From Betaproteobacteria bacterium (GTDB lineage Bacteria; Pseudomonadota; Gammaproteobacteria; Burkholderiales; SG8-39), in assembly GCA_016713125.1 (NCBI GenBank), contig JADJPT010000014.1, positions 5,083-69,082 on the forward strand: DNA of 64,000 bases, in the 5' to 3' direction. The first letter of the stretch is position 1. Every line of letters starts with the position of its first letter. This document shows positions 1 through 64,000 of this stretch, in pieces. Below the pieces are notes generated by a model that was given only the letters and a program-made list of their open reading frames with translations, was not told the origin of the DNA and did no database searches. A program made the translations under genes and the position numbers.

Positions 1-978
1 CACGATGGTCGCCACCAGGAAATAGATCAGGATCGACAGCAGGTCCTGCACCACGGTCGCGAGCGGGCCGCTGCCGAAGGCCGGATCGATGTCGAACAGG
101 TCGAACATCCATGGCAGGGCCATCGCCACCACGGTGGCCGTGGAGCAGGCGGCGAACAGCGACAGGCCGACGGCCAGCGCCAGGTCGGCGTCGTTCCAGC
201 GCCACCAGACCATCGGGGCGGCCACCGCACCGATGGCGACGCCGATCGCCAGTCCGGCCAGCAGTTCGCGCCCGACCATGCGCCGCATGGGCACGCCGAT
301 CGACAGGCCGCGCACGATGATTGTCTCGGTCTGCGTGCCCACGGCATCGGCCATGTAGACGATGCCCGGAATGAAAAAGGCCAGCACCACCTTCATTTCG
401 AGCTGGGTCTCGAACCAGCCGACCAGGTCGGCCGCGCCCATCGCACCGATCAGACCGATCAGCAGCCAGGGCAGCCGGTGCACGAAACGACGCTGCGCCG
501 GCTCCAGGCTGATCTTGCGCACGCTGGCCGTGCTCTTGATGAAGCCGCCGACGCGCGAGAGGTCCTCCTCGTGCTCGGAGAGCAGCACTTCGACCAGGCG
601 GTGGGGCGGGATCAGGCCGACGAAGCGCCGCTGCGCATCGACCACCGCCAGCGCCGACTCGCCGCTGTGCACGGCCTTCCAGGCGGCGATCTCCTGATCG
701 ACGCCTGGCGCGACCACCGGCGACTCGCGGTCCATAAGGAACTCCATCGTGGCGTGCTCGGGCGCGGCCAGCAGCGTTTCGATCGTCAGCACGCCGAGGA
801 ACTGCCCGTGCAGGCAGACCACCAGGTGGCTGGCGCACTCGTAGTGCCGCCCGGTCAGGTGGGTGCGCACGTGGCCGGCGCGCTGTTCGGGTTCCAGCAC
901 CGGCACGCGCAGGCTGGCGTGCTGGGCCGCCGTCTCGAAGCTCACATGCGTATTGCCATCCTGCGTCCCGACTGCCAT
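1..978 (-). CDS. MgtE-like Mg2+ transporter (CBS pair plus MgtE membrane domain); 3' end lies outside the window
   Basis: Not in the ORF track because there is no stop in the window. Hand translation of the minus strand from the ATG at 976-978 is open for all 326 codons to the window edge: MAVGTQDGNTH...VVDAQRRFVGLIPPHRLVEVLLSEHEEDLSRVGGF...FFIPGIVYMADAVGTQTETIIVRGL...DPAFGSGPLATVVQDLLSILIYF. This is an MgtE-type C-terminal membrane domain. Confidence 0.65.
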   Translation of the reverse strand, partial: MAVGTQDGNTHVSFETAAQHASLRVPVLEPEQRAGHVRTHLTGRHYECASHLVVCLHGQFLGVLTIETLLAAPEHATMEFLMDRESPVVAPGVDQEIAAWKAVHSGESALAVVDAQRRFVGLIPPHRLVEVLLSEHEEDLSRVGGFIKSTASVRKISLEPAQRRFVHRLPWLLIGLIGAMGAADLVGWFETQLEMKVVLAFFIPGIVYMADAVGTQTETIIVRGLSIGVPMRRMVGRELLAGLAIGVAIGAVAAPMVWWRWNDADLALAVGLSLFAACSTATVVAMALPWMFDLFDIDPAFGSGPLATVVQDLLSILIYFLVATIV

Positions 979-1009
979 CGCCGCTCCCGGTGAAAGCCCT
1001 GCGCCGCCG

Positions 1010-2389
1010 CTACAGTTCCCGCAACTTGCCGACCGCCTCGTCGACGCGCTCGACCGCGATCACCTCGAGCCCGGCGATCTTCGCCTTGGGCAGGTTCGCC
1101 CGCGGCACGATGGCGCGGGTGAAGCCGAGCTTGGCCGCCTCCTTGAGGCGATCCTGGCCGCGCGGCGCCGGACGGACTTCGCCGGCCAGGCCGACCTCGC
1201 CGAAGGCAGTCACCTTGCCCAGAATGGGGCGGTTGGTCAGCGAACTCACGGCAGCCAGCAGCACCGCCAGATCGGCGGCCGGCTCCTGGATGCGCACCCC
1301 GCCCACCGCGTTCACGAACACGTCGGCGTCGAAGGTGGCAATGCCGGCGTGGCGGTGCAGGACCGCCAGCAGCATGGCCAGGCGGTTCTGCTCCAGACCC
1401 ACCGAGAGCCGGCGCGGGTTCGGCGCGTGCGCGGTGTCGACCAGGGCCTGTATCTCCACCAGCAGCGGCCGCGTGCCCTCCAGGGTGGCCAGCACGCAGG
1501 AACCGGCCACGTCCTTGCCATGCTGCGAGAGGAACAGCGCCGAAGGGTTGGACACCCCGCGCAGGCCCTTCTCGGTCATCGCGAACACGCCCAGTTCGTT
1601 GACCGCGCCGAAGCGGTTCTTGATCGCGCGCACCAGCCGGAAGCTCGAATGCGGGTCGCCCTCGAAGTACAGCACGGTGTCGACGATGTGCTCGAGCACG
1701 CGCGGACCGGCGATGGCGCCATCCTTGGTCACGTGGCCGATCAGGATCAGCGAGGTGCCGCTCGATTTGGCGTGCCGCGTGAGCTGGGCCGCGCACTCGC
1801 GCACCTGCGCGACCGAGCCCGGCGCCGAGGTCAGCGCATCCGAGTACAGGGTCTGGATCGAATCGATCACGGCGATCTCAGGCTTGATCGCCTCGAGGGT
1901 CGCGACGATGCGCTCCAGCCGGATCTCGGCCAGCAGCTGCACACGGCCGGCGTCCAGCGCCAGGCGCTGCGCACGCAGCGCCACCTGCTCGGCCGATTCC
2001 TCGCCGGTCACGTACAGCGCGGTGTGCGCGCCGGGCTGCGCGGCTTCGAGCTGGGCCAGCGCCTGCAGAAGCAGCGTCGATTTGCCGATGCCGGGGTCGC
2101 CGCCGATCAGCACCACCTGCCCGGCCACCAGACCGCCGCCCAGCACGCGGTCGAACTCTCCGATGCCGGTGGGCAGGCGCTCGATCTCGCGGGTTTCGAT
2201 CCGCGCCAGCGGCAGCGGCGTACCGGCCTGCACCCCGCCGGCCAGCGAGGCGTAGCGATGCGCGCTCTTCGCCTCGAGCACGGTTTCCTGAAGGGTATTC
2301 CAGGCCTTGCAGGCCGGGCACTGGCCGAACTGCTGCAGGGAACTGGCCCCGCACTCGGTACAGACATAGGCTGCCTTGGCGCGCGCCAC
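1010..2389 (-). CDS. radA: DNA repair protein RadA/Sms
   Basis: ORF 1010..2629(-). Family-like sequence starts at VARAKAAYVCTECGASS (GTG, codon 81 of the ORF). It has a zinc-finger CxxC...CxxC, Walker A GDPGIGKST, the KNRFG motif and a Lon-like C-terminus. The 5' extension in the track is Arg/Pro-rich junk overlapping alr. Confidence 0.95.
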   Translation of the reverse strand: MARAKAAYVCTECGASSLQQFGQCPACKAWNTLQETVLEAKSAHRYASLAGGVQAGTPLPLARIETREIERLPTGIGEFDRVLGGGLVAGQVVLIGGDPGIGKSTLLLQALAQLEAAQPGAHTALYVTGEESAEQVALRAQRLALDAGRVQLLAEIRLERIVATLEAIKPEIAVIDSIQTLYSDALTSAPGSVAQVRECAAQLTRHAKSSGTSLILIGHVTKDGAIAGPRVLEHIVDTVLYFEGDPHSSFRLVRAIKNRFGAVNELGVFAMTEKGLRGVSNPSALFLSQHGKDVAGSCVLATLEGTRPLLVEIQALVDTAHAPNPRRLSVGLEQNRLAMLLAVLHRHAGIATFDADVFVNAVGGVRIQEPAADLAVLLAAVSSLTNRPILGKVTAFGEVGLAGEVRPAPRGQDRLKEAAKLGFTRAIVPRANLPKAKIAGLEVIAVERVDEAVGKLREL

Positions 2390-2393
2390 GCGC

Positions 2394-3461
2394 TCAGACC
2401 TCCACGACCGGCACCCGCGGGGCCAGCGCGCACAGCAGTTCATAGGACACCGTGCCCGCGGCGGCCGCCACCTCGTCGGCCGACAGGCCTTCGCCCCACA
2501 GCGTGACCGGCGTGCCGATGTAGGCCTCGGGCAGGTCGCTGATGTCCACGGCGAGCATGTCCATGGACACGCGGCCCACGGTGCGCGTGCGCTGTCCGCC
2601 CACCAGCACCGGCGTGCCGGTGGGCGCATGGCGCGGATAGCCGTCGGCGTAACCGCAGGCCACCAGGCCGATGGTCATCTCCTGCGTGGCTTCGAACGAG
2701 AAGCCGTAGCCCACGTGCTCGCCCGGCTGCAGGTTCTGCAAGCCGATGATCTCGCTGGCCAGCGTCATCGCCGGCTTCAGCCCGAGGTCCGCGGCGCTCT
2801 GCTCGGCGAACGGCGAGCAGCCATACAGCATAATCCCCGGCCGCACCCAGTCGGCATGCGATTGCGGATAACGCAGCAGCGCCGCCGAGTTGGCCAGGCA
2901 GCGCGGCGCGCTCATCGGCTGGGTCAGGCTGTTGAACCACTCCAGCTGCGCGGCCACGCCGCTCGCTCCGTCGGCGTCGGCGAAGTGCGTCATCAGCGTG
3001 ACCGAGCGCACCTGCGGATGGCCGTGCAGCGCGTTCCAGGCGATGCGCACGTTGTCGACCGTGAAGCCCAGGCGGTTCATGCCACTGTTGACCTTCAGGT
3101 AGGCGTCGATGGGCGCCGAGAGCGCGGTCTTCTCGAGGATCTCGATCTGCTCGATGTTGTGCACCACCGGTGTCAGCGCGTACTCGGCCAGCAGGGTGAC
3201 GTCCTGCGCCTTGAAGAACCCCTCCAGCAGCAGGATGGGCTTGTCCACGCCCTGCGCGCGCAGACGGATCGCCTCCTCGAAATCCAGCATCGCGTAACCG
3301 TCGGCCGCCGCCAGCGCCTGCGCGGCGCGCGCCAGGCCGTGACCGTATGCGTTGGCCTTGATCACCGCCCAGATGTGCGCCTGGCTGGCGTGGCGGCGCG
3401 CCACCTCCAGGTTATGGGTCAGGGCCCGGCTCGAAATGCGTGCCTGTATGGGACGGGGCAT
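2394..3461 (-). CDS. alr: alanine racemase
   Basis: ORF 2394..3461(-), 355 aa. The N-terminus has VIKANAYGHG (PLP-lysine motif), and the length and sequence are typical of Alr. Confidence 0.95.
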   Translation of the reverse strand: MPRPIQARISSRALTHNLEVARRHASQAHIWAVIKANAYGHGLARAAQALAAADGYAMLDFEEAIRLRAQGVDKPILLLEGFFKAQDVTLLAEYALTPVVHNIEQIEILEKTALSAPIDAYLKVNSGMNRLGFTVDNVRIAWNALHGHPQVRSVTLMTHFADADGASGVAAQLEWFNSLTQPMSAPRCLANSAALLRYPQSHADWVRPGIMLYGCSPFAEQSAADLGLKPAMTLASEIIGLQNLQPGEHVGYGFSFEATQEMTIGLVACGYADGYPRHAPTGTPVLVGGQRTRTVGRVSMDMLAVDISDLPEAYIGTPVTLWGEGLSADEVAAAAGTVSYELLCALAPRVPVVEV

Positions 3462-3466
3462 GGCGT

Positions 3467-4371
3467 TCAGCGCTCCTTGACGGCGCGCAGGCGTCCGCGC
3501 GCGAACTCGATGAAGGTGTCGACCAGCCGCGAGCGAAAGCGCTCGCGCGGGTAGACCACCGAAGCTTGCGCATCAGGCGCGGAGCGAGCGGCACGGCCAC
3601 CAGCTGCGCGAGTTCGATCTCCTTGGCCACCGTGGCGCGCGACATCACGGCGAAGCCCAGTCCGGTGCTGACCAAGCCCTTGATCGCCTCCAGGCTGCCC
3701 AGTTCCATGACCACCTTGAGCTCCTCGGGCTTCACGCCATGCTCCTCGAAATAGCGGTCGGTGACCTCGCGCGTGCCCGAACCGGATTCGCGGCTGATGT
3801 AGGCATGCGGGGCGAGCTGTCGCGCGCTGGCCGACTTCAGCCTCGCCAGCGGATGTCCGGGGGCGCACAGGGCGCGCAATTCGTCCTCGGCGCAGACCTC
3901 CGAACTCAGCGCCGGCAGATGCGAGGGCGCCTCGATGAATCCCAGGTCCAGCGTGTGCTCGGCGACGCGGTTCTCTACGGTCTCCGAGTTGGCCACCACC
4001 AGGCGCGGCTGCACGCGGGGGAACGCCGACTTGAATTCGCCCAGTACGCGCGGCAGCAGGAACTCGGCGATGGTCATGCTGGCGCCGACCAGCAGCGGGC
4101 CGCCGACCTGCCCGGTCATTTCCTTGAGGCGGGTATCGAGCTCGGCCGAAAGGCCGAGAATGCGCTCGGCATAGTCGAGCACGATGTCGCCGGCGGGGGT
4201 CAGTGCGATGCGCCCGTGGCCGCGGTCGAACAGACGCGTGTTGAAGTGCTCCTCGAGCTGCTTGATCTGGAAGGTCACCGCAGGCTGCGTCATGAACAGC
4301 GCCTCCGCCGCCTTGGTGAAGGACAGATGCTTGGCTGCTGCGTGGAACACCTGGAGGCGCCGGTCGGCCAT
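3467..4371 (-). pseudogene. LysR-family transcriptional regulator, frameshifted near 3562-3570
   Basis: ORF 3412..4371(-) is LysR-like (HTH FTKAAEALFMTQPAVTFQIKQLE) up to ...VAVPLAPRLMR, then degenerates. The expected C-terminus ASVVYPRERFRSRLVDTFIEFARGRLRAVKER* is the tail of ORF 3467..4477(-) in another frame. This is consistent with a 1-nt deletion. Confidence 0.8.
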
Positions 4372-4570
4372 CGCTCTCGAACGCGCTGTTGCTCAGCCGG
4401 GTATTCAAGCATAAATCCACCCCGCATGCCCGCCTTATGACCTTTCCCCGCTCGACCGCCGGCACGGCTCGCTGCACATGACTTTCACGGGCGGCGTGTT
4501 ATAAAGCGCGCTGCCTTCCACAACGGAGCATCACCGGCACCCTCACCGGCGGCCGGCCGCAACGAATCGC

Positions 4571-5848
4571 GTGAGTCTCGGCTTCTACATCATCATGGCG
4601 GCGCAGTTCTTCTCGTCGCTGGCCGACAACGCGCTGCTGGTCGCCGCGATCGCGCTGCTCATCCAATCCGACTCCCCGGGCTGGCTCACGCCCTACCTCA
4701 AGTTCTTCCTCGTCATCTCCCACGTGGTGCTGGCGCCCTACGTCGGCGCTTTCGCCGACCGCCTGCCCAAAGGCCAGGTCATGCTGGTCAGCAACGCCAT
4801 CAAGATCCTCGGCTGTTCGCTGATGCTCTTCGAGGTCAACCCGCTGATCGCCTACGCCCTGGTCGGGCTGGGCGCCGCCGCCTACTCGCCGGCGAAGTAC
4901 GGCATCCTCACCGAGTACCTGCCGCCGACCAAGCTGGTGATCGCGAACGGCTGGATCGAAGGCCTCACCGTGGGCTCCATCATCCTCGGCACCGTGCTGG
5001 GCGGCGTCCTGATCAACCAGCGGGTGGCCAATCACCTGCTCGGTTTCGATCTCCCGCACATCGACACCGGCATCGACACGCCGGCTGAGGCGGCCATCAC
5101 GCTGATCATCCTGATCTACGCCATTGCGGCGTTCTTCAACGTGTATGTGCCGCGCACCGGGGCGCGGCTGCGCCCGCTGCCGGCCAATCCGCTGCACACC
5201 CTGGTCGACTTCGCCGATTGCGTGAAGCGCTTGTGGAGCGACAAGCTGGGCCAGATCTCTCTGGCGGTCACCACGCTGTTCTGGGGGGCGGGCGCCACCC
5301 TGCAGTTCATCGTCATCGAGTGGGCCAAGGTCAACCTGGGCTACAACCTGTCACAGGCGTCCATCCTGCAGGGGGTGGTTGCCTTCGGCATCGCGCTGGG
5401 CGCGGTGGTCGCCTCGGCCACGCTGAAACTGGACCGCGCCGTGAAGGTGATCCCGCTGGGCATCGCCATGGGCCTGATCGTGCCGCTGATGGTCGGCGTG
5501 CACACCCTGTGGCTGGCGGTGCCGCTGATGATCCTGATCGGCGGCCTGGCCGGCTATTTCGTGGTGCCCATGAACGCCCTGCTTCAGCACCGCGGGCACA
5601 ACCTGATGGGCGCCGGCCGCTCGATCGCCGTGCAGAACTTCAATGAGAACGCTTCCATCCTGGCCATGATCGCCACCTATTCGGTGCTGATCGGCCTGGG
5701 CCTGTCCATCGGCTGGGTGATCATCCTGTTCGGACTGTTCGTGGCCGGCACCATGACCATGGTGCAGATCTGGTTCAACGCCAATCGCAGGAAGCACCAC
5801 AAGGAAATCGAGGCGCTCCTGGCGATCGCGCGCTCGGAGACCCACTAG
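4571..5848 (+). CDS. lplT: lysophospholipid transporter LplT (MFS)
   Basis: ORF 4571..5848(+), 425 aa, GTG start. The sequence FSSLADNALLVAAIALL...APYVGAFADRLPKGQVM...AAAYSPAKYGILTE resembles E. coli LplT. It is a polytopic MFS protein. Confidence 0.8.
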   Translation: MSLGFYIIMAAQFFSSLADNALLVAAIALLIQSDSPGWLTPYLKFFLVISHVVLAPYVGAFADRLPKGQVMLVSNAIKILGCSLMLFEVNPLIAYALVGLGAAAYSPAKYGILTEYLPPTKLVIANGWIEGLTVGSIILGTVLGGVLINQRVANHLLGFDLPHIDTGIDTPAEAAITLIILIYAIAAFFNVYVPRTGARLRPLPANPLHTLVDFADCVKRLWSDKLGQISLAVTTLFWGAGATLQFIVIEWAKVNLGYNLSQASILQGVVAFGIALGAVVASATLKLDRAVKVIPLGIAMGLIVPLMVGVHTLWLAVPLMILIGGLAGYFVVPMNALLQHRGHNLMGAGRSIAVQNFNENASILAMIATYSVLIGLGLSIGWVIILFGLFVAGTMTMVQIWFNANRRKHHKEIEALLAIARSETH

Positions 5849-5868
5849 CGCGGCTGCCGGCCCGTGCC

Positions 5869-6357
5869 TCAGAGCACGACGGGCGCGTCCGGCAGTTCGT
5901 TGGGATTCTCGTCCAGCGGGGGAAAGTGGACGGCCAGCAGGTCACCGATGGCCGCCAGCCCCAGCAACGCACCCTGCTCGAACCTGCCCTCGGCAAATGC
6001 GCGCTGCATCTGGCCGCAGATGGTTTCCCAGGCCGTGGCGCCGACCCTGGCGTGTATGCCGCGATCGGCGACGATCTCCACGCGCCGGTCGGCGAGCAGC
6101 AGGTAGACCAGCACGCCGGCGTTGTCCTCGGTGTCCCACACCCCCAGCCGGCCGAACAGTTCGACCGCGCGCTGGCGCGAGCTCTGACCGGCGAGCAACG
6201 CGCCCAGCGGCAGGCCGCCCTCGACCACGAAGCGCAACTCACCGCGGTGGCGCTTCTCGTTCTCGGCCACGGCGCCCGCGATCGAGGCCAGCACGGCGCG
6301 CGGAAAGGCGCGTCTTGCCTGCCAGTCGTCCAACAAGAGATGTCTGATCCAGCGCAT
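5869..6357 (-). CDS. TPM-domain protein (TLP18.3/Psb32/MOLO-1 family)
   Basis: ORF 5869..6357(-), 162 aa. It is the last gene of the lemA-TPM-TPM operon. The sequence includes GVWDTEDNAGVLVYLLLADRRVEIVADRGI. Confidence 0.7.
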   Translation of the reverse strand: MRWIRHLLLDDWQARRAFPRAVLASIAGAVAENEKRHRGELRFVVEGGLPLGALLAGQSSRQRAVELFGRLGVWDTEDNAGVLVYLLLADRRVEIVADRGIHARVGATAWETICGQMQRAFAEGRFEQGALLGLAAIGDLLAVHFPPLDENPNELPDAPVVL

Positions 6358-6360
6358 GGC

Positions 6361-7242
6361 CTACCAGCTCCCCGAGGCGCCGCCGCCTCCCGAACTTCCA
6401 CCGCCCCCGCCCCATGAGGACGAGGAACCGCCGGATGACCAGCCGCCTCCGCCCGAGCTCCAGCCCCCGCCGCCGCGCCGCCCGCCCCCGGTGTTGACGA
6501 AGGTCAGGATGAAGCCGACCAGCGCGAAGAGGGCCGCCGCGCCCAGCGACACCATCAACCAGCCCGCCAGTCCGGCCACCACGCCGACCGCCAGCGCGCC
6601 GGGCAGGCGCCCGAGAACGGCCTTCAGGATGCCGCCGCCGACCACCACGAAGGCGAACAGCGGCACCAGCCACTCGAACATCGAATCCAGGTTCGAGGTG
6701 CCGCCCTGCGCCGGCCGGCTTTGCGGCGGCGGCAGCTTCTCGCCCTCGATCAACCGCATCAACTGCTCGGCGCCGGCGCGCACCCCGCCGGCGAAATCGT
6801 TGGCGCGAAAGCGCGGCGTGATGGTCTCGTCGATCACGCGCCGGGCGACGCTGTCCGGGATGACGCCCTCCAGACCGTAGCCGACCTCGATGCGCAGACG
6901 ACGGTCGTCCTTGGCCACCACCAGCAGCAGACCGTCGTCCACGCCCTTGCGGCCGACCTTCCACTGGTCGAACACGCGGATCGCGTACTGCTCGATCTCC
7001 TCGGGCCGGGTGCTGGGCAGCAGCAGCACGGCGATCTGGCTGCCCTTCTTCGCTTCGAAGCCGGCCAGCAGGGCCTCGAGCTCGTCGCGCTGCTGCGCCG
7101 ACAGCGTGCCGGTCAGGTCGGTGACACGCGCCTTGAGCACCGGCACGGCCACCTCCGCCGTCGCGGCCGGCGCGGTCAGCGCCAGCCAGGCCGCCAGCAG
7201 GACGGCCAGCATGAGGACGCCGGGCGAACGCAGCGCGCGCAT
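6361..7242 (-). CDS. TPM-domain protein, YgcG-like, with TM segments and a Gly/Ser/Trp-rich tail
   Basis: Within ORF 6361..7806(-). The start is taken at MRALRSPGVLMLAVLLAAWLALTAPA (signal peptide). The TPM core is GSQIAVLLLPS...LLLVVAKDDRRLRIEVGYGLEG, and the C-terminus is GGGRRGGGGWSSGGGGWSSGG. Confidence 0.75.
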   Translation of the reverse strand: MRALRSPGVLMLAVLLAAWLALTAPAATAEVAVPVLKARVTDLTGTLSAQQRDELEALLAGFEAKKGSQIAVLLLPSTRPEEIEQYAIRVFDQWKVGRKGVDDGLLLVVAKDDRRLRIEVGYGLEGVIPDSVARRVIDETITPRFRANDFAGGVRAGAEQLMRLIEGEKLPPPQSRPAQGGTSNLDSMFEWLVPLFAFVVVGGGILKAVLGRLPGALAVGVVAGLAGWLMVSLGAAALFALVGFILTFVNTGGGRRGGGGWSSGGGGWSSGGSSSSWGGGGGSSGGGGASGSW

Positions 7243-7256
7243 GGTGCCCGCGATCG

Positions 7257-7850
7257 CTACTTGGCGGCCGGCTTGGAGAAGTCGACCTTGGGAGGCGCGG
7301 CGATCGCCTTCTCGTTCTCGACCGTGAAGTTGGCCTTGGTCTTGTAGCCGAACAGCATGGCGGTCAGGTTGGTCGGAAACGAGCGCGCGAGGATGTTGTA
7401 CTCCTGCACCGCCTTGATATAGCGGCCGCGCGCCACCGCGATGCGGTTCTCGGCGCCCGCCAGCTCGGCGCGCAGCTCGCCGAACTCCTTGGTCGCGGTC
7501 AGCTGCGGATAGTTCTCCGCCACCGCCAGCAGGCGCGACAGCGCGCTGGTCATCTGCGTCTGCGCGGCCTGGAATCTGGCGAAGGCTTCCGGATCGTTGA
7601 CCAGTTCGGGCGTGGCCTTGATGGCGCCGACCGACGCGCGCGCATTGGTCAGTTCGACCAGCGTCGATTTCTCGAAATCGGCCGCGCCCTGCACGGTCGC
7701 CACCAGGTTGGGGATCAGATCGGCACGGCGCTGGTAGTTGTTCAGCACTTCGGACCAGGCCGCGGTGACGCCCTCGTCCAGACGCTGGAAGTCGTTGTAG
7801 CCGCAACCCGACAGGGTCAGCGCGGCCAGGGCGAGCAAGAGTTTGCGCAC
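7257..7850 (-). CDS. lemA: LemA family protein
   Basis: Within ORF 7257..8204(-). GTG start at VRKLLLALAALTLSGCGYNDFQRLDE (lipobox LSGC) with an AGGAG motif upstream. LemA-like throughout (RRADLIPNLVATV..., AENRIAVARGRYIKAVQEYN). The start coordinate is derived from the ORF-track frame. Confidence 0.9.
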   Translation of the reverse strand: MRKLLLALAALTLSGCGYNDFQRLDEGVTAAWSEVLNNYQRRADLIPNLVATVQGAADFEKSTLVELTNARASVGAIKATPELVNDPEAFARFQAAQTQMTSALSRLLAVAENYPQLTATKEFGELRAELAGAENRIAVARGRYIKAVQEYNILARSFPTNLTAMLFGYKTKANFTVENEKAIAAPPKVDFSKPAAK

Positions 7851-7879
7851 GGTGAATCTCCTAGTATGAAACCTGGACT

Positions 7880-8671
7880 TCAGGTGGGGGCGGAGGCGGC
7901 CGATTGCAATCCCTGCATGGTGCGCACCGCAAAAAGCAGGTCCTGCCAGCTCTTGGCCTTGTCTTCCGGCGTGCGCAGCAGGTAGGCAGGGTGGTAGGTC
8001 ACGATCAGCGGCACCCCATGGTAAGCGTGCAGCTTGCCGCGCAGGCTGGCGATGCTGGCATCGGTGGCCAGCAGGGTCTGCGCGGCGAAACGCCCCATGG
8101 CCAGGATCAGGCGGGGTTTGATCAGGTCGATCTGGCGCAGCAGGTGCGGTGCGCAGCGCGCGACCTCCTCGGGCTGCGGATTGCGGTTGCCCGGCGGCCG
8201 GCACTTCAGCACGTTCGCGATGTAGACGTTGCGACCGCGCGCGAGCTCGATGGCCGACAGCATCTGGTCGAGCAGCTTGCCGGCCTGGCCGACGAAGGGT
8301 TCGCCGAGGCGATCTTCATCGCCGCCCGGCGCCTCGCCCACCAGCAGCCATTCGGCCTGCTCGTCACCCACGCCGAACACCGTTTGCGTGCGCGAGGCGT
8401 GCAGCGCGCAGGCCGTGCAGGCCGGCACCGCGGCTTTCAGCGCCGGCCAGTCCATCATAGCGATGCCCTGCTCGCGCTCGCCCTGTGGACTGTGCACCTC
8501 AGCGGAGCCGGCCGGCGCAGGCATGGCGGCGGCGCGGCGCGGCGGGGGTTCGGGGGCGGCGTGCGCCTGCGGCCCGGCTTGCGATGCTTCGGCCTCGGGC
8601 ATCGCGGCACCGCGCTCGGTCCAGATCGCGATCCCCATCTCCTTCAGCATGGCGGCGCGCCGGGCGTCCAT
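7880..8671 (-). CDS. uracil-DNA glycosylase, family 4
   Basis: Within ORF 7880..9118(-). The start is taken at MDARRAAMLKEMGI (Met150 of the ORF). Family-4 motifs are present: VGEAPGGDEDRLGEPFVGQAG, NVLKCRPPGNRNP and VTYHPAYLLR. Confidence 0.85.
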   Translation of the reverse strand: MDARRAAMLKEMGIAIWTERGAAMPEAEASQAGPQAHAAPEPPPRRAAAMPAPAGSAEVHSPQGEREQGIAMMDWPALKAAVPACTACALHASRTQTVFGVGDEQAEWLLVGEAPGGDEDRLGEPFVGQAGKLLDQMLSAIELARGRNVYIANVLKCRPPGNRNPQPEEVARCAPHLLRQIDLIKPRLILAMGRFAAQTLLATDASIASLRGKLHAYHGVPLIVTYHPAYLLRTPEDKAKSWQDLLFAVRTMQGLQSAASAPT

Positions 8672-8673
8672 GC

Positions 8674-9135
8674 TCACAGGTCCAGGGTCAGCACGAGCGC
8701 GTCCTCGCGGCCTGCGTCCGCCGGGTAATAGCCGCGCCGCACCGCGATGCGCCGGAAGCCGAAACGCGCATACAGCGCCTGGCCGGCGAGATTGCTCGGC
8801 CGCACCTCGAGGAACAGGTGGCGCGCGTCGCTTTCCCGAGCGCAGCGCATCACCTCGCGCAGCAGCGACGCGCCCACGCCCTGGCGGTGGCGCTGCGGCG
8901 ATACGCTGAGGTTCAGAAGGTGCGCCTCGCCGACGGCGACGATCATGATGAAATAGCCGAGCAATTCCGCCCCCGCGCGATAGCTGCGGCACTGGTAGCC
9001 GGCGGCCAGCGAATCGGCGAAATTGCCGCGCGTCCACGGATGCGTGTAGACCGCATTCTCGATGGCCATGACCTCGTCGAGGTCCTCGGCGCGCAATGCG
9101 GCGAAGCAGGGCTGGCATTTGAGCACGGCGCTCAT
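8674..9135 (-). CDS. rimI: ribosomal-protein-alanine N-acetyltransferase RimI
   Basis: Within ORF 8674..9522(-). The start is taken at MSAVLKCQP (Met130). GNAT motif LSVSPQRHRQGVGASLL. It is adjacent to tsaB, the usual synteny. Confidence 0.85.
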   Translation of the reverse strand: MSAVLKCQPCFAALRAEDLDEVMAIENAVYTHPWTRGNFADSLAAGYQCRSYRAGAELLGYFIMIVAVGEAHLLNLSVSPQRHRQGVGASLLREVMRCARESDARHLFLEVRPSNLAGQALYARFGFRRIAVRRGYYPADAGREDALVLTLDL

Positions 9136-9154
9136 GCGCGGACCTTGCGCGTGT

Positions 9155-9856
9155 TCATTGCACGCGCGGCTGCGCGCGAAGTCCGGCCTGCTCGATCGAG
9201 GTGAGGGCGACCTTGTCGCGGATATACAGCGGCATGGCCAGTCCGGCGTCCACGCCCTCGCCCGCCGCCAGCCGGGGCGCCGCCAGCCGCGCAATGGCCG
9301 TGGCGCCGGGGCGAATCTCCGGGGCGATACGCAGCAGCGAGGCGCGCAGGCCCGCAGCCATGCGCTCACCGTAGGCGGCAAAGCCGCTGCCTGCGCCCAG
9401 CCAGCCTTCGCCGGGCGGCACTTCGACGGCCTCGGGCGGCAGGCAGGCGGCGGCCACCGCCTCGCGCCACACGCCGTCCTGCTTCTCGAGCGCGGCGCAG
9501 TAGACCTCCTGCATGCGCGCATCTAGCGCCACCAGCACGCGCGACGCCCCGCTCTCCTCGGCGACCGCCTCCAGCGTCGACACGCCGAGCACCGGCAGGC
9601 CGCGCGCGAAGGCCAGGCCCTGGGCCAGGCCACAGGCCACCCGCAGCCCGGTGAAGGCCCCGGGCCCGGCGCCGAAGACGATGGCATCGAGCGCCTGCAT
9701 GCCGTAGCCGGCGCGCGCGAACAGCGCCTCCAGCATCGGCAGGGCCAGTTCGCCGTGACGCACCCCGGCGCGCTCCTCCAGCGCGATGCTCTCGCCCGCG
9801 TCCCACAGGGCGATGGAACACCATTCGGTGGAGGTCTCTATGGCGGCAAATCGCAT
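9155..9856 (-). CDS. tsaB: tRNA t6A37 biosynthesis protein TsaB (YeaZ)
   Basis: Within ORF 9155..10297(-). The start is MRFAAIETSTEWCSIALW. The sequence GAGPGAFTGLRVACGLAQGLA is typical of TsaB. Confidence 0.9.
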   Translation of the reverse strand: MRFAAIETSTEWCSIALWDAGESIALEERAGVRHGELALPMLEALFARAGYGMQALDAIVFGAGPGAFTGLRVACGLAQGLAFARGLPVLGVSTLEAVAEESGASRVLVALDARMQEVYCAALEKQDGVWREAVAAACLPPEAVEVPPGEGWLGAGSGFAAYGERMAAGLRASLLRIAPEIRPGATAIARLAAPRLAAGEGVDAGLAMPLYIRDKVALTSIEQAGLRAQPRVQ

Positions 9857-9935
9857 GCGATATTGTATCGGCTGGGGCGTGCCCCCTGCTTCGGCTATCA
9901 TTTCCGCCTTCGAAAACGGTCGCAGGAGACGGAAA

Positions 9936-11015
9936 ATGGCGCAACACAAGATCGCGGTGATCCCCGGCGACGGCATCGGCCGCGAAGTCATGCCCGAGGG
10001 CGTGCGCGTGCTCGAGGCGGTCGGCGCCAAATACGGCATCGGCTTCGAGTTCAAGGAATTCGACTGGAGCTGCGACTGGTACAAGCAGCACGGCAGGATG
10101 TGCCCGGACGAGGCGCCGGAAATCCTGAAGCAGTTCGACGCCGTGTACTTCGGCGCGGTGGGCAACCCGGCGATCGTGCCCGACCACATCTCCGCCTGGG
10201 GCCTGCTGATCAATTTCCGCCGCTGGTTCGACCTGTACGTGAACCTGCGCCCGGTACGCCTGTTCAAGGGCCTGCCCTGCCCGCTGGCCGGCCGCACGCC
10301 GGGCGAGATCGACTACTACGTGGTGCGCGAGAACACCGAGGGCGAATACTCCAGCCTGGGCGGGCGCATGTACGCCGGCACCGAGCACGAGGTGGTGCAG
10401 CAGATCTCCACCTTCTCGCGCCGCGGCGTCGACCGCATCATGAAGTACGGCTTCGAGCTGGCGCAGAAGAGGAAGAACCACCTCACTTCTTGCACCAAGT
10501 CCAATGGCATCACCATCACCATGCCCTACTGGGACGAGCGCTTCGCCGAGATGAAGAAGAACTTCCCGGACGTGAAGACCGACCAGTACCACGTCGATGG
10601 CCTGACCATACAGATGGTGCTGAACCCGGACCGCTTCGACGTCATCGTGGCCTCCAACCTGTTCGGCGACATCCTCTCCGACCTGGGCCCCGCCACCGCC
10701 GGCACCATCGGCATCGCGGCCTCGGGCAACATCAATCCGACGCGCGAGTTCCCCTCGATCTTCGAACCCGTGCACGGCTCGGCCCCGGACATCGCCGGCC
10801 GGAAGATCGCCAACCCGATCGCGCAGATCTGGTCCGGCGCGATGATGCTGGAGCACCTCGGGCACCACGATGCGGCGGCAGCCATCATGCGCGCCATCGA
10901 GGACGTCATCGTCGCCGGCCCCCACACCCCGGACATGAAGGGCAAGGCGCACACCGCCGAGGTCGGCGCGGCCATCGCCGAGCACATCCGCGGCCAGCAG
11001 AGGAAGGCCGCATGA
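9936..11015 (+). CDS. tartrate dehydrogenase / 3-isopropylmalate dehydrogenase family oxidoreductase (paralog 1)
   Basis: Within ORF 9786..11015(+). The start is MAQHKIAVIPGDGIGREV. It carries the isocitrate/IPM dehydrogenase signature NLFGDILSDLGPATAGTIGIAASGNI. Confidence 0.8.
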   Translation: MAQHKIAVIPGDGIGREVMPEGVRVLEAVGAKYGIGFEFKEFDWSCDWYKQHGRMCPDEAPEILKQFDAVYFGAVGNPAIVPDHISAWGLLINFRRWFDLYVNLRPVRLFKGLPCPLAGRTPGEIDYYVVRENTEGEYSSLGGRMYAGTEHEVVQQISTFSRRGVDRIMKYGFELAQKRKNHLTSCTKSNGITITMPYWDERFAEMKKNFPDVKTDQYHVDGLTIQMVLNPDRFDVIVASNLFGDILSDLGPATAGTIGIAASGNINPTREFPSIFEPVHGSAPDIAGRKIANPIAQIWSGAMMLEHLGHHDAAAAIMRAIEDVIVAGPHTPDMKGKAHTAEVGAAIAEHIRGQQRKAA

Positions 11016-12064
11016 AGACCCATCGCATCGCCTCGATTCCCGGTGACGGCATCGGCATCGAGGTCATCGCCGAAGGCGAGAAGGTCCTCAAGGCGCTGGC
11101 CGCCAGGGGCGGCGGCTACGCCATGGAGTTCACTCCCTTCGACTGGGGCTCGGCGCGCTACAAGTCCACCGGCGAATACATGCCCGCCGACTACGCCGCG
11201 ATCCTCAAGCAGTTCGACGCCATCTTCTTCGGTGCGGTCGGCGCGCCCGATGTGCCGGACCACATCTCGCTGTGGGGCCTGCGGCTGCCGATCTGCCAGG
11301 GCTTCGACCAGTACGCCAACGTGCGCCCGGCGCGCGTGCTGCCCGGCATCACCAGTCCGCTGGTGAAGGGCAGGGACATCGACTGGGTGATCATCCGCGA
11401 GAACTCGGAAGGCGAGTACTCGGGCTCGGGCGGCCGGGTGCACCGCGGCCTGCCGGACGAAGTCGCCACCGAGACCTCGGTGTTCACGCGCAGCGGCGTC
11501 GAGCGCATCCATCGCTTCGCCTTCGAACTGGCCGGCAAGCGGCCGCGCAAACACCTGACGCTGGTAACCAAGTCGAACGCGCAGCGCCACGGCATGGTGA
11601 TGTGGGACGAAATCTTCTTCGCCGTTGCCCGGGACTACCCGGAGGTGAAATGGGATCGCGAGCTGGTCGACGCCGTGACCACGCGCATGACGCTGAAGCC
11701 CCACACCCTGGACACCATCGTCGCCACCAACCTGCACGCCGACATCCTCTCCGACCTGGCCGCCGCCCTGTCGGGAAGCCTGGGCATCGCGCCGACCGCC
11801 AACCTGAACCCCGAGCGCACGTTTCCGTCGATGTTCGAACCCATCCACGGTTCGGCCTTCGACATCACGGGCAAGGGCGTGGCCAATCCGATCGCCACCT
11901 TCTGGACGGCGTCGATGATGCTCGAGCACCTTGGCGAGGCGTCGGCCGCGGCCCGGCTGATGGTGGCGATCGAGAAGGTCACCGCCGCCAAGGTGTTCAC
12001 GCCGGACCTGGGCGGCAAGGCGAACACCGCGGAGGTCACGGCCGCCGTGATCGCCGCGCTCTGA
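11012..12064 (+). CDS. tartrate dehydrogenase/decarboxylase-like oxidoreductase (paralog 2)
   Basis: This is the second half of the artefactual 769-aa ORF 9755..12064(+). The start [18 protein letters not shown] at 11012 overlaps the upstream stop (ATGA). Signature [26 protein letters not shown]. Confidence 0.85.
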
Positions 12065-12161
12065 ACCACACCGGATTCGGGAGAGATTCTCGAACTTTCA
12101 TTTTTCGAGATTGGCTCCTGGAGCGGATTTCCGGGCAGTTTCTGTATCGGTAAAGATACAT

Positions 12162-12647
12162 ATGCCAGCCAATCACCCCGACATTCGCGAAGCGTCCACG
12201 GCCGCCGATATCGCGACGGCGCGCGCCCTGTTCGAGGAGTACGCCGCAGGACTGGGCGTCGACCTGTGCTTCCAGGGTTTTGCCGAAGAGCTGTCCGGCC
12301 TGCCCGGCGACTACGCCCCGCCTGCCGGCGCCCTGCTGCTCGCCTGGGATGCCGGCCATCCGCTGGGCTGCGTGGCCCTGCACCGCTTCGCACCCGGGGT
12401 CGCCGAGATGAAGCGGCTCTACGTTCGCCCCGCGGGCCGCGGCCTGGGCCTGGGCCGACGCCTGTGCCAGGCCGTGCTCGAGCGCGCGCGCGCCGCCGGC
12501 TACGCCTGCCTGCGCCTGGACACCCTGGCGCAGATGCGCGAAGCGCAGGCCCTGTATCGCAGCCTGGGCTTTCGCGAGATCCCCGCTTACCGGCACAATC
12601 CCCTGCCGGGCCCCGTCTACATGGAATTGCAACTGCGACAGGAATGA
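12162..12647 (+). CDS. GNAT family N-acetyltransferase
   Basis: Within ORF 12111..12647(+). ATG at [12 protein letters not shown]. Acetyl-CoA motif [17 protein letters not shown]. Confidence 0.75.
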
Positions 12648-12654
12648 ATACCCC

Positions 12655-13248
12655 GTGATGAAGACCGTTTGCGTGTTCTGCGGCGCCAATGCCGGCGCCA
12701 ACCCCGCGTACGCCGAGGCCGCGCGCGCCTTCGGCACCCTGCTGGCGAAGACCGGCCGACGCCTGGTCACCGGAGGCGGTCGCGTCGGCCTGATGGGCGT
12801 CGTCGCCGATGCGGCGCTGGCGGCCGGCGGCGAGGCGGTGGGCGTGATCCCGACCAGCCTGCTGGAGAAGGAAGTGCAGCACAAGGGGCTGACCGAACTG
12901 CACGTGGTCGACACGATGCACGAGCGCAAGGCGATGATGGCCGAACTGTCCGACGGCTTCGTCGCCCTGCCCGGGGGCATCGGCACGCTGGAGGAGTTCT
13001 TCGAGGTCTGGACCTGGGCGCAGATCGGCCTGCACGGCAAGCCCTACGGCTTGCTCGATGCCGCCGGCTTCTACTCGCCGCTGTTCGCCTTCCTGCAGAA
13101 AGTGGTGGACGACAAGTTCCTGCGCCCCGAACACCTGGGCATGGTCTATATCGAGACCGCCGGCGAGCGGCTGCTCGAGCGCATGGACGCGCATCGCCCG
13201 GTGGTGGTGTCGAAGTGGATCGACGAACTGGTCAAGAAGGTCCTTTGA
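12655..13248 (+). CDS. LOG family (TIGR00730) cytokinin riboside 5'-monophosphate phosphoribohydrolase-like protein
   Basis: ORF 12655..13248(+), 197 aa. LOG family motifs are present: [19 protein letters not shown] and PGGIGTLEE. Confidence 0.85.
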
Positions 13249-13279
13249 TTCGCCGCATGCCCGGCGGAACGGAACCCCC

Positions 13280-13474
13280 ATGCGCCTGATACTCGCGATC
13301 TTCCTGCCCTTCCTCGCCTTCTTCACCATCGGCCGGCCGATCGCCGGCATCATCTGCCTGATCCTGCAGATCACCCTGATCGGCTGGTTGCCGGCGGCGA
13401 TCTGGGCGGTCTATGCCCTGGGCCAGTACAAGACCGACAGGAAGATCGAGCAGGCCCTGGGGCGCAAGGACTGA
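13280..13474 (+). CDS. small two-TM membrane protein (YqaE/Pmp3-like)
   Basis: Within ORF 13058..13474(+). Start at Met75: MRLILAIFLPFLAFFTIGRPIAGIICLILQITLIGWLPAAIWAVYALGQYKTDRKIEQALGRKD, 64 aa. The family assignment is by pattern only. Confidence 0.5.
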   Translation: MRLILAIFLPFLAFFTIGRPIAGIICLILQITLIGWLPAAIWAVYALGQYKTDRKIEQALGRKD

Positions 13475-13490
13475 GGCGCGCCGGGCGGCG

Positions 13491-14677
13491 CTAGATCGGC
13501 CGCCCGTCGGCACGCGCGCGCAGCAGGATCGGTGCAAAGCGCCATACGAACAGCACGAAGGCCAGCGCCCACAGCGCGCCGGAAACGGCGACCGCAGGCA
13601 GGTAGGCCGCCGGCCACAGCAGTGGCGTTGCCACACGCGCCAGCGCCGCCAGGTTGAGCAGCACGTAGCCGGCGGTTTCCGCCGCCCCGGGCGTCAGCGG
13701 CAGCCCGCTGTGGCCGCGCGCGGTGCGCGTCATCATGCCCAGCGTCATGCCGCCGACCGCACCCACGGTCAGCGCATGCGTGGCGGCGCTGGCCGGCACC
13801 AGGTCCAGCGCCGCGCCGGCACGCAGCGCGAGGTAGACGACGATCCAGGCGTAGGCCGCGTGCAGCACCCACACCAGCGGGTGGCGCAGCGTGCGCCAGG
13901 GCTTCCAGAGGGCCAGCCGCGCCGCCTGCGCCAGCGCCGCCAGCGCACAGACCGCCGCCAGCGCCGGCGCGGGCGCACCGCCGGCGTCCACCACCAGCAT
14001 GGCCAGCACGCTGCCCGGCGCGACGCGTTCCAGCCAGGGGCGCGCCGCGCCCCGCAGCCCGGCACGCCGTTGTTGGTGAACATGGGGATCACGCGCCCGC
14101 CCATCACCACCATCACGAACAGGATCAGGTCCAGGCCCAGCTGCAGGCCGAACTGCAGCGGCAGGTCGAGCACGCCGGCCATCGTCAGGTGAAAGACCAG
14201 GTTGGCCGCACCCATGCCCAGCAGCAGCACGACGAAAAAGTAGTTGCGTCGGTTGCGTGCGACGACCAGCGGCACGGCCAGTCCCAGCGCGGCGGCCAGC
14301 GCGAAGGCCGTATCGGCCGCCGCGGCCAGCAGCGGCCAGGGCGTGAGCACCAGCAGGCGACCGGCCAGCCAAAGGGCCGCGATGGCGGCCAGACGCCAGC
14401 CCGCGGGCGTGGGCTGCCCGCTCCAGTTACGTCCGGCGGTGAACAGGAAGCCGACGATCACGGCGAAGGCGAAGCCGAAGATCATCTCGTGCGCATGCCA
14501 CAGCGGCGAGCGCAGGAATGCGTGACCCAGCACGCCGGCGAACTCGGCCACCCACAGCGGCACGGAGATCGCCGCCAGTGCACCGGCCAGCAGGTAGAAC
14601 GGGCGGAAGCCCAGGTCCCAGAGCGCCATGCGGCGCGCTGCCGGGGTCTCGGGCTCGAGAATCGTCAGGCCAGCCAT
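13491..14677 (-). pseudogene. nnrS: NnrS family protein (haem/copper membrane protein of denitrification regulons), frameshifted near 14050-14057
   Basis: The N-terminal part is in ORF 13769..15037(-), from MAGLTILEPE to ...GGRVIPMFTNNGVPG. The C-terminal part LRGAARPWLERVAPGSVLAMLVVDA...LLRARADGRPI is in ORF 13491..14372(-). The junction reads ccgggctgcgg where ccgggcctgcgg would restore the frame. Confidence 0.8.
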
Positions 14678-15336
14678 TATTGGAGCATGGCGACGTCGGC
14701 GAGCGGCCCGCCGTCCCCGTCGTCGCCGGTACCGGGCGTCACGAAAGCGCCCTTCTCCACGTCCAGTATCTGCACCACGCCCTCCTCGATCACGTAATAC
14801 CAGCCGTGCAGGAACAGTCCTCCATCCTCGACGCGGCGCGCCACCATCGGGTAGTCCATCAGGCGCTCGAGCTGCAGGATCACCGAACGCTGCTCGGTGC
14901 GGCGCAGCGCCTCCTGGGATTCGGTCACCGGCAGCGCCGCATCGCGCGCCAGTTCCAGCCATACGCGCATGTGATGCGCCTCGGGATGCACTTCGTTGTA
15001 GAGCGCGCGGACCGCACCGCAGTGTGAATGGCCGCACACCACGATGTCGTGCACGCCCAGATTCAGGACCGCGAATTCGATCGCGGCCGCGGTGCCGTGG
15101 TAGCCCTGCGACGCGTCGAACGGCGGAACCAGGTTGCCGACGTTTCGCACCACGAACAGCTCGCCCGGACCGCTGTCGGTCAAAAGGTAGGGAACGATGC
15201 GCGAATCCGAGCAGCCGATGAACAGCGTGGTCGGATGCTGGCCGCCTTCGACCAGCGCCTTGAAGCGGCTGCGATAGCGCGGGAAGAAGCGCGTCTGGAA
15301 GCGTCGCAGCCTGCGCGTGATCTCCTCGTCGACCAT
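14677..15336 (-). CDS. beta-class carbonic anhydrase
   Basis: ORF 14677..15375(-). The ATG at MVDEEITRRL (15336) is preferred over the GTG at 15375. Zinc-ligand motifs CSDSR and GHSHCGA are present. The stop overlaps the nnrS start (TAATG). Confidence 0.9.
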   Translation of the reverse strand: MVDEEITRRLRRFQTRFFPRYRSRFKALVEGGQHPTTLFIGCSDSRIVPYLLTDSGPGELFVVRNVGNLVPPFDASQGYHGTAAAIEFAVLNLGVHDIVVCGHSHCGAVRALYNEVHPEAHHMRVWLELARDAALPVTESQEALRRTEQRSVILQLERLMDYPMVARRVEDGGLFLHGWYYVIEEGVVQILDVEKGAFVTPGTGDDGDGGPLADVAMLQ

Positions 15337-15352
15337 CGGACTCAGGCCGTGT

Positions 15353-16018
15353 TCACTGCACGAGGGGAGCGCCACCCAGCACCTGCAGGTACTGGGCCAG
15401 CGCGCGCTCCAGCGCCTTGCGCTGCAAGCGGGCTGCCACCTGTGCGCGCACGGTCTCGAAGGGCAGTTGGCGACCCGCCTCGCGGCGGTCGACCGCGATG
15501 ATGTGAAAGCCGTAGCGCGTCGCCACCAGGCGAGGCAGCAGACCGGTGGAAGCGCCCTCGAACAGGGCGCGCTCGAACTCCGGCACCGTGTCGCCGCGCC
15601 CCAGCTGGCCCAGATTGCCGCCTTGCGCGCCCGAGGGGCAGTTCGAGCATTCGGCGGCCAGCGCCGCGAAGCGCGCCGGATCGAGCTGCAGTTCGGACAG
15701 CGTGAGTTCGGCCTTGCGGCGGATCAGGTCCAGCGGCGCGCCCGGCGTCACGGCGAACAGGATGTGGCGGGCAAACGCCAGCTCTCCGCTGGCGTAGCGG
15801 GCGGCATGCCGTTCGTAATGGCGGCGGCACTCCTCTTCGCTCGCCTCGGGAACGACGACCTCCCGCTCGAGCAGCGCCTCGATGGCCGCCGCCTCGCCCG
15901 ACTCGCCCTCGCCTGCGGCGATGCCCAGTGCGGCCGCCCTGGCCAGCAGCAGCGCGCGAAGCCCGGCTTCGGTTCCGGCGATTTCCGCCCCCGTGCTTTC
16001 CTTGTCCGGCGTATGCAT
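15353..16018 (-). CDS. PpiC/parvulin-type peptidyl-prolyl isomerase (NifM-like), nar-associated
   Basis: Within ORF 15353..16093(-). The start is MHTPDKEST (Met26). Parvulin core: ARHILF...CSNCPSGAQGGNLGQLGRGDTVPEFERALF...RYGFHIIAV. Confidence 0.75.
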   Translation of the reverse strand: MHTPDKESTGAEIAGTEAGLRALLLARAAALGIAAGEGESGEAAAIEALLEREVVVPEASEEECRRHYERHAARYASGELAFARHILFAVTPGAPLDLIRRKAELTLSELQLDPARFAALAAECSNCPSGAQGGNLGQLGRGDTVPEFERALFEGASTGLLPRLVATRYGFHIIAVDRREAGRQLPFETVRAQVAARLQRKALERALAQYLQVLGGAPLVQ

Positions 16019-16022
16019 GGTC

Positions 16023-16718
16023 TCAGCCCCTCTGACGCACGATCTGGTAGGCGCGCACGACGTAGGCGAGTGCACCGAAGCCGCTCCACACATGCACGAG
16101 TCGGCTGAACGGGAACACCAGGAAGATCGTCATGCCCAGCACCAGATGCAGCTTGAACACCAGCGCCACGCCCTGCACGAAATCGGCCGCACCGCCGCGC
16201 AAGGTGACGATGTGCTGGGCCCAGCTCATCAGCTTGATCATCTCCGCGCCATCCATGTGCTGCAGGGACACGAAGATGCTCGCCAGGCCCAGCAGCAGCT
16301 GGGCAAGCAGCAGGAACAGCACCAGCAGGTCCGCCGGCCGCGTATTGACGCGTATGCGCGGTTCGGAAAGCCTGCGGTGGATCAGCAGCAGCAGCCCGGC
16401 CAGGCAGGCCAGCCCGGCCGCACCGCCCGCCACCACCGCCAGGCCCTGCTTGGCCTGCGCACTGACGCCCAGCGCATGCCAGACCGCCAGCGGCGTCAGC
16501 AGGCCGAACAGGTGACCAAAGAAGATTCCCAGGATGCCCAGGTGGAACAGGTTGGAGCCCCAGCGCAACTGGCCGCGGCGCAGCAACTGGCTGGAGTCGC
16601 TTTTCCAGGTGTACTGCTCGCGGTCGAAGCGGATCAGGCTGCCGAGCAGGAACACCGTCAGGCAGATGTAGGGATACAGGCCGAACAGGAACTCGTGGGC
16701 GTATTGGCCGGAACTCAT
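16023..16718 (-). CDS. narI: respiratory nitrate reductase gamma subunit NarI
   Basis: Within ORF 16023..16817(-). The start is MSSGQYAHEFLFGLYPYI. It has haem-ligand His residues in TM helices and the typical NarI sequence RFDREQYTWKSDSSQLL. Confidence 0.95.
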   Translation of the reverse strand: MSSGQYAHEFLFGLYPYICLTVFLLGSLIRFDREQYTWKSDSSQLLRRGQLRWGSNLFHLGILGIFFGHLFGLLTPLAVWHALGVSAQAKQGLAVVAGGAAGLACLAGLLLLIHRRLSEPRIRVNTRPADLLVLFLLLAQLLLGLASIFVSLQHMDGAEMIKLMSWAQHIVTLRGGAADFVQGVALVFKLHLVLGMTIFLVFPFSRLVHVWSGFGALAYVVRAYQIVRQRG

Positions 16719-16731
16719 GGTGTCGCTCCTC

Positions 16732-17412
16732 TCACTGGGTTCTGGGCATGAAATGAACCGGCTGGGCACCGGCACCCGCCGCGGCGCCGGCCGCCGCACC
16801 GCACTCGCGCGCGGCACCCGGCCCGAACACCACCTCGGCGTCCATCCATTCCTCGTCCAGGCTGCGCTCGGGCACCGGCGCGACGCGCTTTCCGGCGGCG
16901 AATCCGGCCTCGCCGGCCATTGTCAGCAAGGCTGCGAACACCGCGGCGTAGCGGCTGTCGCGGTCACGCAGCGCCTCGCCGAGCGCGCGCAGGATATGCG
17001 CGCAATCGCACAGCATCTCCCTCACCTCGGCGGCCGGGCGCGTGGACAGGAACTCGAGAAGCATGGGCAGGTAGTCGGGCAGTTCGCTGCTCGCCACCAT
17101 GAAGCCCGCCCGCTCGTAGGTCTGCTTGAGATCGACCATCGCCGGACCGCGCTCGCGCGAGTCCCCGTGCACGTGCTCGAACAGGTTCAGCGAGGTATGG
17201 CGGCCGCGGTCGAACAGCTCGACATAACGCTCCTCGATCTCCAGCGGCTCGCCGGCCAGCAGTTCGTCGACCAGCGCATGCAGGGCCAGCTTGTCGCTGC
17301 GCCGCAGCGCGCGCTCGCCCTCCAGCACGCCGGCGATCTCCGGCAGTGCCGCGCGCAGCTCGCCGGTCGGGTATGTGAGCAGTGCGCCCAACGCCTTCAG
17401 GGTGATGTTCAT
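16732..17412 (-). CDS. narJ: nitrate reductase molybdenum cofactor assembly chaperone NarJ
   Basis: This is the C-terminal 226 codons of the composite ORF 16732..19587(-). The start is MNITLKALGALLTYPT, with a GAGGA motif upstream. The sequence YVELFDRGRHTSLNLFEHVHGDSRERG is NarJ-typical. Confidence 0.9.
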   Translation of the reverse strand: MNITLKALGALLTYPTGELRAALPEIAGVLEGERALRRSDKLALHALVDELLAGEPLEIEERYVELFDRGRHTSLNLFEHVHGDSRERGPAMVDLKQTYERAGFMVASSELPDYLPMLLEFLSTRPAAEVREMLCDCAHILRALGEALRDRDSRYAAVFAALLTMAGEAGFAAGKRVAPVPERSLDEEWMDAEVVFGPGAARECGAAAGAAAGAGAQPVHFMPRTQ

Positions 17413-17420
17413 CTCGTTCC

Positions 17421-18942
17421 TCATGCCTGCGCCTTGATGGGGATGGTCTTGCGTCCGCCGCCGAACAGGCTGGGCTTGCTCTCGCCGTCGGAACAGCCGT
17501 TGCCGAAGGAGAAGCCGCACCCGCCGCGCAGGTCGTAGGCGTCCTCCGCGTACTCCCGGTGCGTGGTCGGGATCACGAAGCGATCCTCGTAGTTGGCGAT
17601 CGCCATGTAGCGGTACATCTCCTCGACTTCGGCCGCCGTCAGGCCGGCCTGGGCGAGCACCTCGGCGTTCTCGCGCTTTTCCACGTGGCGATCGCGCATG
17701 TAGGCGCGCATGGCCAGCATGCGCTCCAGCGCGCGCGCCACCGGCGCCTCGTCGCCTGCGGTGAGCAGATTGGCCAGGTACTTCAGCGGAATGCGCAGGC
17801 TGCGCACGTCGGGCAGTTCGCCGAAGTTGCCGATCTGGCCGGCGTTGGCCGCGGCATTGATCGGCGAAAGCGGCGGCACGTACCAGACCATGGGCAGCGT
17901 CCGGTACTCCGGGTGCAGCGGCAATGCCACCTTCCAGTCCATGACCATCTTGTAGACCGGCGAAGCCCTGGCGGCGGTCAGCCAGGCTTCGGGCACGCCG
18001 TCGCGGCGCGCGGCCTCGATGACCGTCGGGTCGCGCGGATCGAGGAACAGGTCGAGCTGCGCCTGATAGAGGTCCTTGTCGTCGGCAACCGAGGCGGCCG
18101 CTTCGATCGCGTCGGCGTCGTAGAGCAGCACGCCGAGGTAGCGGATGCGGCCGACGCAGGTCTCCGAGCACACCGTGGGCTGGCCGGCCTCGATGCGCGG
18201 ATAGCAGAAGATGCACTTCTCGGCCTTGCCGCTCTGCCAGTTGTAGTAGATCTTCTTGTACGGGCAGCCCGAGACGCACATGCGCCAGCCGCGGCACTTG
18301 TCCTGGTCGATCAGCACGATGCCGTCCTCTTCGCGCTTGTAGATCGATCCCGACGGGCAGCTGGCCACGCAGGTCGGATTCAGGCAGTGCTCGCAAAGGC
18401 GCGGCAGGTACATCATGAAAGTGTTCTCGAACTGGCCGTAGATCTCCTTCTGGATGTCCTCGAAGTTGGCGTCCTTGGAGCGCTTGGCGAACTCGCCGCC
18501 CAGGATCTCCTCCCAGTTCGGACCCCACTCGATCTTCTCCATGCGCTCGCCGGTGATCAGCGAGCGCGGCCGCGCCACCGGCGTGGCCTTCATCTCCGGC
18601 GCCGTATGCAGGTGCTCGTAGTCGAAGGTGAACGGTTCGTAGTAGTCGTCGATCTGCGGCATGTTCGGATTGGCGAAGATCTTCATCAGGATCGACCACC
18701 GGCCGCCCTGCCGGGGTTCGATCCTGCCGTTGCCCTTTGCGCACCCAGCCGCCGTTCCACTTGTCCTGGTTTTCCCATTCCTCGGGGTAGCCGATGCCGG
18801 GCTTGGTTTCAACGTTGTTGAACCACGCATATTCCATGCCCTGCCGCGACGTCCAGACGTTTTTGCAAGTGACGGAACAGGTGTGACAGCCAATGCACTT
18901 GTCCAGGTTAAGGACCATGCCGATTTGAGCGCGAACTTTCAT
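17421..18942 (-). pseudogene. narH: respiratory nitrate reductase beta subunit NarH, frameshifted near 18733
   Basis: The first 70 codons, MKVRAQIGMVLNLDKCIGCHTCSVTCKNVW...GGWVRKG, lie in the frame of ORF 16732..19587(-). The rest, NGRIEPRQGGRWSILMKIFANP... to the stop, is ORF 17421..18893(-). The junction cgcaaagggcaacggc has one extra g relative to an in-frame cgc aaa ggc aac ggc. All Fe-S cysteine clusters are present. Confidence 0.95.
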
Positions 18943-18944
18943 GG

Positions 18945-21900
18945 CTACAGCCCCCCCTGCGCGGCGGTCACCAGCTGTTCGGGTCCGTCCAGCCAGTCGA
19001 CCTTGTTCATCTTGCGCACCACCACGAACTCGTCGCGGTTGGTGCCTATGGTGCCGTAGTAGTTGAAGCCGTAACTCTGCTGCGCGTAACCGCCGATCAT
19101 GTGCGTCGGCTTGGTCACGATGCGCGTGACCGAGTTGTGTATGCCGCCGCGTCCGCCGGTGATCTCGGAGCCGGGCACGTTCACGATCTTCTCCTGGGCG
19201 TGGTACATCATGCACATGCCCTCCTTGACGCGCTGCGAGACCACGGCACGCGCGGTGATCGCGCCGTTCACGTTGTAGAGTTCGATCCAGTCGTTGTCGA
19301 CGATGCCGACCTTCTGCGCATCGGTCTCCGACAGCCACACGATGGGTCCGCCGCGCGACAGCGTGAGCATCAGCAGGTTGTCGGTGTAGGTCGAGTGGAT
19401 GCCCCACTTCTGGTGCGGGGTGATGAAGTTCAACACCACCTCGGCGTTGCCGTTGGGCTTGCCGCCCTGCACCGGATGGATGGTCTTCAGGTCCACCGGC
19501 GGCTTGTAGACGCACATGTTCTCGCCGAATCCCAGCATCCACTTGTGATCCTGGTAGAACTGCTGGCGCCCGGTGATGGTGCGCCAAGGGATAAGCTCAT
19601 GCACGTTGGTCCAGCCGGCGTTGTAGCTGACGCTCTCGGATTCGATGCCGCTCCAGGTCGGACTGGAGATAATCTTGCGCGGCTGCGCCTGTATGTCGCG
19701 GAAACGGATTTTCTCTTCTTCCTTGGGCAGCGCGAGGTGCTTGTGCTCGCGCCCGGTGATCTTCGACAGCGCCTCCCAGGCCTTGACCGCCACCTCGCCG
19801 TTGGTTTCCGGCGCCAGCATCAGCACCACTTCCGCGGCATCGATGTCGGACTCGATCCTCGGCATGCCCCTGGTGATGCCCTCTTCGATGACCGGGTGGT
19901 TCAATTCCCGCAGCTTCTCCACTTCGTGCTCGGTGTTCCAGGCGATGCCCTTGCCGCCGTTGCCGACCTTGCTCATCAGCGGTCCGAGCGCGGTGAACTT
20001 CTTGTAGGTATTGGGGTAGTCGCGCTCGATCACCGTGATCTGCGGCGCGGTCTTGCCCGGCACCAGCTCGCACTCCCCGCGCTTCCAGTCGTGCGCCTCG
20101 AAGGGCTGCGCCAGTTCGCTCGGCGTATCGTGCATGGTCGGCGTGAGCACCAGTTCCTTCTCCACGCCCAGGTGGCCCACGCAGACTTCGGAGAACTTCC
20201 TGGCGATGCCCTTGTAGATCTCCCAGTCGCTCTTGGACTCCCACACCGGATCCACGGCAGCCGACAGCGGGTGGATGAACGGATGCATGTCGGAGGTATT
20301 CAGGTCGTTCTTCTCGTACCAGGTCGCCGTGGGCAGCACGATGTCCGAGTACAGGCAGGTGGTGGACATGCGGAAGTCCAGCGTCACCAGCAGATCCAGC
20401 TTGCCCTCGGGCGCCTGCTCGTGCCAGACCACCTCCTCGGGCTTGGCACCGCCGAAGTCGCCCAGGTCCTTGCCCTGCACCCCGTGACGCGTGCCCAGCA
20501 GGTGCTTGAGGAAGTACTCGTGGCCCTTGCCCGAGCTGCCCAGCAGATTGGAGCGCCAGACGAACATGTTGCGCGGGAAATTGGACGGATGGTCCGGATC
20601 CTCGCAGGACATCTTCAGCGAACCGGACTTCAGCCCGAGCACGGCATACGCTTTTGGATCCATGCCCACCAGAGCCGCTTCCTTGCACACCCGCAGCGGG
20701 TTGGTCTGCAACTGCGGCGCGCTGGGCAGCCAGCCCATGCGTTCGGCACGCACGTTGTAGTCGATCAGGCTGCCTGGAAACGCCTTCGGATCGGCCAGCG
20801 GCGAGAGGATCTCCCTGACCGAAAGCTTCTCGTAGCGCCACTGGTCGGTGTGCGCGTAGAAGAAAGAGGTCGAGTTCATCTGGCGCGGCGGACGGTGCCA
20901 GTCGAGCGCGAAGGCCAGCGCGGTCCAGCCGGTCTGCGGCCTCAGCTTCTCCTGACCGACATAGTGCGCCCAGCCGCCGCCCGACTTGCCCACGCAGCCG
21001 CACATGATCAGCATGTTGATGATGCCGCGGTAGTTCATGTCGCTGTGGTACCAGTGGTTCATCGCCGCGCCGATGATCACCATCGACTTGCCCTGGGTCT
21101 TGTCGGCGTTGTCGGCGAACTGTCGCGCAACCGCGATCACGTCGGCGGCCTTCACGCCGGTGATCTTCTCCTGCCATTTCGGCGTGTACGGCACGTCGTC
21201 GTCGTAGGAGGCTGCAACGCCGCCGCCGCCCAGCCCGCGATCCACGCCGTAGTTGGCGGCCGTCAGGTCGAAGACGGTCGCCACCAGGGTCTCGCCCGCG
21301 GCCAGCTGCAGCCTGCGGACCGGGACGTTGCGCAGCAGGATGTCCGCGCCCTGGTCGTTGTTGGCGAACTGCTCGTTGACGATGCCGCCGAAGTACGGGA
21401 ACGCCACCGGCACGACCGCGTCGCGCCTCTCGATCAGCGACAGCGAGAGCTTCACCTCGGCGCCTGAGGCCGCGTCGCGCTGCTCCAGGTTCCATTTGCC
21501 GTCGCTCTGCCCCCAGCGAAAGCCTATCGAGCCATTCGGCGCGACCACGTCGCCGGTGGCCTCGTCCACGCCCACCGTCTTCCATTCGGGGTTGTTCTGC
21601 TGCGCCAGCGCGCCGGAAAGGTCGCTGGCCCGCAGGAAGCGATCCGCGACCCAAGCCTCGCCGCGCTTCACCAGCTTCACCAACATGGGCATGTCGCTGT
21701 AGCGGCGCACGTAATCCGTGAAATAGGCCGACTGCCGCTCGAGATGGAACTCCTTGAAGATCACGTGGCCCATGGCCATGGCCAGGGCCGCATCCGTGCC
21801 CTGCTTGGGATGCATCCAGAGGTCGGCCAGCTTGGAGACCTCGGCGTAGTCCGGAGTCACCGCCACGGTCTTGGCGCCCTTGTAGCGCACCTCGGTGAAG

Positions 21901-22697
21901 AAATGCGCGTCCGGGGTGCGCGTCTGCGGAACGTTCGACCCCCAGGCGATGATGAAGGTGGAGTTGTACCAGTCGGCGGACTCGGGCACGTCGGTCTGCT
22001 CTCCCCAGGTCTGCGGGCTGGACGGCGGCAGGTCGCAATACCAGTCGTAGAAGCTCATGCACACGCCGCCGATCAGGGAGAGGTAGCGGCTGCCCGCCGC
22101 ATACGAGACCATCGACATTGCGGGGATCGGCGAAAAGCCGATCACGCGGTCCGGTCCGTGCTTGCCGATCGTGTAGACGTTGGCCGCGGCGATGATCTCG
22201 TCGACCTCGTCCCAGCTCGAGCGCACGAAGCCGCCCATGCCGCGCACGGCCTTGTAACTCCTGGCGCGCCCGGCGTCCTCGACGATCGACGCCCAGGCAT
22301 CGACCGGCCCGAGGTTGCGGCGCGCCGCGCGCCACAGGCGGATCAGGCGTCCGCGCACCATCGGGTACTTGATGCGGTTGGCGCTGTACAGGTACCAGGA
22401 ATACGAGGCGCCGCGCGAGCAGCCGCGCGGCTCGTGGTCGGGCAGATCGGGGCGCGTGCGCGGATAGTCGGTCTGCTGGGTCTCCCAGGTGACCACCCCG
22501 CCCTTCACGTAGATCTTCCAACTGCACGAGCCCGTGCAGTTGGCGCCGTGCGTGGAGCGCACGATCTTGTCGTGCGCCCAGCGGTCGCGGTAGGCCTGTT
22601 CCCAGCTGCGGTCTTCGCCGGTGGTGACGCCGTGGCCGCCGGCGAAACTGGTGCGATCCTGCTTGAGGAACATCAGGCGGTCCAGAAAGTGGCTCAT
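18945..22697 (-). CDS. narG: respiratory nitrate reductase alpha subunit NarG
   Basis: ORF 18945..22697(-), 1250 aa, intact. The N-terminal STHGANCTGSCSW motif is present, and the sequence matches NarG along its full length. Confidence 0.98.
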   Translation of the reverse strand: MSHFLDRLMFLKQDRTSFAGGHGVTTGEDRSWEQAYRDRWAHDKIVRSTHGANCTGSCSWKIYVKGGVVTWETQQTDYPRTRPDLPDHEPRGCSRGASYSWYLYSANRIKYPMVRGRLIRLWRAARRNLGPVDAWASIVEDAGRARSYKAVRGMGGFVRSSWDEVDEIIAAANVYTIGKHGPDRVIGFSPIPAMSMVSYAAGSRYLSLIGGVCMSFYDWYCDLPPSSPQTWGEQTDVPESADWYNSTFIIAWGSNVPQTRTPDAHFFTEVRYKGAKTVAVTPDYAEVSKLADLWMHPKQGTDAALAMAMGHVIFKEFHLERQSAYFTDYVRRYSDMPMLVKLVKRGEAWVADRFLRASDLSGALAQQNNPEWKTVGVDEATGDVVAPNGSIGFRWGQSDGKWNLEQRDAASGAEVKLSLSLIERRDAVVPVAFPYFGGIVNEQFANNDQGADILLRNVPVRRLQLAAGETLVATVFDLTAANYGVDRGLGGGGVAASYDDDVPYTPKWQEKITGVKAADVIAVARQFADNADKTQGKSMVIIGAAMNHWYHSDMNYRGIINMLIMCGCVGKSGGGWAHYVGQEKLRPQTGWTALAFALDWHRPPRQMNSTSFFYAHTDQWRYEKLSVREILSPLADPKAFPGSLIDYNVRAERMGWLPSAPQLQTNPLRVCKEAALVGMDPKAYAVLGLKSGSLKMSCEDPDHPSNFPRNMFVWRSNLLGSSGKGHEYFLKHLLGTRHGVQGKDLGDFGGAKPEEVVWHEQAPEGKLDLLVTLDFRMSTTCLYSDIVLPTATWYEKNDLNTSDMHPFIHPLSAAVDPVWESKSDWEIYKGIARKFSEVCVGHLGVEKELVLTPTMHDTPSELAQPFEAHDWKRGECELVPGKTAPQITVIERDYPNTYKKFTALGPLMSKVGNGGKGIAWNTEHEVEKLRELNHPVIEEGITRGMPRIESDIDAAEVVLMLAPETNGEVAVKAWEALSKITGREHKHLALPKEEEKIRFRDIQAQPRKIISSPTWSGIESESVSYNAGWTNVHELIPWRTITGRQQFYQDHKWMLGFGENMCVYKPPVDLKTIHPVQGGKPNGNAEVVLNFITPHQKWGIHSTYTDNLLMLTLSRGGPIVWLSETDAQKVGIVDNDWIELYNVNGAITARAVVSQRVKEGMCMMYHAQEKIVNVPGSEITGGRGGIHNSVTRIVTKPTHMIGGYAQQSYGFNYYGTIGTNRDEFVVVRKMNKVDWLDGPEQLVTAAQGGL

Positions 22698-22752
22698 AAG
22701 CTGCTCCTTGGTTCTTTGAGTGTCCGTCGCGTCAGAGTCGGATTTCCCGGAT

Positions 22753-24141
22753 TCAGCACGGCATCTCGGCGCCGCGGCGCGAGTAGTACCACCAGGTGAC
22801 GACGATGCAGGTCAGGTAGAAGACGATGAACAGGTAGAGCGCGGCCTGCGGGTTGCCGGTCAGCGCGATCGAAGTGCCGTAGCTCTTGGGAATGAAGAAG
22901 CCGCCATAGGCGCCGACCGCCGAACTGAAGCCCAGCACCGCCGCGCCTTCCTTGTTGGCGTCGCGCACGGCTTCCTCCTGCGCCTGCGCGTTCCCGCCCT
23001 GCGCGTCGCGCATGCGCTCGGTCATGAAGATCACCGGGATCATGCGGAAAGTCGATCCGTTGCCTATGCCGGTGGTCAGGAACAGCACCATGAACATGGC
23101 CAGGAAGCCATGGAAGTTGCCCGCCGAGCCGGCCCCGGGCATGAAGTACAGGACGCCGATCACCGCCAGTGCCATGGCGATGAAGTTCCAGAACGTGACC
23201 ACCGCGCCGCCGAGCTTGTCCGAGAGCCAGCCGCCCACCGGCCGGATCAGCGCCCCGACCAGGGGGCCGAGCCAGGCGTAGTTCAGGGCATTGACGCCGG
23301 GGAACTGCGACTTGATCAGCAGCGGGAAGCCGGCGGAGAAGCCGATGAAGGAACCGAAGGTGCCCAGGTACAGCCAGCACATCAGCCAGTTGTGCTTGCG
23401 CCTGAAGATCACCGCCTGCTCGCTGAACGAGGCCTTGGCCGAGGCCAGGTCGTTCATGCCGAACCACGCCGCGAGCACCGAGGCAACGATGAACGGCACC
23501 CAGATGTAGCCGGCGTTCTGCAGCCACATCTGGCGCGTTTCGCCGTCCCTGGCGATGGTCTGCGGTTCGCCGCCCAGCGCACCGAACACACCCGCGGTGA
23601 TCACCAACGGCACCACGAACTGGACGATCGACACGCCAAGGTTCCCCAGCCCGGCATTCAGGCCCAGCGCCGTGCCCTTGTGCGCCTTGGGAAAGAAGAA
23701 GCTGATGTTCGACATGCTGGAGGCAAAGTTGCCGCCGCCGAAGCCGCAGAGCAGGGCCAGCACCACGAAGGTCGAGTAGCTGGTGCTCCTGTCCTGCACG
23801 GCCAGGCCGATGCCGATGGCCGGCAGCAGCAGCGAGGCGGTCGAGATGGCGGTCCAGCGCCGCCCGCCGAACACCGGCACCAGGAACGAGTAGAAGATCC
23901 GCAGCGTGGCTCCGCACAGGGCCGGCAGCGCCGCCAGCCAGAACAGCTGGTCGGTGGAGAACCGGAAGCCCACGTTGGGCAGGTTCACCACCACCACGCT
24001 CCAGACCATCCACACCGCGAAAGCCAGGGTGAGCGCGGGTATCGAGATCCACAGGTTGCGATTGGCGACGCTGTGGCCGCTGCTCGCCCAGAACGCCGAA
24101 TCCTCGGGATCCCAGCGGGACAGCACATGGTTGTTGGTCAT
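22753..24141 (-). CDS. narK: nitrate/nitrite transporter, NarK2-type (MFS NNP family)
   Basis: Within ORF 22753..24225(-). The start is MTNNHVLSRWDPEDSAFW (Met29). NNP signatures GGGNFASSM and GIGNGSTF are present. Confidence 0.9.
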   Translation of the reverse strand: MTNNHVLSRWDPEDSAFWASSGHSVANRNLWISIPALTLAFAVWMVWSVVVVNLPNVGFRFSTDQLFWLAALPALCGATLRIFYSFLVPVFGGRRWTAISTASLLLPAIGIGLAVQDRSTSYSTFVVLALLCGFGGGNFASSMSNISFFFPKAHKGTALGLNAGLGNLGVSIVQFVVPLVITAGVFGALGGEPQTIARDGETRQMWLQNAGYIWVPFIVASVLAAWFGMNDLASAKASFSEQAVIFRRKHNWLMCWLYLGTFGSFIGFSAGFPLLIKSQFPGVNALNYAWLGPLVGALIRPVGGWLSDKLGGAVVTFWNFIAMALAVIGVLYFMPGAGSAGNFHGFLAMFMVLFLTTGIGNGSTFRMIPVIFMTERMRDAQGGNAQAQEEAVRDANKEGAAVLGFSSAVGAYGGFFIPKSYGTSIALTGNPQAALYLFIVFYLTCIVVTWWYYSRRGAEMPC

Positions 24142-24247
24142 GATCGTGCTCCTGTTCGTTCGATTTGCCGCCGCCGGCCCGGCGCTCAGCCGTTCAGGCT
24201 GAACGGCTTGGCCTGCGGGCCCCATACCTCGGTGCGGCGCACCTCGG

Positions 24248-25444
24248 TCAGTACATCCAGATCAGCGATACCCAGACGATGGCGTACATCAGCATGAAGG
24301 CGCTCGAGCGTATGCCGGTGAGGTCGACCAGCGCCCCGAACATGATGGGAAGCAGGAAGCCGCCCAGGCCACCGGCCAGCCCGACGATGCCGGACACCAC
24401 GCCGATGTTCTTCGGATACTCGTCGGAGATGTACTTGAATACCGAGGCCTTGCCGAAAGCCCAGGCCACGCCCATGACGAACATGAGTGCGGTGAACACC
24501 CAGACATTCAGCCCGATGTGGAAAGTCTTCGGTCCGTCGATGGTGGTGATGGTGAAATCGGTCTGCGGATAGGAAAGCAGGAACAGGCAGATCCAGCTGA
24601 CCCACAACACCCACCAGGTGACGCTGTGCGCGCCGTACTTGTCCGACATCCAGCCGCCGATCGCGCGCAACACCCCGCCGGGCAACGAGAAGCAGGCAGC
24701 GAGCAGGGCCGCCACGCGGATGTCCAGGCCGTACTCACCCACGTAGTACTGCACCATCCACAGCGCCAGCGCCACGTAGCCACCGAACACGATGCTGTAG
24801 TACTGGCAGTACTTCCAGATATTGGGATCCTTGAGTGCCTGCAGCTGCTCGCGCCAGGTGATGTGCGACTCGACCTTGTGGGACGGATCGCTGTAGGTGA
24901 AGAACCAGAACAGGATCGCGGTCACCAGCATGGCGACCGCATAGACCTGCGGCACCAGCTGCCAGCCCAGCGCCACGACGATCACCGGGGCGACGAACTT
25001 GTTGACCGCGGCGCCCGAGTTGCCGGCACCGAAAACGCCCATCGCGAATCCCTGCTGCTCGCGCCTGAACCAGCGCGCCACGTAGGGCGTGCCCACAGAG
25101 AAGGAGCCTCCCGCCACGCCGACGAACAGGCCGAGCACCAGGAAATGCCAGTATTCGGTCGCGTAGCCGATCAGCCAGATCGGCACGACGCAGGAGATCA
25201 TCAGCAGGAAGAACACGATGCGGCCGCCGAACTTGTCGGTCCACATGCCCAGCGGCACGCGGATCAGCGAGCCGGTCAGCACCGGGGTCGCGGTCAACAG
25301 GCCGAACTGCGTGGCGTTCAGGCCCAGGGTCTTCTTGATCGGGATGCCGATCACGCCGAACATCATCCAGATCGCGAAGCACACGGTGAATGCCAGCGTG
25401 CTGAACACGACGACCGAGATCTGCTGCTGCCTTGTGCTTGCCAT
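24248..25444 (-). CDS. narK: nitrate transporter, NarK1-type (MFS NNP family)
   Basis: Within ORF 24248..25585(-). The start is MASTRQQQISVVVFSTL (Met48). It is the first gene of narK1K2GHJI. Confidence 0.9.
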   Translation of the reverse strand: MASTRQQQISVVVFSTLAFTVCFAIWMMFGVIGIPIKKTLGLNATQFGLLTATPVLTGSLIRVPLGMWTDKFGGRIVFFLLMISCVVPIWLIGYATEYWHFLVLGLFVGVAGGSFSVGTPYVARWFRREQQGFAMGVFGAGNSGAAVNKFVAPVIVVALGWQLVPQVYAVAMLVTAILFWFFTYSDPSHKVESHITWREQLQALKDPNIWKYCQYYSIVFGGYVALALWMVQYYVGEYGLDIRVAALLAACFSLPGGVLRAIGGWMSDKYGAHSVTWWVLWVSWICLFLLSYPQTDFTITTIDGPKTFHIGLNVWVFTALMFVMGVAWAFGKASVFKYISDEYPKNIGVVSGIVGLAGGLGGFLLPIMFGALVDLTGIRSSAFMLMYAIVWVSLIWMY

Positions 25445-25536
25445 TTTCGTCACCTGCGTCTGGTGGGTTTCGGCGCAGTCTAGGCGTGGCATCGCGGCCG
25501 CAATATCCCTCATCCGGGGGTGGACGACGGGCCAAC

Positions 25537-25552
25537 TACCCAATAGGAGGTA
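25537..25552. promoter_or_regulatory. candidate NarL 7-2-7 inverted heptamer site (TACCCAA-TA-GGAGGTA)
   Basis: The sequence tacccaataggaggta matches the consensus TACYYMT-NN-AKRRGTA at 6/7 plus 6/7 positions. It lies about 93-108 nt upstream of the narK1 ATG, in the narK1/narX divergent intergenic region. Confidence 0.45.
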
Positions 25553-25724
25553 GACGGTTGGCAGTCCGTCCGAGCGTTTCTTCACGACCTGCCGTCACGG
25601 GCAGGGAGAGTCGCGCGAGCCCCACGCCCGCAATGCGGAAATCCAGAGGTATATCCGCAGCGCTTGCGATTTGCGTATATTCGACCATCGTCTGCCGGCG
25701 CAGCGCGCCCGCCCGGAGGTTGCC

Positions 25725-27649
25725 ATGCAGTACCCCACGCAGTTCTGGACCCAGTCGATCCTGGTTCGCATCGGCTTCGCGATGAGCCTGATCGCCATAC
25801 TGGCGCTGGCCTCCATCTCTCCAGTTCGACGGTGTTCACCGAACGCTCGGAAGGCAAGGCGGGCGCCATCAACCTGGCCGGGTCGCTGCGCATGCAGTCC
25901 TGGCAGCTTGCCTCCAGCGTGGCCAACGCACAGCTCACCGGGGACGAGCGCAGGAGAATCGTCGAACGCAACGTCGCCGAGTTCGAATCCCGCCTGTCCA
26001 ACCCCCTGCTGCTTGCCGGACTGCCGACCGAAGACGCCTCCGCGCTGCGCACAACCTATCGCGAAGTCAGCGCGCAGTGGCGGGACCTGATACGCCCGCG
26101 CGCCCTGCAGGCTGCCGAATCCCCGGCCGCGGCGAGCACCTCCGCCTTCCTGGCCGAAGTGGCGCCCTTCGTCTCCCGCGTCGACCACCTGGTCGGCCTG
26201 CTGGAGGAGGATCTCGAGGACCGCATACGCACGCTGCGCTTCTACCAGGGGGTGGCGCTGTTCCTGATCGTGTTCGTGATCTTCGCCACCATGTACCTGA
26301 TGCACACCCAGGTCGTGGCGCCGCTGGGTGATCTGCTGTCGTGCTCGCGCGCCGTGCGTCGCGGCGAGTTCGACGTGCGTGCCTCGGGCACCGGTGCGGA
26401 CGAACTCGGCCAGCTGGGCGAAGCCTTCAACTACATGGTCGAGGATCTGTCGCGCATGTACGCCAACCTGGAGGCACGTGTGGCCGAGAAGACCGAGGCC
26501 CTGGAGCAGACGAACCGGTCCCTGGAACTGCTCTACAACACCACGCGCACGCTGTCCGAACGAACCGTCACCAACGAAACCCTGACCTCGGTGCTGCGCG
26601 ACGTCGAACGCGTGATCGGCGTGCAGGCCGGCGTGATCTGCGCGCACGAGGCTGCGCAGGCCAGCGGCTTTCCGATTGCAGCCACGTTGCTCAACGATGA
26701 CGGGCGGCCTGCGCTGTGCCAGGAAACGCGTTGCGATACCTGCTTCGCGGCCGGCCATGTCCACGAGCACCATCTGCCTTCCGGCGGCCGCATGCTGTCG
26801 GTGCCACTGGTCGAAGCCGGCCACACCTACGGGGTGATGCCTCTTGCGTTGGCGCCCGGCGACCACCTCGAACCCTGGCAGATGAAACTCGCCGAAGCCG
26901 TAGGCAGCCACATCGGCGCCGCACTGGCGACCTCGCGCCGCGCCGAAGAACGCCATCGTCTGGCACTGCTCGAGGAACGATCGGTGATCGCACGCGAGCT
27001 GCACGACTCGCTTGCCCAGTCCCTGTCCTATCTGAAAATCCAGGTCACCCGTCTGCAGGCCATGCTGGGCCGCGATCCCGCCCGTCCGGAAGCCGACGCC
27101 GTCGTCGAGGAGCTGAAAGCCGGCCTGGCCAACGCCTACCGCCAGCTGCGCGAACTGCTCACCACCTTCCGACTGCGCATCGAGGGACGCGGCCTGGACA
27201 CCGCGCTGCAGGACACGGTGCAGGAGTTCGCACAGCGTTGCGGCGTGGCGATACGTCTGGACAATCGCCTGTCCGGCGTCGAACTGGCCGCCAACGAGGA
27301 GATCCACGTGCTGCAGGTGATCCGCGAGGCGCTGTCCAACGTGGAGCATCACGCCAAGGCGAGTCACGTCGACATCGCATTGTGGCTGGCGCCGGGCAAC
27401 CGCTTGCGCGTGCGCGTCGAGGACGATGGCAGTGGCATAGGCGAGGCGCTCTCTCCCACGCACCACTACGGGCTGACCATCATGCGCGACCGCGCCGCGA
27501 GCCTGCACGGCACGCTGAACGTCGCGCGCAGGGCCCAGGGCGGCACCTGCGTCGAACTCGAGTTCGCCCCGGCCACGCCGTTCGGCGAAGCCTCCGCCAC
27601 ACTGCAGGCCGGCACACGAGCACCGCGACTGCGACCAGCACGCTGCTGA
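25725..27649 (+). pseudogene. narX: nitrate/nitrite sensor histidine kinase NarX, frameshifted near 25818-25822
   Basis: The start MQYPTQFWTQSILVRIGFAMSLIAILALASIS (after GGAGG) is in ORF 25671..26090(+). The protein continues as SSTVFTERSEGKAGAINLAGSLRMQSW (P-box) in ORF 25664..27649(+). HAMP domain, H-box ELHDSLAQSLS and HATPase motifs are all present. Confidence 0.9.
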
Positions 27650-28275
27650 TCATCGACGACCATCCGCTGTTTCGGCGCGGCGTCACGCAGTTGCTGGAAC
27701 TGGATCCATCCCTCGCGCTGGTCGGCGAGGCCTCGTCGGGGGAGGACGGCGCCAGACTGGTCGCCGAGCGCGACCCGGACCTGGTGTTGCTCGATCTGAA
27801 CATGAAGGGCATGAGCGGCATCGATACGCTGAAACGCCTGCGTGCGGAAGGTTGCACGGCGCGCGTCGTCATGCTCACGGTGTCGGACAGCCCTGACGAT
27901 CTGGTGGCCGCCATACGGGCGGGAGCCGACGGCTACCTGCTCAAGGACATGGAGCCCGAGCAGTTGCTGGCGCGCATCCGGGAGGCGCTGTTCGGCCGCA
28001 TGGTGATCAGCGACAACCTGGCCGGTGTACTGGCTCAGGCATTGCGCAGCGAGGCGCAGGCCGCCAGCCGCGATGCCGGCGAGCTTACCGACAGGGAACG
28101 CGACATCCTCGCCTGCCTGGCCACCGGCATGAGCAACAAGCTGGTCGCACGCGAGCTCGACATCGCCGAGGGCACGGTCAAGGTGCACGTCAAACACCTG
28201 CTCCGGAAGATGAAGTTTCGCTCCCGTGTGGAAGCCGCCGTGTGGGCGGTGCAGCACGGCCTGAAACGCGATTGA
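27643..28275 (+). CDS. narL: nitrate/nitrite response regulator NarL (REC plus LuxR HTH); the start codon is unresolved
   Basis: This is the tail of ORF 26716..28275(+): STLLIIDDHPLFRRGVTQLLE...DLNMKGMSG...LTDRERDILACLATGMSNKLVARELDIAEGTVKVHVKHLLRKM. There is no in-frame ATG, GTG or TTG between about 27541 and the DD motif. The coordinate given is the first CTG. Confidence 0.85.
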   Translation: MLIIDDHPLFRRGVTQLLELDPSLALVGEASSGEDGARLVAERDPDLVLLDLNMKGMSGIDTLKRLRAEGCTARVVMLTVSDSPDDLVAAIRAGADGYLLKDMEPEQLLARIREALFGRMVISDNLAGVLAQALRSEAQAASRDAGELTDRERDILACLATGMSNKLVARELDIAEGTVKVHVKHLLRKMKFRSRVEAAVWAVQHGLKRD

Positions 28276-28330
28276 GCCGGTTGCGTTCCCGCCGGCCTGC
28301 CCCTAACCTAGGCTCGAAGGAGGGGGCGCA

Positions 28331-29743
28331 ATGGCGGAAACCATCCAGGTTCCGGCGTGGCTGTTCATCGTCGTGGCGGGTCTGGCGATCTGGGCGATCC
28401 TCGAGCATCTGATCCTGCCCGGACTGCGCTTCGTTGCCTCGTCCAGCGCCGAGAAGCTGGTCGAGGACGTTTCCGCCCGCCTGCACATCGCCATCCGCCC
28501 CTGGCAGCGCACGCGCCGGCGCGTGCTGATCGAACGCCTGCTGTACGACCACAAGCTGCAGGACGTGATCGCGGCGCACGCCAAGGCGAACAAGCTGCCG
28601 CGCGAGGTTTCCTCGGCCATCGTCGAGCGCTATGTGCGCGAGATCGTGCCGGCCTTCAATGCCTACCTGTACTTTCGAATCGGTTACTGGCTGAGCCGTC
28701 GCGTTGCGCAGACCCTGTATCGCGTTCGACTGGGCTACGTCGATGCGCAGGGTCTGGCGGCCATCGATCCGAATGCCACCGTGGTGTTCGTCATGAACCA
28801 TCGCTCCAACATGGACTACGTGCTGGCCGGATACCTGGCCGCTGACCAGGCCGCACTCTCCTACGCGGTCGGCGAATGGGCGCGCATCTGGCCGCTTTCG
28901 CACCTGATCCGCTCCATGGGCGCGTACTTCGTGCGACGCAACTCCAAGGACGAGCTGTATCGCAAGGTGCTCGAGCGCTACATCACCATGGCCACCGTGG
29001 CCGGCGTTCCGCAGGCGGTGTTCCCGGAAGGCGGACTGACGCGCGACGGCCGCATGCGCGAGCCACGCCTGGGCGTGCTCGACTACATGCTGCGCGGATT
29101 TCGCGCCGACGGCGAGCGCGACGTGGTGTTCATCCCGCTGGGCATCAACTACGATCGCGTGCTCGAGGATCGCACCCTGCTGCGCTCCGTCGACCCGCAG
29201 GCCGGGCGCGTGGGCCGTGCACGCGCGCTCGGCAATACCATCGCCTTCGTGGGCCGCAACCTGCGACTGATGCTGAAGAGCCGCTGGTACCGCTTCGGCT
29301 ACGCGTGCGTGAACTTCGGATCGCCGGTTTCCATGCGAGCCTACTGCCGCGAGCGCGGCTTCGACTTTCCGCGCCTGACGAACGAAGAGCGCCGCGCGCG
29401 CATGGCCGAGTTCGGCGCGCACCTGATGAACGCAGTGGGCGGCGTGGTGCCCGTCCTGCCGGTGCCGTTGATGGCTGCGGTGTTCGTGCGCAATCCCGGG
29501 CGCGCCCTGGCCGGCCTGGAGATCAAGGCCCAGGTCGAGCGTCTGCTGGCAAGGCTGGACGCCGGTGGCGCACACGTCTACGTGCCGCGCCGCGACCTCG
29601 ACTATGCGCTGGATGCCGGACTGCGCATGCTCACGCTGCGTCACCTGGTCGATGAGAATGACGGCCTGTACACGGCGCGCGCCGCCGAGACCGCGTTGCT
29701 TGCCTATTACGCAAATTCGATCGAACACCTGCTGCGGGACTGA
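28331..29743 (+). CDS. PlsB-like glycerol-3-phosphate / lysophospholipid acyltransferase
   Basis: ORF 28331..29743(+), 470 aa. It has an N-terminal TM segment and the acyltransferase HX4D motif NHRSNMD, followed by FPEGGLTRDG. Confidence 0.75.
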   Translation: MAETIQVPAWLFIVVAGLAIWAILEHLILPGLRFVASSSAEKLVEDVSARLHIAIRPWQRTRRRVLIERLLYDHKLQDVIAAHAKANKLPREVSSAIVERYVREIVPAFNAYLYFRIGYWLSRRVAQTLYRVRLGYVDAQGLAAIDPNATVVFVMNHRSNMDYVLAGYLAADQAALSYAVGEWARIWPLSHLIRSMGAYFVRRNSKDELYRKVLERYITMATVAGVPQAVFPEGGLTRDGRMREPRLGVLDYMLRGFRADGERDVVFIPLGINYDRVLEDRTLLRSVDPQAGRVGRARALGNTIAFVGRNLRLMLKSRWYRFGYACVNFGSPVSMRAYCRERGFDFPRLTNEERRARMAEFGAHLMNAVGGVVPVLPVPLMAAVFVRNPGRALAGLEIKAQVERLLARLDAGGAHVYVPRRDLDYALDAGLRMLTLRHLVDENDGLYTARAAETALLAYYANSIEHLLRD

Positions 29744-29809
29744 GCGACCCGGGCAACCGAGCGTCGTGGTGCATTGCTAGAATCCCGGCTTACCGCAATC
29801 TCCAGACCC

Positions 29810-31102
29810 ATGCCTCCAGTGCATCCCCCTTCCCCGCCCGATCCGGCCGGTCGCAATATCGCCCCCCGAGTCGCTGCGGACGCCGGCGATCCGCCATTGG
29901 TGCGCGCCTTCGCCCGTCAGGTGGCGGTCATCACCCTGCCGGCGTGGCTGATGCTCGCCACCATTGCCGCGCTGGTCGCCGGGGCGATCACCTGGAGCTT
30001 CGCCGGCACCCTGCCGACGAAGATCGCCGGCAACTGCATACTGATGGACACCGGCGGCGTGGCGGAAATCGCCTCGCCGGGTACCGGTCGCCTGAACGAC
30101 ATCCTGGTGCAGCCCGGCGACCTGGTGCGTGCCGGACAGACGATCGGCAGCGTCGCTCAACCCGATCTTGATGAGCGCATCCGGCGCGCCCGCGCGCGCC
30201 TCGGCGAACTCGAGGCACGCGCGGGCGAGATCGCCACCCTGTCCAAGCGCGGGCTGGCGCTCAACGACGACGTGCTCGCGCAGCGCCGCGACTTCCTGAC
30301 CCGCCAGTTCGAACTCGCCCGCGCCCGCGTGCGCATCGCCGAAGAGCACGACGCCACGCAGAAGCAATTGCTGACACAGGGTCTGGTGACGCACCGCAGT
30401 GTCGAAGACGCCGGGCGCGAGGTGCGCGCCGCGATCCTCGCGGCCTCCGATCTGGAGCGGCAGATCGCCGAATTGCCGCGCGGACGCACCGACGTCCTCA
30501 AGCGGGAGGCGGACGAGCGTGCCGGGGTGCAACTGGAGTTCACCGAAGCGCGCCGCGAACTCGCCTTCCTTGAGGGGGAGCGTGAGCGAGGGACCTCCAT
30601 CATCAGCCCCTACGAAGGCAAGGTCATCGAGGTGAAGGCCGGCCGCGGCATGCTGGTGCAAAAGGATGCGCCGGTGCTGGCTTTGGAACGCTCGGCTGGC
30701 GCCGCCGCTTCCAGACTGGAGGCGGTGATGTACGTCGCCTCCAGCGAGGGGAAGAAGATACTGCCGGGCGCCGAGGTGCATCTGTCGCCCGCCACCGTGA
30801 GGCGCGAGGAACACGGCCACGTGATCGGCCGCGTACGCTTCGTTTCGGACTACCCATCGACCCCGCAGTCTCTGCTCGCCACCCTGGGCAACGAGGAACT
30901 GGCCCGCGACCTGGCCGGCGTCGCTGCACCGTTCGAACTGCGTATAGAGATGCCGACCGATGCGAGCGGCGGCCACCGCTGGTCGCGCGGCGGAAACCCT
31001 CCCGCGCTGCGCGCGGGCACGCTGTGCGCCGGCCAGGTCATGATCAGGCGCGAGCGGCCGATCGGCTTCGTGATCCCCGCCCTGCGGCACGAATCGCGCT
31101 GA
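29810..31102 (+). CDS. HlyD-family membrane fusion protein, NHLP/NHLM-bacteriocin-system type (paralog 1)
   Basis: ORF 29774..31102(+) has a TTG at 29774 and its first ATG at 29810. It has one TM segment, long coiled-coil segments and the C-terminal block ISPYEGKVIEVKAGRG...EVHLSPATVRREEHGHVIGRV...LRAGTLCAGQVMIRRERPIGFVIPALR. That block is clearly paralogous to the 37244..38521 product. Confidence 0.8.
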   Translation: MPPVHPPSPPDPAGRNIAPRVAADAGDPPLVRAFARQVAVITLPAWLMLATIAALVAGAITWSFAGTLPTKIAGNCILMDTGGVAEIASPGTGRLNDILVQPGDLVRAGQTIGSVAQPDLDERIRRARARLGELEARAGEIATLSKRGLALNDDVLAQRRDFLTRQFELARARVRIAEEHDATQKQLLTQGLVTHRSVEDAGREVRAAILAASDLERQIAELPRGRTDVLKREADERAGVQLEFTEARRELAFLEGERERGTSIISPYEGKVIEVKAGRGMLVQKDAPVLALERSAGAAASRLEAVMYVASSEGKKILPGAEVHLSPATVRREEHGHVIGRVRFVSDYPSTPQSLLATLGNEELARDLAGVAAPFELRIEMPTDASGGHRWSRGGNPPALRAGTLCAGQVMIRRERPIGFVIPALRHESR

Positions 31103-31120
31103 GCCGCTCCTGAAACAAGA

Positions 31121-31150
31121 AAGCCGGGCGATCTTTCGATCGTCCGGCTT
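31121..31150 (-). terminator. stem-loop, likely intrinsic terminator of the cargo gene
   Basis: The sequence aagccgggcgatc-tttc-gatcgtccggctt forms a 13-bp stem with 1 mismatch. On the minus strand it is followed by the T-rich tract tcttgtttc. It lies between the convergent hlyD paralog 1 and the cargo gene. Confidence 0.5.
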
Positions 31151-31159
31151 TCGAACTGC

Positions 31160-31179
31160 ATCCCGTCCGCAGACGGGAT
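31160..31179. other. perfect 8-bp stem / 4-nt loop hairpin just 3' of the cargo-gene stop
   Basis: atcccgtc-cgca-gacgggat. It starts 8 nt beyond the TGA at 31187-31189 (minus strand). There is no T-run on either side. Confidence 0.35.
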
Positions 31180-31186
31180 CTTCAGA

Positions 31187-31940
31187 TCAGGGTCGGCCGC
31201 CCTTCGGCCCGGACTTCAGCTTGTCCTTCAGCTTGTCCTTAAGGCCGCCCTGCTTGCCGCCTTTGTCCTTGCCGCCCTTCTTATCCTTGCCGCCCTTGTC
31301 CTTGCCACCCTTCTTGTCCTTACCGCCCTTGTCCTTGCCACCCTTCTTGTCCTTGCCGCCCTTGTCCTTGCCGCCCTTCTTGTCCTTGCCGCCCTTGTCC
31401 TTGCCGCCCTTCTTGTCCTTCCCGCCCTTCTTGTCTTTCCCGCCCTTCTTGTCCTTATGCTTGTCCTTGTACTTCTTCAGCTTCTCCTTCTGCTTCTTCT
31501 TGTCCTTGTTGTCCTTCTGCTTCTTCTTGTCCTTATCCTTCTGCTTCTTCTTGTCCTTGCCGTCCTTATGTTTCTTCTTGTCCTTTTCCTTCTGCTGCTT
31601 GAGCTTGTCCTTCAGCTTCTTGTCCTTATCTTTATGCTTCTGCTTATCCTTATGCTTCTTGTCCTTCTCTTTCTGCTTCTTGTCCTTGTCCTTCTGCTGC
31701 TTGAGCTTATCCTTCAGCTTCTTGTCCTTCTCCTTCTGCTTGTCCTTGGACTTTGTCCTTCGACTTGTCCTTGGACTTGTCCTTCGACTTGTCCTTGGAG
31801 GCGCCGTCCTTGTCGCCCCCCATCATGAAGATCTTCGGCTTGTCGCCGGCTGCACCGCCGGAAACCTGCTCGAGTTCGGCATCGTCCAGCTCGCCCGACT
31901 GCCGCCCCTGATTGCTCCTGCTGCCCGGATCTTTGGCCAT
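31187..31940 (-). CDS. double-glycine-leader exported protein with a Lys/Asp/Gly-rich repeat core (putative cargo of the adjacent C39-ABC exporter); reading frame interrupted by one extra base at about 31752-31754
   Basis: Met43 of ORF 31707..32066(-) gives MAKDPGSRSNQGRQSGELDDAELEQVSGG|AAGDKPKIFMMGGDKDGASKDKSKDKSKDKSKDK. That frame then stops at 31707. The +1 frame stays open, with no stop and no Met, down to TGA 31187-31189 and encodes SKDKQKEKDKKLKDKLKQQ...(KDKKGG/KDKGG)x12...KQGGLKDKLKDKLKSGPKGGRP. The total of 754 nt equals 251 codons plus 1 nt. A GGGGGA motif lies 8 nt upstream of the ATG. The codon choice is host-like (AAG, GAC, GGC). Confidence 0.6.
31256..31456 (-). repeat. in-frame tandem repeat: 12 units of 18 nt (KDKKGG) or 15 nt (KDKGG); the last 165 nt form 5 copies of a 33-nt period
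   Basis: Read directly as aaggacaagaagggcggc / aaggacaagggcggc units. Unit lengths are all multiples of 3. The differences between units that I can see are third-position synonymous changes (AAA/AAG, GAT/GAC, GGC/GGT/GGG). Confidence 0.9.
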
Positions 31941-32066
31941 TTTTGTATCCCCCGAAAGTGAACGCACCGGCCCCGAGCCGGCAACTTGTAAATCATAGAA
32001 CGAAACTGCCGTCCGCAACGTGACAAAACGCACAACCTCCCTGATGCAAGGAGGGACTGCCAGCAC

Positions 32067-35015
32067 TCATTCGTCCAGGCTCTGGCGTTGCGCCAGATCG
32101 GCGAACAGACCCTTTTCCCTGATCAGTTCCGCATAAGTTCCGCACTGCACTACGCGACCTTCCTCCAGAACCACGATCTGGTCGGCCTGGGCGATGGTGC
32201 TCAGGCGATGGGCAATGACGATGCGCGTGGCCTTCATGCGCAGCAGGCTATCCGACACCAGTGCCTGGCTCCTGTTATCCAGCGCGCTGGTCGCCTCGTC
32301 GAGGAACAGCACCCTCGGCCGACCGACCAGTGCACGCGCGATCAGGATGCGCTGGCGCTGCCCGCCGGACAGGGTGCTGGTGCCTTCGCCGATCGCCGTA
32401 TGCATGCCCATGGGCATAGCCTGTATGTCTTCTTCAAGGCCCGCCAGGCGCGCCGCCTCCCAGGCGTCGTCTATGGTCCCGCCCGACACGCCGACGATGT
32501 TCGAGAAGATGTCGCCGGCCATCAGCGGACTGCCCTGCAGCACCACGCCGAACTGCCGGCGCAGGGCCCGCTGGTCAATATCCTGCAGATTCTTGTCGTC
32601 GTACAGGATGGCGCCGCTGCCCGGCGCGTCGAACCCCAGCAGCAGACGCAACAAGGTCGACTTGCCGGAACCGGAGGGTCCGACGATGGCCGTAAAGCTG
32701 CCGGCCGGAACGGAAAAGCTCACATCGTCCAGCACCTCGTCCCCGTCCGGGTAGGTGAAGCCGACCTGGCTGACCTCGATCGCCCCGGCAATGCGCCCAG
32801 GCGCAGTCTTGCCTTCCGCGGTCTCCGGCAGGGCCTGCAGCAAAGGCGCCGCCATCTTGAACAGCGGAGTGACGATCAGCAGTCCGACCGCCGTTTCGCA
32901 GATGCCCATTACTCCGATCAACAATGCCGTGAATGCGGCGAAGAAGCCGACGAACTCGCCTGCGCTCATGCCGCTGCCGCCCGGTCGCGCCAGCAGCGCC
33001 GCCATGGTCACGAACACGACCAGCATGGCCAACTGGTGATAACCGGCGAAGAACACCTGCTGCTGAGCCTGCAACTTGAGGATCAGGAAGCGCACCGCGC
33101 GAAAGCGGGCGAACTCCTCCGCCCACAGCCCGAAGGCGCGTGCCTCCGAGGCCGTGGTGCGCAGCTTTGCCACCCCCTGCACCAGCTGGAATACCAGCGC
33201 CATCACGCGTCGCTGCGAGGGGATCAGCGCATCCAGGCGCTTCAGCGTCACTTTGAAGGCCACATACAGCGCCACGGCCGCACCGACCACCAGCGCGAGC
33301 ACCAACAGCGCCAGCGGCGCGCTGAAACGGAACAGCACGACCAGATTCAACAGGGCGAAGCTGCCGCCCAACAGCCCGGTCAGGGTGCCCACGGATAGCA
33401 TGCGGTTGACCACGTTAACGGCGTTGACGCGCATCGCCAGATCGCCGACCGCATAATCGCGGAAGAAATCGATGGGCAGGGCGAGCACCCGATCCCAGAC
33501 CGCAGCCTGAATGCTCTGCTCCATGCCGTCCTGCACGCGCAGCAGGAACAGGCCGCGCGCCAGCGAAAACAACGAATGCACCAGCGCGGCCGCCAGCAGC
33601 ACCAACCCCAGTTGCATCAGCACCGAAGTCTGCGCCGACGGAATCACCTGATCGACCAGTTCGGCCGTGACGATGGGCACCAGCAGGCCCAATAGCGCAA
33701 TCAGGGCGGCGAACGCGACGATCGGTCCGAGCTCGCGCCCCTGGCCGCGCAGACCGTGGCGCACCAGGTCAAGCACGCCTATGGGCTGGTGCGGAAAAGG
33801 CCGGTAGAACGTGTAGGCGTAGGGCTTCAAGCCGGCCGCCAGTGCCGCATCCACGCGCGATTCGGCCCCGGTCACCGGATCGTGCGCCACGTAGCGCCCG
33901 CCGCGCTCGGGCAGCAGCGCAAGAGGCCCGTCATCCTCCGCGCGAAACGCCAGCAAGGGACCGGCATCACGCTTCCACCACTCGCCGGAGAGCGTCACCG
34001 CGCGGCTGCGCACACCCGAGGCATCGGCCAGGGCGCTGACGTAGGCCGCCGGCTCGGCAGGTGCCTCGCCCAGTTCCCGGAACTCGATGCCGGCCCGCTC
34101 ACCGACGCGGCGCGCGGCCGCGTGGATGGCACCGGTTCCGGGCAATTCGCGCTCGGGCGCCGTGGCATCCGGATCCAGCAGCTTCTGCATCTGCAGCAGG
34201 CCCGCATCCAGACCACGTTCTATGCCGTGCACCCGGGCTCGCAGCCGTGCGGATCCGGCCTGCTCGTCGGCGTCCAGGGCCGCGCTGCCGGCGCGCAGCA
34301 TGAGCCGCAGCGAGACGCAATAGGCGGCGAATCCCGCCGCCAGGTTCTCGCAATCAGACAGCGCCTGCACCTCGATCTCGGCATCCTCCACGACACGGCA
34401 CCAGCCGTGGCGCGACACGAATGCCAACTCGCCCGACTCCAGAACCGCGGCCTCGCGCCCCTGGTACGCCAGCCTCCCGGCCTTCAGACGGATCGCAACC
34501 ATGCCATAGTCGCAGGCGCAGGCCGCGCCCTGCGTCGCCAGGAGCGTTTCCTCGGGTTCCAGCGCGAGTGGATCCTGCCCCGGACCGGGCACGGCCGGCG
34601 CCTCGGCCGCCCATTCCCAAAGCGCGTCGGTCAGTTCGTCGCTCACATCTTCCGCATCCTCGTCCTGGTGCGCCTCGAGCCAGTCCTTGCGCGAGCAGGC
34701 AGACCAGAGCGCACCCGGCCCGGGCACGGCCAGAAAACGCTCCACGCCTGCGGGCGGTGTCACGCCCCCGGGCAGCGGCTGTTCCGGGCCCGCGCGCAGC
34801 AGGTGATGCAGGGCGCCGGGAGCGCCGAATTCTCCCGAAGCGACCGCGAACACGTCGATGAAGCCCTCCTCGGCTTCGATCACCTGGTCGGCATCGTCCA
34901 GCGCTATCGCGTTGCGCGTCAGCCGCTGGAGCTCCTGCGGCCCGGCACCGTCGACCTGCGCAGCCTCGCGCTTGCGCGAAGGGTTGCGCGCGATCTTCCT
35001 GCGCGGGCGGATCAT
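32067..35015 (-). CDS. NHLP-type bacteriocin export ABC transporter permease/ATPase, second subunit (no peptidase; long N-terminal, probably cNMP-binding-like, extension)
   Basis: Within ORF 32067..35609(-). The start MIRPRRKIARN at 35015 overlaps the upstream stop (ATGA). It is 982 aa, with a 6-TM ABC exporter domain, Walker A GPSGSGKST, signature LSGGQRQR and Walker B LFLDEATSALD. Confidence 0.85.
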   Translation of the reverse strand: MIRPRRKIARNPSRKREAAQVDGAGPQELQRLTRNAIALDDADQVIEAEEGFIDVFAVASGEFGAPGALHHLLRAGPEQPLPGGVTPPAGVERFLAVPGPGALWSACSRKDWLEAHQDEDAEDVSDELTDALWEWAAEAPAVPGPGQDPLALEPEETLLATQGAACACDYGMVAIRLKAGRLAYQGREAAVLESGELAFVSRHGWCRVVEDAEIEVQALSDCENLAAGFAAYCVSLRLMLRAGSAALDADEQAGSARLRARVHGIERGLDAGLLQMQKLLDPDATAPERELPGTGAIHAAARRVGERAGIEFRELGEAPAEPAAYVSALADASGVRSRAVTLSGEWWKRDAGPLLAFRAEDDGPLALLPERGGRYVAHDPVTGAESRVDAALAAGLKPYAYTFYRPFPHQPIGVLDLVRHGLRGQGRELGPIVAFAALIALLGLLVPIVTAELVDQVIPSAQTSVLMQLGLVLLAAALVHSLFSLARGLFLLRVQDGMEQSIQAAVWDRVLALPIDFFRDYAVGDLAMRVNAVNVVNRMLSVGTLTGLLGGSFALLNLVVLFRFSAPLALLVLALVVGAAVALYVAFKVTLKRLDALIPSQRRVMALVFQLVQGVAKLRTTASEARAFGLWAEEFARFRAVRFLILKLQAQQQVFFAGYHQLAMLVVFVTMAALLARPGGSGMSAGEFVGFFAAFTALLIGVMGICETAVGLLIVTPLFKMAAPLLQALPETAEGKTAPGRIAGAIEVSQVGFTYPDGDEVLDDVSFSVPAGSFTAIVGPSGSGKSTLLRLLLGFDAPGSGAILYDDKNLQDIDQRALRRQFGVVLQGSPLMAGDIFSNIVGVSGGTIDDAWEAARLAGLEEDIQAMPMGMHTAIGEGTSTLSGGQRQRILIARALVGRPRVLFLDEATSALDNRSQALVSDSLLRMKATRIVIAHRLSTIAQADQIVVLEEGRVVQCGTYAELIREKGLFADLAQRQSLDE

Positions 35016-37236
35016 GCCTCCTCCAGCAGCTTGCGGTAATGGCCGCCTTTGATCGCCATCAAAGCATCGTGGCTGCCTTCCTCGACCAGGCTGCCTTCCT
35101 CGAGAACCAGGATGCGATCGCAATCGCGCACCGTGCTCAGGCGGTGGGCAATCACGATGCAGGTGCAGCCTCGCCGCCGCAGGTTGCGCTCGAGCTCGGC
35201 CTCGCTGGTCGTGTCCAGCGCGCTGGTCGCTTCGTCGAGGACCAGCACGCGTGGCTTGCCGACCAGCGCGCGCGCGATCTCCAGGCGCTGGCGCTGCCCG
35301 CCGCTCATGTTGCGGCCGCCTTCGCTGACCGAACCGTCGTAGCCCTGCGGACGGCTCATGATGAAATCGTGGATCAGCGCATCCTTGGCCGCGGCAATCA
35401 GGTCGCTCTCGGGAACCGTCGGATCCCAGAGCGTGAGATTTTCCCTGAACGTGCCCTGGAACAGCATGATGTCCTGATCCACCAGCGCCAGCGAGCCGGC
35501 CAGCCTCAGTCGGCTGTAGGCTTCGCGCGGCCGCTCGTCGAACAGGATCTCGCCAGAAAGCGGTGCATACAGGCCGGCCACCAGTTTTGCCACGGTCGAC
35601 TTGCCGCAACCCGAGCGGCCGACCAGCGCAATGCGCTCGCCCGGGGTCGCCACGACGGAGAACTCGCGCAGCAGCGGCTCGTCATTGGGGTTGTAGCCAA
35701 GTTCACGCCGCGCAACTCGATCTTCCCCGACAGCTTGGTCGGCTTTCCATCCACATCGTCCGCGACATGCAGCGGCACACCGCTGGCCAGCGGATCGCGA
35801 TCGTAGTTCAGCACGTCGTCGATGCGCTGCATGTCGCCGCGCAGGTGCTGTACTCGATCCATCAGGCCGACCAGGCCGACCGCCGGCGCCACGAACCCGT
35901 AGACCAGCCCCTGGAAGGCCACCAGCATGCCTATGGTCATGTGACCGTCGATCACTCGCAGCCCGCCCACACACAGGATCAGCGCCTCGTTGGCGAGCAA
36001 CAGGAATGCCGGCACCTGCCGGAAGTACAGCCCCAGGGTCTCCATGCGCTGATGCGCTTCGACGTACTGCGCGAGAAAGCCGGCGAACTTGGCGAAGAAC
36101 CCCGACTCCGAGGCGGTGGCGCGCAGGGTCTCGATCACCGACAGCCCGCTGGCCGCCGTGCCCTGCAGCTTGCCCTGCGCGATCGACAGCGCGAGGCTGG
36201 TTTCCTGGGTGCGCTGCGTGACCAGCTGAAACACGGCAACGTTGGCGATCACCACCGCCAGGCTGAGGAACGAAAGCAGCACGTCGTAGCTCAACATGAC
36301 GGCAAAGAAGAACAACGCCAGCATGCCGTTGACTACCGCGCGGGCCAGATCGCCGGTGATCACGCCGGCCACGTTGTCGTTGAGCATCAGGCGCCAACCG
36401 ATCTCGCCCGGTGCGCGTTGCGTGAAGAATGCATGCGGCAACTGCAGCAGGTGCCAGAAGAATCGGCTGGCCATGGCCAGCACGAGCTTGGTCTGCAGCC
36501 GCAACAGATACCAGCTCTGCAGCCATTTCAGCAGCACCTGCAGGGCTGCGGCCAGCGCCAGGCCGGCCAGCAGCGGCACCACCCAGGAATTCTGGCCGTC
36601 CACCAGGACGCGGTCGATGAACACCGAGGTCAGCACCGGGATCACCAGTCCCGGCACCACCATGAACAGGCCGGCCAGCATCAGGAAAGCGATCGCGGGT
36701 CGGTCGCCGCTCAGTCGCTTGAAGGCATTGCGGTAGATGTTCTCCGACTCCCCGCCCGGCTGGAAATCCGGTCCCGGTTCCATCGCCAGCACCACGCCGG
36801 TGAACGACTGCTCGAATTCGGCATTGGAGACCTGGCGACGCCCCCAGGCCGGATCGTTGATGTAGACCCGGTCGCCGTCGAAGCCTTCCAGCACCACGAA
36901 GTGGTTGAAGTTCCAGAATACGATGCACGGCAGCTTGAACTCGCGCAGGTCGGCCGGCTCCTTCTTGTACCCCTTGGCGAGCATGCCGTAGCCGCGCGCG
37001 GCCTTGAGCACGTTGCTGGCCTTGCTGCCGTCGCGCGTCACGCCGCAGCGCTGGCGCAGTTCCTCCAGCGACACGCGACGTCCGTAATGTCGCAGCACGA
37101 TGGAAAGCGCGGCAGCGCCGCACTCCAGCGCCTCCAGTTGCAGAACGACGGGCGTGCGCACCGGCCGCCTTCCGCCCGCCTTGCCGCGCAGCCGCGACCA
37201 AAACGCGCGCAGACGAGCTGCAAATGCGCTCAGCAT
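35012..37236 (-). pseudogene. NHLP-type bacteriocin export ABC transporter with N-terminal C39 peptidase domain, frameshifted near 35700
   Basis: ORF 35506..37236(-) carries the C39 domain and TMD up to KLSGKIELRGVN. The C39 residues are Cys in LEALECGAAALSIVL, His in NFNHFVVLEG and Asp in YINDPAW. The NBD, GYNPNDEPLLREFSVVATPGERIALVGRSGCGKST...LSGGQRQR...LVLDEATSALD, is in ORF 35012..37201(-). The junction gtgaacttggctac would be in frame as gtg aac ttt ggc tac. Confidence 0.9.
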
Positions 37237-37243
37237 GCGCGCC

Positions 37244-38521
37244 TCACGACAGCCCGAACCAGCGCCGCAGCGCGGGCAACAGAAGGGCCAGGGGACGGCG
37301 TTCGGCGACGGTGATCTCGGCCCTGCACAGGGATCCGCTGCGCACCGCCGGTGGACGCTGCGTCGACGCGGACCAGACGAACCCGCCGTCCGGCCGGCGG
37401 TCGAAGCTGGCGCGCGCGAAGATCGCCGCGCGCTGCCCGGAAAGTTCCTTCAGAAGATTGTCGTTCTGCACCAGCAGGCGCATGCCCGACAGGCTGGCGG
37501 GGTACTCCGAGACCTGTTCGACGCGGGCACGCATGAAGCCGTGTTCCTGGCGCTTCACGTGATCCGGAACGATCTCGACCGCCATCCCCGAGACCAGCAA
37601 CTTGCCCTCGCCGCTGGAAATGTAGATCGCGGCCTCCAGCGACGCAGCGCTGGCACCCGCCTCGGAACTGCGTTCGATCTGCAGCAGGGTGCCGCCATAG
37701 GCCACGTTGGAGCCGTTCTGCGCCTTCACCTCGATCACGCGGCCGGCGTACGGGCTCACCACCGGCGCGGTCTGGCGCTCGATGTCGCGCAGCGCCTCGA
37801 GGCTGCGCCGCGTCTCGTTGACCTGGAACTGCAGCGAAACCTGTTCGCGATTGCGCTGTCGGGCTTCTTCCGCGTTCTGCAGATGGAGCTGCTTGGCGCG
37901 ATCGCGCAAGCGCTCGCGCTCGAGCACCGCACCCGACAAGGCTTCCTCCGTGTCGAGCAGCGCCTGCCGCGTGATCAGTCCTTGCGAGAGCAGGCCACGC
38001 TCGGACCCCAGCCGACGCTCGAAGGCCGCCGCGCGCTCGCCGGCCAGTCTGGCCTGCGCCTCGAGTCCGGCACGCTCGGCCGCGAGTGCGCCCTGGCCCT
38101 GCTCCCCTGACAGGCGAGCCAGGCGTCCCGCCTCGGCCAGGCGCCGTTCCAGCTCCGTAAGGCGTTCCGCCGCCTGCTCGATCTGCTGATAGAGCTCCGG
38201 TCGCAGTACGCGCGCCACTTCCTGGCCCACGCTTACGCGGTCGCCCACCTTCAACCCCAGGCTGGCGACCTGCCCGGCCGCTCCGGCCGCGATCTCCGCG
38301 ACGCCGCCGGGACTGGTGATCACGCAGCGGCCCGCCACCTTCTGCGCCACGCGACCCTGCAGACCCCAGTACAGGGTCGCCGCGGCCACGACCACGCATC
38401 CCGCCCACACCAACGGCCATTGTGGACGGTTCAGGCCCAGCAGCGCATCCAGGCGATCCGGCGAGGACAGCCGTTCGAGGGCGACCTTGCGGAACAACCC
38501 CTCGTTGGGCGGGAGACTCAT
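37244..38521 (-). CDS. HlyD-family membrane fusion protein, NHLP/NHLM-bacteriocin-system type (paralog 2)
   Basis: ORF 37244..38521(-), 425 aa. The N-terminus LFRKVALERLSSPDRLD is followed by a TM segment, coiled coils, and VSPYAGRVIEVKAQNG...VEIVPDHVKRQEHGFMRARV...VRSGSLCRAEITVAERRPLALLLPALR. Confidence 0.85.
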   Translation of the reverse strand: MSLPPNEGLFRKVALERLSSPDRLDALLGLNRPQWPLVWAGCVVVAAATLYWGLQGRVAQKVAGRCVITSPGGVAEIAAGAAGQVASLGLKVGDRVSVGQEVARVLRPELYQQIEQAAERLTELERRLAEAGRLARLSGEQGQGALAAERAGLEAQARLAGERAAAFERRLGSERGLLSQGLITRQALLDTEEALSGAVLERERLRDRAKQLHLQNAEEARQRNREQVSLQFQVNETRRSLEALRDIERQTAPVVSPYAGRVIEVKAQNGSNVAYGGTLLQIERSSEAGASAASLEAAIYISSGEGKLLVSGMAVEIVPDHVKRQEHGFMRARVEQVSEYPASLSGMRLLVQNDNLLKELSGQRAAIFARASFDRRPDGGFVWSASTQRPPAVRSGSLCRAEITVAERRPLALLLPALRRWFGLS

Positions 38522-40179
38522 CGCGGCAAGCCCTGCAGGCGCTGCAAGTCCACGTCGTAACCCCCGGGCGCCGGCAGCACCAGCAGGCCGCTGTCGAACA
38601 GCACCTGCGCAATCAGGGAGGCATACTCCTGGCGCAACTGCAGCAGCGAGAGCTGCGCTCCATCCAGCCGGTCGCGCACGTTCAGAACGTCGATCAGCGT
38701 GGCCAGGCCCAGTCTGCGCTTGGTCAGTTCGTTGCGCACCGAGATCTCGTAGCGCTCGGCAGCCGCCACCGTCTCCCGGTAGCGCGCCGCCGTGCGGCGT
38801 ATCGACGAGGCCGTGGCCGACAGCGCCGGCCCGATCGAACGCTCGAGCTCGCGCACGCGTATGGTGGCCTGGTCGTGCGCGGCGGTACGCGCCAGCAGTT
38901 GCCCGCGCGCGACGTTGTTCTCGATGGGCAGGCGGAACTCCAGCGCCACGTTGAGCGAAGGTTCGGGCCGACCGTTGTTCAGCGCCGGCGCCACCGCCAG
39001 CGAGGAACTTCCCTCGGCCAGGCCGTTGGTCGTGACCCCGGTGATCAGGTCGATCTGCGGACGCAGGTTGTTGTGGGCAGCCACCAGCAATGCCTGTGCG
39101 GAGCGTTCGCGCAGGCGCGCCGAACGCAGGTCGGCCCGCCGCTCCAAAACACCGTCCAGCTGTCCTTCGGCCGCGGCCGCGGCGTCTATCATCGCCGCAT
39201 CGATCGCCGGCAGCGGATCGGCCGCCACGGCGGCGGCGAACACGTCGCGGGCGTCCGCGTTCAGCAGCCGTCCCAGCGTGGTCCAGGCCTGCTGCAGCAA
39301 CTGCTCCTCCGCCACGCGTGCGGCGCGCTTCTCCGATTCGCTGGCCAGCGCGAGGTTGAGTTCGGCCGATGGCACCTGGTCGGCGGCGATCAGTTTGCGC
39401 AGTTCCGCAACCAGTTCCCCGGCGCCCTGCTCGCTGAGCTTGAGAATCTCCAGCCGCTGCACACGCGCGGCAATCTCCCAGTACGACTGGGCAACGGCCA
39501 GGACCACGTTGGCGCTGGCCTGCACGAGATCCTCGCGGGTCGCCTGGAACTCGAACTCGCTGGCACGCAGGGTCGCCGACTGCTGCACGCCGCCGAAATT
39601 GCGCGCCAGCGGGATGCGCAGCCCGAAGCGCAGGCTGCCGGCGGTGGTTCGCGGATTGTTCTGCAGGGCGTTGAGGTTGCTGGTCAGCGCGCTCACGCTC
39701 AGGCCCAGCTCGACTCGCACACCCGATTCGAGCGTGCGCTCCACTCCGGCACGGTATGCCGTATTGCGGTTCACCTCGGTACGCAGTCCCGGATCCGGCG
39801 TCGTCGCCAGCCCGGCGCGCTCACTGCTGTTGAGCGGCCGCTGCGTCAACTCCCGCTCGGAGCGCAACACGAGATCCGTGTCGTAGGCGCCGCGCGCTTC
39901 GAGCACTCCGCCCTGTCCGGCTCGCAGTTGCTGGGCCTGAATCTGTATGTCGGCGTTCTGCGCCAGCGCCCTGCGCACCGCCTCGGACAAGGCCACTCGG
40001 CCACCAAGCAGAGCCCTGGCCGCAGGGGCACCGCGATCGAGCGGCGGAGGCAAAGCGTCGCCATAGCCTCGGTCGGGCTCCTGGGCGCCGGACCGCGCGG
40101 CGCCGGTCAGGGTCAGGGCCAGCAGCAGGAATGTGCCCGCGAGTCTCACGGCCTGAAGCTTCCCCGGGTCACGCGGCAC
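38518..40179 (-). CDS. TolC-family outer membrane efflux protein
   Basis: ORF 38518..40179(-), 553 aa. It has a signal-like N-terminus LAGTFLLLALTLTGAARSGAQE and two TolC-type repeats (LSEAVRRALAQNADIQIQ..., LERRADLRSARLRERSAQ...). The stop overlaps the hlyD start (ATGA). Confidence 0.8.
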   Translation of the reverse strand: MPRDPGKLQAVRLAGTFLLLALTLTGAARSGAQEPDRGYGDALPPPLDRGAPAARALLGGRVALSEAVRRALAQNADIQIQAQQLRAGQGGVLEARGAYDTDLVLRSERELTQRPLNSSERAGLATTPDPGLRTEVNRNTAYRAGVERTLESGVRVELGLSVSALTSNLNALQNNPRTTAGSLRFGLRIPLARNFGGVQQSATLRASEFEFQATREDLVQASANVVLAVAQSYWEIAARVQRLEILKLSEQGAGELVAELRKLIAADQVPSAELNLALASESEKRAARVAEEQLLQQAWTTLGRLLNADARDVFAAAVAADPLPAIDAAMIDAAAAAEGQLDGVLERRADLRSARLRERSAQALLVAAHNNLRPQIDLITGVTTNGLAEGSSSLAVAPALNNGRPEPSLNVALEFRLPIENNVARGQLLARTAAHDQATIRVRELERSIGPALSATASSIRRTAARYRETVAAAERYEISVRNELTKRRLGLATLIDVLNVRDRLDGAQLSLLQLRQEYASLIAQVLFDSGLLVLPAPGGYDVDLQRLQGLPR

Positions 40180-40191
40180 GGCCTGCGACCC

Positions 40192-40740
40192 CTACTGGGC
40201 CAGCGTTTTCAGCAGTCGTTCGAAGCGCAGGCCGGCGTTGTAGACGCCATCCAGCACCTCGTCATCCAACTCGTCTTCCAGGCCTTCGGTATCCGCCGAC
40301 GCGGCGCCGGCGGCATCCTGGGGCTTGCCGTAGCCCAACGTCGTCATGGTGGAACTCATGCGATCGGCCAGGAATATCGCAAGCGCACGATAAAAGCGCG
40401 CCGCAAACCCATGGTTGCGTTTCAGCTGTTCGCGCAAGGCGCGCTGCGGCACGGCGAGCACCGTACAGGCCTCCTCGACGACCACCGAGGCGGTCGGCGG
40501 CCGCGAGGCGACAAGGGAGATCTCGCCGAGGATCTCGCCCACGCCGACCTTGGCCAGCTTGAAGCCGCTGGGCAGCACGACGGACAGGCTGCCGTCCGTC
40601 ACGATGTACAGGAAATCGTTCTTCTCGCCGCTGCGAATCAGCACTACGCCGGGCGCATGCTTCTCGCGCTTGCCGGTCCGCGCGAGCCACTCCACATCTG
40701 CGTCGTCCAGCTGTCCGAGGATGTACAGGACCTTGCGCAT
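40192..40740 (-). CDS. cyclic nucleotide-binding (CAP effector) domain protein
   Basis: ORF 40192..40740(-), 182 aa. The sequence GVVLIRSGEKNDFLYIVTDGSLSV...VGVGEILGEISLVASRPPTASVVVEEACTVLAV fits the cNMP-binding beta-roll / phosphate-binding cassette pattern. No DNA-binding domain follows. Confidence 0.8.
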   Translation of the reverse strand: MRKVLYILGQLDDADVEWLARTGKREKHAPGVVLIRSGEKNDFLYIVTDGSLSVVLPSGFKLAKVGVGEILGEISLVASRPPTASVVVEEACTVLAVPQRALREQLKRNHGFAARFYRALAIFLADRMSSTMTTLGYGKPQDAAGAASADTEGLEDELDDEVLDGVYNAGLRFERLLKTLAQ

Positions 40741-40749
40741 GGGCGAACC

Positions 40750-41016
40750 TCAGTCGTCGCCGTCTTCATCGTCGTCATCGTCGCCAACCTCATCGGCACG
40801 GACGATGCCTTCGAAACCCTCCAGATCATCGCAAAGTACGGCCTCGCCGCCGGACCAGACCATGGGCTGAACCGACTGCACGGCGCGGCCGTCTTCGACC
40901 GACTCGACCAGCGCGAAACACATGACCGCGTCCATTGATTCGTCGCCGTCTTCGTAGGTGAAGGACGCGAACCAGCCGTCCGCGGGAAGGATCTGCAGGA
41001 TTTTGTTGCTGCTCAT
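40750..41016 (-). CDS. hypothetical small acidic protein with poly-Asp C-terminal tail
   Basis: Within ORF 40750..41067(-). Start at Met18: MSSNKILQILPADGWFASFTYEDGDESMDAVMCFALVESVEDGRAVQSVQPMVWSGGEAVLCDDLEGFEGIVRADEVGDDDDDEDGDD, 88 aa. It is the first gene of the export operon, 9 nt upstream of the next gene. I do not recognise a family. Confidence 0.5.
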   Translation of the reverse strand: MSSNKILQILPADGWFASFTYEDGDESMDAVMCFALVESVEDGRAVQSVQPMVWSGGEAVLCDDLEGFEGIVRADEVGDDDDDEDGDD

Positions 41017-41115
41017 GGCGGGCTCTCTGTGGTGCGTTCGGGAAACAGTGCCGCAGATTACTCGCAAGCCAGCCGCGCCTCAACCCGCATGGCCCGTACA
41101 ACTGGGCTTGCGGAC

Positions 41116-42282
41116 TCAAACGCGCAGCAAATGCAGCGGCTTGTGCACCCCGTCAATGCCCAGACCGGCCGGCAGGCCCCACCAATGCTGCAGCACGGTG
41201 GCGTAGAGCCGACGAAAGTCCACCGCGAACCGGAGATTGCCGCCCTCCAGGCGGTCCAGCGCCGGCGGAGCGCCGTGCAATCCCCCGCGCACACGGCCTC
41301 CCAGCAGGAAATGTGCCGCCGAGGTGCCGTGATCAGTACCGTTCGAGGCATTTTCCGCCGCGCGCCGACCGAACTCGGCGTAGGTCATGATGAGCGTCGT
41401 ATCCCATCGTCCTGTTTCCAGCAATGCCTCCTTCAGCGCCGCCAGCCCGCCGGCCAGCTCCCCGAGCAGGCGCTGGTGCACGTTGGCCTGGCCGCGGTGG
41501 GTATCGAAGCCGTGCAGCGAAACCCGCATCGCCGCCACCCCGGCCGGGTTGCCCGCCAGCCGGGCAACCGTGCGCATGGCGTTGCCAAAAGCCGTGGCCG
41601 GAAACACGGTGCGCAATTCCGGGGTCTGGCCCAGCCCCGCTCTCGCCTGGGCGATGTCCCCTTCCACCTTCAGCACATGGGCCAGGGCCGGATTGGCCGG
41701 CGCAGAGCGCGGCGCCGCCTGCTGCATGCCCTGCTGGAACTGCTCGGGACGGGCCAGGGCAATGGCACGCGTTGCGCCGCTTGCGCTGGCAAACGGGCCC
41801 ATGTCGTTCGCACCGACCACCACACCATCCGCCAGGAAGCGCGCAGGTACCGGTCGCTTGCCGAAGGCGCTTGCCAGCCAGCCCTCCTGCAGGGTTTCGT
41901 CGCTCGCCGACGCGGTGTCCCAGATTTCGATGGATCGGAAGTGGGACAGATTCGGATTCGGATACCCGAGACCCTGCACGACACCGAGTTCGCCCGCCTG
42001 CCAAAGGGGCAGCAGTGGCGCCAGCGCCGGGTGCAGGCCGGTGCGCTCGTCCAGCTGCAGCACGGTGTCGCGCCGCAACGCGAGACGCGGCCGCAGCTGC
42101 GTGTAGAGCGGATCGGCGTAAGGCACCACGGTGTTCAGGCTGTCGTTGGCCCCCTTCAGCTCCACCAGCACCAGCAGGCGCCGGTAGTCGGGCTCGCCCG
42201 GCGCCTGCGCGCGAGCCGCGGGCGGCACGCTCCAGGCCGCGAGGGTCGCGGCACCGGCGGCAAGAAACTGTCTGCGATGCAT
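41116..42282 (-). CDS. DUF1501 domain-containing protein (Tat-signal, sulfatase-like fold)
   Basis: ORF 41116..42282(-), 388 aa. It has a twin-arginine signal MHRRQFLAAGAATLA, and LVELKGANDSLNTVVPY and GTDHGT are typical of DUF1501. It is paired with DUF1800 upstream. Confidence 0.85.
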   Translation of the reverse strand: MHRRQFLAAGAATLAAWSVPPAARAQAPGEPDYRRLLVLVELKGANDSLNTVVPYADPLYTQLRPRLALRRDTVLQLDERTGLHPALAPLLPLWQAGELGVVQGLGYPNPNLSHFRSIEIWDTASASDETLQEGWLASAFGKRPVPARFLADGVVVGANDMGPFASASGATRAIALARPEQFQQGMQQAAPRSAPANPALAHVLKVEGDIAQARAGLGQTPELRTVFPATAFGNAMRTVARLAGNPAGVAAMRVSLHGFDTHRGQANVHQRLLGELAGGLAALKEALLETGRWDTTLIMTYAEFGRRAAENASNGTDHGTSAAHFLLGGRVRGGLHGAPPALDRLEGGNLRFAVDFRRLYATVLQHWWGLPAGLGIDGVHKPLHLLRV

Positions 42283-42317
42283 GGTCTACTCCCCGGGTTC
42301 GGCAGAGGTTCGGCGGT

Positions 42318-43559
42318 TCATTTGAGCTGATAGGCGGGATCCAGCAGGGTCAAGGACAGATCCCCGCCTTGCCTGCCACGGTCATCTCTGGCCACTCGCT
42401 CGAGGAACTGCCTGCGTGCAAGCAAGGTGCCGGAATTGATCCACGCTTCGCCACCGGGCCAGCCGCGCACGTTGGGCGGCGCAAACAGATCCTGCCCCAG
42501 GCGGCGCAGCAGCATGGCCACGGATTGCGCTTCAACCTGCTGCGGAGAAGCGCGCCGCAAGGTGCCTATCACCAGCTCCACCGGCGACTTCACCAGCACC
42601 GCGCGGTTCTGCGCCGCCCAGAAGTCCTCGCTGCTCCACAGGGCCCTCAGTGCGGCGCGAATGTCATAGTCCGCACCGCGAAAGACCTGCGCGATGCGTC
42701 CCACCTCACCAGCCTGCGGCGCTGGCGAGACGAACTCCTTCCACAGCTTGGCAACGATGAATTCGGCCGTCGCGGGCTGCAACAGCAGCAGGTCGATCAC
42801 GTCCTCGCCCTTGAAGTTGCCGCGCCTGCCGAGGATGGTCTTCTCGCCCGGATCGTGCGCGAACGCCCGCCACAGGAAATCACCGGTGTCCAGGTCGACG
42901 CTCCAGCCGGTCAGCGCACGCGCAGCCTCGCGGATATCGGCTTCCGAGTAGCGCCCCTCGCCGAGCGTGAACAGCTCCATCACCTCGCGGGCGAAGTTCT
43001 CGTTCGGCCGGCCACGGCGATTCGAGGCTGCGTCCAGATACAGCAGCATGGCCGGATCACGTGACGCAGCCCGCAACAGCTCCCGAAAGCTGCCCAGCGC
43101 GTGCGCGCGCAGCAGCGCATTCTGCCGGTACATCAGTGACGGCGACCTGACCTTCTGCAGCGACGAGGTGAAATGGTTGTGCCAGAACAGCGTCATCCTC
43201 TCGGTCAGTGGCGCAGGTGTGTTCAGGAGCTCGCGCGCCCACCAGGCCTTGAGCTCGGCGCCCTTGCGGGCCTGCTCCCGAACGAAAAGCTTGCGCTCGG
43301 CCTCGCCGAGATCGCGCACCTGTCGAGGTGCCGTCCATTCCCCCACCCAGGCTGGCGGCGGCGTACGGGCGACAGTCGCAGCCCCGGCAAGCGCGCGCTC
43401 GATCATCTCGCCACGCGTCAGACGCGCCCATTCGTCGATCTGCGAATCGCCGGCGCCCAGCCCCGTACGCTGGAGAAAATGAAGCGCATCGGCGCGGCCC
43501 GCGCCGGTTGCCAGCGCCAGCGCGGGCATAAGGAGCCAGCACGCCAACAGCAGCGGCAT
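42318..43559 (-). CDS. DUF1800 domain-containing protein
   Basis: Within ORF 42318..43766(-). The start is uncertain: MPLLLACWLLMPALALA at 43559, with an alternative Met at 43649. FWHNHFTSS and NENFAREVMELFTLGEG are typical of DUF1800. Confidence 0.8.
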   Translation of the reverse strand: MPLLLACWLLMPALALATGAGRADALHFLQRTGLGAGDSQIDEWARLTRGEMIERALAGAATVARTPPPAWVGEWTAPRQVRDLGEAERKLFVREQARKGAELKAWWARELLNTPAPLTERMTLFWHNHFTSSLQKVRSPSLMYRQNALLRAHALGSFRELLRAASRDPAMLLYLDAASNRRGRPNENFAREVMELFTLGEGRYSEADIREAARALTGWSVDLDTGDFLWRAFAHDPGEKTILGRRGNFKGEDVIDLLLLQPATAEFIVAKLWKEFVSPAPQAGEVGRIAQVFRGADYDIRAALRALWSSEDFWAAQNRAVLVKSPVELVIGTLRRASPQQVEAQSVAMLLRRLGQDLFAPPNVRGWPGGEAWINSGTLLARRQFLERVARDDRGRQGGDLSLTLLDPAYQLK

Positions 43560-43815
43560 CCGGACCCAGCCTGCCCTTGGAGTGACTAGCGCAACGGACA
43601 AATGAACTCTCCCCGGGTTGGCGCCGCAGGATGGCGACGACAGATGCATTCTGCTGGACCCGGGTTCCGGAGTCTGTGCGAAGTTGTTGCGCAACTGTGT
43701 ACCGAAGCCCCGATTTGTAAGTGCATGTTTCCGCGTATACCGCGATATGTCTCTAAAATGCGTCATGCCGGCAGACGGGAGGACCGGCGTCGATTGAAGA
43801 ACCGGAGCTCATGAA

Positions 43816-45226
43816 ATGTCCAAGTTGCTGATCAACGGCCAGTGGGTCGACGGCGTGTCCAGCCAGTCCCTGACCGACAAGTATCACGGTGCGGTGTATG
43901 GCGAGATGGCCGTAGCCTCCCCCGCACAGGTCGACCAGGCCGTCGCCGGGGCGCTGGCCGGTCAGCGTGACTCGACGCTGTCGCCCTACGAGCGCTTCCG
44001 GATCCTTGCCGAGTCGGCGCGGATCGTCGAAAGCCGCAGCGAGCTGTTCGTCGGCTTGATGCGGGACGAGGCGGGATTCACGCGCGCCGACGGCGAGAAC
44101 GAAGTGCGGCGCTGCGTCCAGACACTCGAACTCTCCCCCGAGGAGGCCAAGCGGCTGAACGGAGAGCTGGTGCCCATGCAGGCGGCCAGCGGGGTGAGGA
44201 ACCGCATGGGCTACACGCTGCGCGTGCCGCGCGGCGTGATCTGCGCGATCACGCCCTTCAATTCGCCATTGAACACCGTGGCCCACAAGGTCGCACCGGC
44301 CATCGCCGGGGGCAATTCGTTGGTGCTCAAGCCTTCCACATATACGCCGCTGTCGGCCGTGGAATTCTGCAAGGCCCTGCTGGACGCAGGTCTGCCCGCC
44401 GGCCTGCTGGCCCTGGTGCACGGATCGGGCACCACCATAGGACGCCAGTTGCTGGCCGACCAGCGCATCGCGTTCTACGCCTTCACCGGCAGCACCCAGG
44501 TTGGTCGCGAGATCCAGCAGGCTGCCGGCCTGCGCGGCATGCAACTGGAGTTGGGGAGCATCGCCAGCACCATCGTCTGCCACGACGCCGACGTCGAGAT
44601 GGCCATTCCCAAGATCGTCAACGCCGGCTTTCGCAAGGCCGGACAGGTGTGTACCTCGGTGCAGCGCCTGTTCGTGGATCGCAGCATCGCGGCAAGCTTC
44701 ATCCCCAGATTCGTCGCTGCGGCACGCGCAACCGGGCGGGCGATCCGGCAGACCGAAGACCATCGTCGGCCCCATGATCACCCGCCAGCATGCCGAGCGC
44801 GCCATGTCCTGGGTCGCCGAGGCCGTCGCCAAGGGCGCCGAAGTCCTGACCGGCAACAAGTGCGAGGGTTCTGTGATCGAACCGACCGTGTTGCGCGGCG
44901 TGAGCGCCGACATGAAGGTGGTCTGCCAGGAGATCTTCGCGCCGGTGGTCTCGATCATAGAGTTCGACCAGCTCGACGAGGCGGTGGCCTACGCCAATGC
45001 CCAGCCCTTCGGTCTGGCCGCCGGACTGTTCACTGCGGATCTCAAGACCGCCTTGCGCACTGCGCCGAAACTGAATTTCGGCGGCGTACACATCAACGAG
45101 GCTTCCAGCGCGCGCGTCGACATCATGCCCTTCGGCGGCGTCAAGGACAGCGGCTTTGGCCGTGAAGGCCCGTCCTACGCGGTCCACGAGATGACCGAAG
45201 AACGCCTGATCACCATCGCCTACTGA
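43816..45226 (+). pseudogene. NAD(P)-dependent aldehyde dehydrogenase, frame disrupted at about 44731-44758
   Basis: ORF 43816..45165(+) is ALDH-like up to ...FVAAARAT. The C-terminal part PKTIVGPMITRQHAERA...EIFAPVVSIIEF...PFGGVKDSGFGREG is in ORF 44501..45226(+). The intermediate third frame reads RAGDPAD. Two separate 1-nt deletions (aaccggg, gaccgaag) would restore ...ATRAGDPADPKTIVGPMI. Confidence 0.85.
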
Positions 45227-45254
45227 GACCGAAGCCGCCTGCGCTGCGCGCCGG

Positions 45255-45563
45255 CTAGCGGCGGCGCTCGAAGTTGCGCAGGTCCTCGCGCAGTCGCTGA
45301 CGCTCCTCGGGCGTCATGCGCTCGAAGCGCTCGCGACGCTCATCGCGTCGCTCATCGCGCAGCCGATCGGGGGCATCATTGCGTCGCAGGTCCTCGCGCA
45401 GACGCTGGCGGTCCTCCCAGGTCATGCGACCGCCGCCCGCGCCATCCGGACGGTGCAGGCCGGGACGGTGGCGCGGCTGCTCGGCGTACGTCCCCCCTGC
45501 ACCAGCCGCCAGCAGGACGGCCAGCAGCAGTCGGGTCAGGCTCCGCGGCGGGGTTTTGAACAT
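45255..45563 (-). CDS. small secreted protein with duplicated (T/P)xE(D/E)RQRLREDLR motif (DUF3106-like)
   Basis: Within ORF 45255..45701(-). The start is MFKTPPRSLTRLLLAVLLAAGAGGTYA (signal peptide). The mature part has two copies of the motif, MTWEDRQRLREDLRRN and MTPEERQRLREDLRNF. Confidence 0.5.
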   Translation of the reverse strand: MFKTPPRSLTRLLLAVLLAAGAGGTYAEQPRHRPGLHRPDGAGGGRMTWEDRQRLREDLRRNDAPDRLRDERRDERRERFERMTPEERQRLREDLRNFERRR

Positions 45564-45717
45564 GGCTGGAATGTTACGCGGCCCTGCGACCGGCGCGTTC
45601 GACGACCTGCCGCAGTTTGTAACAAAACTTGTCTGTCCCGCCCTGCGGTCACACCCCCTTGCATCTGCGCCGCGCGTCGGGGCGACAAACCCGGCCTGCA
45701 ACGCTTAACATGACGCC

Positions 45718-46443
45718 ATGGCTGACCTGAAAACAAGAATCCTGGTGGTGGACGACGACCTGCGCCTGCGCGACATGCTGGCCCGCTACCTCGGCGAGCA
45801 GGGTTTCGAGGTGCGCGCCGTGGCCGACGCAGCCGGCATGGACAAACAGCTCTCGCGCGAGCGCTACGACCTGATCGTGCTCGACCTGATGCTGCCCGGC
45901 GAGGACGGCCTGGCGATCTGCCGCAGGTTGCGCGCGGCCAACGCCGGCCCGGCCATCATCATGCTTACCGCCAAGGGAGACGATGTGGACCGCATCGTCG
46001 GCCTGGAGATGGGTGCCGACGACTACCTGCCCAAGCCCTTCAACCCGCGCGAGCTGGTGGCACGCATCAATGCCGTGCTGCGCAGGAAGGGGGAATCCGG
46101 CCCGCCCGGAGCGCCGACCAACGGTACCGAGATCCACCGCTTCGGCGCCTTCGAACTGAACCTGGGCACGCGCGCCCTGGCCCGCGACGGCAAGCCCGTG
46201 CAGCTGACCACCGGGGAGTTCTCGGTGCTCAAGGTGCTGGCCCAGCACCCGCGCACGCCGCTGTCGCGCGACAAGCTCATGGAACTGGCGCGCGGCCGGG
46301 AATACGAGGTATTCGACCGGTCCATCGATGTGCAGATTTCGCGCCTGCGAAAGCTGCTCGAGGACGACCCGGCGCACCCGCGCTTCATTCAGACTGTATG
46401 GGGCTTCGGCTACGTGTTCGTCCCGGACGGCAACCTGAAGTGA
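45718..46443 (+). CDS. ompR: osmolarity response regulator OmpR
   Basis: ORF 45718..46443(+), 241 aa. REC domain (ILVVDDD, DLMLPGEDG) plus a winged-helix domain (FIQTVWGFGYVFVPDG). Confidence 0.95.
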   Translation: MADLKTRILVVDDDLRLRDMLARYLGEQGFEVRAVADAAGMDKQLSRERYDLIVLDLMLPGEDGLAICRRLRAANAGPAIIMLTAKGDDVDRIVGLEMGADDYLPKPFNPRELVARINAVLRRKGESGPPGAPTNGTEIHRFGAFELNLGTRALARDGKPVQLTTGEFSVLKVLAQHPRTPLSRDKLMELARGREYEVFDRSIDVQISRLRKLLEDDPAHPRFIQTVWGFGYVFVPDGNLK

Positions 46444-46489
46444 GCGCCGCGGCGGCCGCACGGGCGCGGCGCGGCGCGACGGCCGCGGC

Positions 46490-47802
46490 GTGATTCCAAA
46501 CACCCTGCTGGCGCGCGCCTTCCTGCTGATCGGGCTGCTGATCCTGGTCTCGCTGGGCGCCTCGTTCGAGATCTACCGCAGCCACCAGCGCGAGCCGATT
46601 GCCAACGAGATCGCCAAGCAGACGGTCAGCATCGTCAACATTACGCGCTCGGCCATCGTCAATGCCGATCCGCGCCGGCGCCTCGAGCTGCTGATCGAAC
46701 TGAACGAGAGCGAAGGCATACGCGTGCTGCCGGCGTCCCCCGGCGACGTGCTGGTTCCGGTGCCGCGCGATCCCCTTTACGACCTGATCGGCATGCGCGT
46801 GCGCGCCGCACTGGGCTCCGACACGCGACTGGCCTTCGCACGCAATGGCCTGGAGGGCTACTGGGTCAGTTTTCCCATCGACGAGGACGAGTTCTGGGTG
46901 ATGCTGGGCCGCGAACGCCTGGAACCGGATATCGCGCTGCAATGGCTGGGCTGGGCGCTGCTGGCGCTGTTGCTCTCCCTGGCCGGCGCCTGGCTGATCG
47001 CCACACGCATCAGTCGGCCGCTGGCCGTGCTCACGCGCGCGGCACAGCAGGTCGGGCGCGGCGAACGTCCGGCACCGACGCCCGAGGACGGGCCGCGCGA
47101 GATCGCCACCCTGGCATCGGCCTTCAACCAGATGTCGGCCGATCTCGAACGCCTGGAGCGCGACCGCGCCACCGTGCTGGCCGGCATATCCCACGACCTG
47201 CGCACCCCGCTTGCGCGCCTGCGCCTGGGGCTGGAGATGCTGGACGGCGAAGCGGAAATGCGCGATGGCCTGGCCTCCGACATCGAAGAGATGGACAAGA
47301 TCATCGGCCAGTTCCTGGCCTTCGCCAAAGGCGAGTCCGAGACACGGTCAGGACACGCAACTCGACGCTGGCGGCGGAAATCGCGCAGCGCTACGCCCGG
47401 CTGGGCAAGGTCGTGACGCACGCCGCATCCGGCACGCAAGCCGGAACGCTGCCGCTGGCTGCAATGGCCGTGCGACGCGCCATTGCGAACCTGGTGGACA
47501 ACGCCCTGCGCTACGCGGGAGAACCGGTGGAAATCGAGACGCGCCGCGAACCCGATCGCGCCGTCCTGGAGGTGCGCGACCGCGGTCCGGGCATACCGCC
47601 TGACCAGGTGGAGCGCATGAAGCAGCCTTTCACCCGCCTGGAGGCCGCACGCAGCGATGCAGGCGGCTCGGGCCTGGGCCTGGCCATCGTCGAGCGCGTG
47701 GCGCGACTGCACGGCGGCAGCCTCGAATTGCTGCCGCGCGAAGGCGGGGGGCTTGTGGCGCGGCTGGCGTTCCCGCTGCGCACCGCGCCACGGGAGGCCT
47801 GA
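46490..47802 (+). pseudogene. envZ: sensor histidine kinase EnvZ-like, frameshifted at about 47340-47375
   Basis: ORF 46490..47416(+) carries the TM segments, HAMP domain and H-box GISHDLRTPLARL up to FAKGESE. The ATPase domain, LAAEIAQRYARLG...NLVDNALRYAG...DRGPGIP...GGSGLGLAIV, is in ORF 46942..47802(+). Confidence 0.85.
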
Positions 47803-47810
47803 CTCACGGC

Positions 47811-48221
47811 TCAATCAGGACGCACGATCTTCCAGTAGGTGTCCTTGCGCCAGATCAGGCCGTCCTTGAACTCGTAGAGGTCGCAGCCCTTGTAATCGAG
47901 CACGGTGCCGTCGGCGGCCTTGCCGGTCACGCGCCAGACGGTCACGCCGCGATTGTCGCCGGCCACGTATTCGTCCAGGCGCGCCCAATGCATGTCGGGG
48001 ATCACCTTGAAGCGATCGGTGAGCATCTTGCGCACCGCCTCCTTGCCGACCACGCTGCGGCCCGTGTGTTCGGGTCCCAGCGCCAGCCAGAAGATGCAGT
48101 CGTCGTGGAAGAACGAACAGATGCGCTCGACGTCGCGGCTGTTGAAGGCCGCACCGATCGAATCGAGGAACGCCTTGGTCAGCGGGCTCGGTGCGCGGGT
48201 GGGCGGCAATGCTTGGCTCAT
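47811..48221 (-). CDS. SnoaL-like / NTF2-superfamily protein
   Basis: Within ORF 47811..48398(-). The start MSQALPPTRAP at 48221 overlaps the upstream stop (ATGA). The assignment is by pattern only (FFHDDCIFW...TVWRVTGKAADG...CDLYEFKDGLI). Confidence 0.6.
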   Translation of the reverse strand: MSQALPPTRAPSPLTKAFLDSIGAAFNSRDVERICSFFHDDCIFWLALGPEHTGRSVVGKEAVRKMLTDRFKVIPDMHWARLDEYVAGDNRGVTVWRVTGKAADGTVLDYKGCDLYEFKDGLIWRKDTYWKIVRPD

Positions 48222-49485
48222 GCTTTCTCCGTAGGGTCCTGGTTGGTGCTGCAGAGGTAATCGTAGGCCGAGAGTGCGTGGGTCTTCACCACGTGCAGGA
48301 AGTCGTCCACGCTGACGTGCTCGTCGCTGCTGCCCATGCCGTGCGGCGGCGGTCCATAGACCACGGCGGCACGCCGCGCAGCCGCCACAGCCGCGCATCG
48401 GTGGCGCCGGGTGAAACCACGCGTGCCGGCACCAGTCCGGGACGCAGCATGCCGGCGTTGGCGCGCACGTGGTCCATCATCGGATGAAACGGCCCGCACC
48501 AGTTCGGCGGCGAGCCGATGATGACTTCGCACTGCGCACCGTGACGCGCGGCGATGGTCTCGATCTCGGCACGCACGGCCTCGAAATCGACGCCATTGGG
48601 TACGCGGATGTCGGCCTCGAACTCGCATTCGGCCGGGATCATGTTGACCTTCACCCCGCCCTGCATGCGGCCTATGCTGACCGTCAGCCTGCGGATCACC
48701 TCGGCAGCGCCGGGACCGTAGCCGCGGTCGATATCGGGCTTGGCCTCGTCCAGGGCGCGCGCAAGCTCTTCCGGCTCACGAGTGGGAAAGCGCTGTGGCA
48801 GCAGCAGCAACTCATCGACGATCTTCATGGCCTTGAGAACCGCGTTCTCGCTCATATGCACGAAAGCGCCGTGGCCACCTCGCGCGTGGGTGCGGAACTT
48901 CATCCACAACGGCCCCTTCTCACCGAAACGCACCGTCCAGGGGCTGCTCGGTTCACCGTTCAGGCAGCAGTCCCCCAGCACGCGCTCCGTGTAGCGCTCC
49001 ATCAGCCAGCGCGCGCCGTGCGGGCCGAAGGTCTCCTCGTCCGAGACCACGGTGAGCGTCAGTCTGCCGCGCAGCGCATCCCGGAACCGCAGCATGTACA
49101 GGTAGGTGAAAATGGAGGCCGTCGTACCGCACTTCATGTCGGCTGCGCCGCGTCCCCAGATCTTGCCGTCCTCCAGCGCCCCGCTCCAGGGGTCGCGCGT
49201 CCAGCCGGCCTCCGACTCCACGGCGAACACGTCGATGTGCCCGTTCAACACCAGGTGGGGACCCGGTCGACCGGTATCGAAGCTGGCGATGAAGTTCGGG
49301 CAGTCGGCGCGCGGCGCAATCTCCTCGAAGTCCACGCCGCGCTGCTTCAGATGGGCACGCACGAAGTCGGCCGCCGCAGTGGTGTCACCGGGCGGGTTGG
49401 GAGATTTGCTGCGCACGAACGCACGCAGGAAACCCACCAGCAGGTCACGGTCCGCTTCGATCTGGTGCAGCAGACGCTGTTTCAA
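48218..49485 (-). pseudogene. M20 family metallopeptidase (ArgE/DapE/ACY1 type), frameshifted near 48366
   Basis: ORF 48286..49485(-) is M20-like (NGHIDVF, GRGAADMKCG, SDEETFG) up to ...GATDARLWRLRGVP. The C-terminus AVVYGPPPHGMGSSDEHVSVDDFLHVVKTHALSAYDYL...* is in ORF 48218..48628(-). The junction gtgccgccgtgg would be in frame as gtg ccg gcc gtg g. Confidence 0.8.
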
Positions 49486-49687
49486 GGCAAGACTCCTGTT
49501 CGCTGCTCAAGTATGGTGCAGGCCGGCTTTCCGCAGTCTCACGAGTGCCGCGGGCTGGTGCTCATTGTGCAGCGGACCGGCGCCTGCCCGACGGGCCGGT
49601 TCGCTATTCCGGACAGCACTGCCGCGGGGCCGCTGCTAAACTGGATTCGCCATCCCCTCCTTCCGACAAGCAAACGAGGATACCGAC

Positions 49688-50086
49688 ATGCCGAGAACCA
49701 AACTCGATGTTCCCAATCTCGCCGAGGCCGATCCGGGACTCTGGTCCAATTGCATACGCGCCGGCGATCTTCTGTTCATCTCCGGCCAGGTGGCGCGCCC
49801 ATTCGAAGGCGGTCGCACCATCGTCGGCAACAACGAGTACGAGCAGACCAAGCAGATCTTTTCGCGCATTCAGCGCATCTGCGAGGCTGCGGGCGGCAGC
49901 CTGGAGGATCTCGTGAAGATGACCATCTTCGTGGTCAACATCAAGAACAACACCGAGGTCTGGCGTGCACGCCGCGAGTTCTTCACCGGCGACTTTCCGG
50001 CCTCCACGCTGGTCGAAGTGCGCTCGCTGGCCGGGGCCGAAACCCTGGTCGAGATCGAAACCGTGGCTTACCTGGGGAAGAAATGA
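49688..50086 (+). CDS. RidA/YjgF/endoribonuclease L-PSP family protein
   Basis: ORF 49688..50086(+), 132 aa. LLFISGQVA, DLVKMTIFV and LVEIETVAY are typical of the family. Confidence 0.9.
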   Translation: MPRTKLDVPNLAEADPGLWSNCIRAGDLLFISGQVARPFEGGRTIVGNNEYEQTKQIFSRIQRICEAAGGSLEDLVKMTIFVVNIKNNTEVWRARREFFTGDFPASTLVEVRSLAGAETLVEIETVAYLGKK

Positions 50087-50087
50087 C

Positions 50088-51083
50088 ATGAATGCCGTCC
50101 GCAAGCAACGCAAGCCCCGTCCCGCTGCCAGCCTGCTGGCGGCGAGCCTCCTGTGTGCCTTCGCCCTGCCGGCTGCGGCGCAGTTTCCCAGCAAGCCGAT
50201 CCGCATCATCGTGCCCTACACGGCCGGCGGCACCTCGGAGACCATGACCCGTCTGGTTGCCGACCAGATGAGCACCGCGCTCAAGCAGCCGGTGGTGATC
50301 GAAAATCGGCCGGGCGGCGGCACCACCATAGGGGCGGCGGTCGTCGCCCAGGCCCCGGCCGATGGACACACATTGTTTGTCAACGCCTCGAGCTTCCTGA
50401 TCAACGCGCATCTCATGTCCAAGCTGCCGTATGACGCGGCCAGGGACTTCATGCCGGTCACGCTGGCAGCCTCCAATCCGCATGTTCTGGTCGCCTTCTC
50501 CGGATTGGGCGTCACCAGCGTGAAGGATTTCATGGCCATGGCGCGCAGCAAGGGCAAAAGCATGTCCTACGGCTCGTTTGGCAACGGCAGTTCCGGCCAC
50601 CTGGCCTTCGAACTGCTGAAGAAGGCCTACAACTTCGACATGCAGCACATCCCCTACAAGGGGTCGCCGCAAGCACTGGCCGACGTGATGGGCGGCAACC
50701 TGCAGGCCATGTTGACCGACCTGCCGGCTGCGGTACCGCAGGTGAAGGCCGGCAAGCTTCTCGGCCTTGGCGTCGCGGCGGAAAAGCGCAGCCCGGCGTT
50801 GCCGGACATGCCGACCATCGAAGAGGCCGGCGGCACGAAGTTCATCTCGCGCTCCTGGTTCGGCTTCCTGGTGCGCTCGGGGACGCCGCCGGAGGTGCAC
50901 AAGGTTCTCAACCAGGAGATCGTGCGCGCGCTGCGGAAGCCGGAGGTCAAGGCCCGGCTCGCCGACCTGGGCATGGACACCTACGGCACCAGCGCCGAGG
51001 AATTCGACGCGTTCATGAAAAGCGAGTCGGCGCGCTTCGCCGACGCGATCAGTTCTCCGGCACCAAGATCGACTGAGGTATAG
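50088..51083 (+). CDS. Bug family tripartite tricarboxylate transporter substrate-binding protein (TctC-like)
   Basis: Within ORF 49965..51083(+). The start is MNAVRKQRKPRPAASLLAASLLCAFALPAAAQFPSKPIRIIVPYTAGGTSE, a typical Bug N-terminus. The last ~10 codons may be affected by a 1-nt deletion: gcgatcagttctcc versus gcg atc aag ttc tcc, which would give ...AIKFSGTKID*. Confidence 0.9.
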   Translation: MNAVRKQRKPRPAASLLAASLLCAFALPAAAQFPSKPIRIIVPYTAGGTSETMTRLVADQMSTALKQPVVIENRPGGGTTIGAAVVAQAPADGHTLFVNASSFLINAHLMSKLPYDAARDFMPVTLAASNPHVLVAFSGLGVTSVKDFMAMARSKGKSMSYGSFGNGSSGHLAFELLKKAYNFDMQHIPYKGSPQALADVMGGNLQAMLTDLPAAVPQVKAGKLLGLGVAAEKRSPALPDMPTIEEAGGTKFISRSWFGFLVRSGTPPEVHKVLNQEIVRALRKPEVKARLADLGMDTYGTSAEEFDAFMKSESARFADAISSPAPRSTEV

Positions 51084-51103
51084 TATTTTCATTATCTGAA
51101 CTG

Positions 51104-51140
51104 ACAGGAGAATGGCTCTGGAAGCCATTCTCCTGTTTTA
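51104..51140 (+). terminator. rho-independent terminator
   Basis: acaggagaatggc-tctggaa-gccattctcctgt forms a perfect 13-bp stem and is followed by tttta. It sits in a short AT-rich intergenic island between the Bug gene and the convergent hlyD. Confidence 0.75.
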
Positions 51141-51170
51141 AATCTTCAAGATTCAGCCTGCGGCAGGCAC

Positions 51171-52553
51171 TCAGCGCTCCCTGCCCGCTTCCTGCCAGGC
51201 GCGCTGCACCGGCGAGAGCACGTACTCCATCACCGTCCTCTGCCCGATGGCGATTTCCGCCACCACCTGCATGCCCGGCGCCGAACGCAGCCGCTCGCCA
51301 TCCGGATTCAGGGTCTGCGTACGCAGGTCGACCAGCGCGCGAAAGGACAGCGGCCCCATGGGTCGGTCGCGGCCGGTCAGGGCATCCGACCGGGTGTTGG
51401 CGCTGGGCGCCTCGGTGGCGTCGGCACTGAGCTGCGCCACCGTTCCTTCGAGCATGCCGTACTTGGTGAACGGGAAAGCGGCCAGCTTCAGTTTTACGGG
51501 CAGTCCGGCACGCACGAAGCCCACGTCCTGATTCGACACCCAGACTTCGGCACGCAGGGTCTCGTCGCGCGGCACAAGGGTCATCAGGATGGTGCCGGGT
51601 GAAACCACGGTGCCCGGCGTATGAGTGGCCAGATCCTTGATCACGCCGTCCTGCGGCGCGCGCAGCTCGAGCAGGCCATGGCGGTGCTCGCCCTTGGCCA
51701 GTTCCTGTCTGGCTTTCTCCAACTGCGCGGCGACCTCGACACGCTCTGTCTGCAGCAGCCGGCGGTAGTCCGCTGTGATCTGCCTGATTCTGCCCTGCGA
51801 CTGCGCCACGCTCGCACGCGCTGCCTCGATCACGGCCTCCTGGCTGGCGAGATCCTGCTCCTTCTCGATGCGCTCCCTCTGCTTGTCGGTGTACATGAGT
51901 TTGCCGGCGAAGCCACCCTGCACAAGCCGGCCGAATGCGGCTTCCTGTTCGCGGTAGTGCGGCAGCACGGCGCTCAGCTTGGCGCGGGCAACCTCTGCGG
52001 ACTTGAGTTCGTGACGCGCCTTGTCGTGCACGCTGTGCTCCTGAGCGAGCTGTGCAGCCAGCGCCTGCACGTTTGCCTGATACTGTGCATTCACGCGCGC
52101 ATACATCTCCGCCGGGTCTTCCTCTTCGCGAACGAGTGCGGCGTCCGTGAGCTGCGCATCGATGCGCCGCAGCGCCAGGCGGCGCGCATGGAACTCGCTT
52201 GCCAGCGCAATGCGATCGGCACCCGAGACAACGGCGTCCATGCGCGCCAGAACCTGATGGGCCTGTACGGCCTCGCCCTCGCGCACCAGAATCTCACGCA
52301 CCACGCCCTGCTCCGGCGGTTGCAGGATCTTCACGTAGCTGGCCGGCACCAGCTTGCCTTCGGCCACTGCCACGATATCCAGACGCGCCAGCGCAGCCCA
52401 GACGATCATCACGCCCAGCAATGCGCATAGCGTCAGCAGCACGGCGCCGGCCAACGGCGCGGGGGGCTGCTGCTGCAGGCGCAGCAACCCCGGTGCAAAC
52501 GCTGTCGCGTCCGCAGCCGGGTGCGCATGCCCTGAGGTTGCGGGCGGCTTCAC
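51171..52553 (-). CDS. HlyD family type I secretion periplasmic adaptor
   Basis: Within ORF 51171..52895(-). GTG start at VKPPATSGHAHP overlaps the upstream stop (GTGA). Sequence: FAPGLLRLQQQPPAPLAG, a TM segment, then LVPASYVKILQPPEQGVVREILVREGE...LELRAPQDGVIKDL...IGQRTVMEYVLSPV. Confidence 0.85.
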   Translation of the reverse strand: MKPPATSGHAHPAADATAFAPGLLRLQQQPPAPLAGAVLLTLCALLGVMIVWAALARLDIVAVAEGKLVPASYVKILQPPEQGVVREILVREGEAVQAHQVLARMDAVVSGADRIALASEFHARRLALRRIDAQLTDAALVREEEDPAEMYARVNAQYQANVQALAAQLAQEHSVHDKARHELKSAEVARAKLSAVLPHYREQEAAFGRLVQGGFAGKLMYTDKQRERIEKEQDLASQEAVIEAARASVAQSQGRIRQITADYRRLLQTERVEVAAQLEKARQELAKGEHRHGLLELRAPQDGVIKDLATHTPGTVVSPGTILMTLVPRDETLRAEVWVSNQDVGFVRAGLPVKLKLAAFPFTKYGMLEGTVAQLSADATEAPSANTRSDALTGRDRPMGPLSFRALVDLRTQTLNPDGERLRSAPGMQVVAEIAIGQRTVMEYVLSPVQRAWQEAGRER

Positions 52554-54659
52554 GCCGCCGCCTCTCGCGCTGCGGCGCTCGTTCGCCCCGGGCCGTGTTT
52601 CAGGTCGAGACGCAGGTCCGCCGCGAGGCCCTGCGGCACCTGATGCGCGATGTACAGGATGCCGGCCCGGTCCTTGAGCCGATTCACAGTCTGCGCGAAG
52701 CGCTCGGCGGTCTCGACGTCGAGGTTGGACGTTGCCTCGTCGAAGATCAGGATGCGCGGCCGCCGGATCACCGCGCGCGCAATCGCCAGGCGCTGCTTCT
52801 GCCCGCCGGAAAGCCCCACGCCATGTTCGCCCAGACGCGTGTTGTAGCCTTGCGGCAGCGCCTCGATGACATCGTGCAGCTCGGCGATGCGGCACGCATG
52901 CACGGCGTCCTCGAAGCCCGCCTGCGGATTGGCCGCCACCAGGTTCTCGTACACCGTGCCCGAGAACAGCACCGTTTCCTGGGGCACCACGCCGAATCCT
53001 GCACGCAACTCATTGGCCGCCAGATGGCGCAAATCTCGGCCGTCGAGCAGTATGCGGCCCTCGCTTCAGGGCGGATAGAAGCCGAGCAGCAGGCGCGCCA
53101 GCGTGCTCTTGCCGCTGCCCGAAGGACCGCACAGCACCACCAGCTTGCCGGACTCGAGCTCGAGATGCAGCCCGCGAAACAGATAGGGCTGCGCAGCGCC
53201 GTAGCGAAATCCAAGATCCGAGATCAGCAATCGGCTGGCCGCTTGGGGCGCCTGCGCGGGCTGCACGGCTTGCGGCTCCGGCGCCACGTCCATGACGTCC
53301 GCCAGGCGGCGCACCGCAATGCCGGCCTGCTGGTACTCCTGCCACAACCCCGCCAGGCGCAGCACCGGCTGGGAGAGACGCCCGGCGAACATCTGAAACG
53401 CCACCAGCATGCCGATGGTGAAGCCCGTATTCTGCATGACCAGCATGGCACCGGCGCACAGGATGGCAAGCGTCATGGCCTGCTCCAGCGCGGTGGCCAG
53501 CACGTTGTAGCCGCTGGAAAGTCGCCGCGTCGCGAAGCCAGCCGCCAGGGATTCAGCGAGCAGCGCGTCGTAGCGCGCCTGCAACTGCGGCTCCATCTGC
53601 AGGGACTTCACGGTTTCGATGCCGGACAAGTACTCGGTGGCAAAGGCCTGATTGCGGGCTCCGAGCAGAAACTGCCTGTTGAGCCGCTCGCGGAGCATGG
53701 GCGTCACCAGCAGGCTGGCCGCAGCGATCAACACCAGCAGGGGTCAGCGCGATCAGGGTCAGCTGCCACGAGTACCAGTACATGGCGACCAGGAACACCA
53801 GCAGGAAGGGCAGATCGAGAAGCGCCGTGACGGCCGCACCCGCCAGAAACTCGCGCAGGGTCTCGACCGCATGCAGCCGCGCCACCAGCGTACCGGTGGG
53901 CCGTTGTTCGAAGTACTGCAGCGGCAGACGCAGCAGATGCCGGAACAACTGGCTGCCCAGCACCGCGTCGACGCGATTTCCGGTGTGCAGAACCAGGTAC
54001 TGGCGCAGCCAGCTCAGCAAGGCGCCGAACACCAGGAACAGCGCGAGGCCGACCGCGATGGCGGCCAGCGTGCTCTGCGTGTGATGCACCACCACCTTGT
54101 CGATCACCACCTGCGTGAACAGAGGCGTGGCCAGTGCGATCAGCTGGATCGCCAGCGAAGCCAGCAGCACGTCGTGCCACACGCGCCGATGGCGCAACAG
54201 CTCCTTGGCGAACCAGCGATACCCGAAACGGTGCGTTTCGGCCGCCTCACCCGGTTCGGCGTCACGCGCATCCGGCTCGCGCGCGATCGTCCAGCCGGTT
54301 GGTTCGAGGCGTGCGGCGAAACCCGCACGCGATTCGGTCTGCGCTGCGGCCTCCCCGGCGCGGAAGTACATGATGCGTGCGGCGTCGGCGCGCACGATCA
54401 GCAACGGTTCGCCTACGCTCTCGCAGCTACGCTCGAAGGCGACAACGGGAAACACCGCGTGGCTGGATTCGAGGTCCGCAGTTCCGACTTCGTGGAAACG
54501 CAGGCTCAGCAGCCCGCCGGCATCGAGCAGGCTGTACATGGAGTACGGCGGCGGAAACTGTTGCAGCACCAGGGAAGGATCCCAGGGGATGCGGTGCAGG
54601 CGGCACAGGCTGCCGAGCAGCCAGACGAACGCATCGCGCGTCAACGACTGCCCGGTCAT
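52550..54659 (-). pseudogene. HlyB-type type I secretion ABC permease/ATPase with N-terminal C39-like domain; one frameshift (about 53742) and one in-frame TGA (53066-53068)
   Basis: The start MTGQSLTRDAFVWLLGSLCRLHRIPWD follows an AGGAGG motif. The TMD up to WQLTLIAL is in ORF 53553..55868(-). It continues as LLVLIAAASLLVTPML...[20 protein letters not shown] in ORF 53066..53734(-). A TGA follows, and the same frame resumes as [21 protein letters not shown]...LSGGQKQRLAIARA...LIFDEATSNLD (ORF 52550..53032). Confidence 0.85.
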
Positions 54660-54844
54660 CAGGCCGGCCTCCTGGTCGGACCCGACGGCGGCCGCCCGCA
54701 TTCGATCGCGCTTCTCGACACCCCGGCCCTCCGTATGGGCGCAAGCTAGACTGGAGCCTGCCTCAAGCGCCGTACGGAGAAAATAGAACCAATGGCCTAG
54801 CGGCCTGTGGATAAGACCGGGCGGGCGAACCCGGCCCGCCCGGC

Positions 54845-56043
54845 TCAGTCCAGCCCGTGTGCCAGATCGCGCTTCAGATCTTCGACCGACTCCAGCCCGA
54901 CGGCCAGGCGGATCAGGCCCTCGGAAATCCCTGCCGCGGCACGCGCCTCGGGAGTGATGCGCCCATGCGTGGTCGTTGCCGGATGCGTGATGGTGGTCTT
55001 GGTGTCGCCCAGATTCCCGGTGATCGAAATCAGGCGCGTCGAGTCGATCACCTTCCAGGCCGGTTCGCGACCACCCTTTACAACGAAGCTGACTATGGCG
55101 CCGCCGGCCTTCTGCTGGCGCCGGGCAAGCGCATGCTGCGGATGCGATTCGAGAAAGGGGTAGTAGACGCGCTCCACCTTCGGATGCGCCTCCAGCCAGC
55201 GCGCGACCTCGAGGGCGGCCTGCGACTGGGCCTGCATGCGCAATTGCAGAGTCTCCATGCCCTTCAGGATCACCCAGGCATTGAATGGCGAGAGCGTCGG
55301 ACCGGCCGTGCGCAGAAAGCCGAAGATGCCGTCCATGACGATGGCCTTGGGACCGACCACGGCCCCGCCCAGAACGCGGCCCTGCCCGTCCAGGTACTTG
55401 GTGGCCGAATGTATCACCAGGTCGGCACCGAAATCGATCGGCCGCTGCAAGGCCGGGCTGCAAAAGCAGTTGTCGACGGCCAGCAATGCGCCCACGCGCT
55501 TGGCGACCGCGGCGATCGCCGCGATATCGGATATCTGGGTAAGCGGATTGGACGGCGTCTCCAGGAAGAACAGCCTGGTCCTGCCCGGCTTGACGGCCTT
55601 CTCCCACTCCGCGATGTCGGTGGGCGAAACGTAGGTGGTTTCCACGCCGAACCGGCCGAGGATGTTCGAGTACAGCTGCACCGTCAACCAAACACAGCGT
55701 TGGAGCACACCACGTGATCGCCGGCCTTGAGCAGCGCCATCGACATGGCGAGGATGGCCGACATGCCGGACGCCGTGGCCACGCAGGACTCTCCACCTTC
55801 CAGCGCGGCCAGCCGCTCCTGGAATACGCTGACGGTGGGATTGGTGAAGCGTGAATAGACGAAGCCATCCTGACCGCCCGTGAAGCGGCCGCAGGCCTCG
55901 GCGGCGGACTCGAAAACGAAACTCGAGGTCAGGTACAGGGCCTCGGAGTGCTCGTTGAACTGGCTGCGGCGTATGCCGGCGCGCACGCCCAGGGTGGAAA
56001 TGTCGTACTGCTCTTCGCTGCGATCTTCGTTGTGATCGTTCAT
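54845..56043 (-). pseudogene. metZ: O-succinylhomoserine sulfhydrylase MetZ, frameshifted near 55684-55689
   Basis: The N-terminal 119 codons, MNDHNEDRSEEQYDISTLGVRAG...HVVCSNAVFG, are in ORF 55684..56109(-). The rest, (S)TVQLYSNILGRFGVE...HSATKYLDGQGRVLGG...LIRLAVGLE, is in ORF 54845..55708(-). The junction ggttgacggtg would be in frame as ggt tcg acg gtg. Confidence 0.85.
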
Positions 56044-56229
56044 CTTCGTACTTTCATGGTCGGCGGACGAAAAAAAACCCGGGCCTCGCGGACCGGGTCT
56101 TTTCGGCACGCTTTAGCAGGATTTGTTACGCGCCCGCAAGCTGTAGCTCAAATCGGCGCGAAAAAACAATTTTACCTCTGCCGCGCGGACCACGTCAAAG
56201 CGTGCTGCGCGACCCGCTTGCCCGGCGAT

Positions 56230-57750
56230 TCAGCCCGCCGTCACCAGATTCAGGTCGAGTTGCGCGCTGTCGCCGTCGTCCTCGGCGTCGCGCGCGGCAT
56301 CGCGCTTGACCTCGATCGCGTTGAGATAATCGCTGGTCACGTCGCCGGTGATGTACTGGCCGTCGAAACACGAGGTCTCGAAACGCGTGATCTTCGGATT
56401 CACCTTGCGCACGGAGTCCTTGAGCGCGTCAAGATCCTGGTAGATCAGAGCGTCGGCACCGATCTCGCGCGCCACTTCGTCCTCGGTGCGACCGGAGGCG
56501 ATGAGTTCCGAACGCGATGGCATGTCGATGCCGTAAACGTTGGGAAAACGCACCGGCGGCGCCGCCGAAGCGAAGTAAACCTTGGTGGCGCCCGCCTCGC
56601 GCGCCATGTTGACGATCTCCTGGCTGGTCGTGCCGCGCACGATGGAGTCGTCGACCAGCAGCACGTTCTTGCCCTTGAACTCCATGCCGATGGCGTTCAG
56701 CTTCTGGCGCACCGACTTCCTGCGCACAGCCTGGCCGGGCATGATGAAGGTACGGCCGATGTAGCGGTTCTTGACGAATCCTTCGCGGTAGGCGACGCCC
56801 AGGCCCTGGGCGAGCTGCATGGCGGAAGGCCGGCTGGAATCCGGGATCGGGATCACCACGTCGATCTTGAGATGGCCGTACTGGCGACGGATTTTCTCGG
56901 CCAGCTTCTCACCCATATTCAGTCGCGTCTCGTAGACCGATACGCCATCAATCAGCGAATCGGGGCGGGCAAGATAGACGAACTCGAAGATGCAGGGGTT
57001 CAGCGAGACATTCTGCGCGCACTGCTGGCTGTGAAATCGCCCCTCCTCGTCGATGAACACGGCCTCGCCGGGCGCGATGTCGCGCAACACGCGAAAACCC
57101 AGTGCGTCGATCGCCACGGATTCCGACGCCACCATGTACTCGGGGCCGCTGTCGGTCTCGTTCACGCCTATCACCGCAGGACGAATGCCGTAGGGGTCGC
57201 GAAAGGCAAGCACCCCGTAGCCGGAGATCATCGCCACCACGGCGTAGGCGCCCTTGCAGCGGCGATGCACGTTGCTCACTGCCGTGAACATGGTCTGCGG
57301 GTCGAGACGCAACTTGACCGAGGCCTTCTCGAGCTCGTGCGCGAGCACGTTGAGCAGCACCTCGGAATCGGAGTCGGTGTTGATGTGCCGCAGGTCCTGG
57401 CGGAACATCTCCTCCTTCAATTCGCTGGCGTTGGTCAGGTTGCCGTTGTGGCCCAGCACGATGCCGAACGGCGAGTTGACGTAGAAAGGCTGCGATTCGG
57501 CCGAGTTGGACGCCGAGCCGGCAGTCGGGTAGCGGCAATGTGCGATGCCCATGTTGCCGGGCAGTGAACGCATGTTTCGGGTGCGGAATACGTCTCGCAC
57601 CTGACCATTGCCCTTCTGCATGTAGAAGGACTTGTGCTCGCTGGTGACGATGCCCGCCGCATCCTGACCGCGATGCTGCAGCAGCAGCAACCCGTCGTAC
57701 AGGAGCTGGTTGACCGGGGAATGGGCGACGATGCCGAGGATGCCACACAT
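56230..57750 (-). CDS. purF: amidophosphoribosyltransferase
   Basis: Within ORF 56230..57780(-). The start is MCGILGIV (catalytic Cys after Met), and the sequence is PurF-like along its full length. Confidence 0.97.
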
Positions 57751-57776
57751 GGGTAGGGACTCCGGGCGGCTAGGTG

Positions 57777-58268
57777 TCAATCATAGCGCAGGCGCTGCGC
57801 GAGCGAATCAGGTAACCAGGGCTTTAGCAGCAAGGCGGCTCGCACCAGCGGCTCGCCGCTGGCCGAATCCTTCCAGAACGGCATGCGCGGCGCGCTCGTG
57901 AGGCCGGCCAACAGCGCGGCGGCAAGCACGATGATCAGACCTCGCGCCAGGCCGAACAAGGCCCCCAGGGCCTTGTCCATGGCGCCCAACCCCACCACCT
58001 TCATGAGTTTGGAGAGCAGCAGCCCGACCAGCGAAGAGACGATCAGCACCACGACGAACACGGTCACGAAGCCGACCAGCACGCGCATGGCCTCGCCCGG
58101 CACGGCCTGCGGCAGGTGTGCAGCGAGCGGACCGGCGAACAGGTTGGCGGCCAGGAAGGCGATGATCCAGCCGCCCAGCGAGATCAGTTCGCGGACCACG
58201 CCGCGCAGCATGCTCCAGATCACGGAAACGAGGAGTACGCCGATCACCGCGTAATCGAGCGTCGTCAT
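57777..58268 (-). CDS. cvpA: colicin V production protein CvpA
   Basis: ORF 57777..58268(-), 163 aa. It is a 4-TM protein with the typical N-terminus [24 protein letters not shown], located between dedD-like and purF (conserved synteny). Confidence 0.9.
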
Positions 58269-58278
58269 TGCAAAACGG

Positions 58279-59016
58279 TCACTTTGCGACCGGATTGGCC
58301 GGGCTCAGACCCAGCGCCTTGGCGCTGTCGCGCGCCTTCTCGGCCGCTTCCTTCGAGGCGTAGGGGCCGAGACGGATTCGCGTCACCGAGCCCTTGGCGG
58401 TCGCCACGGGCTCCGTGTAATGCGTGATCCTCGCCCCTTTGAGCTTGTCTGCGATCTCGCGCACCTTGTCGGCATCGGCGAAAGCGCCCACCTGCACGTA
58501 GAACTGCTCCCCGGCTGCCGCCGGCTTGGCGACCGGCTTCTCCGCAGGCTTTTCCACGGGTTTGGCGGCGGACTTTTCTGCCGGCTTGGCCGCCTCCTGC
58601 CTGGCAGCCGGCTTCTCGGCCGGCTTTTCGGCCGGCTTCTCCACCGGCTTCGCCGATGCGGGCGCAGTGACGGGCTGGGCAACGGCAGGTGCGGCGGGCT
58701 TCGCGACCTCTGCAGGCTTGGCGGCTTCGACGGACTTGTTCGCGGCTTCTGTCGCCGGCCTGGGTTCCTCCACCCTGGGCAGCGGCGCGCTCGCGGACAC
58801 GCTGCCTTTGGGCACCACTTTCCGCACGCACTTGCTGTCTTCATCGCCCGGAACGCGCACACCCACCGGCGGCGGCGCGGGCTTGGGATCCGGATCGAGC
58901 CCCATCGGCAGCACGATCACTGCCAGCAGCACCAGCGCGATCGCGCCGACCAGCCGACGGCGGCCGCGGCGCTGCAAGGTACCTACATCCTGGGGAACTT
59001 CGTTGCGGTCGGCCAT
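58279..59016 (-). CDS. SPOR domain-containing cell-division protein (DedD-like)
   Basis: ORF 58279..59016(-), 245 aa. It has an N-terminal TM segment, a Pro/Ala/Lys/Glu linker with KPAEKP repeats, and a C-terminal SPOR domain (FYVQVGAFADADKVREIADKL...IRLGPYASKEAAEKA). Confidence 0.8.
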   Translation of the reverse strand: MADRNEVPQDVGTLQRRGRRRLVGAIALVLLAVIVLPMGLDPDPKPAPPPVGVRVPGDEDSKCVRKVVPKGSVSASAPLPRVEEPRPATEAANKSVEAAKPAEVAKPAAPAVAQPVTAPASAKPVEKPAEKPAEKPAARQEAAKPAEKSAAKPVEKPAEKPVAKPAAAGEQFYVQVGAFADADKVREIADKLKGARITHYTEPVATAKGSVTRIRLGPYASKEAAEKARDSAKALGLSPANPVAK

Positions 59017-59034
59017 GATCTCAGCGTATTACGG

Positions 59035-60297
59035 TCAGTTTCGGGCCTGCAGATGAGCCATCACATCGGAGACGGTCAGGAAGGATCCGAAGACGACAAT
59101 TTTATCACTCTCCCCCGCTCCCTCCCGCGCTGCGTCATAGGCATTTGCCGGCGTTTCATGCAAGGTCACCGGGACTTTCACGCCCTCGGCGGCCAGTATC
59201 TCGGCCAACTCGCTTGCCGTTGTCCCGCGCGGTCCGTCCAGGGTCGCGAGGTGCCAGGCAGTGATGCGCGGCGCCAGCGCCCGCACCACGCCGCCGATGT
59301 CCTTGTCGCGCAACGCGCCAAACACCGCGGCTGTCTCGGGTGCGAAGCCGCTGTTGAACAGATTGTCCGCCAGCACGCGCGCAGCCTGCGGATTGTGCGC
59401 AACGTCGAGGATCACGCTGGGACGGCCGGGCAGCACCTGGAAACGCCCGGGAATCGTCACTTCTGACAGGCCGCGCCGTATGTCCTGCATGGACACCGGC
59501 AGACGACTGCGCAGCCCATCCAGCGCAGTGATGGCGGCAGAGGCATTGACCAGTTGCACCGGTCCGCGCAGTGCCGGATAGGCCAGTCCCGGACGCTTTC
59601 CGAAAGGCCCCCAGTACAGCCATTGCGAGTTGTCGGCGGCATAGCCGAAATCCCGGCCTATGCACAGGGCCTGCGCGCCAATGGCCGCGGCCGCTTCCAG
59701 CACGCCGGTGGGCGGTTCGAGATCGGCGACCACCGCCGGGCGTCCGGCGCGGAAGATGCCGGCCTTCTCGCGGCCGATGTGTTCGCGCGTCGGCCCAAGC
59801 CAGTCCATGTGGTCGAGGGCCACACCGGTCAGCACGGCGCAGTCCGCATCGAAGGCGTTAACTGCATCCAGCCGGCCGCCCAGTCCCACCTCCAGCACCC
59901 AGGCATCCAGCGGTTCGCGTGCGAACAGCCAGGCGGCGGCCAGCGTGCCGTACTCGAAGTATGTCAGCTGCACCTCGCCGCGCGCGGCTTCGACCGCGGC
60001 GAAGGCCTCGCACAGGGCGGCGTCGGCGACCTCCCGCCCGTCCAGGCGCACGCGCTCGTTGTAGCGCAGCAGATGCGGCGAGGTGTACAGCCCGGTGCGG
60101 TAGCCTGCGCAGTTCAGGATGCTCTCCAGCATCGCGCAGGTCGAGCCCTTGCCGTTGGTGCCCGCCACGGTGAAGATCGGCGCGCGATGACGCAGCTCCA
60201 GTCTGTCGAGCACCGCAAGCACGCGGTCCAGGCCCAGAGCGATGGCCGAGGGATGCTGGCGCTCGACGAACGCCAGCCATTCTTCCAGGGTGCGCAA
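59035..60297 (-). CDS. folC: bifunctional folylpolyglutamate synthase / dihydrofolate synthase
   Basis: ORF 59035..60297(-), 420 aa. P-loop VAGTNGKGST, and FolC-like throughout. Confidence 0.95.
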   Translation of the reverse strand: MRTLEEWLAFVERQHPSAIALGLDRVLAVLDRLELRHRAPIFTVAGTNGKGSTCAMLESILNCAGYRTGLYTSPHLLRYNERVRLDGREVADAALCEAFAAVEAARGEVQLTYFEYGTLAAAWLFAREPLDAWVLEVGLGGRLDAVNAFDADCAVLTGVALDHMDWLGPTREHIGREKAGIFRAGRPAVVADLEPPTGVLEAAAAIGAQALCIGRDFGYAADNSQWLYWGPFGKRPGLAYPALRGPVQLVNASAAITALDGLRSRLPVSMQDIRRGLSEVTIPGRFQVLPGRPSVILDVAHNPQAARVLADNLFNSGFAPETAAVFGALRDKDIGGVVRALAPRITAWHLATLDGPRGTTASELAEILAAEGVKVPVTLHETPANAYDAAREGAGESDKIVVFGSFLTVSDVMAHLQARN

Positions 60298-60303
60298 GCG
60301 CGG

Positions 60304-61179
60304 CTAGTTGGAGGAAGGCTCGGCCGGCAGGCCCTGCAGCAGGGCGAGCAGCGAGGCGAGCTTGTCGCGCATCTGGCGGCGGTCGACGATCATGTCGATC
60401 GCGCCCTTCTCGAGCAGGAACTCGGAACGCTGGAAGCCCTCGGGCAGCTTCTGGCGCACGGTCTGCTCGATCACGCGCGGACCGGCGAAGCCGACCAGCG
60501 CCTTGGGCTCGGCAATCACCACGTCACCCAGGAAGGCGTAGCTTGCCGACACGCCGCCGGTGGTCGGGTCGGTCAGCACGGAGATGAACGGCAGGCCTCG
60601 CTCGCCCAGGTCGGTCAGCGCGGCGGTGGTCTTGGCCATCTGCATCAGCGAGCTCAGGCCTTCCTGCATGCGCGCCCCGCCGCTGGAGGTGAACACGATG
60701 AACGGCAACTTCTGTTCGATCGCCACGCGCACACCTCGCACGAAACGTTCGCCAAGCACCGAGCCCATGGTACCGGCCATGAAGTCGAATTCGTGGGCCG
60801 CGGCCACCACGCCGATCGACTTGATCGAACCCTGCAGGACGATCATCGACTCGGTCTCCCCGGTATTCTCCTGCGCCTCGGACAGGCGCTCAGGGTAGCG
60901 GCGCGAATCCTTGAACTTCAGACTGTCTACCGGCAGCACCTCGGCGCCGATCTCGAAACGGCCGTCCTCGTCTAGCAGGCCTTCGAGCCGTGCCCGCGCG
61001 CCGATGCGCTGGTGATGTCCGCACTTCGGGCAGACATTGAGATTCTTCTCCAGGTCCGTGCTGTAGAGCACCGCGTCGCAGGACGGGCACTTGGTCCACA
61101 GTCCCTCGGGCATCTGACGACGCGCGCCGCCCTCTGCGCGCTTGATCTTGGGCGGAAGAAGTTTCTGCAGCCAGCTCAT
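60304..61179 (-). CDS. accD: acetyl-CoA carboxylase carboxyltransferase beta subunit
   Basis: Within ORF 60304..61425(-). The start is [13 protein letters not shown]. It has the zinc ribbon CPSCDAVLY...CPKCGHH and a carboxyltransferase domain. Confidence 0.95.
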
Positions 61180-61180
61180 G

Positions 61181-61979
61181 TCAGGCGTCCAGCGCAGCCC
61201 GGATCGGGCGCAGCAGATCCTTGACGCGCGCCGTGGCGTCGCCGCCCGCGGCCGATTCGATCTCCTGGATGATGCGGCTGCCGATGACCACGGCGTCGGC
61301 GATCTTTCCGATCGCCACCGCGGATGCCGCGTCGCGGATGCCGAAGCCGACGCCGATCGGCAACCTGGAGGCCGCGCGCAGTTTGGGCAGATGCGCGGCC
61401 ACGTCCGAGGTATCGATGCTGGCACCTCCGGTGACGCCCTTCAGCGACACGTAGTAAAGGTAGCCGCTGCCCACTTTCGCCACTGCGCGTATCCGCGCAT
61501 CCGTGGAGGTCGGCGCCAGCAGGAAGATCGGGTTGAGACCGTGCTTCGCGCACAGCGCGGTGAAGTCCTCGCATTCCTCGGGCGGGTAATCCACGACGAT
61601 CACGCCGTCGACTCCAGCCCCGGCGGCCTCGGCGACGAAAGCGTCCACACCCATGGCTTCGATCGGATTGGCGTAACCCATCAGCACGATGGGCGTATCC
61701 GCGTCACGGCTGCGGAACTCGCGCACCATGCGCAGCACGTCCTTCAGGCCCACGCCATGTCTTCAATGCCCGCTCGGCCGCGCGCTGAATCGCCGGGCCG
61801 TCTGCCATGGGATCGGAGAACGGCACGCCGAGTTCGATGATGTCGCAGCCGCTCTCGACCAGGGCGTGCATCATCGGCACCGTGCTCGCCGGGCCGGGGT
61901 CGCCGGCCATGATGTAGGGGATCAGCGCCTTGCGTCCGGCTGCGCGCAGGGCCTCGAAGCGTTGCGGGATGCGCGACAT
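61181..61979 (-). pseudogene. trpA: tryptophan synthase alpha subunit, frameshifted near 61758-61763
   Basis: The N-terminal part, [28 protein letters not shown]...[25 protein letters not shown], is in ORF 61704..61979(-). The rest, (H)[15 protein letters not shown]...[10 protein letters not shown]..., is in ORF 61181..61753(-). The junction ttgaagacatggcgtg has one extra base relative to ttg aag cat ggc gtg. The 799-nt span equals 266 codons plus 1 nt. Confidence 0.9.
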
Positions 61980-63178
61980 CAGAACTGGATCCCGGACTTC
62001 AGCGACACGGTATGCATGTCCTTGTCACCGCGTCCCGAGAGATTGACCAGGAGGATCTTTTCCTTCGCCATGCCCGGGGCGATTTTCGCCGCATGTGCCA
62101 GCGCATGCGAGGACTCCAGCGCCGGGATGATGCCCTCGTAGTGGCACAGGTCGTGAAACGCCTTGAGCGCCTCGTCGTCGGTGACACCCACGTACTGGGC
62201 GCGACCGCTGTCCTTCAGCCAGGCGTGCTCGGGGCCGACGCCGGGGTAGTCCAGCCCCGCGGAAATCGAATGCGTCTCGATGATCTGGCCGTTCTCGTCC
62301 TGCAGCAGGTAAGTGCGGTTGCCGTGCAGGACACCGGGACGGCCCGCCGACAGCGACGCTGCGTGCTTGCCGGTGGCGAGGCCTTCCCCCGCCGCCTCGA
62401 CGCCGATCAGGCGCACGCCCTCCACCGGGATGTAGGGATAGAAGATGCCCATGGCGTTGGATCCGCCGCCCACGCAGGCGATCACGGCGTCCGGCTGGCG
62501 CCCGACCATCTCGGGAACCTGCCACTTGCACTCTTCGCCGATCACCGAATTGAAGTCACGCACCATCATCGGATACGGGTGCGGGCCGGCGACGGTGCCG
62601 ATGATGTAGAAGGTGTCGTCGACGTTGGTGACCCAGTCGCGCATGGCTTCGTTGAGGGCGTCCTTGAGCGTCTTGGATCCCGATTCCACCGGCACCACCG
62701 TGGCGCCCAGCAGCTTCATGCGATAGACGTTCTGCGCCTGGCGCTTGACATCCTCGGAGCCCATGTAGACCACGCATTTCATGCCGAAGCGCGCCGCCAC
62801 CGTGGCACTGGCCACGCCGTGCTGCCCGGCGCCGGTTTCGGCAATCACGCGCGGCTTGCCCATGCGCCGCGCCAGCAGCGCCTGACCTATGGTGTTGTTG
62901 ATCTTGTGTGCGCCGGTGTGGTTCAGGTCCTCGCGCTTGAGGAAAATCTGCGCGCCACCGAGCAACCCGGACCAGCGCTTGGCGTGGTACACCGGGCTCG
63001 GCCGGCCGACGTAGTGCTTAAGTTCGCTTTTGAACTCGGCCACGAATTCCGGGTCTTCCCGGTACTTCGCATAGGCGGCGCGCAGTTCCTCCAGGGCGTG
63101 GCTCAGTGTCTCGGAAACGAAGGAGCCACCGTACGGACCGAAATGACCGTTCGCGTCGGGCAAGTCATACATCTGCAT
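61979..63178 (-). CDS. trpB: tryptophan synthase beta subunit
   Basis: Within ORF 61979..63298(-). The start is [25 protein letters not shown]. The PLP-lysine region HTGAHKINN is present. The stop overlaps the trpA start (TGATG). Confidence 0.97.
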
Positions 63179-63785
63179 GCTGAACCTCTTGGATGAACGC
63201 GGCGATTTTCGCCGCGTCTTTGATGCCTTTGGCGGATTCGACTCCGCTGGAAACGTCCACTGCCCAAGGCCGGATGCGCCGCACGGCTTCGCGCACATTA
63301 TCGTGCGTGAGGCCGCCGGAGAGTACCAACGGTCTGCCCCGCTGCGCCGGGATCAGGTCCCAATCGAAGCTCTGTCCCGCACCACCGTAGCCCTCCACCC
63401 AGGCATCCGCCAGCCAGCCTGCGGTATCGGGATAAGCGCGGAAGTATTCTAGCAAATCGACACCCGCCTTCACCCGGCAAGCCTTGATATAAGGCTGGCC
63501 GAAGCCGGCGCAAAACGCCTGCGGCTCCTCGCCGTGGAACTGGAGCAGGGCCGGCCGCACCCGCTCGATCACGCTGCGCACCTCGGTCTCGGCGGGATTC
63601 ACGAACAGGGCCACCGTCTGCACAAACGGCGGCAGGGCGTCGCGTATGGCGGCCGCCCGGTCGAGCGAGACGTTGCGCGGGCTGGGTCCGTAGAACACCA
63701 GGCCTATGGCATCGGCTCCGGCTCGCGCAGCCGCTTCGGCGTCCTGCGGCCGCGTGATTCCGCAGATCTTGACCCGCGTCCTCAT
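63165..63785 (-). CDS. trpF: phosphoribosylanthranilate isomerase
   Basis: Within ORF 63165..63863(-). The start is [31 protein letters not shown], which is typical of TrpF. Confidence 0.93.

Positions 63786-64000: not shown

Follow-up and report, generated by a model that had tools for sequence, protein, structure and literature searches.

Frame breaks private to one sequence record in a 64-kb betaproteobacterial window are probably indel-type consensus or assembly errors

Recent pseudogenes of reductive evolution are known from Sodalis lineages, Bordetella pertussis and Mycobacterium leprae, and frame changes are also a feature of programmed ribosomal frameshifting and phase-variable loci (prfB, dnaX, homopolymer/SSR switches). 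Indels that fragment genes are in turn a documented artefact of long-read assemblies and MAGs (10.1101/285049; PMC9262707; PMC12007338), with Watson reporting 25-80% of human genes as indel-affected in three long-read assemblies (10.1101/285049). ONT bacterial assemblies reach an accuracy of ~99.95% (PMC11232133), and association with homopolymers is typical of ONT consensus errors (PMC9262707, PMC11232133). Here a 64-kb window, the whole stretch of betaproteobacterial DNA analysed, was found to carry disruptions in 15 of its ~58 genes, about a quarter. These are the genes for a LysR regulator, NnrS, NarH, NarK1, NarX, NarL (start codon), a double-glycine “cargo” protein of a secretion locus, a C39-ABC exporter, an aldehyde dehydrogenase (ALDH), RisS/EnvZ, an M20 peptidase, a TctC/Bug protein, a 702-aa ABC transporter (ABC702, two lesions), MetZ and TrpA (Table 1).

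Frame switches were mapped on the same strand by codon-usage Viterbi segmentation, and in tblastn searches with intact conspecific proteins the flagged genes each gave two HSPs in two frames. The frame breaks listed in an initial annotation of the window proved to be real, with the Viterbi switches falling a few nt from the positions it gave except for nnrS, where the break itself stood but the listed position (14055) lay 16 nt from the exact lesion. Its genes were likewise retained, but not its count of 12 conserved genes plus the cargo gene, since its own table held 11 plus the cargo gene. The two ALDH deletions that it placed about 20 nt apart were confirmed by alignment to conspecifics, and both cases that it had raised only as possible, the end of the Bug gene and the missing narL start, are genuine, the latter as a substitution and not an indel. 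The alignment of split genes to relatives that it proposed as a check placed the exact lesions at the nucleotide level (that of LysR at ~3562, via orthologues). Absent from its list were the lesion at the NarK1 C-terminus, the in-frame TGA insertion in ABC702 and an intergenic pair of indels, which could be natural variation. A further frame change, at 48234, was rejected as a lesion, as it marks the ordinary boundary of a SnoaL-like gene.

Table 1. Lesions in the window, with the state of each site in relatives, the Viterbi frame switch, and the pieces and repaired product of each gene (q, query position in tblastn; identities are to conspecific proteins).
Feature	Position	Strand	Lesion	Relatives	Viterbi switch	Pieces and repaired product
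LysR-family regulator	3562..3563	-	1-nt deletion in the Leu codon before ...SVVYPRERFRSRL; last 26 aa in other frame	GTDB orthologues (301 aa) read ...PRLMRKLSVVYPKERFRSRL...	3563	301-aa ORF regained on insertion of one base
nnrS	14039..14040	-	single C deleted (run length 1)	extra C in 3/3 covering assemblies	14056	split at q214/q209; 395 aa, as in relatives
narH	18736	-	T inserted (TT>TTT)	missing in 2/2 assemblies	18737	TIGR01660 (NCBIfam) positions 1-67 and 67-491 in two frames; 506 aa
NarK1 C-terminus	24223..24248	-	24248 -C removes last 21 aa; 24223 +C / 24225 -G is a one-codon CAT/ATG swap	scaffold_607, sole covering relative		q1-421 and q423-442 in two frames; 442 aa, 100% identical
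narX	25818..25821	+	two 1-nt insertions 3 nt apart (25818 +T, non-templated; 25821 +C)	both missing in 2/2 assemblies	25818	q1-31 and q33-630 in two frames; 630 aa, 99.8% identical
narL start codon	27616..27618	+	ACG; private non-synonymous substitution at 27617	ATG; site covered by at least 3 assemblies		NarL elsewhere 100% identical
Double-glycine-leader K/D-repeat cargo gene (31187-31940)	31752	-	T inserted (TT>TTT)	missing in scaffold_607, which encodes an intact 250-aa protein	31753	100% identical
C39-peptidase ABC exporter	35698..35699	-	single G deleted	741 aa with Peptidase_C39, ABC_membrane, ABC_tran	35699	99.9% identical
Aldehyde dehydrogenase	44731..44752	+	two C deletions (CCC>CC) 21 nt apart (44731 -C, 44752 -C)	both Cs present in 4/4 assemblies	44756	470 aa, 99.8% identical
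RisS/EnvZ-like sensor kinase	47351..47366	+	47351 +G; -CG after 47365	versus 4/4 assemblies	47340	437 aa, 99.3% identical
M20 peptidase	48366..48367	-	C deleted (CC>C)	versus 4/4 assemblies	48369	422 aa
Intergenic pair	49610..49619	.	+C (49610) and -G (49619), 9 nt apart, net zero	versus 3/3 assemblies		
TctC/Bug-family binding protein	51050..51051	+	A deleted (AA>A); last 8 aa lost	versus 3/3 assemblies		q1-321 of 329 covered; 329 aa
ABC702 transporter	53066..53068	-	non-templated TCA insertion, giving an in-frame TGA just after Walker A	missing in 3/3 assemblies		
ABC702 transporter	53740..53741	-	+G with adjoining private substitutions	versus 3/3 assemblies; relatives encode a single 702-aa protein	53740	q1-307 and q308-702 in two frames; 702 aa
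metZ (O-succinylhomoserine sulfhydrylase family)	55685..55686	-	single G deleted	versus 5/5 assemblies	55691	399 aa, 100% identical
trpA	61760	-	non-templated T inserted between G and C	missing in 3/3 assemblies	61759	TIGR00262 (NCBIfam) positions 1-67 and 67-247 in two frames; 265 aa, 99.6% identical

The comparison set consisted of conspecific contigs covering window positions 4256-64000 at 97-99.7% nt identity, with up to 5 independent assemblies per site, and included ENA YUYA23-1 scaffolds, GCA_964267625.1, a JGI contig, Logan contigs and a wastewater metagenome. The NarK1, cargo and C39-ABC loci were polarised by one relative only, and the LysR site, which lies outside the conspecific contigs, only by orthologues with ~80% identity. 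At each of the 21 small indels in 4256-64000, all the relatives covering the site (between 1 and 5 assemblies) lacked the change, and wherever 2 to 5 independent assemblies covered a site, all of them had the intact allele. The affected genes covered by the relatives' contigs were all full length there, with the expected Pfam domains. At the gene level, 14 of 54 comparable genes were disrupted in the window versus none of 54 in the relatives (Fisher p=4.6e-5).

One reading of these lesions is that the indels are real and record a very recent burst of frameshifts, due either to the onset of genome degradation once the lifestyle had changed or to a frameshift-prone mutator background, so that about a quarter of the genes would be fresh pseudogenes. 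The diversity of the lesions, all of them inactivating (frameshifts, the in-frame TGA insertion, the lost narL start), is consistent with such a burst, as are the 569 private substitutions that set the window apart as a genuinely distinct strain. However, none of the retrieved relatives shares the lesions, the aberrant ALDH and C39-ABC products had no record in public gene calls, and the biosynthetic genes trpA and metZ are among those broken. The window is also colinear with its relatives, the comparison revealing no inserted elements, IS elements or gene-scale deletions.

Reversion and selection tests bear on the same reading. Reverting the indels gave single-frame ORFs in 15/15 genes, with lengths exactly as in relatives or orthologues, and the 14 repaired proteins that could be compared with conspecifics shared 97.7-100% aa identity with them, the upper value being reached by MetZ, NarK1, NarL and the cargo protein. 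The window-private substitutions comprised 389 synonymous and 117 non-synonymous changes against a neutral expectation of ~27:73 (dN/dS ~0.11), with the same synonymous:non-synonymous ratio in broken (113:40) and intact genes (276:77). Purifying selection persisted in full downstream of the lesions (44:12; Fisher p=0.87 versus the rest, p=3e-16 versus neutral), there was no non-synonymous excess over the relatives' own polymorphism (117:389 versus 130:372, p=0.34), and no nonsense substitution was found inside genes among 506 private coding substitutions, where ~14 would be expected if unselected. The unselected changes are therefore almost purely indels, and these ignore coding constraint, with 19/21 lying in CDS and not being multiples of 3. 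By contrast, indels varying among the relatives where their coding sequence is otherwise colinear come in multiples of 3 or are compensated a few nt away; divergent blocks in two contigs are the exceptions (gca15 at 38.7-39.5 kb and L019 at ~9.5 kb). Taken with the paired events and sequence contexts described below, these results make a burst of real frameshifts very unlikely. A variant in which the indels are real but extremely recent, with about one frameshift per 3 kb arising too fast for any substitution signal, is also regarded as highly improbable; if true, one strain of an uncultured and otherwise free-living Burkholderiales population would have lost several transporters at once, together with nitrate respiration and the synthesis of tryptophan and methionine, whether through a frameshift-specific mutator, through exposure to a mutagen or because its genome is only beginning to degrade.

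The indels are strongly clustered. Six adjacent pairs lie within 25 nt of each other versus ~0.15 expected, and six or more occurred in none of 100,000 random placements (P<1e-5); such pairing, too, argues against real mutation. It could instead point to a sub-type of artefact, a consensus over co-assembled strains in which paired indels mark where differing haplotypes were merged and not raw read error. Identity between the window and its relatives is mosaic, with some blocks at 99.5-99.7% and others at 98.4% or 97%, the relatives are themselves metagenome-derived, and several paired lesions have private substitutions nearby (53732-53741; 47344/47351/47365). Against this, substitutions are only weakly enriched near indels (5 observed versus 3.7 expected within 10 nt), most lesions stand alone as changes of one base with identical sequence around them (metZ, trpA and cargo, for example), and at the paired sites an alternative haplotype occurs in none of the relatives, so that strain merging is considered a rather unlikely sub-type of error.

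Real slippage indels concentrate in runs of at least four bases, as known from mutation-accumulation spectra. None of the events in the window falls in its 334 runs of at least 4 bases, nor in its 59 runs of at least 5, and all runs involved are of at most 3 bases. Deletions showed no significant homopolymer bias (5/10 in runs of at least 2 bases; null 0.43, p=0.43) and insertions no significant tendency to copy a neighbouring base (7/9; null 0.49, p=0.08), and non-templated insertions were present at 25818, 61760 and 53066-53068. Insertions and deletions are balanced, and the indel context is statistically indistinguishable from random; the initial impression that many junctions are length changes in short homopolymers thus described no enrichment beyond that of random indels. 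This absence of homopolymer enrichment means that the sequencing platform, unpolished long-read or other, is not inferable from context, and it weakens a platform-specific label and not the artefact reading itself. The uniform-random context is atypical of ONT consensus errors (PMC9262707, PMC11232133). Separately, the ATG>ACG substitution in narL and the 3-nt insertion that forms an in-frame TGA are poor fits to random error, each being improbable.

The same contexts bear on the possibility of programmed frame changes at recoding sites, or of phase variation at contingency loci that switch by slippage in repeats. Apart from the existence of +1/-1 frame changes nothing speaks for it: runs of at least 4 bases and repeat tracts contain none of the sites, comparison of the lesion sites gave no common motif, and in several genes the shift required is +2 or -2 or there are two events. 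Such frameshifting would require conservation across relatives, and it is refuted by the orthologues, each of which is one uninterrupted ORF wherever a conspecific contig carries it; its probability is considered negligible.

The lesions are thus private, without a signature of selection and clustered, and the genes are restored on reversion. From these properties of the sequence we infer, with a probability of roughly 0.87, a technical origin of the frame breaks as indel-type consensus or assembly errors at ~0.35 per kb. The initial annotation had likewise preferred sequencing or assembly error to mass gene death, a view now supported by the private indels, the restored proteins, the purified substitutions and the pairing. 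Small insertion and deletion errors would have been introduced at read consensus, at assembly or polishing, or during later handling of the record, at a rate corresponding to roughly Q34-35. The source organism, an uncultured Burkholderiales-type betaproteobacterium that also occurs in metagenomes from wastewater and elsewhere, almost certainly has every affected gene in intact form. As the errors would be indels and not substitutions, each would split an ORF, so that about one gene in four, the secretion-locus cargo gene included, would be under-called or fragmented by automated annotation, and the contig needs frameshift-aware annotation. The lesions act like errors of one record and not like gene loss, and are best taken as a data-quality warning rather than as biology.

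Among known systems, programmed frameshifting and phase variation resemble the window in the single-nucleotide frame change inside coding sequence, but in the window the breaks lie in neither slippery sequence nor repeat tracts and are not conserved, the relatives' orthologues being uninterrupted. With reductive-evolution pseudogenes it shares the interruption of many conserved metabolic and regulatory genes in a genome >98% identical to free-living relatives, but it differs in that nonsense substitutions, inserted IS elements and larger deletions are absent, in a dN/dS that is not raised even downstream of the breaks, and in lesions that are paired, non-templated and shared with no relative. 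The window also departs from ONT or PacBio CLR errors in that its events are not homopolymer-concentrated, its insertions and deletions are balanced, and a 3-nt insertion and a start-codon substitution are included. As in long-read (ONT or PacBio CLR) assembly errors, however, the changes are indel-dominated with essentially no substitution excess, and ORFs are split into two frames. The share of genes affected (~25%) is comparable with that in Watson's long-read assemblies (25-80% of human genes), and the accuracy of the window (~99.965%) with that of ONT bacterial assemblies (~99.95%, PMC11232133). Finally, as with long-read errors, each lesion occurs in one assembly only and is removed by comparison with close references.

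Across the window, whose G+C content ranged between 63 and 71% per 2-kb bin, 15 of approximately 58 genes were found to be disrupted. Frame segmentation using a codon-usage model trained on long ORFs and run as a seven-state Viterbi path gave same-strand frame switches lacking a stop codon in the upstream frame at 3563, 14056, 18737, 25818, 31753, 35699, 44756, 47340, 48369, 53740, 55691 and 61759, within a few bases of the frame breaks listed in the initial annotation (nnrS being 16 nt off). Translation of both frames at each junction, inspected by eye, showed a single protein carrying on in the other frame, as for TrpA (...AAERALK, then continuation in the other frame) and NarH (...NGGWVRKG, then NGRIEPRQGG...). 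Specifically, in NCBIfam the two narH pieces matched positions 1–67 and 67–491 of TIGR01660 and the two trpA pieces positions 1–67 and 67–247 of TIGR00262, and the match of the LysR main frame ended about 30 positions short of the model ends. The remaining same-strand frame changes matched stop codons and gene calls in relatives or orthologues. Candidate frameshifts at 48234 and 52587 were rejected as the M20/SnoaL-like gene boundary and the boundary between a 460-aa HlyD-family gene (HlyD460) and a 702-aa ABC transporter gene (ABC702), respectively, as were those at 2395, 10999, 12625 and 13242 and five frame changes within 6.4–9.9 kb, all ordinary gene boundaries at stop codons. In another public MAG, listed in GTDB (MFD02832.bin.2.128, contig CAWJNP010000025.1), the orthologue of the window gene at 1025–2389 lies in two pieces in two frames, which suggests, from sequence, a like frameshift problem there.

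An exact-protein look-up with OmpR retrieved four contigs that share the gene order of the window at approximately 98.4% nucleotide identity: NCBI GCA_964267625.1 and three metagenome scaffolds from ENA ("YUYA23-1"). Look-ups with CvpA, an acyltransferase and a tartrate dehydrogenase (the last reached via a homologue search, homologue P0001 being 100% identical) extended this set with a JGI contig, a contig from a wastewater metagenome and contigs from Logan; those with NarG, NarI, a TPM-domain protein and a PpiC-type protein gave no match, and coverage of the left half of the window needed the prior homologue search. Together these relatives span positions 4256–64000 at 97.1–99.7% identity, and none of them splits a flagged gene: each is encoded by one ORF carrying the Pfam domains expected of it. 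Of the 54 genes in the comparable region, 14 are disrupted in the window and none in the relatives (p = 4.6e-5). The conspecific contigs match the window in a mosaic fashion, with blocks of 99.5–99.7% identity alongside others of 98.4%, and with 97.1% for the JGI contig (25.6–31.4 kb and 55–64 kb contrasting with 35.7–56 kb and 4.3–19.9 kb), a pattern that fits recombination among members of a micro-diverse population. On ENA scaffold_607, a run of Ns (scaffold gap) at 15266–16846 falls inside the HlyD-family gene and results in a spurious 526-aa call overlapping the TctC gene, the other relatives having 460 aa. DNA patterns of either allele (the ALDH pair and the narH site) had no match in JGI metagenome contigs, which is uninformative on allele frequency, and the aberrant ALDH and C39-ABC products had no record in a gene-call collection, as expected since the collection does not contain the source itself.

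For exact location of the lesions, all relatives were projected onto the window and a small indel was scored where every covering relative differed from it, with one covering relative each at the NarK1, cargo and C39-ABC sites. This bore out the gene list entry by entry, including the suspected loss of the last ~10 codons of the Bug gene; the list was nevertheless incomplete, having missed NarK1, a TGA insertion and an intergenic pair. The LysR site lies outside conspecific coverage and was therefore compared with 11 GTDB orthologues (301–303 aa, approximately 70–80% identical), all of which read ...RLxRxLSVVYPKE[K/R]FRSRL..., a motif present in the second frame of the window and hence placing a 1-nt deletion at ~3562. 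Among the matches listed from genome contigs for the LysR N-terminal part, orthologues shared at most 81% aa identity. Repair of the window with 22 edits (the indels, the LysR base and a T in narL) gave one full-length HSP for every gene, with lengths exactly as in the relatives and 97.7–100% aa identity; repaired MetZ, NarK1, NarL and cargo protein were 100% identical to their counterparts.

Positions of genes and lesions in the window, with protein lengths in the relatives; + and - denote bases gained or lost in the window.
Feature	Gene extent	Lesion position	Change	Length in relatives (aa)
nnrS		14039	-C	395
narH		18736	+T	506
NarK1 (C-terminus)		24223 / 24225 / 24248	+C / -G / -C	442
narX		25818 / 25821	+T / +C	630
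narL				219
cargo gene (secretion locus, 31187-40179)	31187-31940, minus	31752	+T	250
ABC982 (secretion locus)	32067-35015
C39-ABC (C39-peptidase ABC exporter; secretion locus)	35012-37236	35698	-G	741
HlyD-like (secretion locus)	37244-38521
OEP (secretion locus)	38518-40179
ALDH		44731 / 44752	-C / -C	470
RisS/EnvZ		47351 / 47365	+G / -CG	437
M20 peptidase		48366	-C	422
intergenic		49610 / 49619	+C / -G
TctC/Bug		51050	-A	329
ABC702		53066-53068	+TCA	702
ABC702		53740	+G	702
metZ		55685	-G	399
trpA		61760	+T	265

The window carries 569 private substitutions (absent from every covering relative), showing that it represents a genuinely different strain. Those in coding sequence comprised 389 synonymous and 117 non-synonymous changes (dN/dS ~0.11), where random change would give approximately 27% synonymous, 71% non-synonymous and 3% stops. 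The synonymous to non-synonymous counts did not differ between broken (113:40) and unbroken genes (276:77), and the 8.2 kb downstream of lesions gave 44:12 (p = 0.87 against the rest, p = 3e-16 against neutrality), so that by these counts relaxed selection was seen neither in broken genes nor downstream of lesions. Nor was the private non-synonymous to synonymous ratio (117:389) higher than that of polymorphisms among the relatives (130:372; p = 0.34). With substitutions thus purified, the unselected changes are the indels only. Very recent pseudogenisation, in which the indels would be real, is accordingly a very improbable account: purifying selection is undiminished downstream of the lesions, none of the private substitutions inside genes is nonsense, and comparison with the relatives shows a colinear window, free of IS elements and of gene-scale deletions.

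The small indels are blind to coding, 19 of 21 lying in CDS and all but the TGA insertion not being multiples of three. The relatives' own indel variation in colinear coding sequence is of 3 nt or compensated within a few bases (as at 6722, 7824, 14579/14582 and the pair 6454/6464 just upstream of a start codon), with the exception of divergent blocks in GCA_964267625.1 contig 15 (38.7–39.5 kb) and in another relative, L019 (~9.5 kb). At 7824, an in-frame 3-nt GCC deletion in a coding region of the window, where all three relatives have the extra codon, looks like ordinary natural length variation, unlike the frameshifting events. The indels are also clustered, with six adjacent pairs at most 25 nt apart against ~0.15 expected (0 of 100,000 random placements gave six); clusters of substitutions around them, which would have pointed to poor quality at these sites, were not supported beyond a weak enrichment. 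Indel-associated runs were all of at most 3 bases, though the region holds 334 runs of at least 4 and 59 of at least 5, and the insertions at 25818, 61760 and 53066–53068 were non-templated; contexts of this kind do not match replication slippage. Programmed frameshifting and phase variation were rejected. Taken together, the selection on substitutions, the coding-blind and clustered indels, the non-slippage contexts and the colinearity form the signature of a technical error. The frame breaks are not a biological feature. The analysis supports the earlier reading, in which they arise from sequencing or assembly error, with a probability of roughly 0.87 for an indel-dominated technical process, whose rate would be ~0.35 per kb.

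The initial annotation had further described many junctions as length changes in short homopolymers. Such changes do occur (CCC>CC twice, CC>C, AA>A and TT>TTT twice), but without a signal beyond random: five of 10 single-base deletions fell in runs of at least 2 bases against 43% for random deletion (p = 0.43), and seven of nine insertions copied a neighbouring base against 49% expected (p = 0.08). A homopolymer-driven error model was therefore not supported, and the indel context points to no particular platform.

A few lesions fit the error process poorly. The narL start, reported as missing, is indeed lost, 27616–27618 reading ACG where the three covering assemblies have ATG, with no in-frame alternative ATG, GTG or TTG, and NarL otherwise 100% identical to that of the relatives. 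As a private substitution (ATG>ACG at 27617) in a record otherwise free of substitution excess, it is not explained by an indel-error process. The non-templated TCA at 53066–53068, absent from three of three relatives, creates an in-frame TGA on the coding strand just past the Walker A of ABC702, leaving its C-terminal part as an apparent 172-codon ORF (52550–53065), an odd coincidence for random error. For either of the two, the chance of arising as a random error is low, at a few per cent; real variation of the strain, an uncommon error and an effect of some other step in processing are all candidate origins. The changes at 24223/24225 amount to a one-codon swap between CAT and ATG, mutual reverse complements, near the NarK1 C-terminus and may represent a natural multi-nucleotide variant, and the intergenic pair at 49610/49619, of net zero length, could be natural variation.

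The disrupted cargo gene encodes a 250-aa protein in which a long repeat region rich in Lys and Asp comes after a double-glycine leader (…ELDDAELEQVSGG), and its frame-corrected product is 100% identical to the copy on ENA scaffold_607, where the secretion locus is intact. Upstream of the cNMP-binding gene, GCA_964267625.1 carries different genes, which gives the locus the look of an island that varies between strains. On contig 15 of this assembly, the outer-membrane-factor gene contains a highly divergent stretch (opposite window 38750–39550), set apart from both the window and the ENA scaffolds by dozens of short indels that compensate one another; it is probably the edge of the replaced island or a recombined allele.

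The value of these observations lies in quality control rather than biology. Roughly a quarter of the genes come out wrong in any gene call, pathway reconstruction or pseudogene count taken from this contig; without correction, the organism would, for example, be taken for a tryptophan or methionine auxotroph, or its nitrate reductase be recorded as absent. The contig, including the adjoining secretion locus, needs frame correction before annotation, and the cargo gene and C39-ABC must be read from the corrected sequence. Artefact and pseudogenisation can be separated without reads by checking against conspecific metagenome contigs for lesion privacy, synonymous to non-synonymous counts downstream of lesions, and clustering. 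For long-read assemblies and MAGs, the damage that indel errors do to gene calling has been thoroughly documented (10.1101/285049; PMC9262707; PMC11232133; PMC12007338). Nanopore consensus errors are biased to long homopolymers (PMC11232133), a context unlike that of the indels in the window.

Follow-up and report, generated by a model that had tools for sequence, protein, structure and literature searches.

The question raised by positions 31187 to 31940 is whether the minus strand carries, at this point, a single gene for a secreted protein that a list of open reading frames does not show. The locus lies in a stretch of 64,000 nt that was analyzed as a whole (the window). As the earlier reading made from the letters alone (the sequence-only reading) had stated, the ORF list holds on the minus strand only a 119-aa ORF (31707..32066). 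An internal ATG at 31940, with GGGGGA before it, opens the leader MAKDPGSRSNQGRQSGELDDAELEQVSGG, and the listed frame terminates in ...SKDKSKDKSKDKSKDKVQGQAEGEGQEAEG at the stop codon 31707-31709. One base over, a frame without Met stays open down to the TGA at 31187-31189 (187 codons by our count, against the approximately 188 first given). Joined, the two parts specify a product of 250 aa that consists of a 29-aa leader and a 221-aa core. Our analyses indicate that 31187-31940 is probably one gene for a secreted precursor protein, equipped with a promoter-like region, a ribosome-binding site and a terminator. The central proposal of the sequence-only reading, a double-glycine-leader cargo with a Lys/Asp/Gly body and a frame break beside a C39-ABC operon, was supported.

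All features of the gene lie on the minus strand. The start codon and the 29-codon double-glycine leader occupy 31854..31940, with cleavage predicted after Gly29. The first 33 codons of the mature protein (31755..31853) are in the ATG frame and encode AAGDKPKIFMMGGDKDGAS followed by KDKS repeats. The frame breaks at 31751..31754: owing to one A too many in the run 31752-31754, AAG-TCC is read as AAA-GTC-C. The Met-free frame of 187 codons (31190..31750) then encodes a K/D/Q/L/H segment, approximately 13 GGKDK(K) units and the tail LKDKLKDKLKSGPKGGRP, and is closed by the TGA at 31187..31189. A Shine-Dalgarno-like GGGGGA (31948..31953) stands 7 nt ahead of the ATG, and the orthologs have GGAGG or GGGGAGGG at the matching position. 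Further upstream, a putative promoter region (31992..32034) contains a CRP/FNR-type palindrome, TGTGCGTTTTGTCACG, at 32019-32034 and a -10-like TATGAT at 31992-31997; a related TGTGA...TTTGT block is conserved upstream of the orthologs, followed by TAGAAT, TATCAT or TAGCAT. Since a consensus promoter scan gave no full sigma-70 match, a promoter belonging to the cargo gene itself is something that we can only infer. On the 3' side of the stop codon are two terminator hairpins (31113..31178), the second followed by UUUCUUGUUU. This region folds with an energy of -43.2 kcal/mol (z = -6.0), and none of 200 shuffled sequences folded equally well.

An uninterrupted copy of the gene was found on the contig L014, which is 99.45% identical to the window over 14.9 kb. 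Because 59 of the 80 substitutions between the two fall at codon position 3, L014 can be regarded as a natural relative. Its cargo gene runs through 250 codons, and the product matches residue for residue the sequence that had been joined by hand across the break; the frame 31190-31750 is identical to residues 64-250 of this intact gene. Pairwise alignment with L014 placed the single inserted A at 31754 (gacAAAgtcc in the window, gacAAGtcc in L014). The proposal of a hidden cargo gene was therefore borne out by the intact allele, although the gene is hidden only through a single-base insertion in the window.

Codon usage gave the same picture. The K/D frame reaches a codon adaptation index (CAI) of 0.80 and the leader part one of 0.68, compared with 0.11-0.33 for the other frames, and the tandem-repeat periods in the K/D frame are all multiples of 3. 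Open frames were tried as coding evidence and dropped, since in each ortholog the other frames of the repeats, on either strand, are likewise free of stops over most or all of their length, a consequence of a sense strand that is rich in purines and poor in T. In a purine-rich repeat of this kind an open frame is by itself within chance and uninformative as evidence for a gene. For this reason the gene call rests on the leader, the codon usage, the synteny and the conserved ends.

In seven independent betaproteobacterial lineages the cargo gene follows closely, on the downstream side, the gene for ABC2, which is the second ABC subunit of an NHLP-type export system. In the six lineages other than that of the window (L015, L018, L020, L023, L024/L027 and L089), the orthologous genes lie 114-192 nt downstream of ABC2, and each has a K/D-rich core in addition to the motifs of the leader and of the mature N-terminus. 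The suggestion that the cargo gene adjoins a C39-ABC export operon thus holds well beyond the window, with homologous genes for a leader and K/D repeats at the same position in each of the six. Loss of the K/D frame in related genomes had been named as grounds for abandoning the gene; the frame was found conserved in the orthologs. The mature N-terminal motif of the window aligns with GGxxPKNxxDGFxGG of the orthologs, and a C-terminal (G/T)RP is present in four lineages (window/L014, L023, L024/L027 and L089). Judged from these alignments, the cargo gene belongs to a conserved family that has kept motifs at the N- and the C-terminus of the mature protein. No cargo gene of the Lys/Asp-repeat kind adjoins ABC2 in the related lineages L016/L017 and L090-L092, nor was one seen at any of the more distant loci examined. 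In L020 and L023, single-base indels are present within the cargo repeat while the neighboring genes are intact.

The leader conforms to the double-glycine consensus of C39-ABC exporters, and every position that had been cited for it was confirmed by reading the sequence: Val at -4, Leu at -7, Glu at -8, Leu at -12 and Gly-Gly at -2/-1. Residues E17, L18, D20, L23, V26, G28 and G29 are invariant across six orthologs, and the family as a whole, with leaders of 26 to 40 residues, shares the NHLP-like leader end ELDDADLEKVAGG. The leader scored just below the cut-offs of TIGR01847 (14.3 bits, cut-off 15.7) and TIGR03949 (17.4 bits, cut-off 21.5), in matches of 13-15 residues. A profile built from the cargo N-termini retrieved mainly proteins with PF02979 or PF07862, that is, NHLP- or Nif11-type precursors, and the leaders of the seven such precursors inspected end in (G)ELxDxDLE(K/Q)V(A/S)GG. 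In sequence, the C-terminal motif of the cargo leader does not differ from that in which genuine NHLP and Nif11 leaders end. From this context we infer that the leader is cleaved after Gly29 and that the core is exported.

The genes upstream of the cargo, on the same strand, supply the exporter. ABC2 (32067..35015, 982 aa), a NHLP export ABC permease/ATPase that has no peptidase domain, matches TIGR03797 with 819 bits (cut-off 709); its stop codon at 32067-32069 is separated from the cargo gene by the 126 nt originally stated. The C-terminal 686 aa of ABC2, the portion used as a query, are 100% identical to protein P0002, and no Pfam match was found for its 295-aa N-terminal domain. ABC1 (35012..37236), with C39 peptidase, permease and ATPase domains, lacks one nucleotide in the window at 35699-35701 (aactt[c]ggctac), and the resulting frameshift splits the gene on the 3' side of its peptidase and membrane domains; the intact L014 copy (741 aa) matches TIGR03796 with 993 bits (cut-off 853). 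The peptidase domain of ABC1 was recognized by Pfam Peptidase_C39 (2e-37) and by comparison with LahT150 (6mpz, E = 4e-46), and it retains the QxxxxxC, NHFVVL and INDP motifs with the catalytic Cys, His and Asp. Next come a first HlyD-type membrane fusion protein (37244..38521; weak Pfam HlyD matches, the L014 ortholog matching TIGR03794 with 252 bits against a cut-off of 156) and a TolC-like outer-membrane factor (38518..40179; Pfam OEP 4e-20, weak TIGR01844 match). The gene at 40192..40740 encodes a cNMP-binding protein of the 'bacteriocin-type transport-associated' kind, which matches only the C-terminal half of TIGR03896 and stays, with 130 bits, below the cut-off of 161; Pfam cNMP_binding is recorded for the L014 gene. 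On the plus strand, a second HlyD-type membrane fusion protein (29774..31102; TIGR03794, 284.5 bits, cut-off 156) converges with the cargo gene, and the same convergent placement recurs in L020, L023, L024, L089 and L090. The order C39-ABC, second ABC, HlyD, TolC given by the sequence-only reading was confirmed by TIGR03796, TIGR03797, TIGR03794 and the TolC-like match, but it omitted this second, convergent TIGR03794 protein downstream. The NHLP-type export set TIGR03794/03796/03797 is complete at the locus and passes the curated cut-offs, for TIGR03796 in L014 since the window copy is split.

The genes that flank the loci vary by lineage (PlsB-like, FAD-binding, short-chain dehydrogenase with AMP-binding, GGDEF and RelA). 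No small conserved gene, a candidate for immunity, was seen beside the cargo at any locus examined, and no ATP-grasp, LanM, YcaO or radical-SAM genes were found among the flanking genes. Without a conserved immunity gene or modification enzyme nearby, neither a bacteriocin nor a RiPP role is positively supported.

The composition of the core is extreme. In the window it contains 102 Lys, 39 Asp, 34 Gly, 4 Glu, 1 Arg and 4 His, with no Cys or Trp, and amounts to 24.9 kDa with a net charge of +60 and a pI of 10.1. The earlier hand count agreed for Lys, Asp, Glu, Arg, Cys and Trp but had 5 His. Across the seven lineages, cores of 138-358 residues are 31-46% Lys and 14-17% Asp and have net charges of +35 to +73. 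In most orthologs Lys occupies every second residue (K lag-2 periodicity), with approximately one Asp per 2.5 Lys. From lineage to lineage the core keeps its charge density, its K:D ratio and its K-x alternation, whereas the filler residues and the number of repeats vary freely. In the AlphaFold2 prediction, residues 2-97 form a long helix and the GGKDK units are disordered; the mature product is accordingly expected to be a rod-like charged helix with a flexible GGKDK tail behind it.

The break in the window still needs an explanation. The window contains at least six gene lesions including that of the cargo; the others, at least five, comprise frameshifts in narH, ABC1 and a sensor kinase and both a frameshift and an in-frame stop in a HlyB-like ABC gene. 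Besides the cargo and ABC1 sites, the lesion positions are 18735, 47341-47359, 53744 and 53066-53068. Because of these further lesions, that in narH among them, the cargo break most likely arose in assembly or sequencing, or else is a lesion peculiar to the strain, and it is not a biological device. If the frameshift were real, the export system and its cargo could be decaying pseudogenes, with the cargo cut to the leader plus 48 residues and ABC1 without its ATPase domain. The only two indels within the 15 kb shared with L014 do fall in the export system (cargo and ABC1), and the single-base indels of L020 and L023, again in the cargo repeat beside intact neighbors, make real, recurrent inactivation conceivable. 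However, the system fills approximately 11 of the 15 shared kb, so that two indels inside it are unsurprising, and at least four further lesions lie outside it, in genes of the window that are unrelated to export, the conserved narH among them. The spread of the lesions is more in keeping with technical indels at approximately 1 per 10 kb than with targeted decay. Moreover, the three indels with an identifiable base are all in short homopolymer runs, the excess of third-position substitutions against L014 points to purifying selection, and the downstream cargo frame has no further damage. Decay is thus unlikely, if worth keeping in view. A programmed ribosomal frameshift or phase-variation switch that governs output of the long polycation would account for a one-base break early or midway in the repeat in three of the seven lineages, after which the K/D frame each time stays open as far as the conserved C-terminus, and the A-AAG at the window site would permit tRNA-Lys to re-pair in the +1 frame. 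Nevertheless, four lineages are plainly in frame, including the 99.45%-identical strain, which largely refutes such a mechanism. The break sites also differ, and the shifts needed are opposite, +1 for the window but -1 for L020 and L023; neither a long homopolymer tract nor a conserved slippery heptamer nor a stimulatory structure is present, and the open downstream frame is a by-product of composition. We consider a programmed shift very improbable.

Two other readings concern the nature of the gene product. One is that the real gene is the plus-strand ORF 31221..31961 (246 aa, rich in Leu, Ser, Pro and Phe) and that the minus-strand frame is its antisense shadow, an outcome that the sequence-only reading had itself allowed for. 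This ORF is uninterrupted across the region in the window, and the antisense frames are open in all orthologs, but they stay open because the plus strand is pyrimidine-rich. Its codon usage is poor (CAI 0.31 versus 0.80 for the K/D frame); judged from the repeat, its Leu codons are mostly TTG, which makes up 44 of 573 Leu codons in the reference genes. It starts with TTG, and no ribosome-binding site was seen just upstream. The conserved non-repeat features (leader, N-terminal motif, C-terminal GRP, ribosome-binding site and terminator) all belong to the minus strand, and the recorded gene calls in L014, L015, L020, L023, L024, L027 and L089 are on the strand of the ABC genes. The chance that the plus strand holds the real gene is therefore close to negligible. 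The other reading takes the product for a RiPP precursor, in which, before export, Lys and Asp side chains would be cross-linked or receive other modifications of the sort known from graspetides and NHLP-derived products. It draws on the definition of the transporter family around NHLP and Nif11 RiPP precursors (PMC2887384), on the NHLP-type leader end and on a weak match of the leader region to the ATP-grasp-target model TIGR04497 (E = 0.014). That match spans the GG motif only, however, and neither an NHase-like nor a Nif11 domain is present in the leader: in four cargo proteins and two leader fragments, no match to TIGR03793 or TIGR03798 was obtained at E up to 10. The lack of modification enzymes among flanking genes that differ from lineage to lineage also argues against it, and we regard modification before export as improbable. 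An unmodified secreted precursor remains the preferred interpretation of the gene.

Comparison with known systems shows where this interpretation departs from precedent. The TIGR03794/03796/03797 transporter family was defined around NHLP and Nif11 precursors (Haft et al. 2010, PMC2887384), and the loci described here resemble those systems in the export set (C39-ABC, second ABC and HlyD-type adaptor), in a cargo gene that adjoins the transporter and in the last approximately 14 leader residues, (G/S)ELDDADLEKVAGG. They differ in that the leader is 26-40 residues long and lacks a nitrile-hydratase-like or Nif11 domain, while NHLP and Nif11 leaders have 60-80 residues; in that the core consists of 138-358 residues of Lys/Asp repeats rather than being short and rich in Cys, Ser and Thr; and in that no modification enzymes are encoded near the cargo. 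Microcin cores are smaller than approximately 10 kDa, of ordinary composition and accompanied by an immunity gene, whereas the core here is a low-complexity protein of approximately 25 kDa with a charge of +60, and no gene that might confer immunity accompanies it. Class II microcins and colicin V, exported via CvaAB-TolC, do share with it a Gram-negative double-glycine leader cut by a peptidase-ABC protein and exit through a membrane fusion protein and TolC (PMC12219008, PMC10233263), which is here predicted. Unlike CvaAB-TolC, the exporter has two ABC subunits and two HlyD paralogs. The likeness to the peptidase domains of LahT150 and PCAT1 (PDB 6mpz, 4ry2), the former described as a double-glycine-motif protease (PMC6363468), concerns the N-terminal domain of ABC1 and the processing enzyme only; no substrate of comparable composition or size was found in the literature searched. 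Lysine-rich polymers are known from other sources. Epsilon-poly-L-lysine of Streptomyces is secreted, consists mostly of lysine and acts by charge and length and not by sequence; it is made non-ribosomally as chains of 25-35 residues with isopeptide links and no acidic residues. The protein described here is likewise a Lys-rich polycation for which secretion is predicted, but it is ribosomal, alpha-linked, far longer and one-sixth Asp. In Plasmodium exported proteins, according to one report, fast-expanding Lys-rich repeats suffice for localization to the erythrocyte periphery (PMC5207086); these are eukaryotic proteins of unrelated sequence that take another export route, and the likeness is one of analogy only.

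Such proteins are easily missed. No published description of Lys/Asp-repeat proteins with a double-glycine leader was found in the full-text literature searched, and no family model was found that describes the core. When the full joined protein was used as a query, low-complexity proteins without any relation to it crowded the results, and the only match was a chance KDKGGKDK in P0001. Exact look-up found none of six cargo proteins in a collection of 15 billion proteins; the profile of cargo N-termini failed to return the query's own protein, and a full-length cargo search missed an identical protein. Since the cargo proteins are absent from the collection, a result of 'no homologues' from protein searches carries no meaning. 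Exact look-ups of the truncated 77-aa product and of NarI also gave no match. At the DNA level, the pattern K-D-K-K-G-G-K-D-K was tried on 185,579 species genomes and yielded 13 loci, all of them chance matches to linkers or repeats of no relation and none with a double-glycine leader. Scanning metagenomes with ABC2 brought up 60 distant loci, whose best segments are 25-70% identical and whose long matches reach no more than 47%; a Lys-rich open frame was seen at none of them. Against plasmids, tblastn with ABC2 found only relatives of 35-41% identity. Short-read contigs tend to break within Lys/Asp repeats. Absence from the collection, resistance to searches and contigs broken in the repeats together explain why Lys/Asp-repeat families are readily overlooked.

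We propose the following mechanism. The leader would present its terminal NHLP-type recognition motif, ELDDA-LE-V-GG, to the C39 cysteine-peptidase domain of the adjacent ABC1, which would bind it and cut after Gly29. Transport of the unfolded 221-residue product across both membranes would then fall to the ABC1/ABC2 pair together with the HlyD-type adaptors and the TolC-like channel. By general reasoning, outward movement of a +60 cargo against the membrane potential is energetically unusual. Once outside, the mature product would be a low-complexity polycation of approximately 25 kDa, net charge +60 and pI near 10. The conservation of its charge features, with filler residues and repeat number left free, suggests that it may act outside the cell by bulk electrostatics. 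Our best guess for this extracellular role is binding to negatively charged polymers or surfaces, for example LPS, exopolysaccharide, eDNA or polyphosphate. The polycation could serve in antagonism of competitors or in conditioning of the matrix or surface, and we favor neither. The interspersed Asp residues plausibly keep the precursor translatable and harmless in the cytoplasm.

We rate the finding as a new cargo class for a known secretion system. In its broadest form, which we put forward tentatively and hold to be somewhat doubtful, the proposal is that Rhodocyclales-like betaproteobacteria secrete an unrecognized class of type I secretion cargo: ribosomal, unmodified polylysine-like polyelectrolytes of 140-400 residues, with Lys at every second position and a K:D ratio of approximately 2.5, that act on anionic polymers or surfaces by charge alone. 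In the same proposal, the hypervariable repeats, perhaps along with recurrent indels that break the frame, would serve to adjust production within a population or to turn it on and off. A genetically encoded, secretable polymer of this kind might be of use as an antimicrobial, flocculant or coating. If the proposal is true, the locus would offer a natural test case for how a peptidase-ABC transporter handles a strongly cationic, disordered substrate. NHLP-type ABC systems are annotated and regarded as pumps for bacteriocins or RiPPs, and a conserved, unmodified polycation cargo of 25-40 kDa would widen their range in size, in charge and in the lack of modification.

The cargo gene occupies 31187-31940 on the minus strand, where its reading frame is broken in the window. 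As the sequence-only reading had it, an ATG at 31940 follows a ribosome-binding site (GGGGGA, 31948-31953) and begins a double-glycine leader of 29 residues; the product opens MAKDPGSRSNQGRQSGELDDAELEQVSGG, followed by AAGDKPKIFMMGGDKDGAS and KDKS repeats. This frame stops at 31707-31709, and a shift of one base gives an open run of 187 codons, from 31750 down to a TGA at 31187-31189, with no Met and with residues that are nearly all K, D, G, Q and L. On this strand the ORF list gives a single entry at the site, a 119-aa ORF (31707..32066), and 126 nt separate the cargo gene from the upstream ABC gene, both as claimed. The joined product of 250 aa has a 221-aa core (24.9 kDa, net charge +60, pI 10.1) with 102 K, 39 D, 34 G, 4 E, 1 R, 4 H and no C or W; the earlier hand count erred only in giving five His.

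The joining of the two frames into one protein is borne out by an intact allele. Across the 686 aa used as query, the window's second ABC subunit (ABC2) shows 100% identity to protein P0002, which comes from locus L014 on a 62.8-kb ENA metagenome scaffold (ERZ28654165 scaffold_607). The alignment of L014 with window positions 26066-41014 has 80 substitutions and two indels (99.45% identity). In L014 the cargo gene forms an uninterrupted ORF of 250 codons that had already been called, and its product is the same as the joined product residue for residue, so the gene is hidden in the window only. The cargo indel is one surplus A in the window at 31752-31754 (gacAAAgtcc versus gacAAGtcc in L014). 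The other is a C missing from the window near 35700 (35699-35701, aactt[c]ggctac, minus strand), within the C39 peptidase/permease/ATPase gene ABC1 (35012-37236), which is intact in L014 (741 aa). Substitutions fall at codon position 3 in 59/80 cases, at position 1 in 17 and at position 2 in 5, the last tally taking in one of the two indels, which indicates that L014 and the window are natural relatives under purifying selection. What had been observed at the cargo gene is confirmed and its interpretation supported.

Open frames are uninformative as to the coding strand: with many purines and few T in the sense strand, the other frames of the repeats remain mostly or entirely open on both strands in all orthologues. 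Judged by codon phase, a third-position change would be synonymous whichever frame is read, K/D or plus-strand L/S. The K/D frame has a CAI of 0.80 and the leader part one of 0.68, where eight reference genes score 0.61-0.77; the plus-strand ORF, which we rejected as the coding one in agreement with the sequence-only reading, reaches 0.31 and other frames 0.11-0.33. All conserved features outside the repeats are on the minus strand, where a strong double hairpin terminator with a U-rich tail follows the cargo stop (-43.2 kcal/mol, z = -6.0), and every tandem-repeat period in the gene is a multiple of three. Codon usage, conserved ends, terminator and repeat periods together indicate that the minus strand codes.

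Six gene-disrupting lesions were found in the 64-kb window, counting the cargo and ABC1 breaks. A surplus G at about 18735-18737 (minus) splits narH at GGWVRK / GNGRIEP (GNGRIEPRQ); the rest of the narGHJI cluster (16023-22697) is normal, and narXL adjoins at 25664-28275. A RisS/EnvZ-like sensor kinase is frameshifted at 47341-47359 (plus) after its HisKA domain, leaving the HATPase part in another frame. In a second ABC exporter gene, HlyB-like (52553-54659, minus; with ABC_membrane and ABC_tran domains), the frame shifts at about 53744 and a TGA at 53066-53068 interrupts the ATPase domain in frame. The inserted or deleted base could be identified in three lesions (cargo, ABC1 and narH), each time in a short homopolymer run. 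Because unrelated genes are also hit and the identifiable bases lie in such runs, the lesions look like a technical indel rate and not selective decay of the export system, and the cargo break is an ordinary lesion and probably a technical one.

It is unlikely, in our estimate, that the break is real in the window's strain, in favour of which stand single-base indels in the cargo repeat in three of seven lineages. Two orthologous cargo genes (L020:8045-8990 and L023:8045-8960) have single-base deletions within the K/D repeat (GAC-AC-AAG and AAG-AC), after which the K/D frame is open to the normal C-terminus; neighbouring genes are all intact, and the cause may be either an assembly artefact or real recurrent inactivation. 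We consider programmed frameshifting very improbable, because the gene is simply in frame in the near-identical strain and three other lineages.

The regions downstream of ABC2 orthologues with at least 60% identity were surveyed, and the K/D frame recurred there as leader plus K/D-repeat genes. These were found in a Betaproteobacteria MAG (L015; 398 aa, leader ...ELKDEDLAKVSGG, K/D/A/Q repeats, 126 nt after ABC2), a Sulfuritalea MAG (L018/L019; K/D/N), a Rhodocyclales MAG (L020-L022; K/D/S/N), a 402-kb JGI contig (L023; K/D/S/L), ENA contigs (L024-L027; K/D/H/V, 164 or 140 aa beside identical ABC2) and another JGI contig (L089; 188 aa, K/D/L/H/A). Seven positions are invariant in the leader core, E-L-x-D-x-(D/E)-L-x-x-V-x-G-G; the mature N-terminus has a motif like G-G-x-x-P-K-N-x-x-D-G-F-x-G-G, and four lineages (window/L014, L023, L024/L027, L089) end in (G/T)-R-P. 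K makes up 31-46% of the cores and D 14-17%; net charges are +35 to +73 and pI is about 10.1. K stands almost perfectly at every second residue in L020, L024 and L089 (K-K observed/expected 2.0-2.4 at even lags, about 0 at odd lags), a pattern weaker in the window and L015. No adjacent K/D-type cargo was found beside ABC2 in lineages L016/L017 and L090-L092, in the Massilia isolate L028 or at 60 more distant metagenome loci. Among these short-read contigs, L018, L019, L021 and L022 end within the repeat, L025 and L026 carry N gaps there, and L024 and L027 differ by 24 residues, or four DKHKVK units, beside identical ABC2; the repeat is thus length-polymorphic and hard to assemble.

The neighbouring genes form the predicted C39-ABC / second ABC / HlyD / TolC set. 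ABC2 (32067-35015, minus) scores 819 bits on TIGR03797 (cut-off 709); its N-terminal extension of about 295 residues (34130-35015), after which the model begins, has no Pfam match. ABC1 has its C39 peptidase and membrane domains in one frame and its ATPase domain in another, and the intact L014 protein scores 993 on TIGR03796 (853). HlyD genes lie at 37244-38521 (minus; TIGR03794, 252 bits for the L014 orthologue, cut-off 156) and 29774-31102 (plus; 284.5 bits). A TolC-like gene (38518-40179, minus; Pfam OEP) and a cNMP-binding gene (40192-40740, minus; TIGR03896-like, under cut-off) are also present, and a DUF1501/DUF1800 pair (41119-43766, minus) adjoins the export locus. In its peptidase domain ABC1 resembles the LahT150 double-glycine protease (6mpz, 4e-46) and has retained the QxxxxxC, NHFVVL and INDP motifs. 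NHLP precursors such as P0126, P0141 and P0151 (...GELDDADLEKVAGG) have exactly the same leader end. The cargo leader lacks the NHase-like or Nif11 domain of NHLP/Nif11 precursors, and TIGR03793 and TIGR03798 gave no match.

In the founding paper of the export system, the only cargos described are NHLP, Burkholderia-type NHLP and Nif11 (PMC2887384). Pfam and NCBIfam hold no model for the core, and the literature covered, incompletely, on double-glycine cargos, peptidase-containing ABC transporters, microcins and lysine-rich secreted proteins contained nothing resembling it. Six cargo proteins (L014, L015, L020, L023, L024, L027) are called as genes on their contigs; none of the six exact sequences is in a 15-billion-protein collection, and protein searches with the cargo missed even the identical protein, for which low-complexity filtering may be responsible. 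A Cardiobacteriales MAG (L003:~1600-2400) has an 813-aa open frame with about 50 tandem KDGKDK/KGGKDK units and an N-terminal part that looks BatB- or TPR-like; having no GG leader, it is a separate, unrelated case of K/D repeat expansion.

Ahead of the cargo genes, a CRP/FNR-type palindrome precedes a -10-like hexamer by about 30 nt (TGTGCGTTTTGTCACG at 32019-32034 and hexamer at 31992-31997 in the window; TGTGA(C/A)A...TTTGT in L015, L018, L020, L023, L024 and L089). The putative site would have its centre near -41.5 relative to the inferred start. The same locus encodes the cNMP-binding protein.

We propose that ABC1 would recognise the leader and cut after Gly29, and that the unfolded core would leave through ABC1/ABC2, the HlyD adaptors and TolC. 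AlphaFold2 run without an alignment modelled the K/D/Q/L/H segment as one long helix with pLDDT about 85-97 (residues 2-97 after the shift), the GGKDK units as disordered and a short helix at the C-terminus, weakly suggesting a helix with a disordered tail. By our own reasoning, Asp at regular intervals may allow translation of the precursor and prevent its toxicity in the cytoplasm. Filler residues and repeat number change even from one near-identical strain to another, whereas charge density, K:D ratio and K-x alternation are conserved, so the most likely function would be bulk electrostatics, with anionic polymers or surfaces bound in the extracellular space. We weigh an antagonistic and a matrix role about equally: the transporter family and cationic character favour antagonism, and a matrix role is favoured by the absence of an immunity gene and by the presence of a GGDEF gene beside the cargo in one lineage (L024/L027), with another at the cargo-less Massilia locus L028. 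The cargo gene is a member of a conserved class of cargo, apparently undescribed so far, for a secretion system that is itself known.
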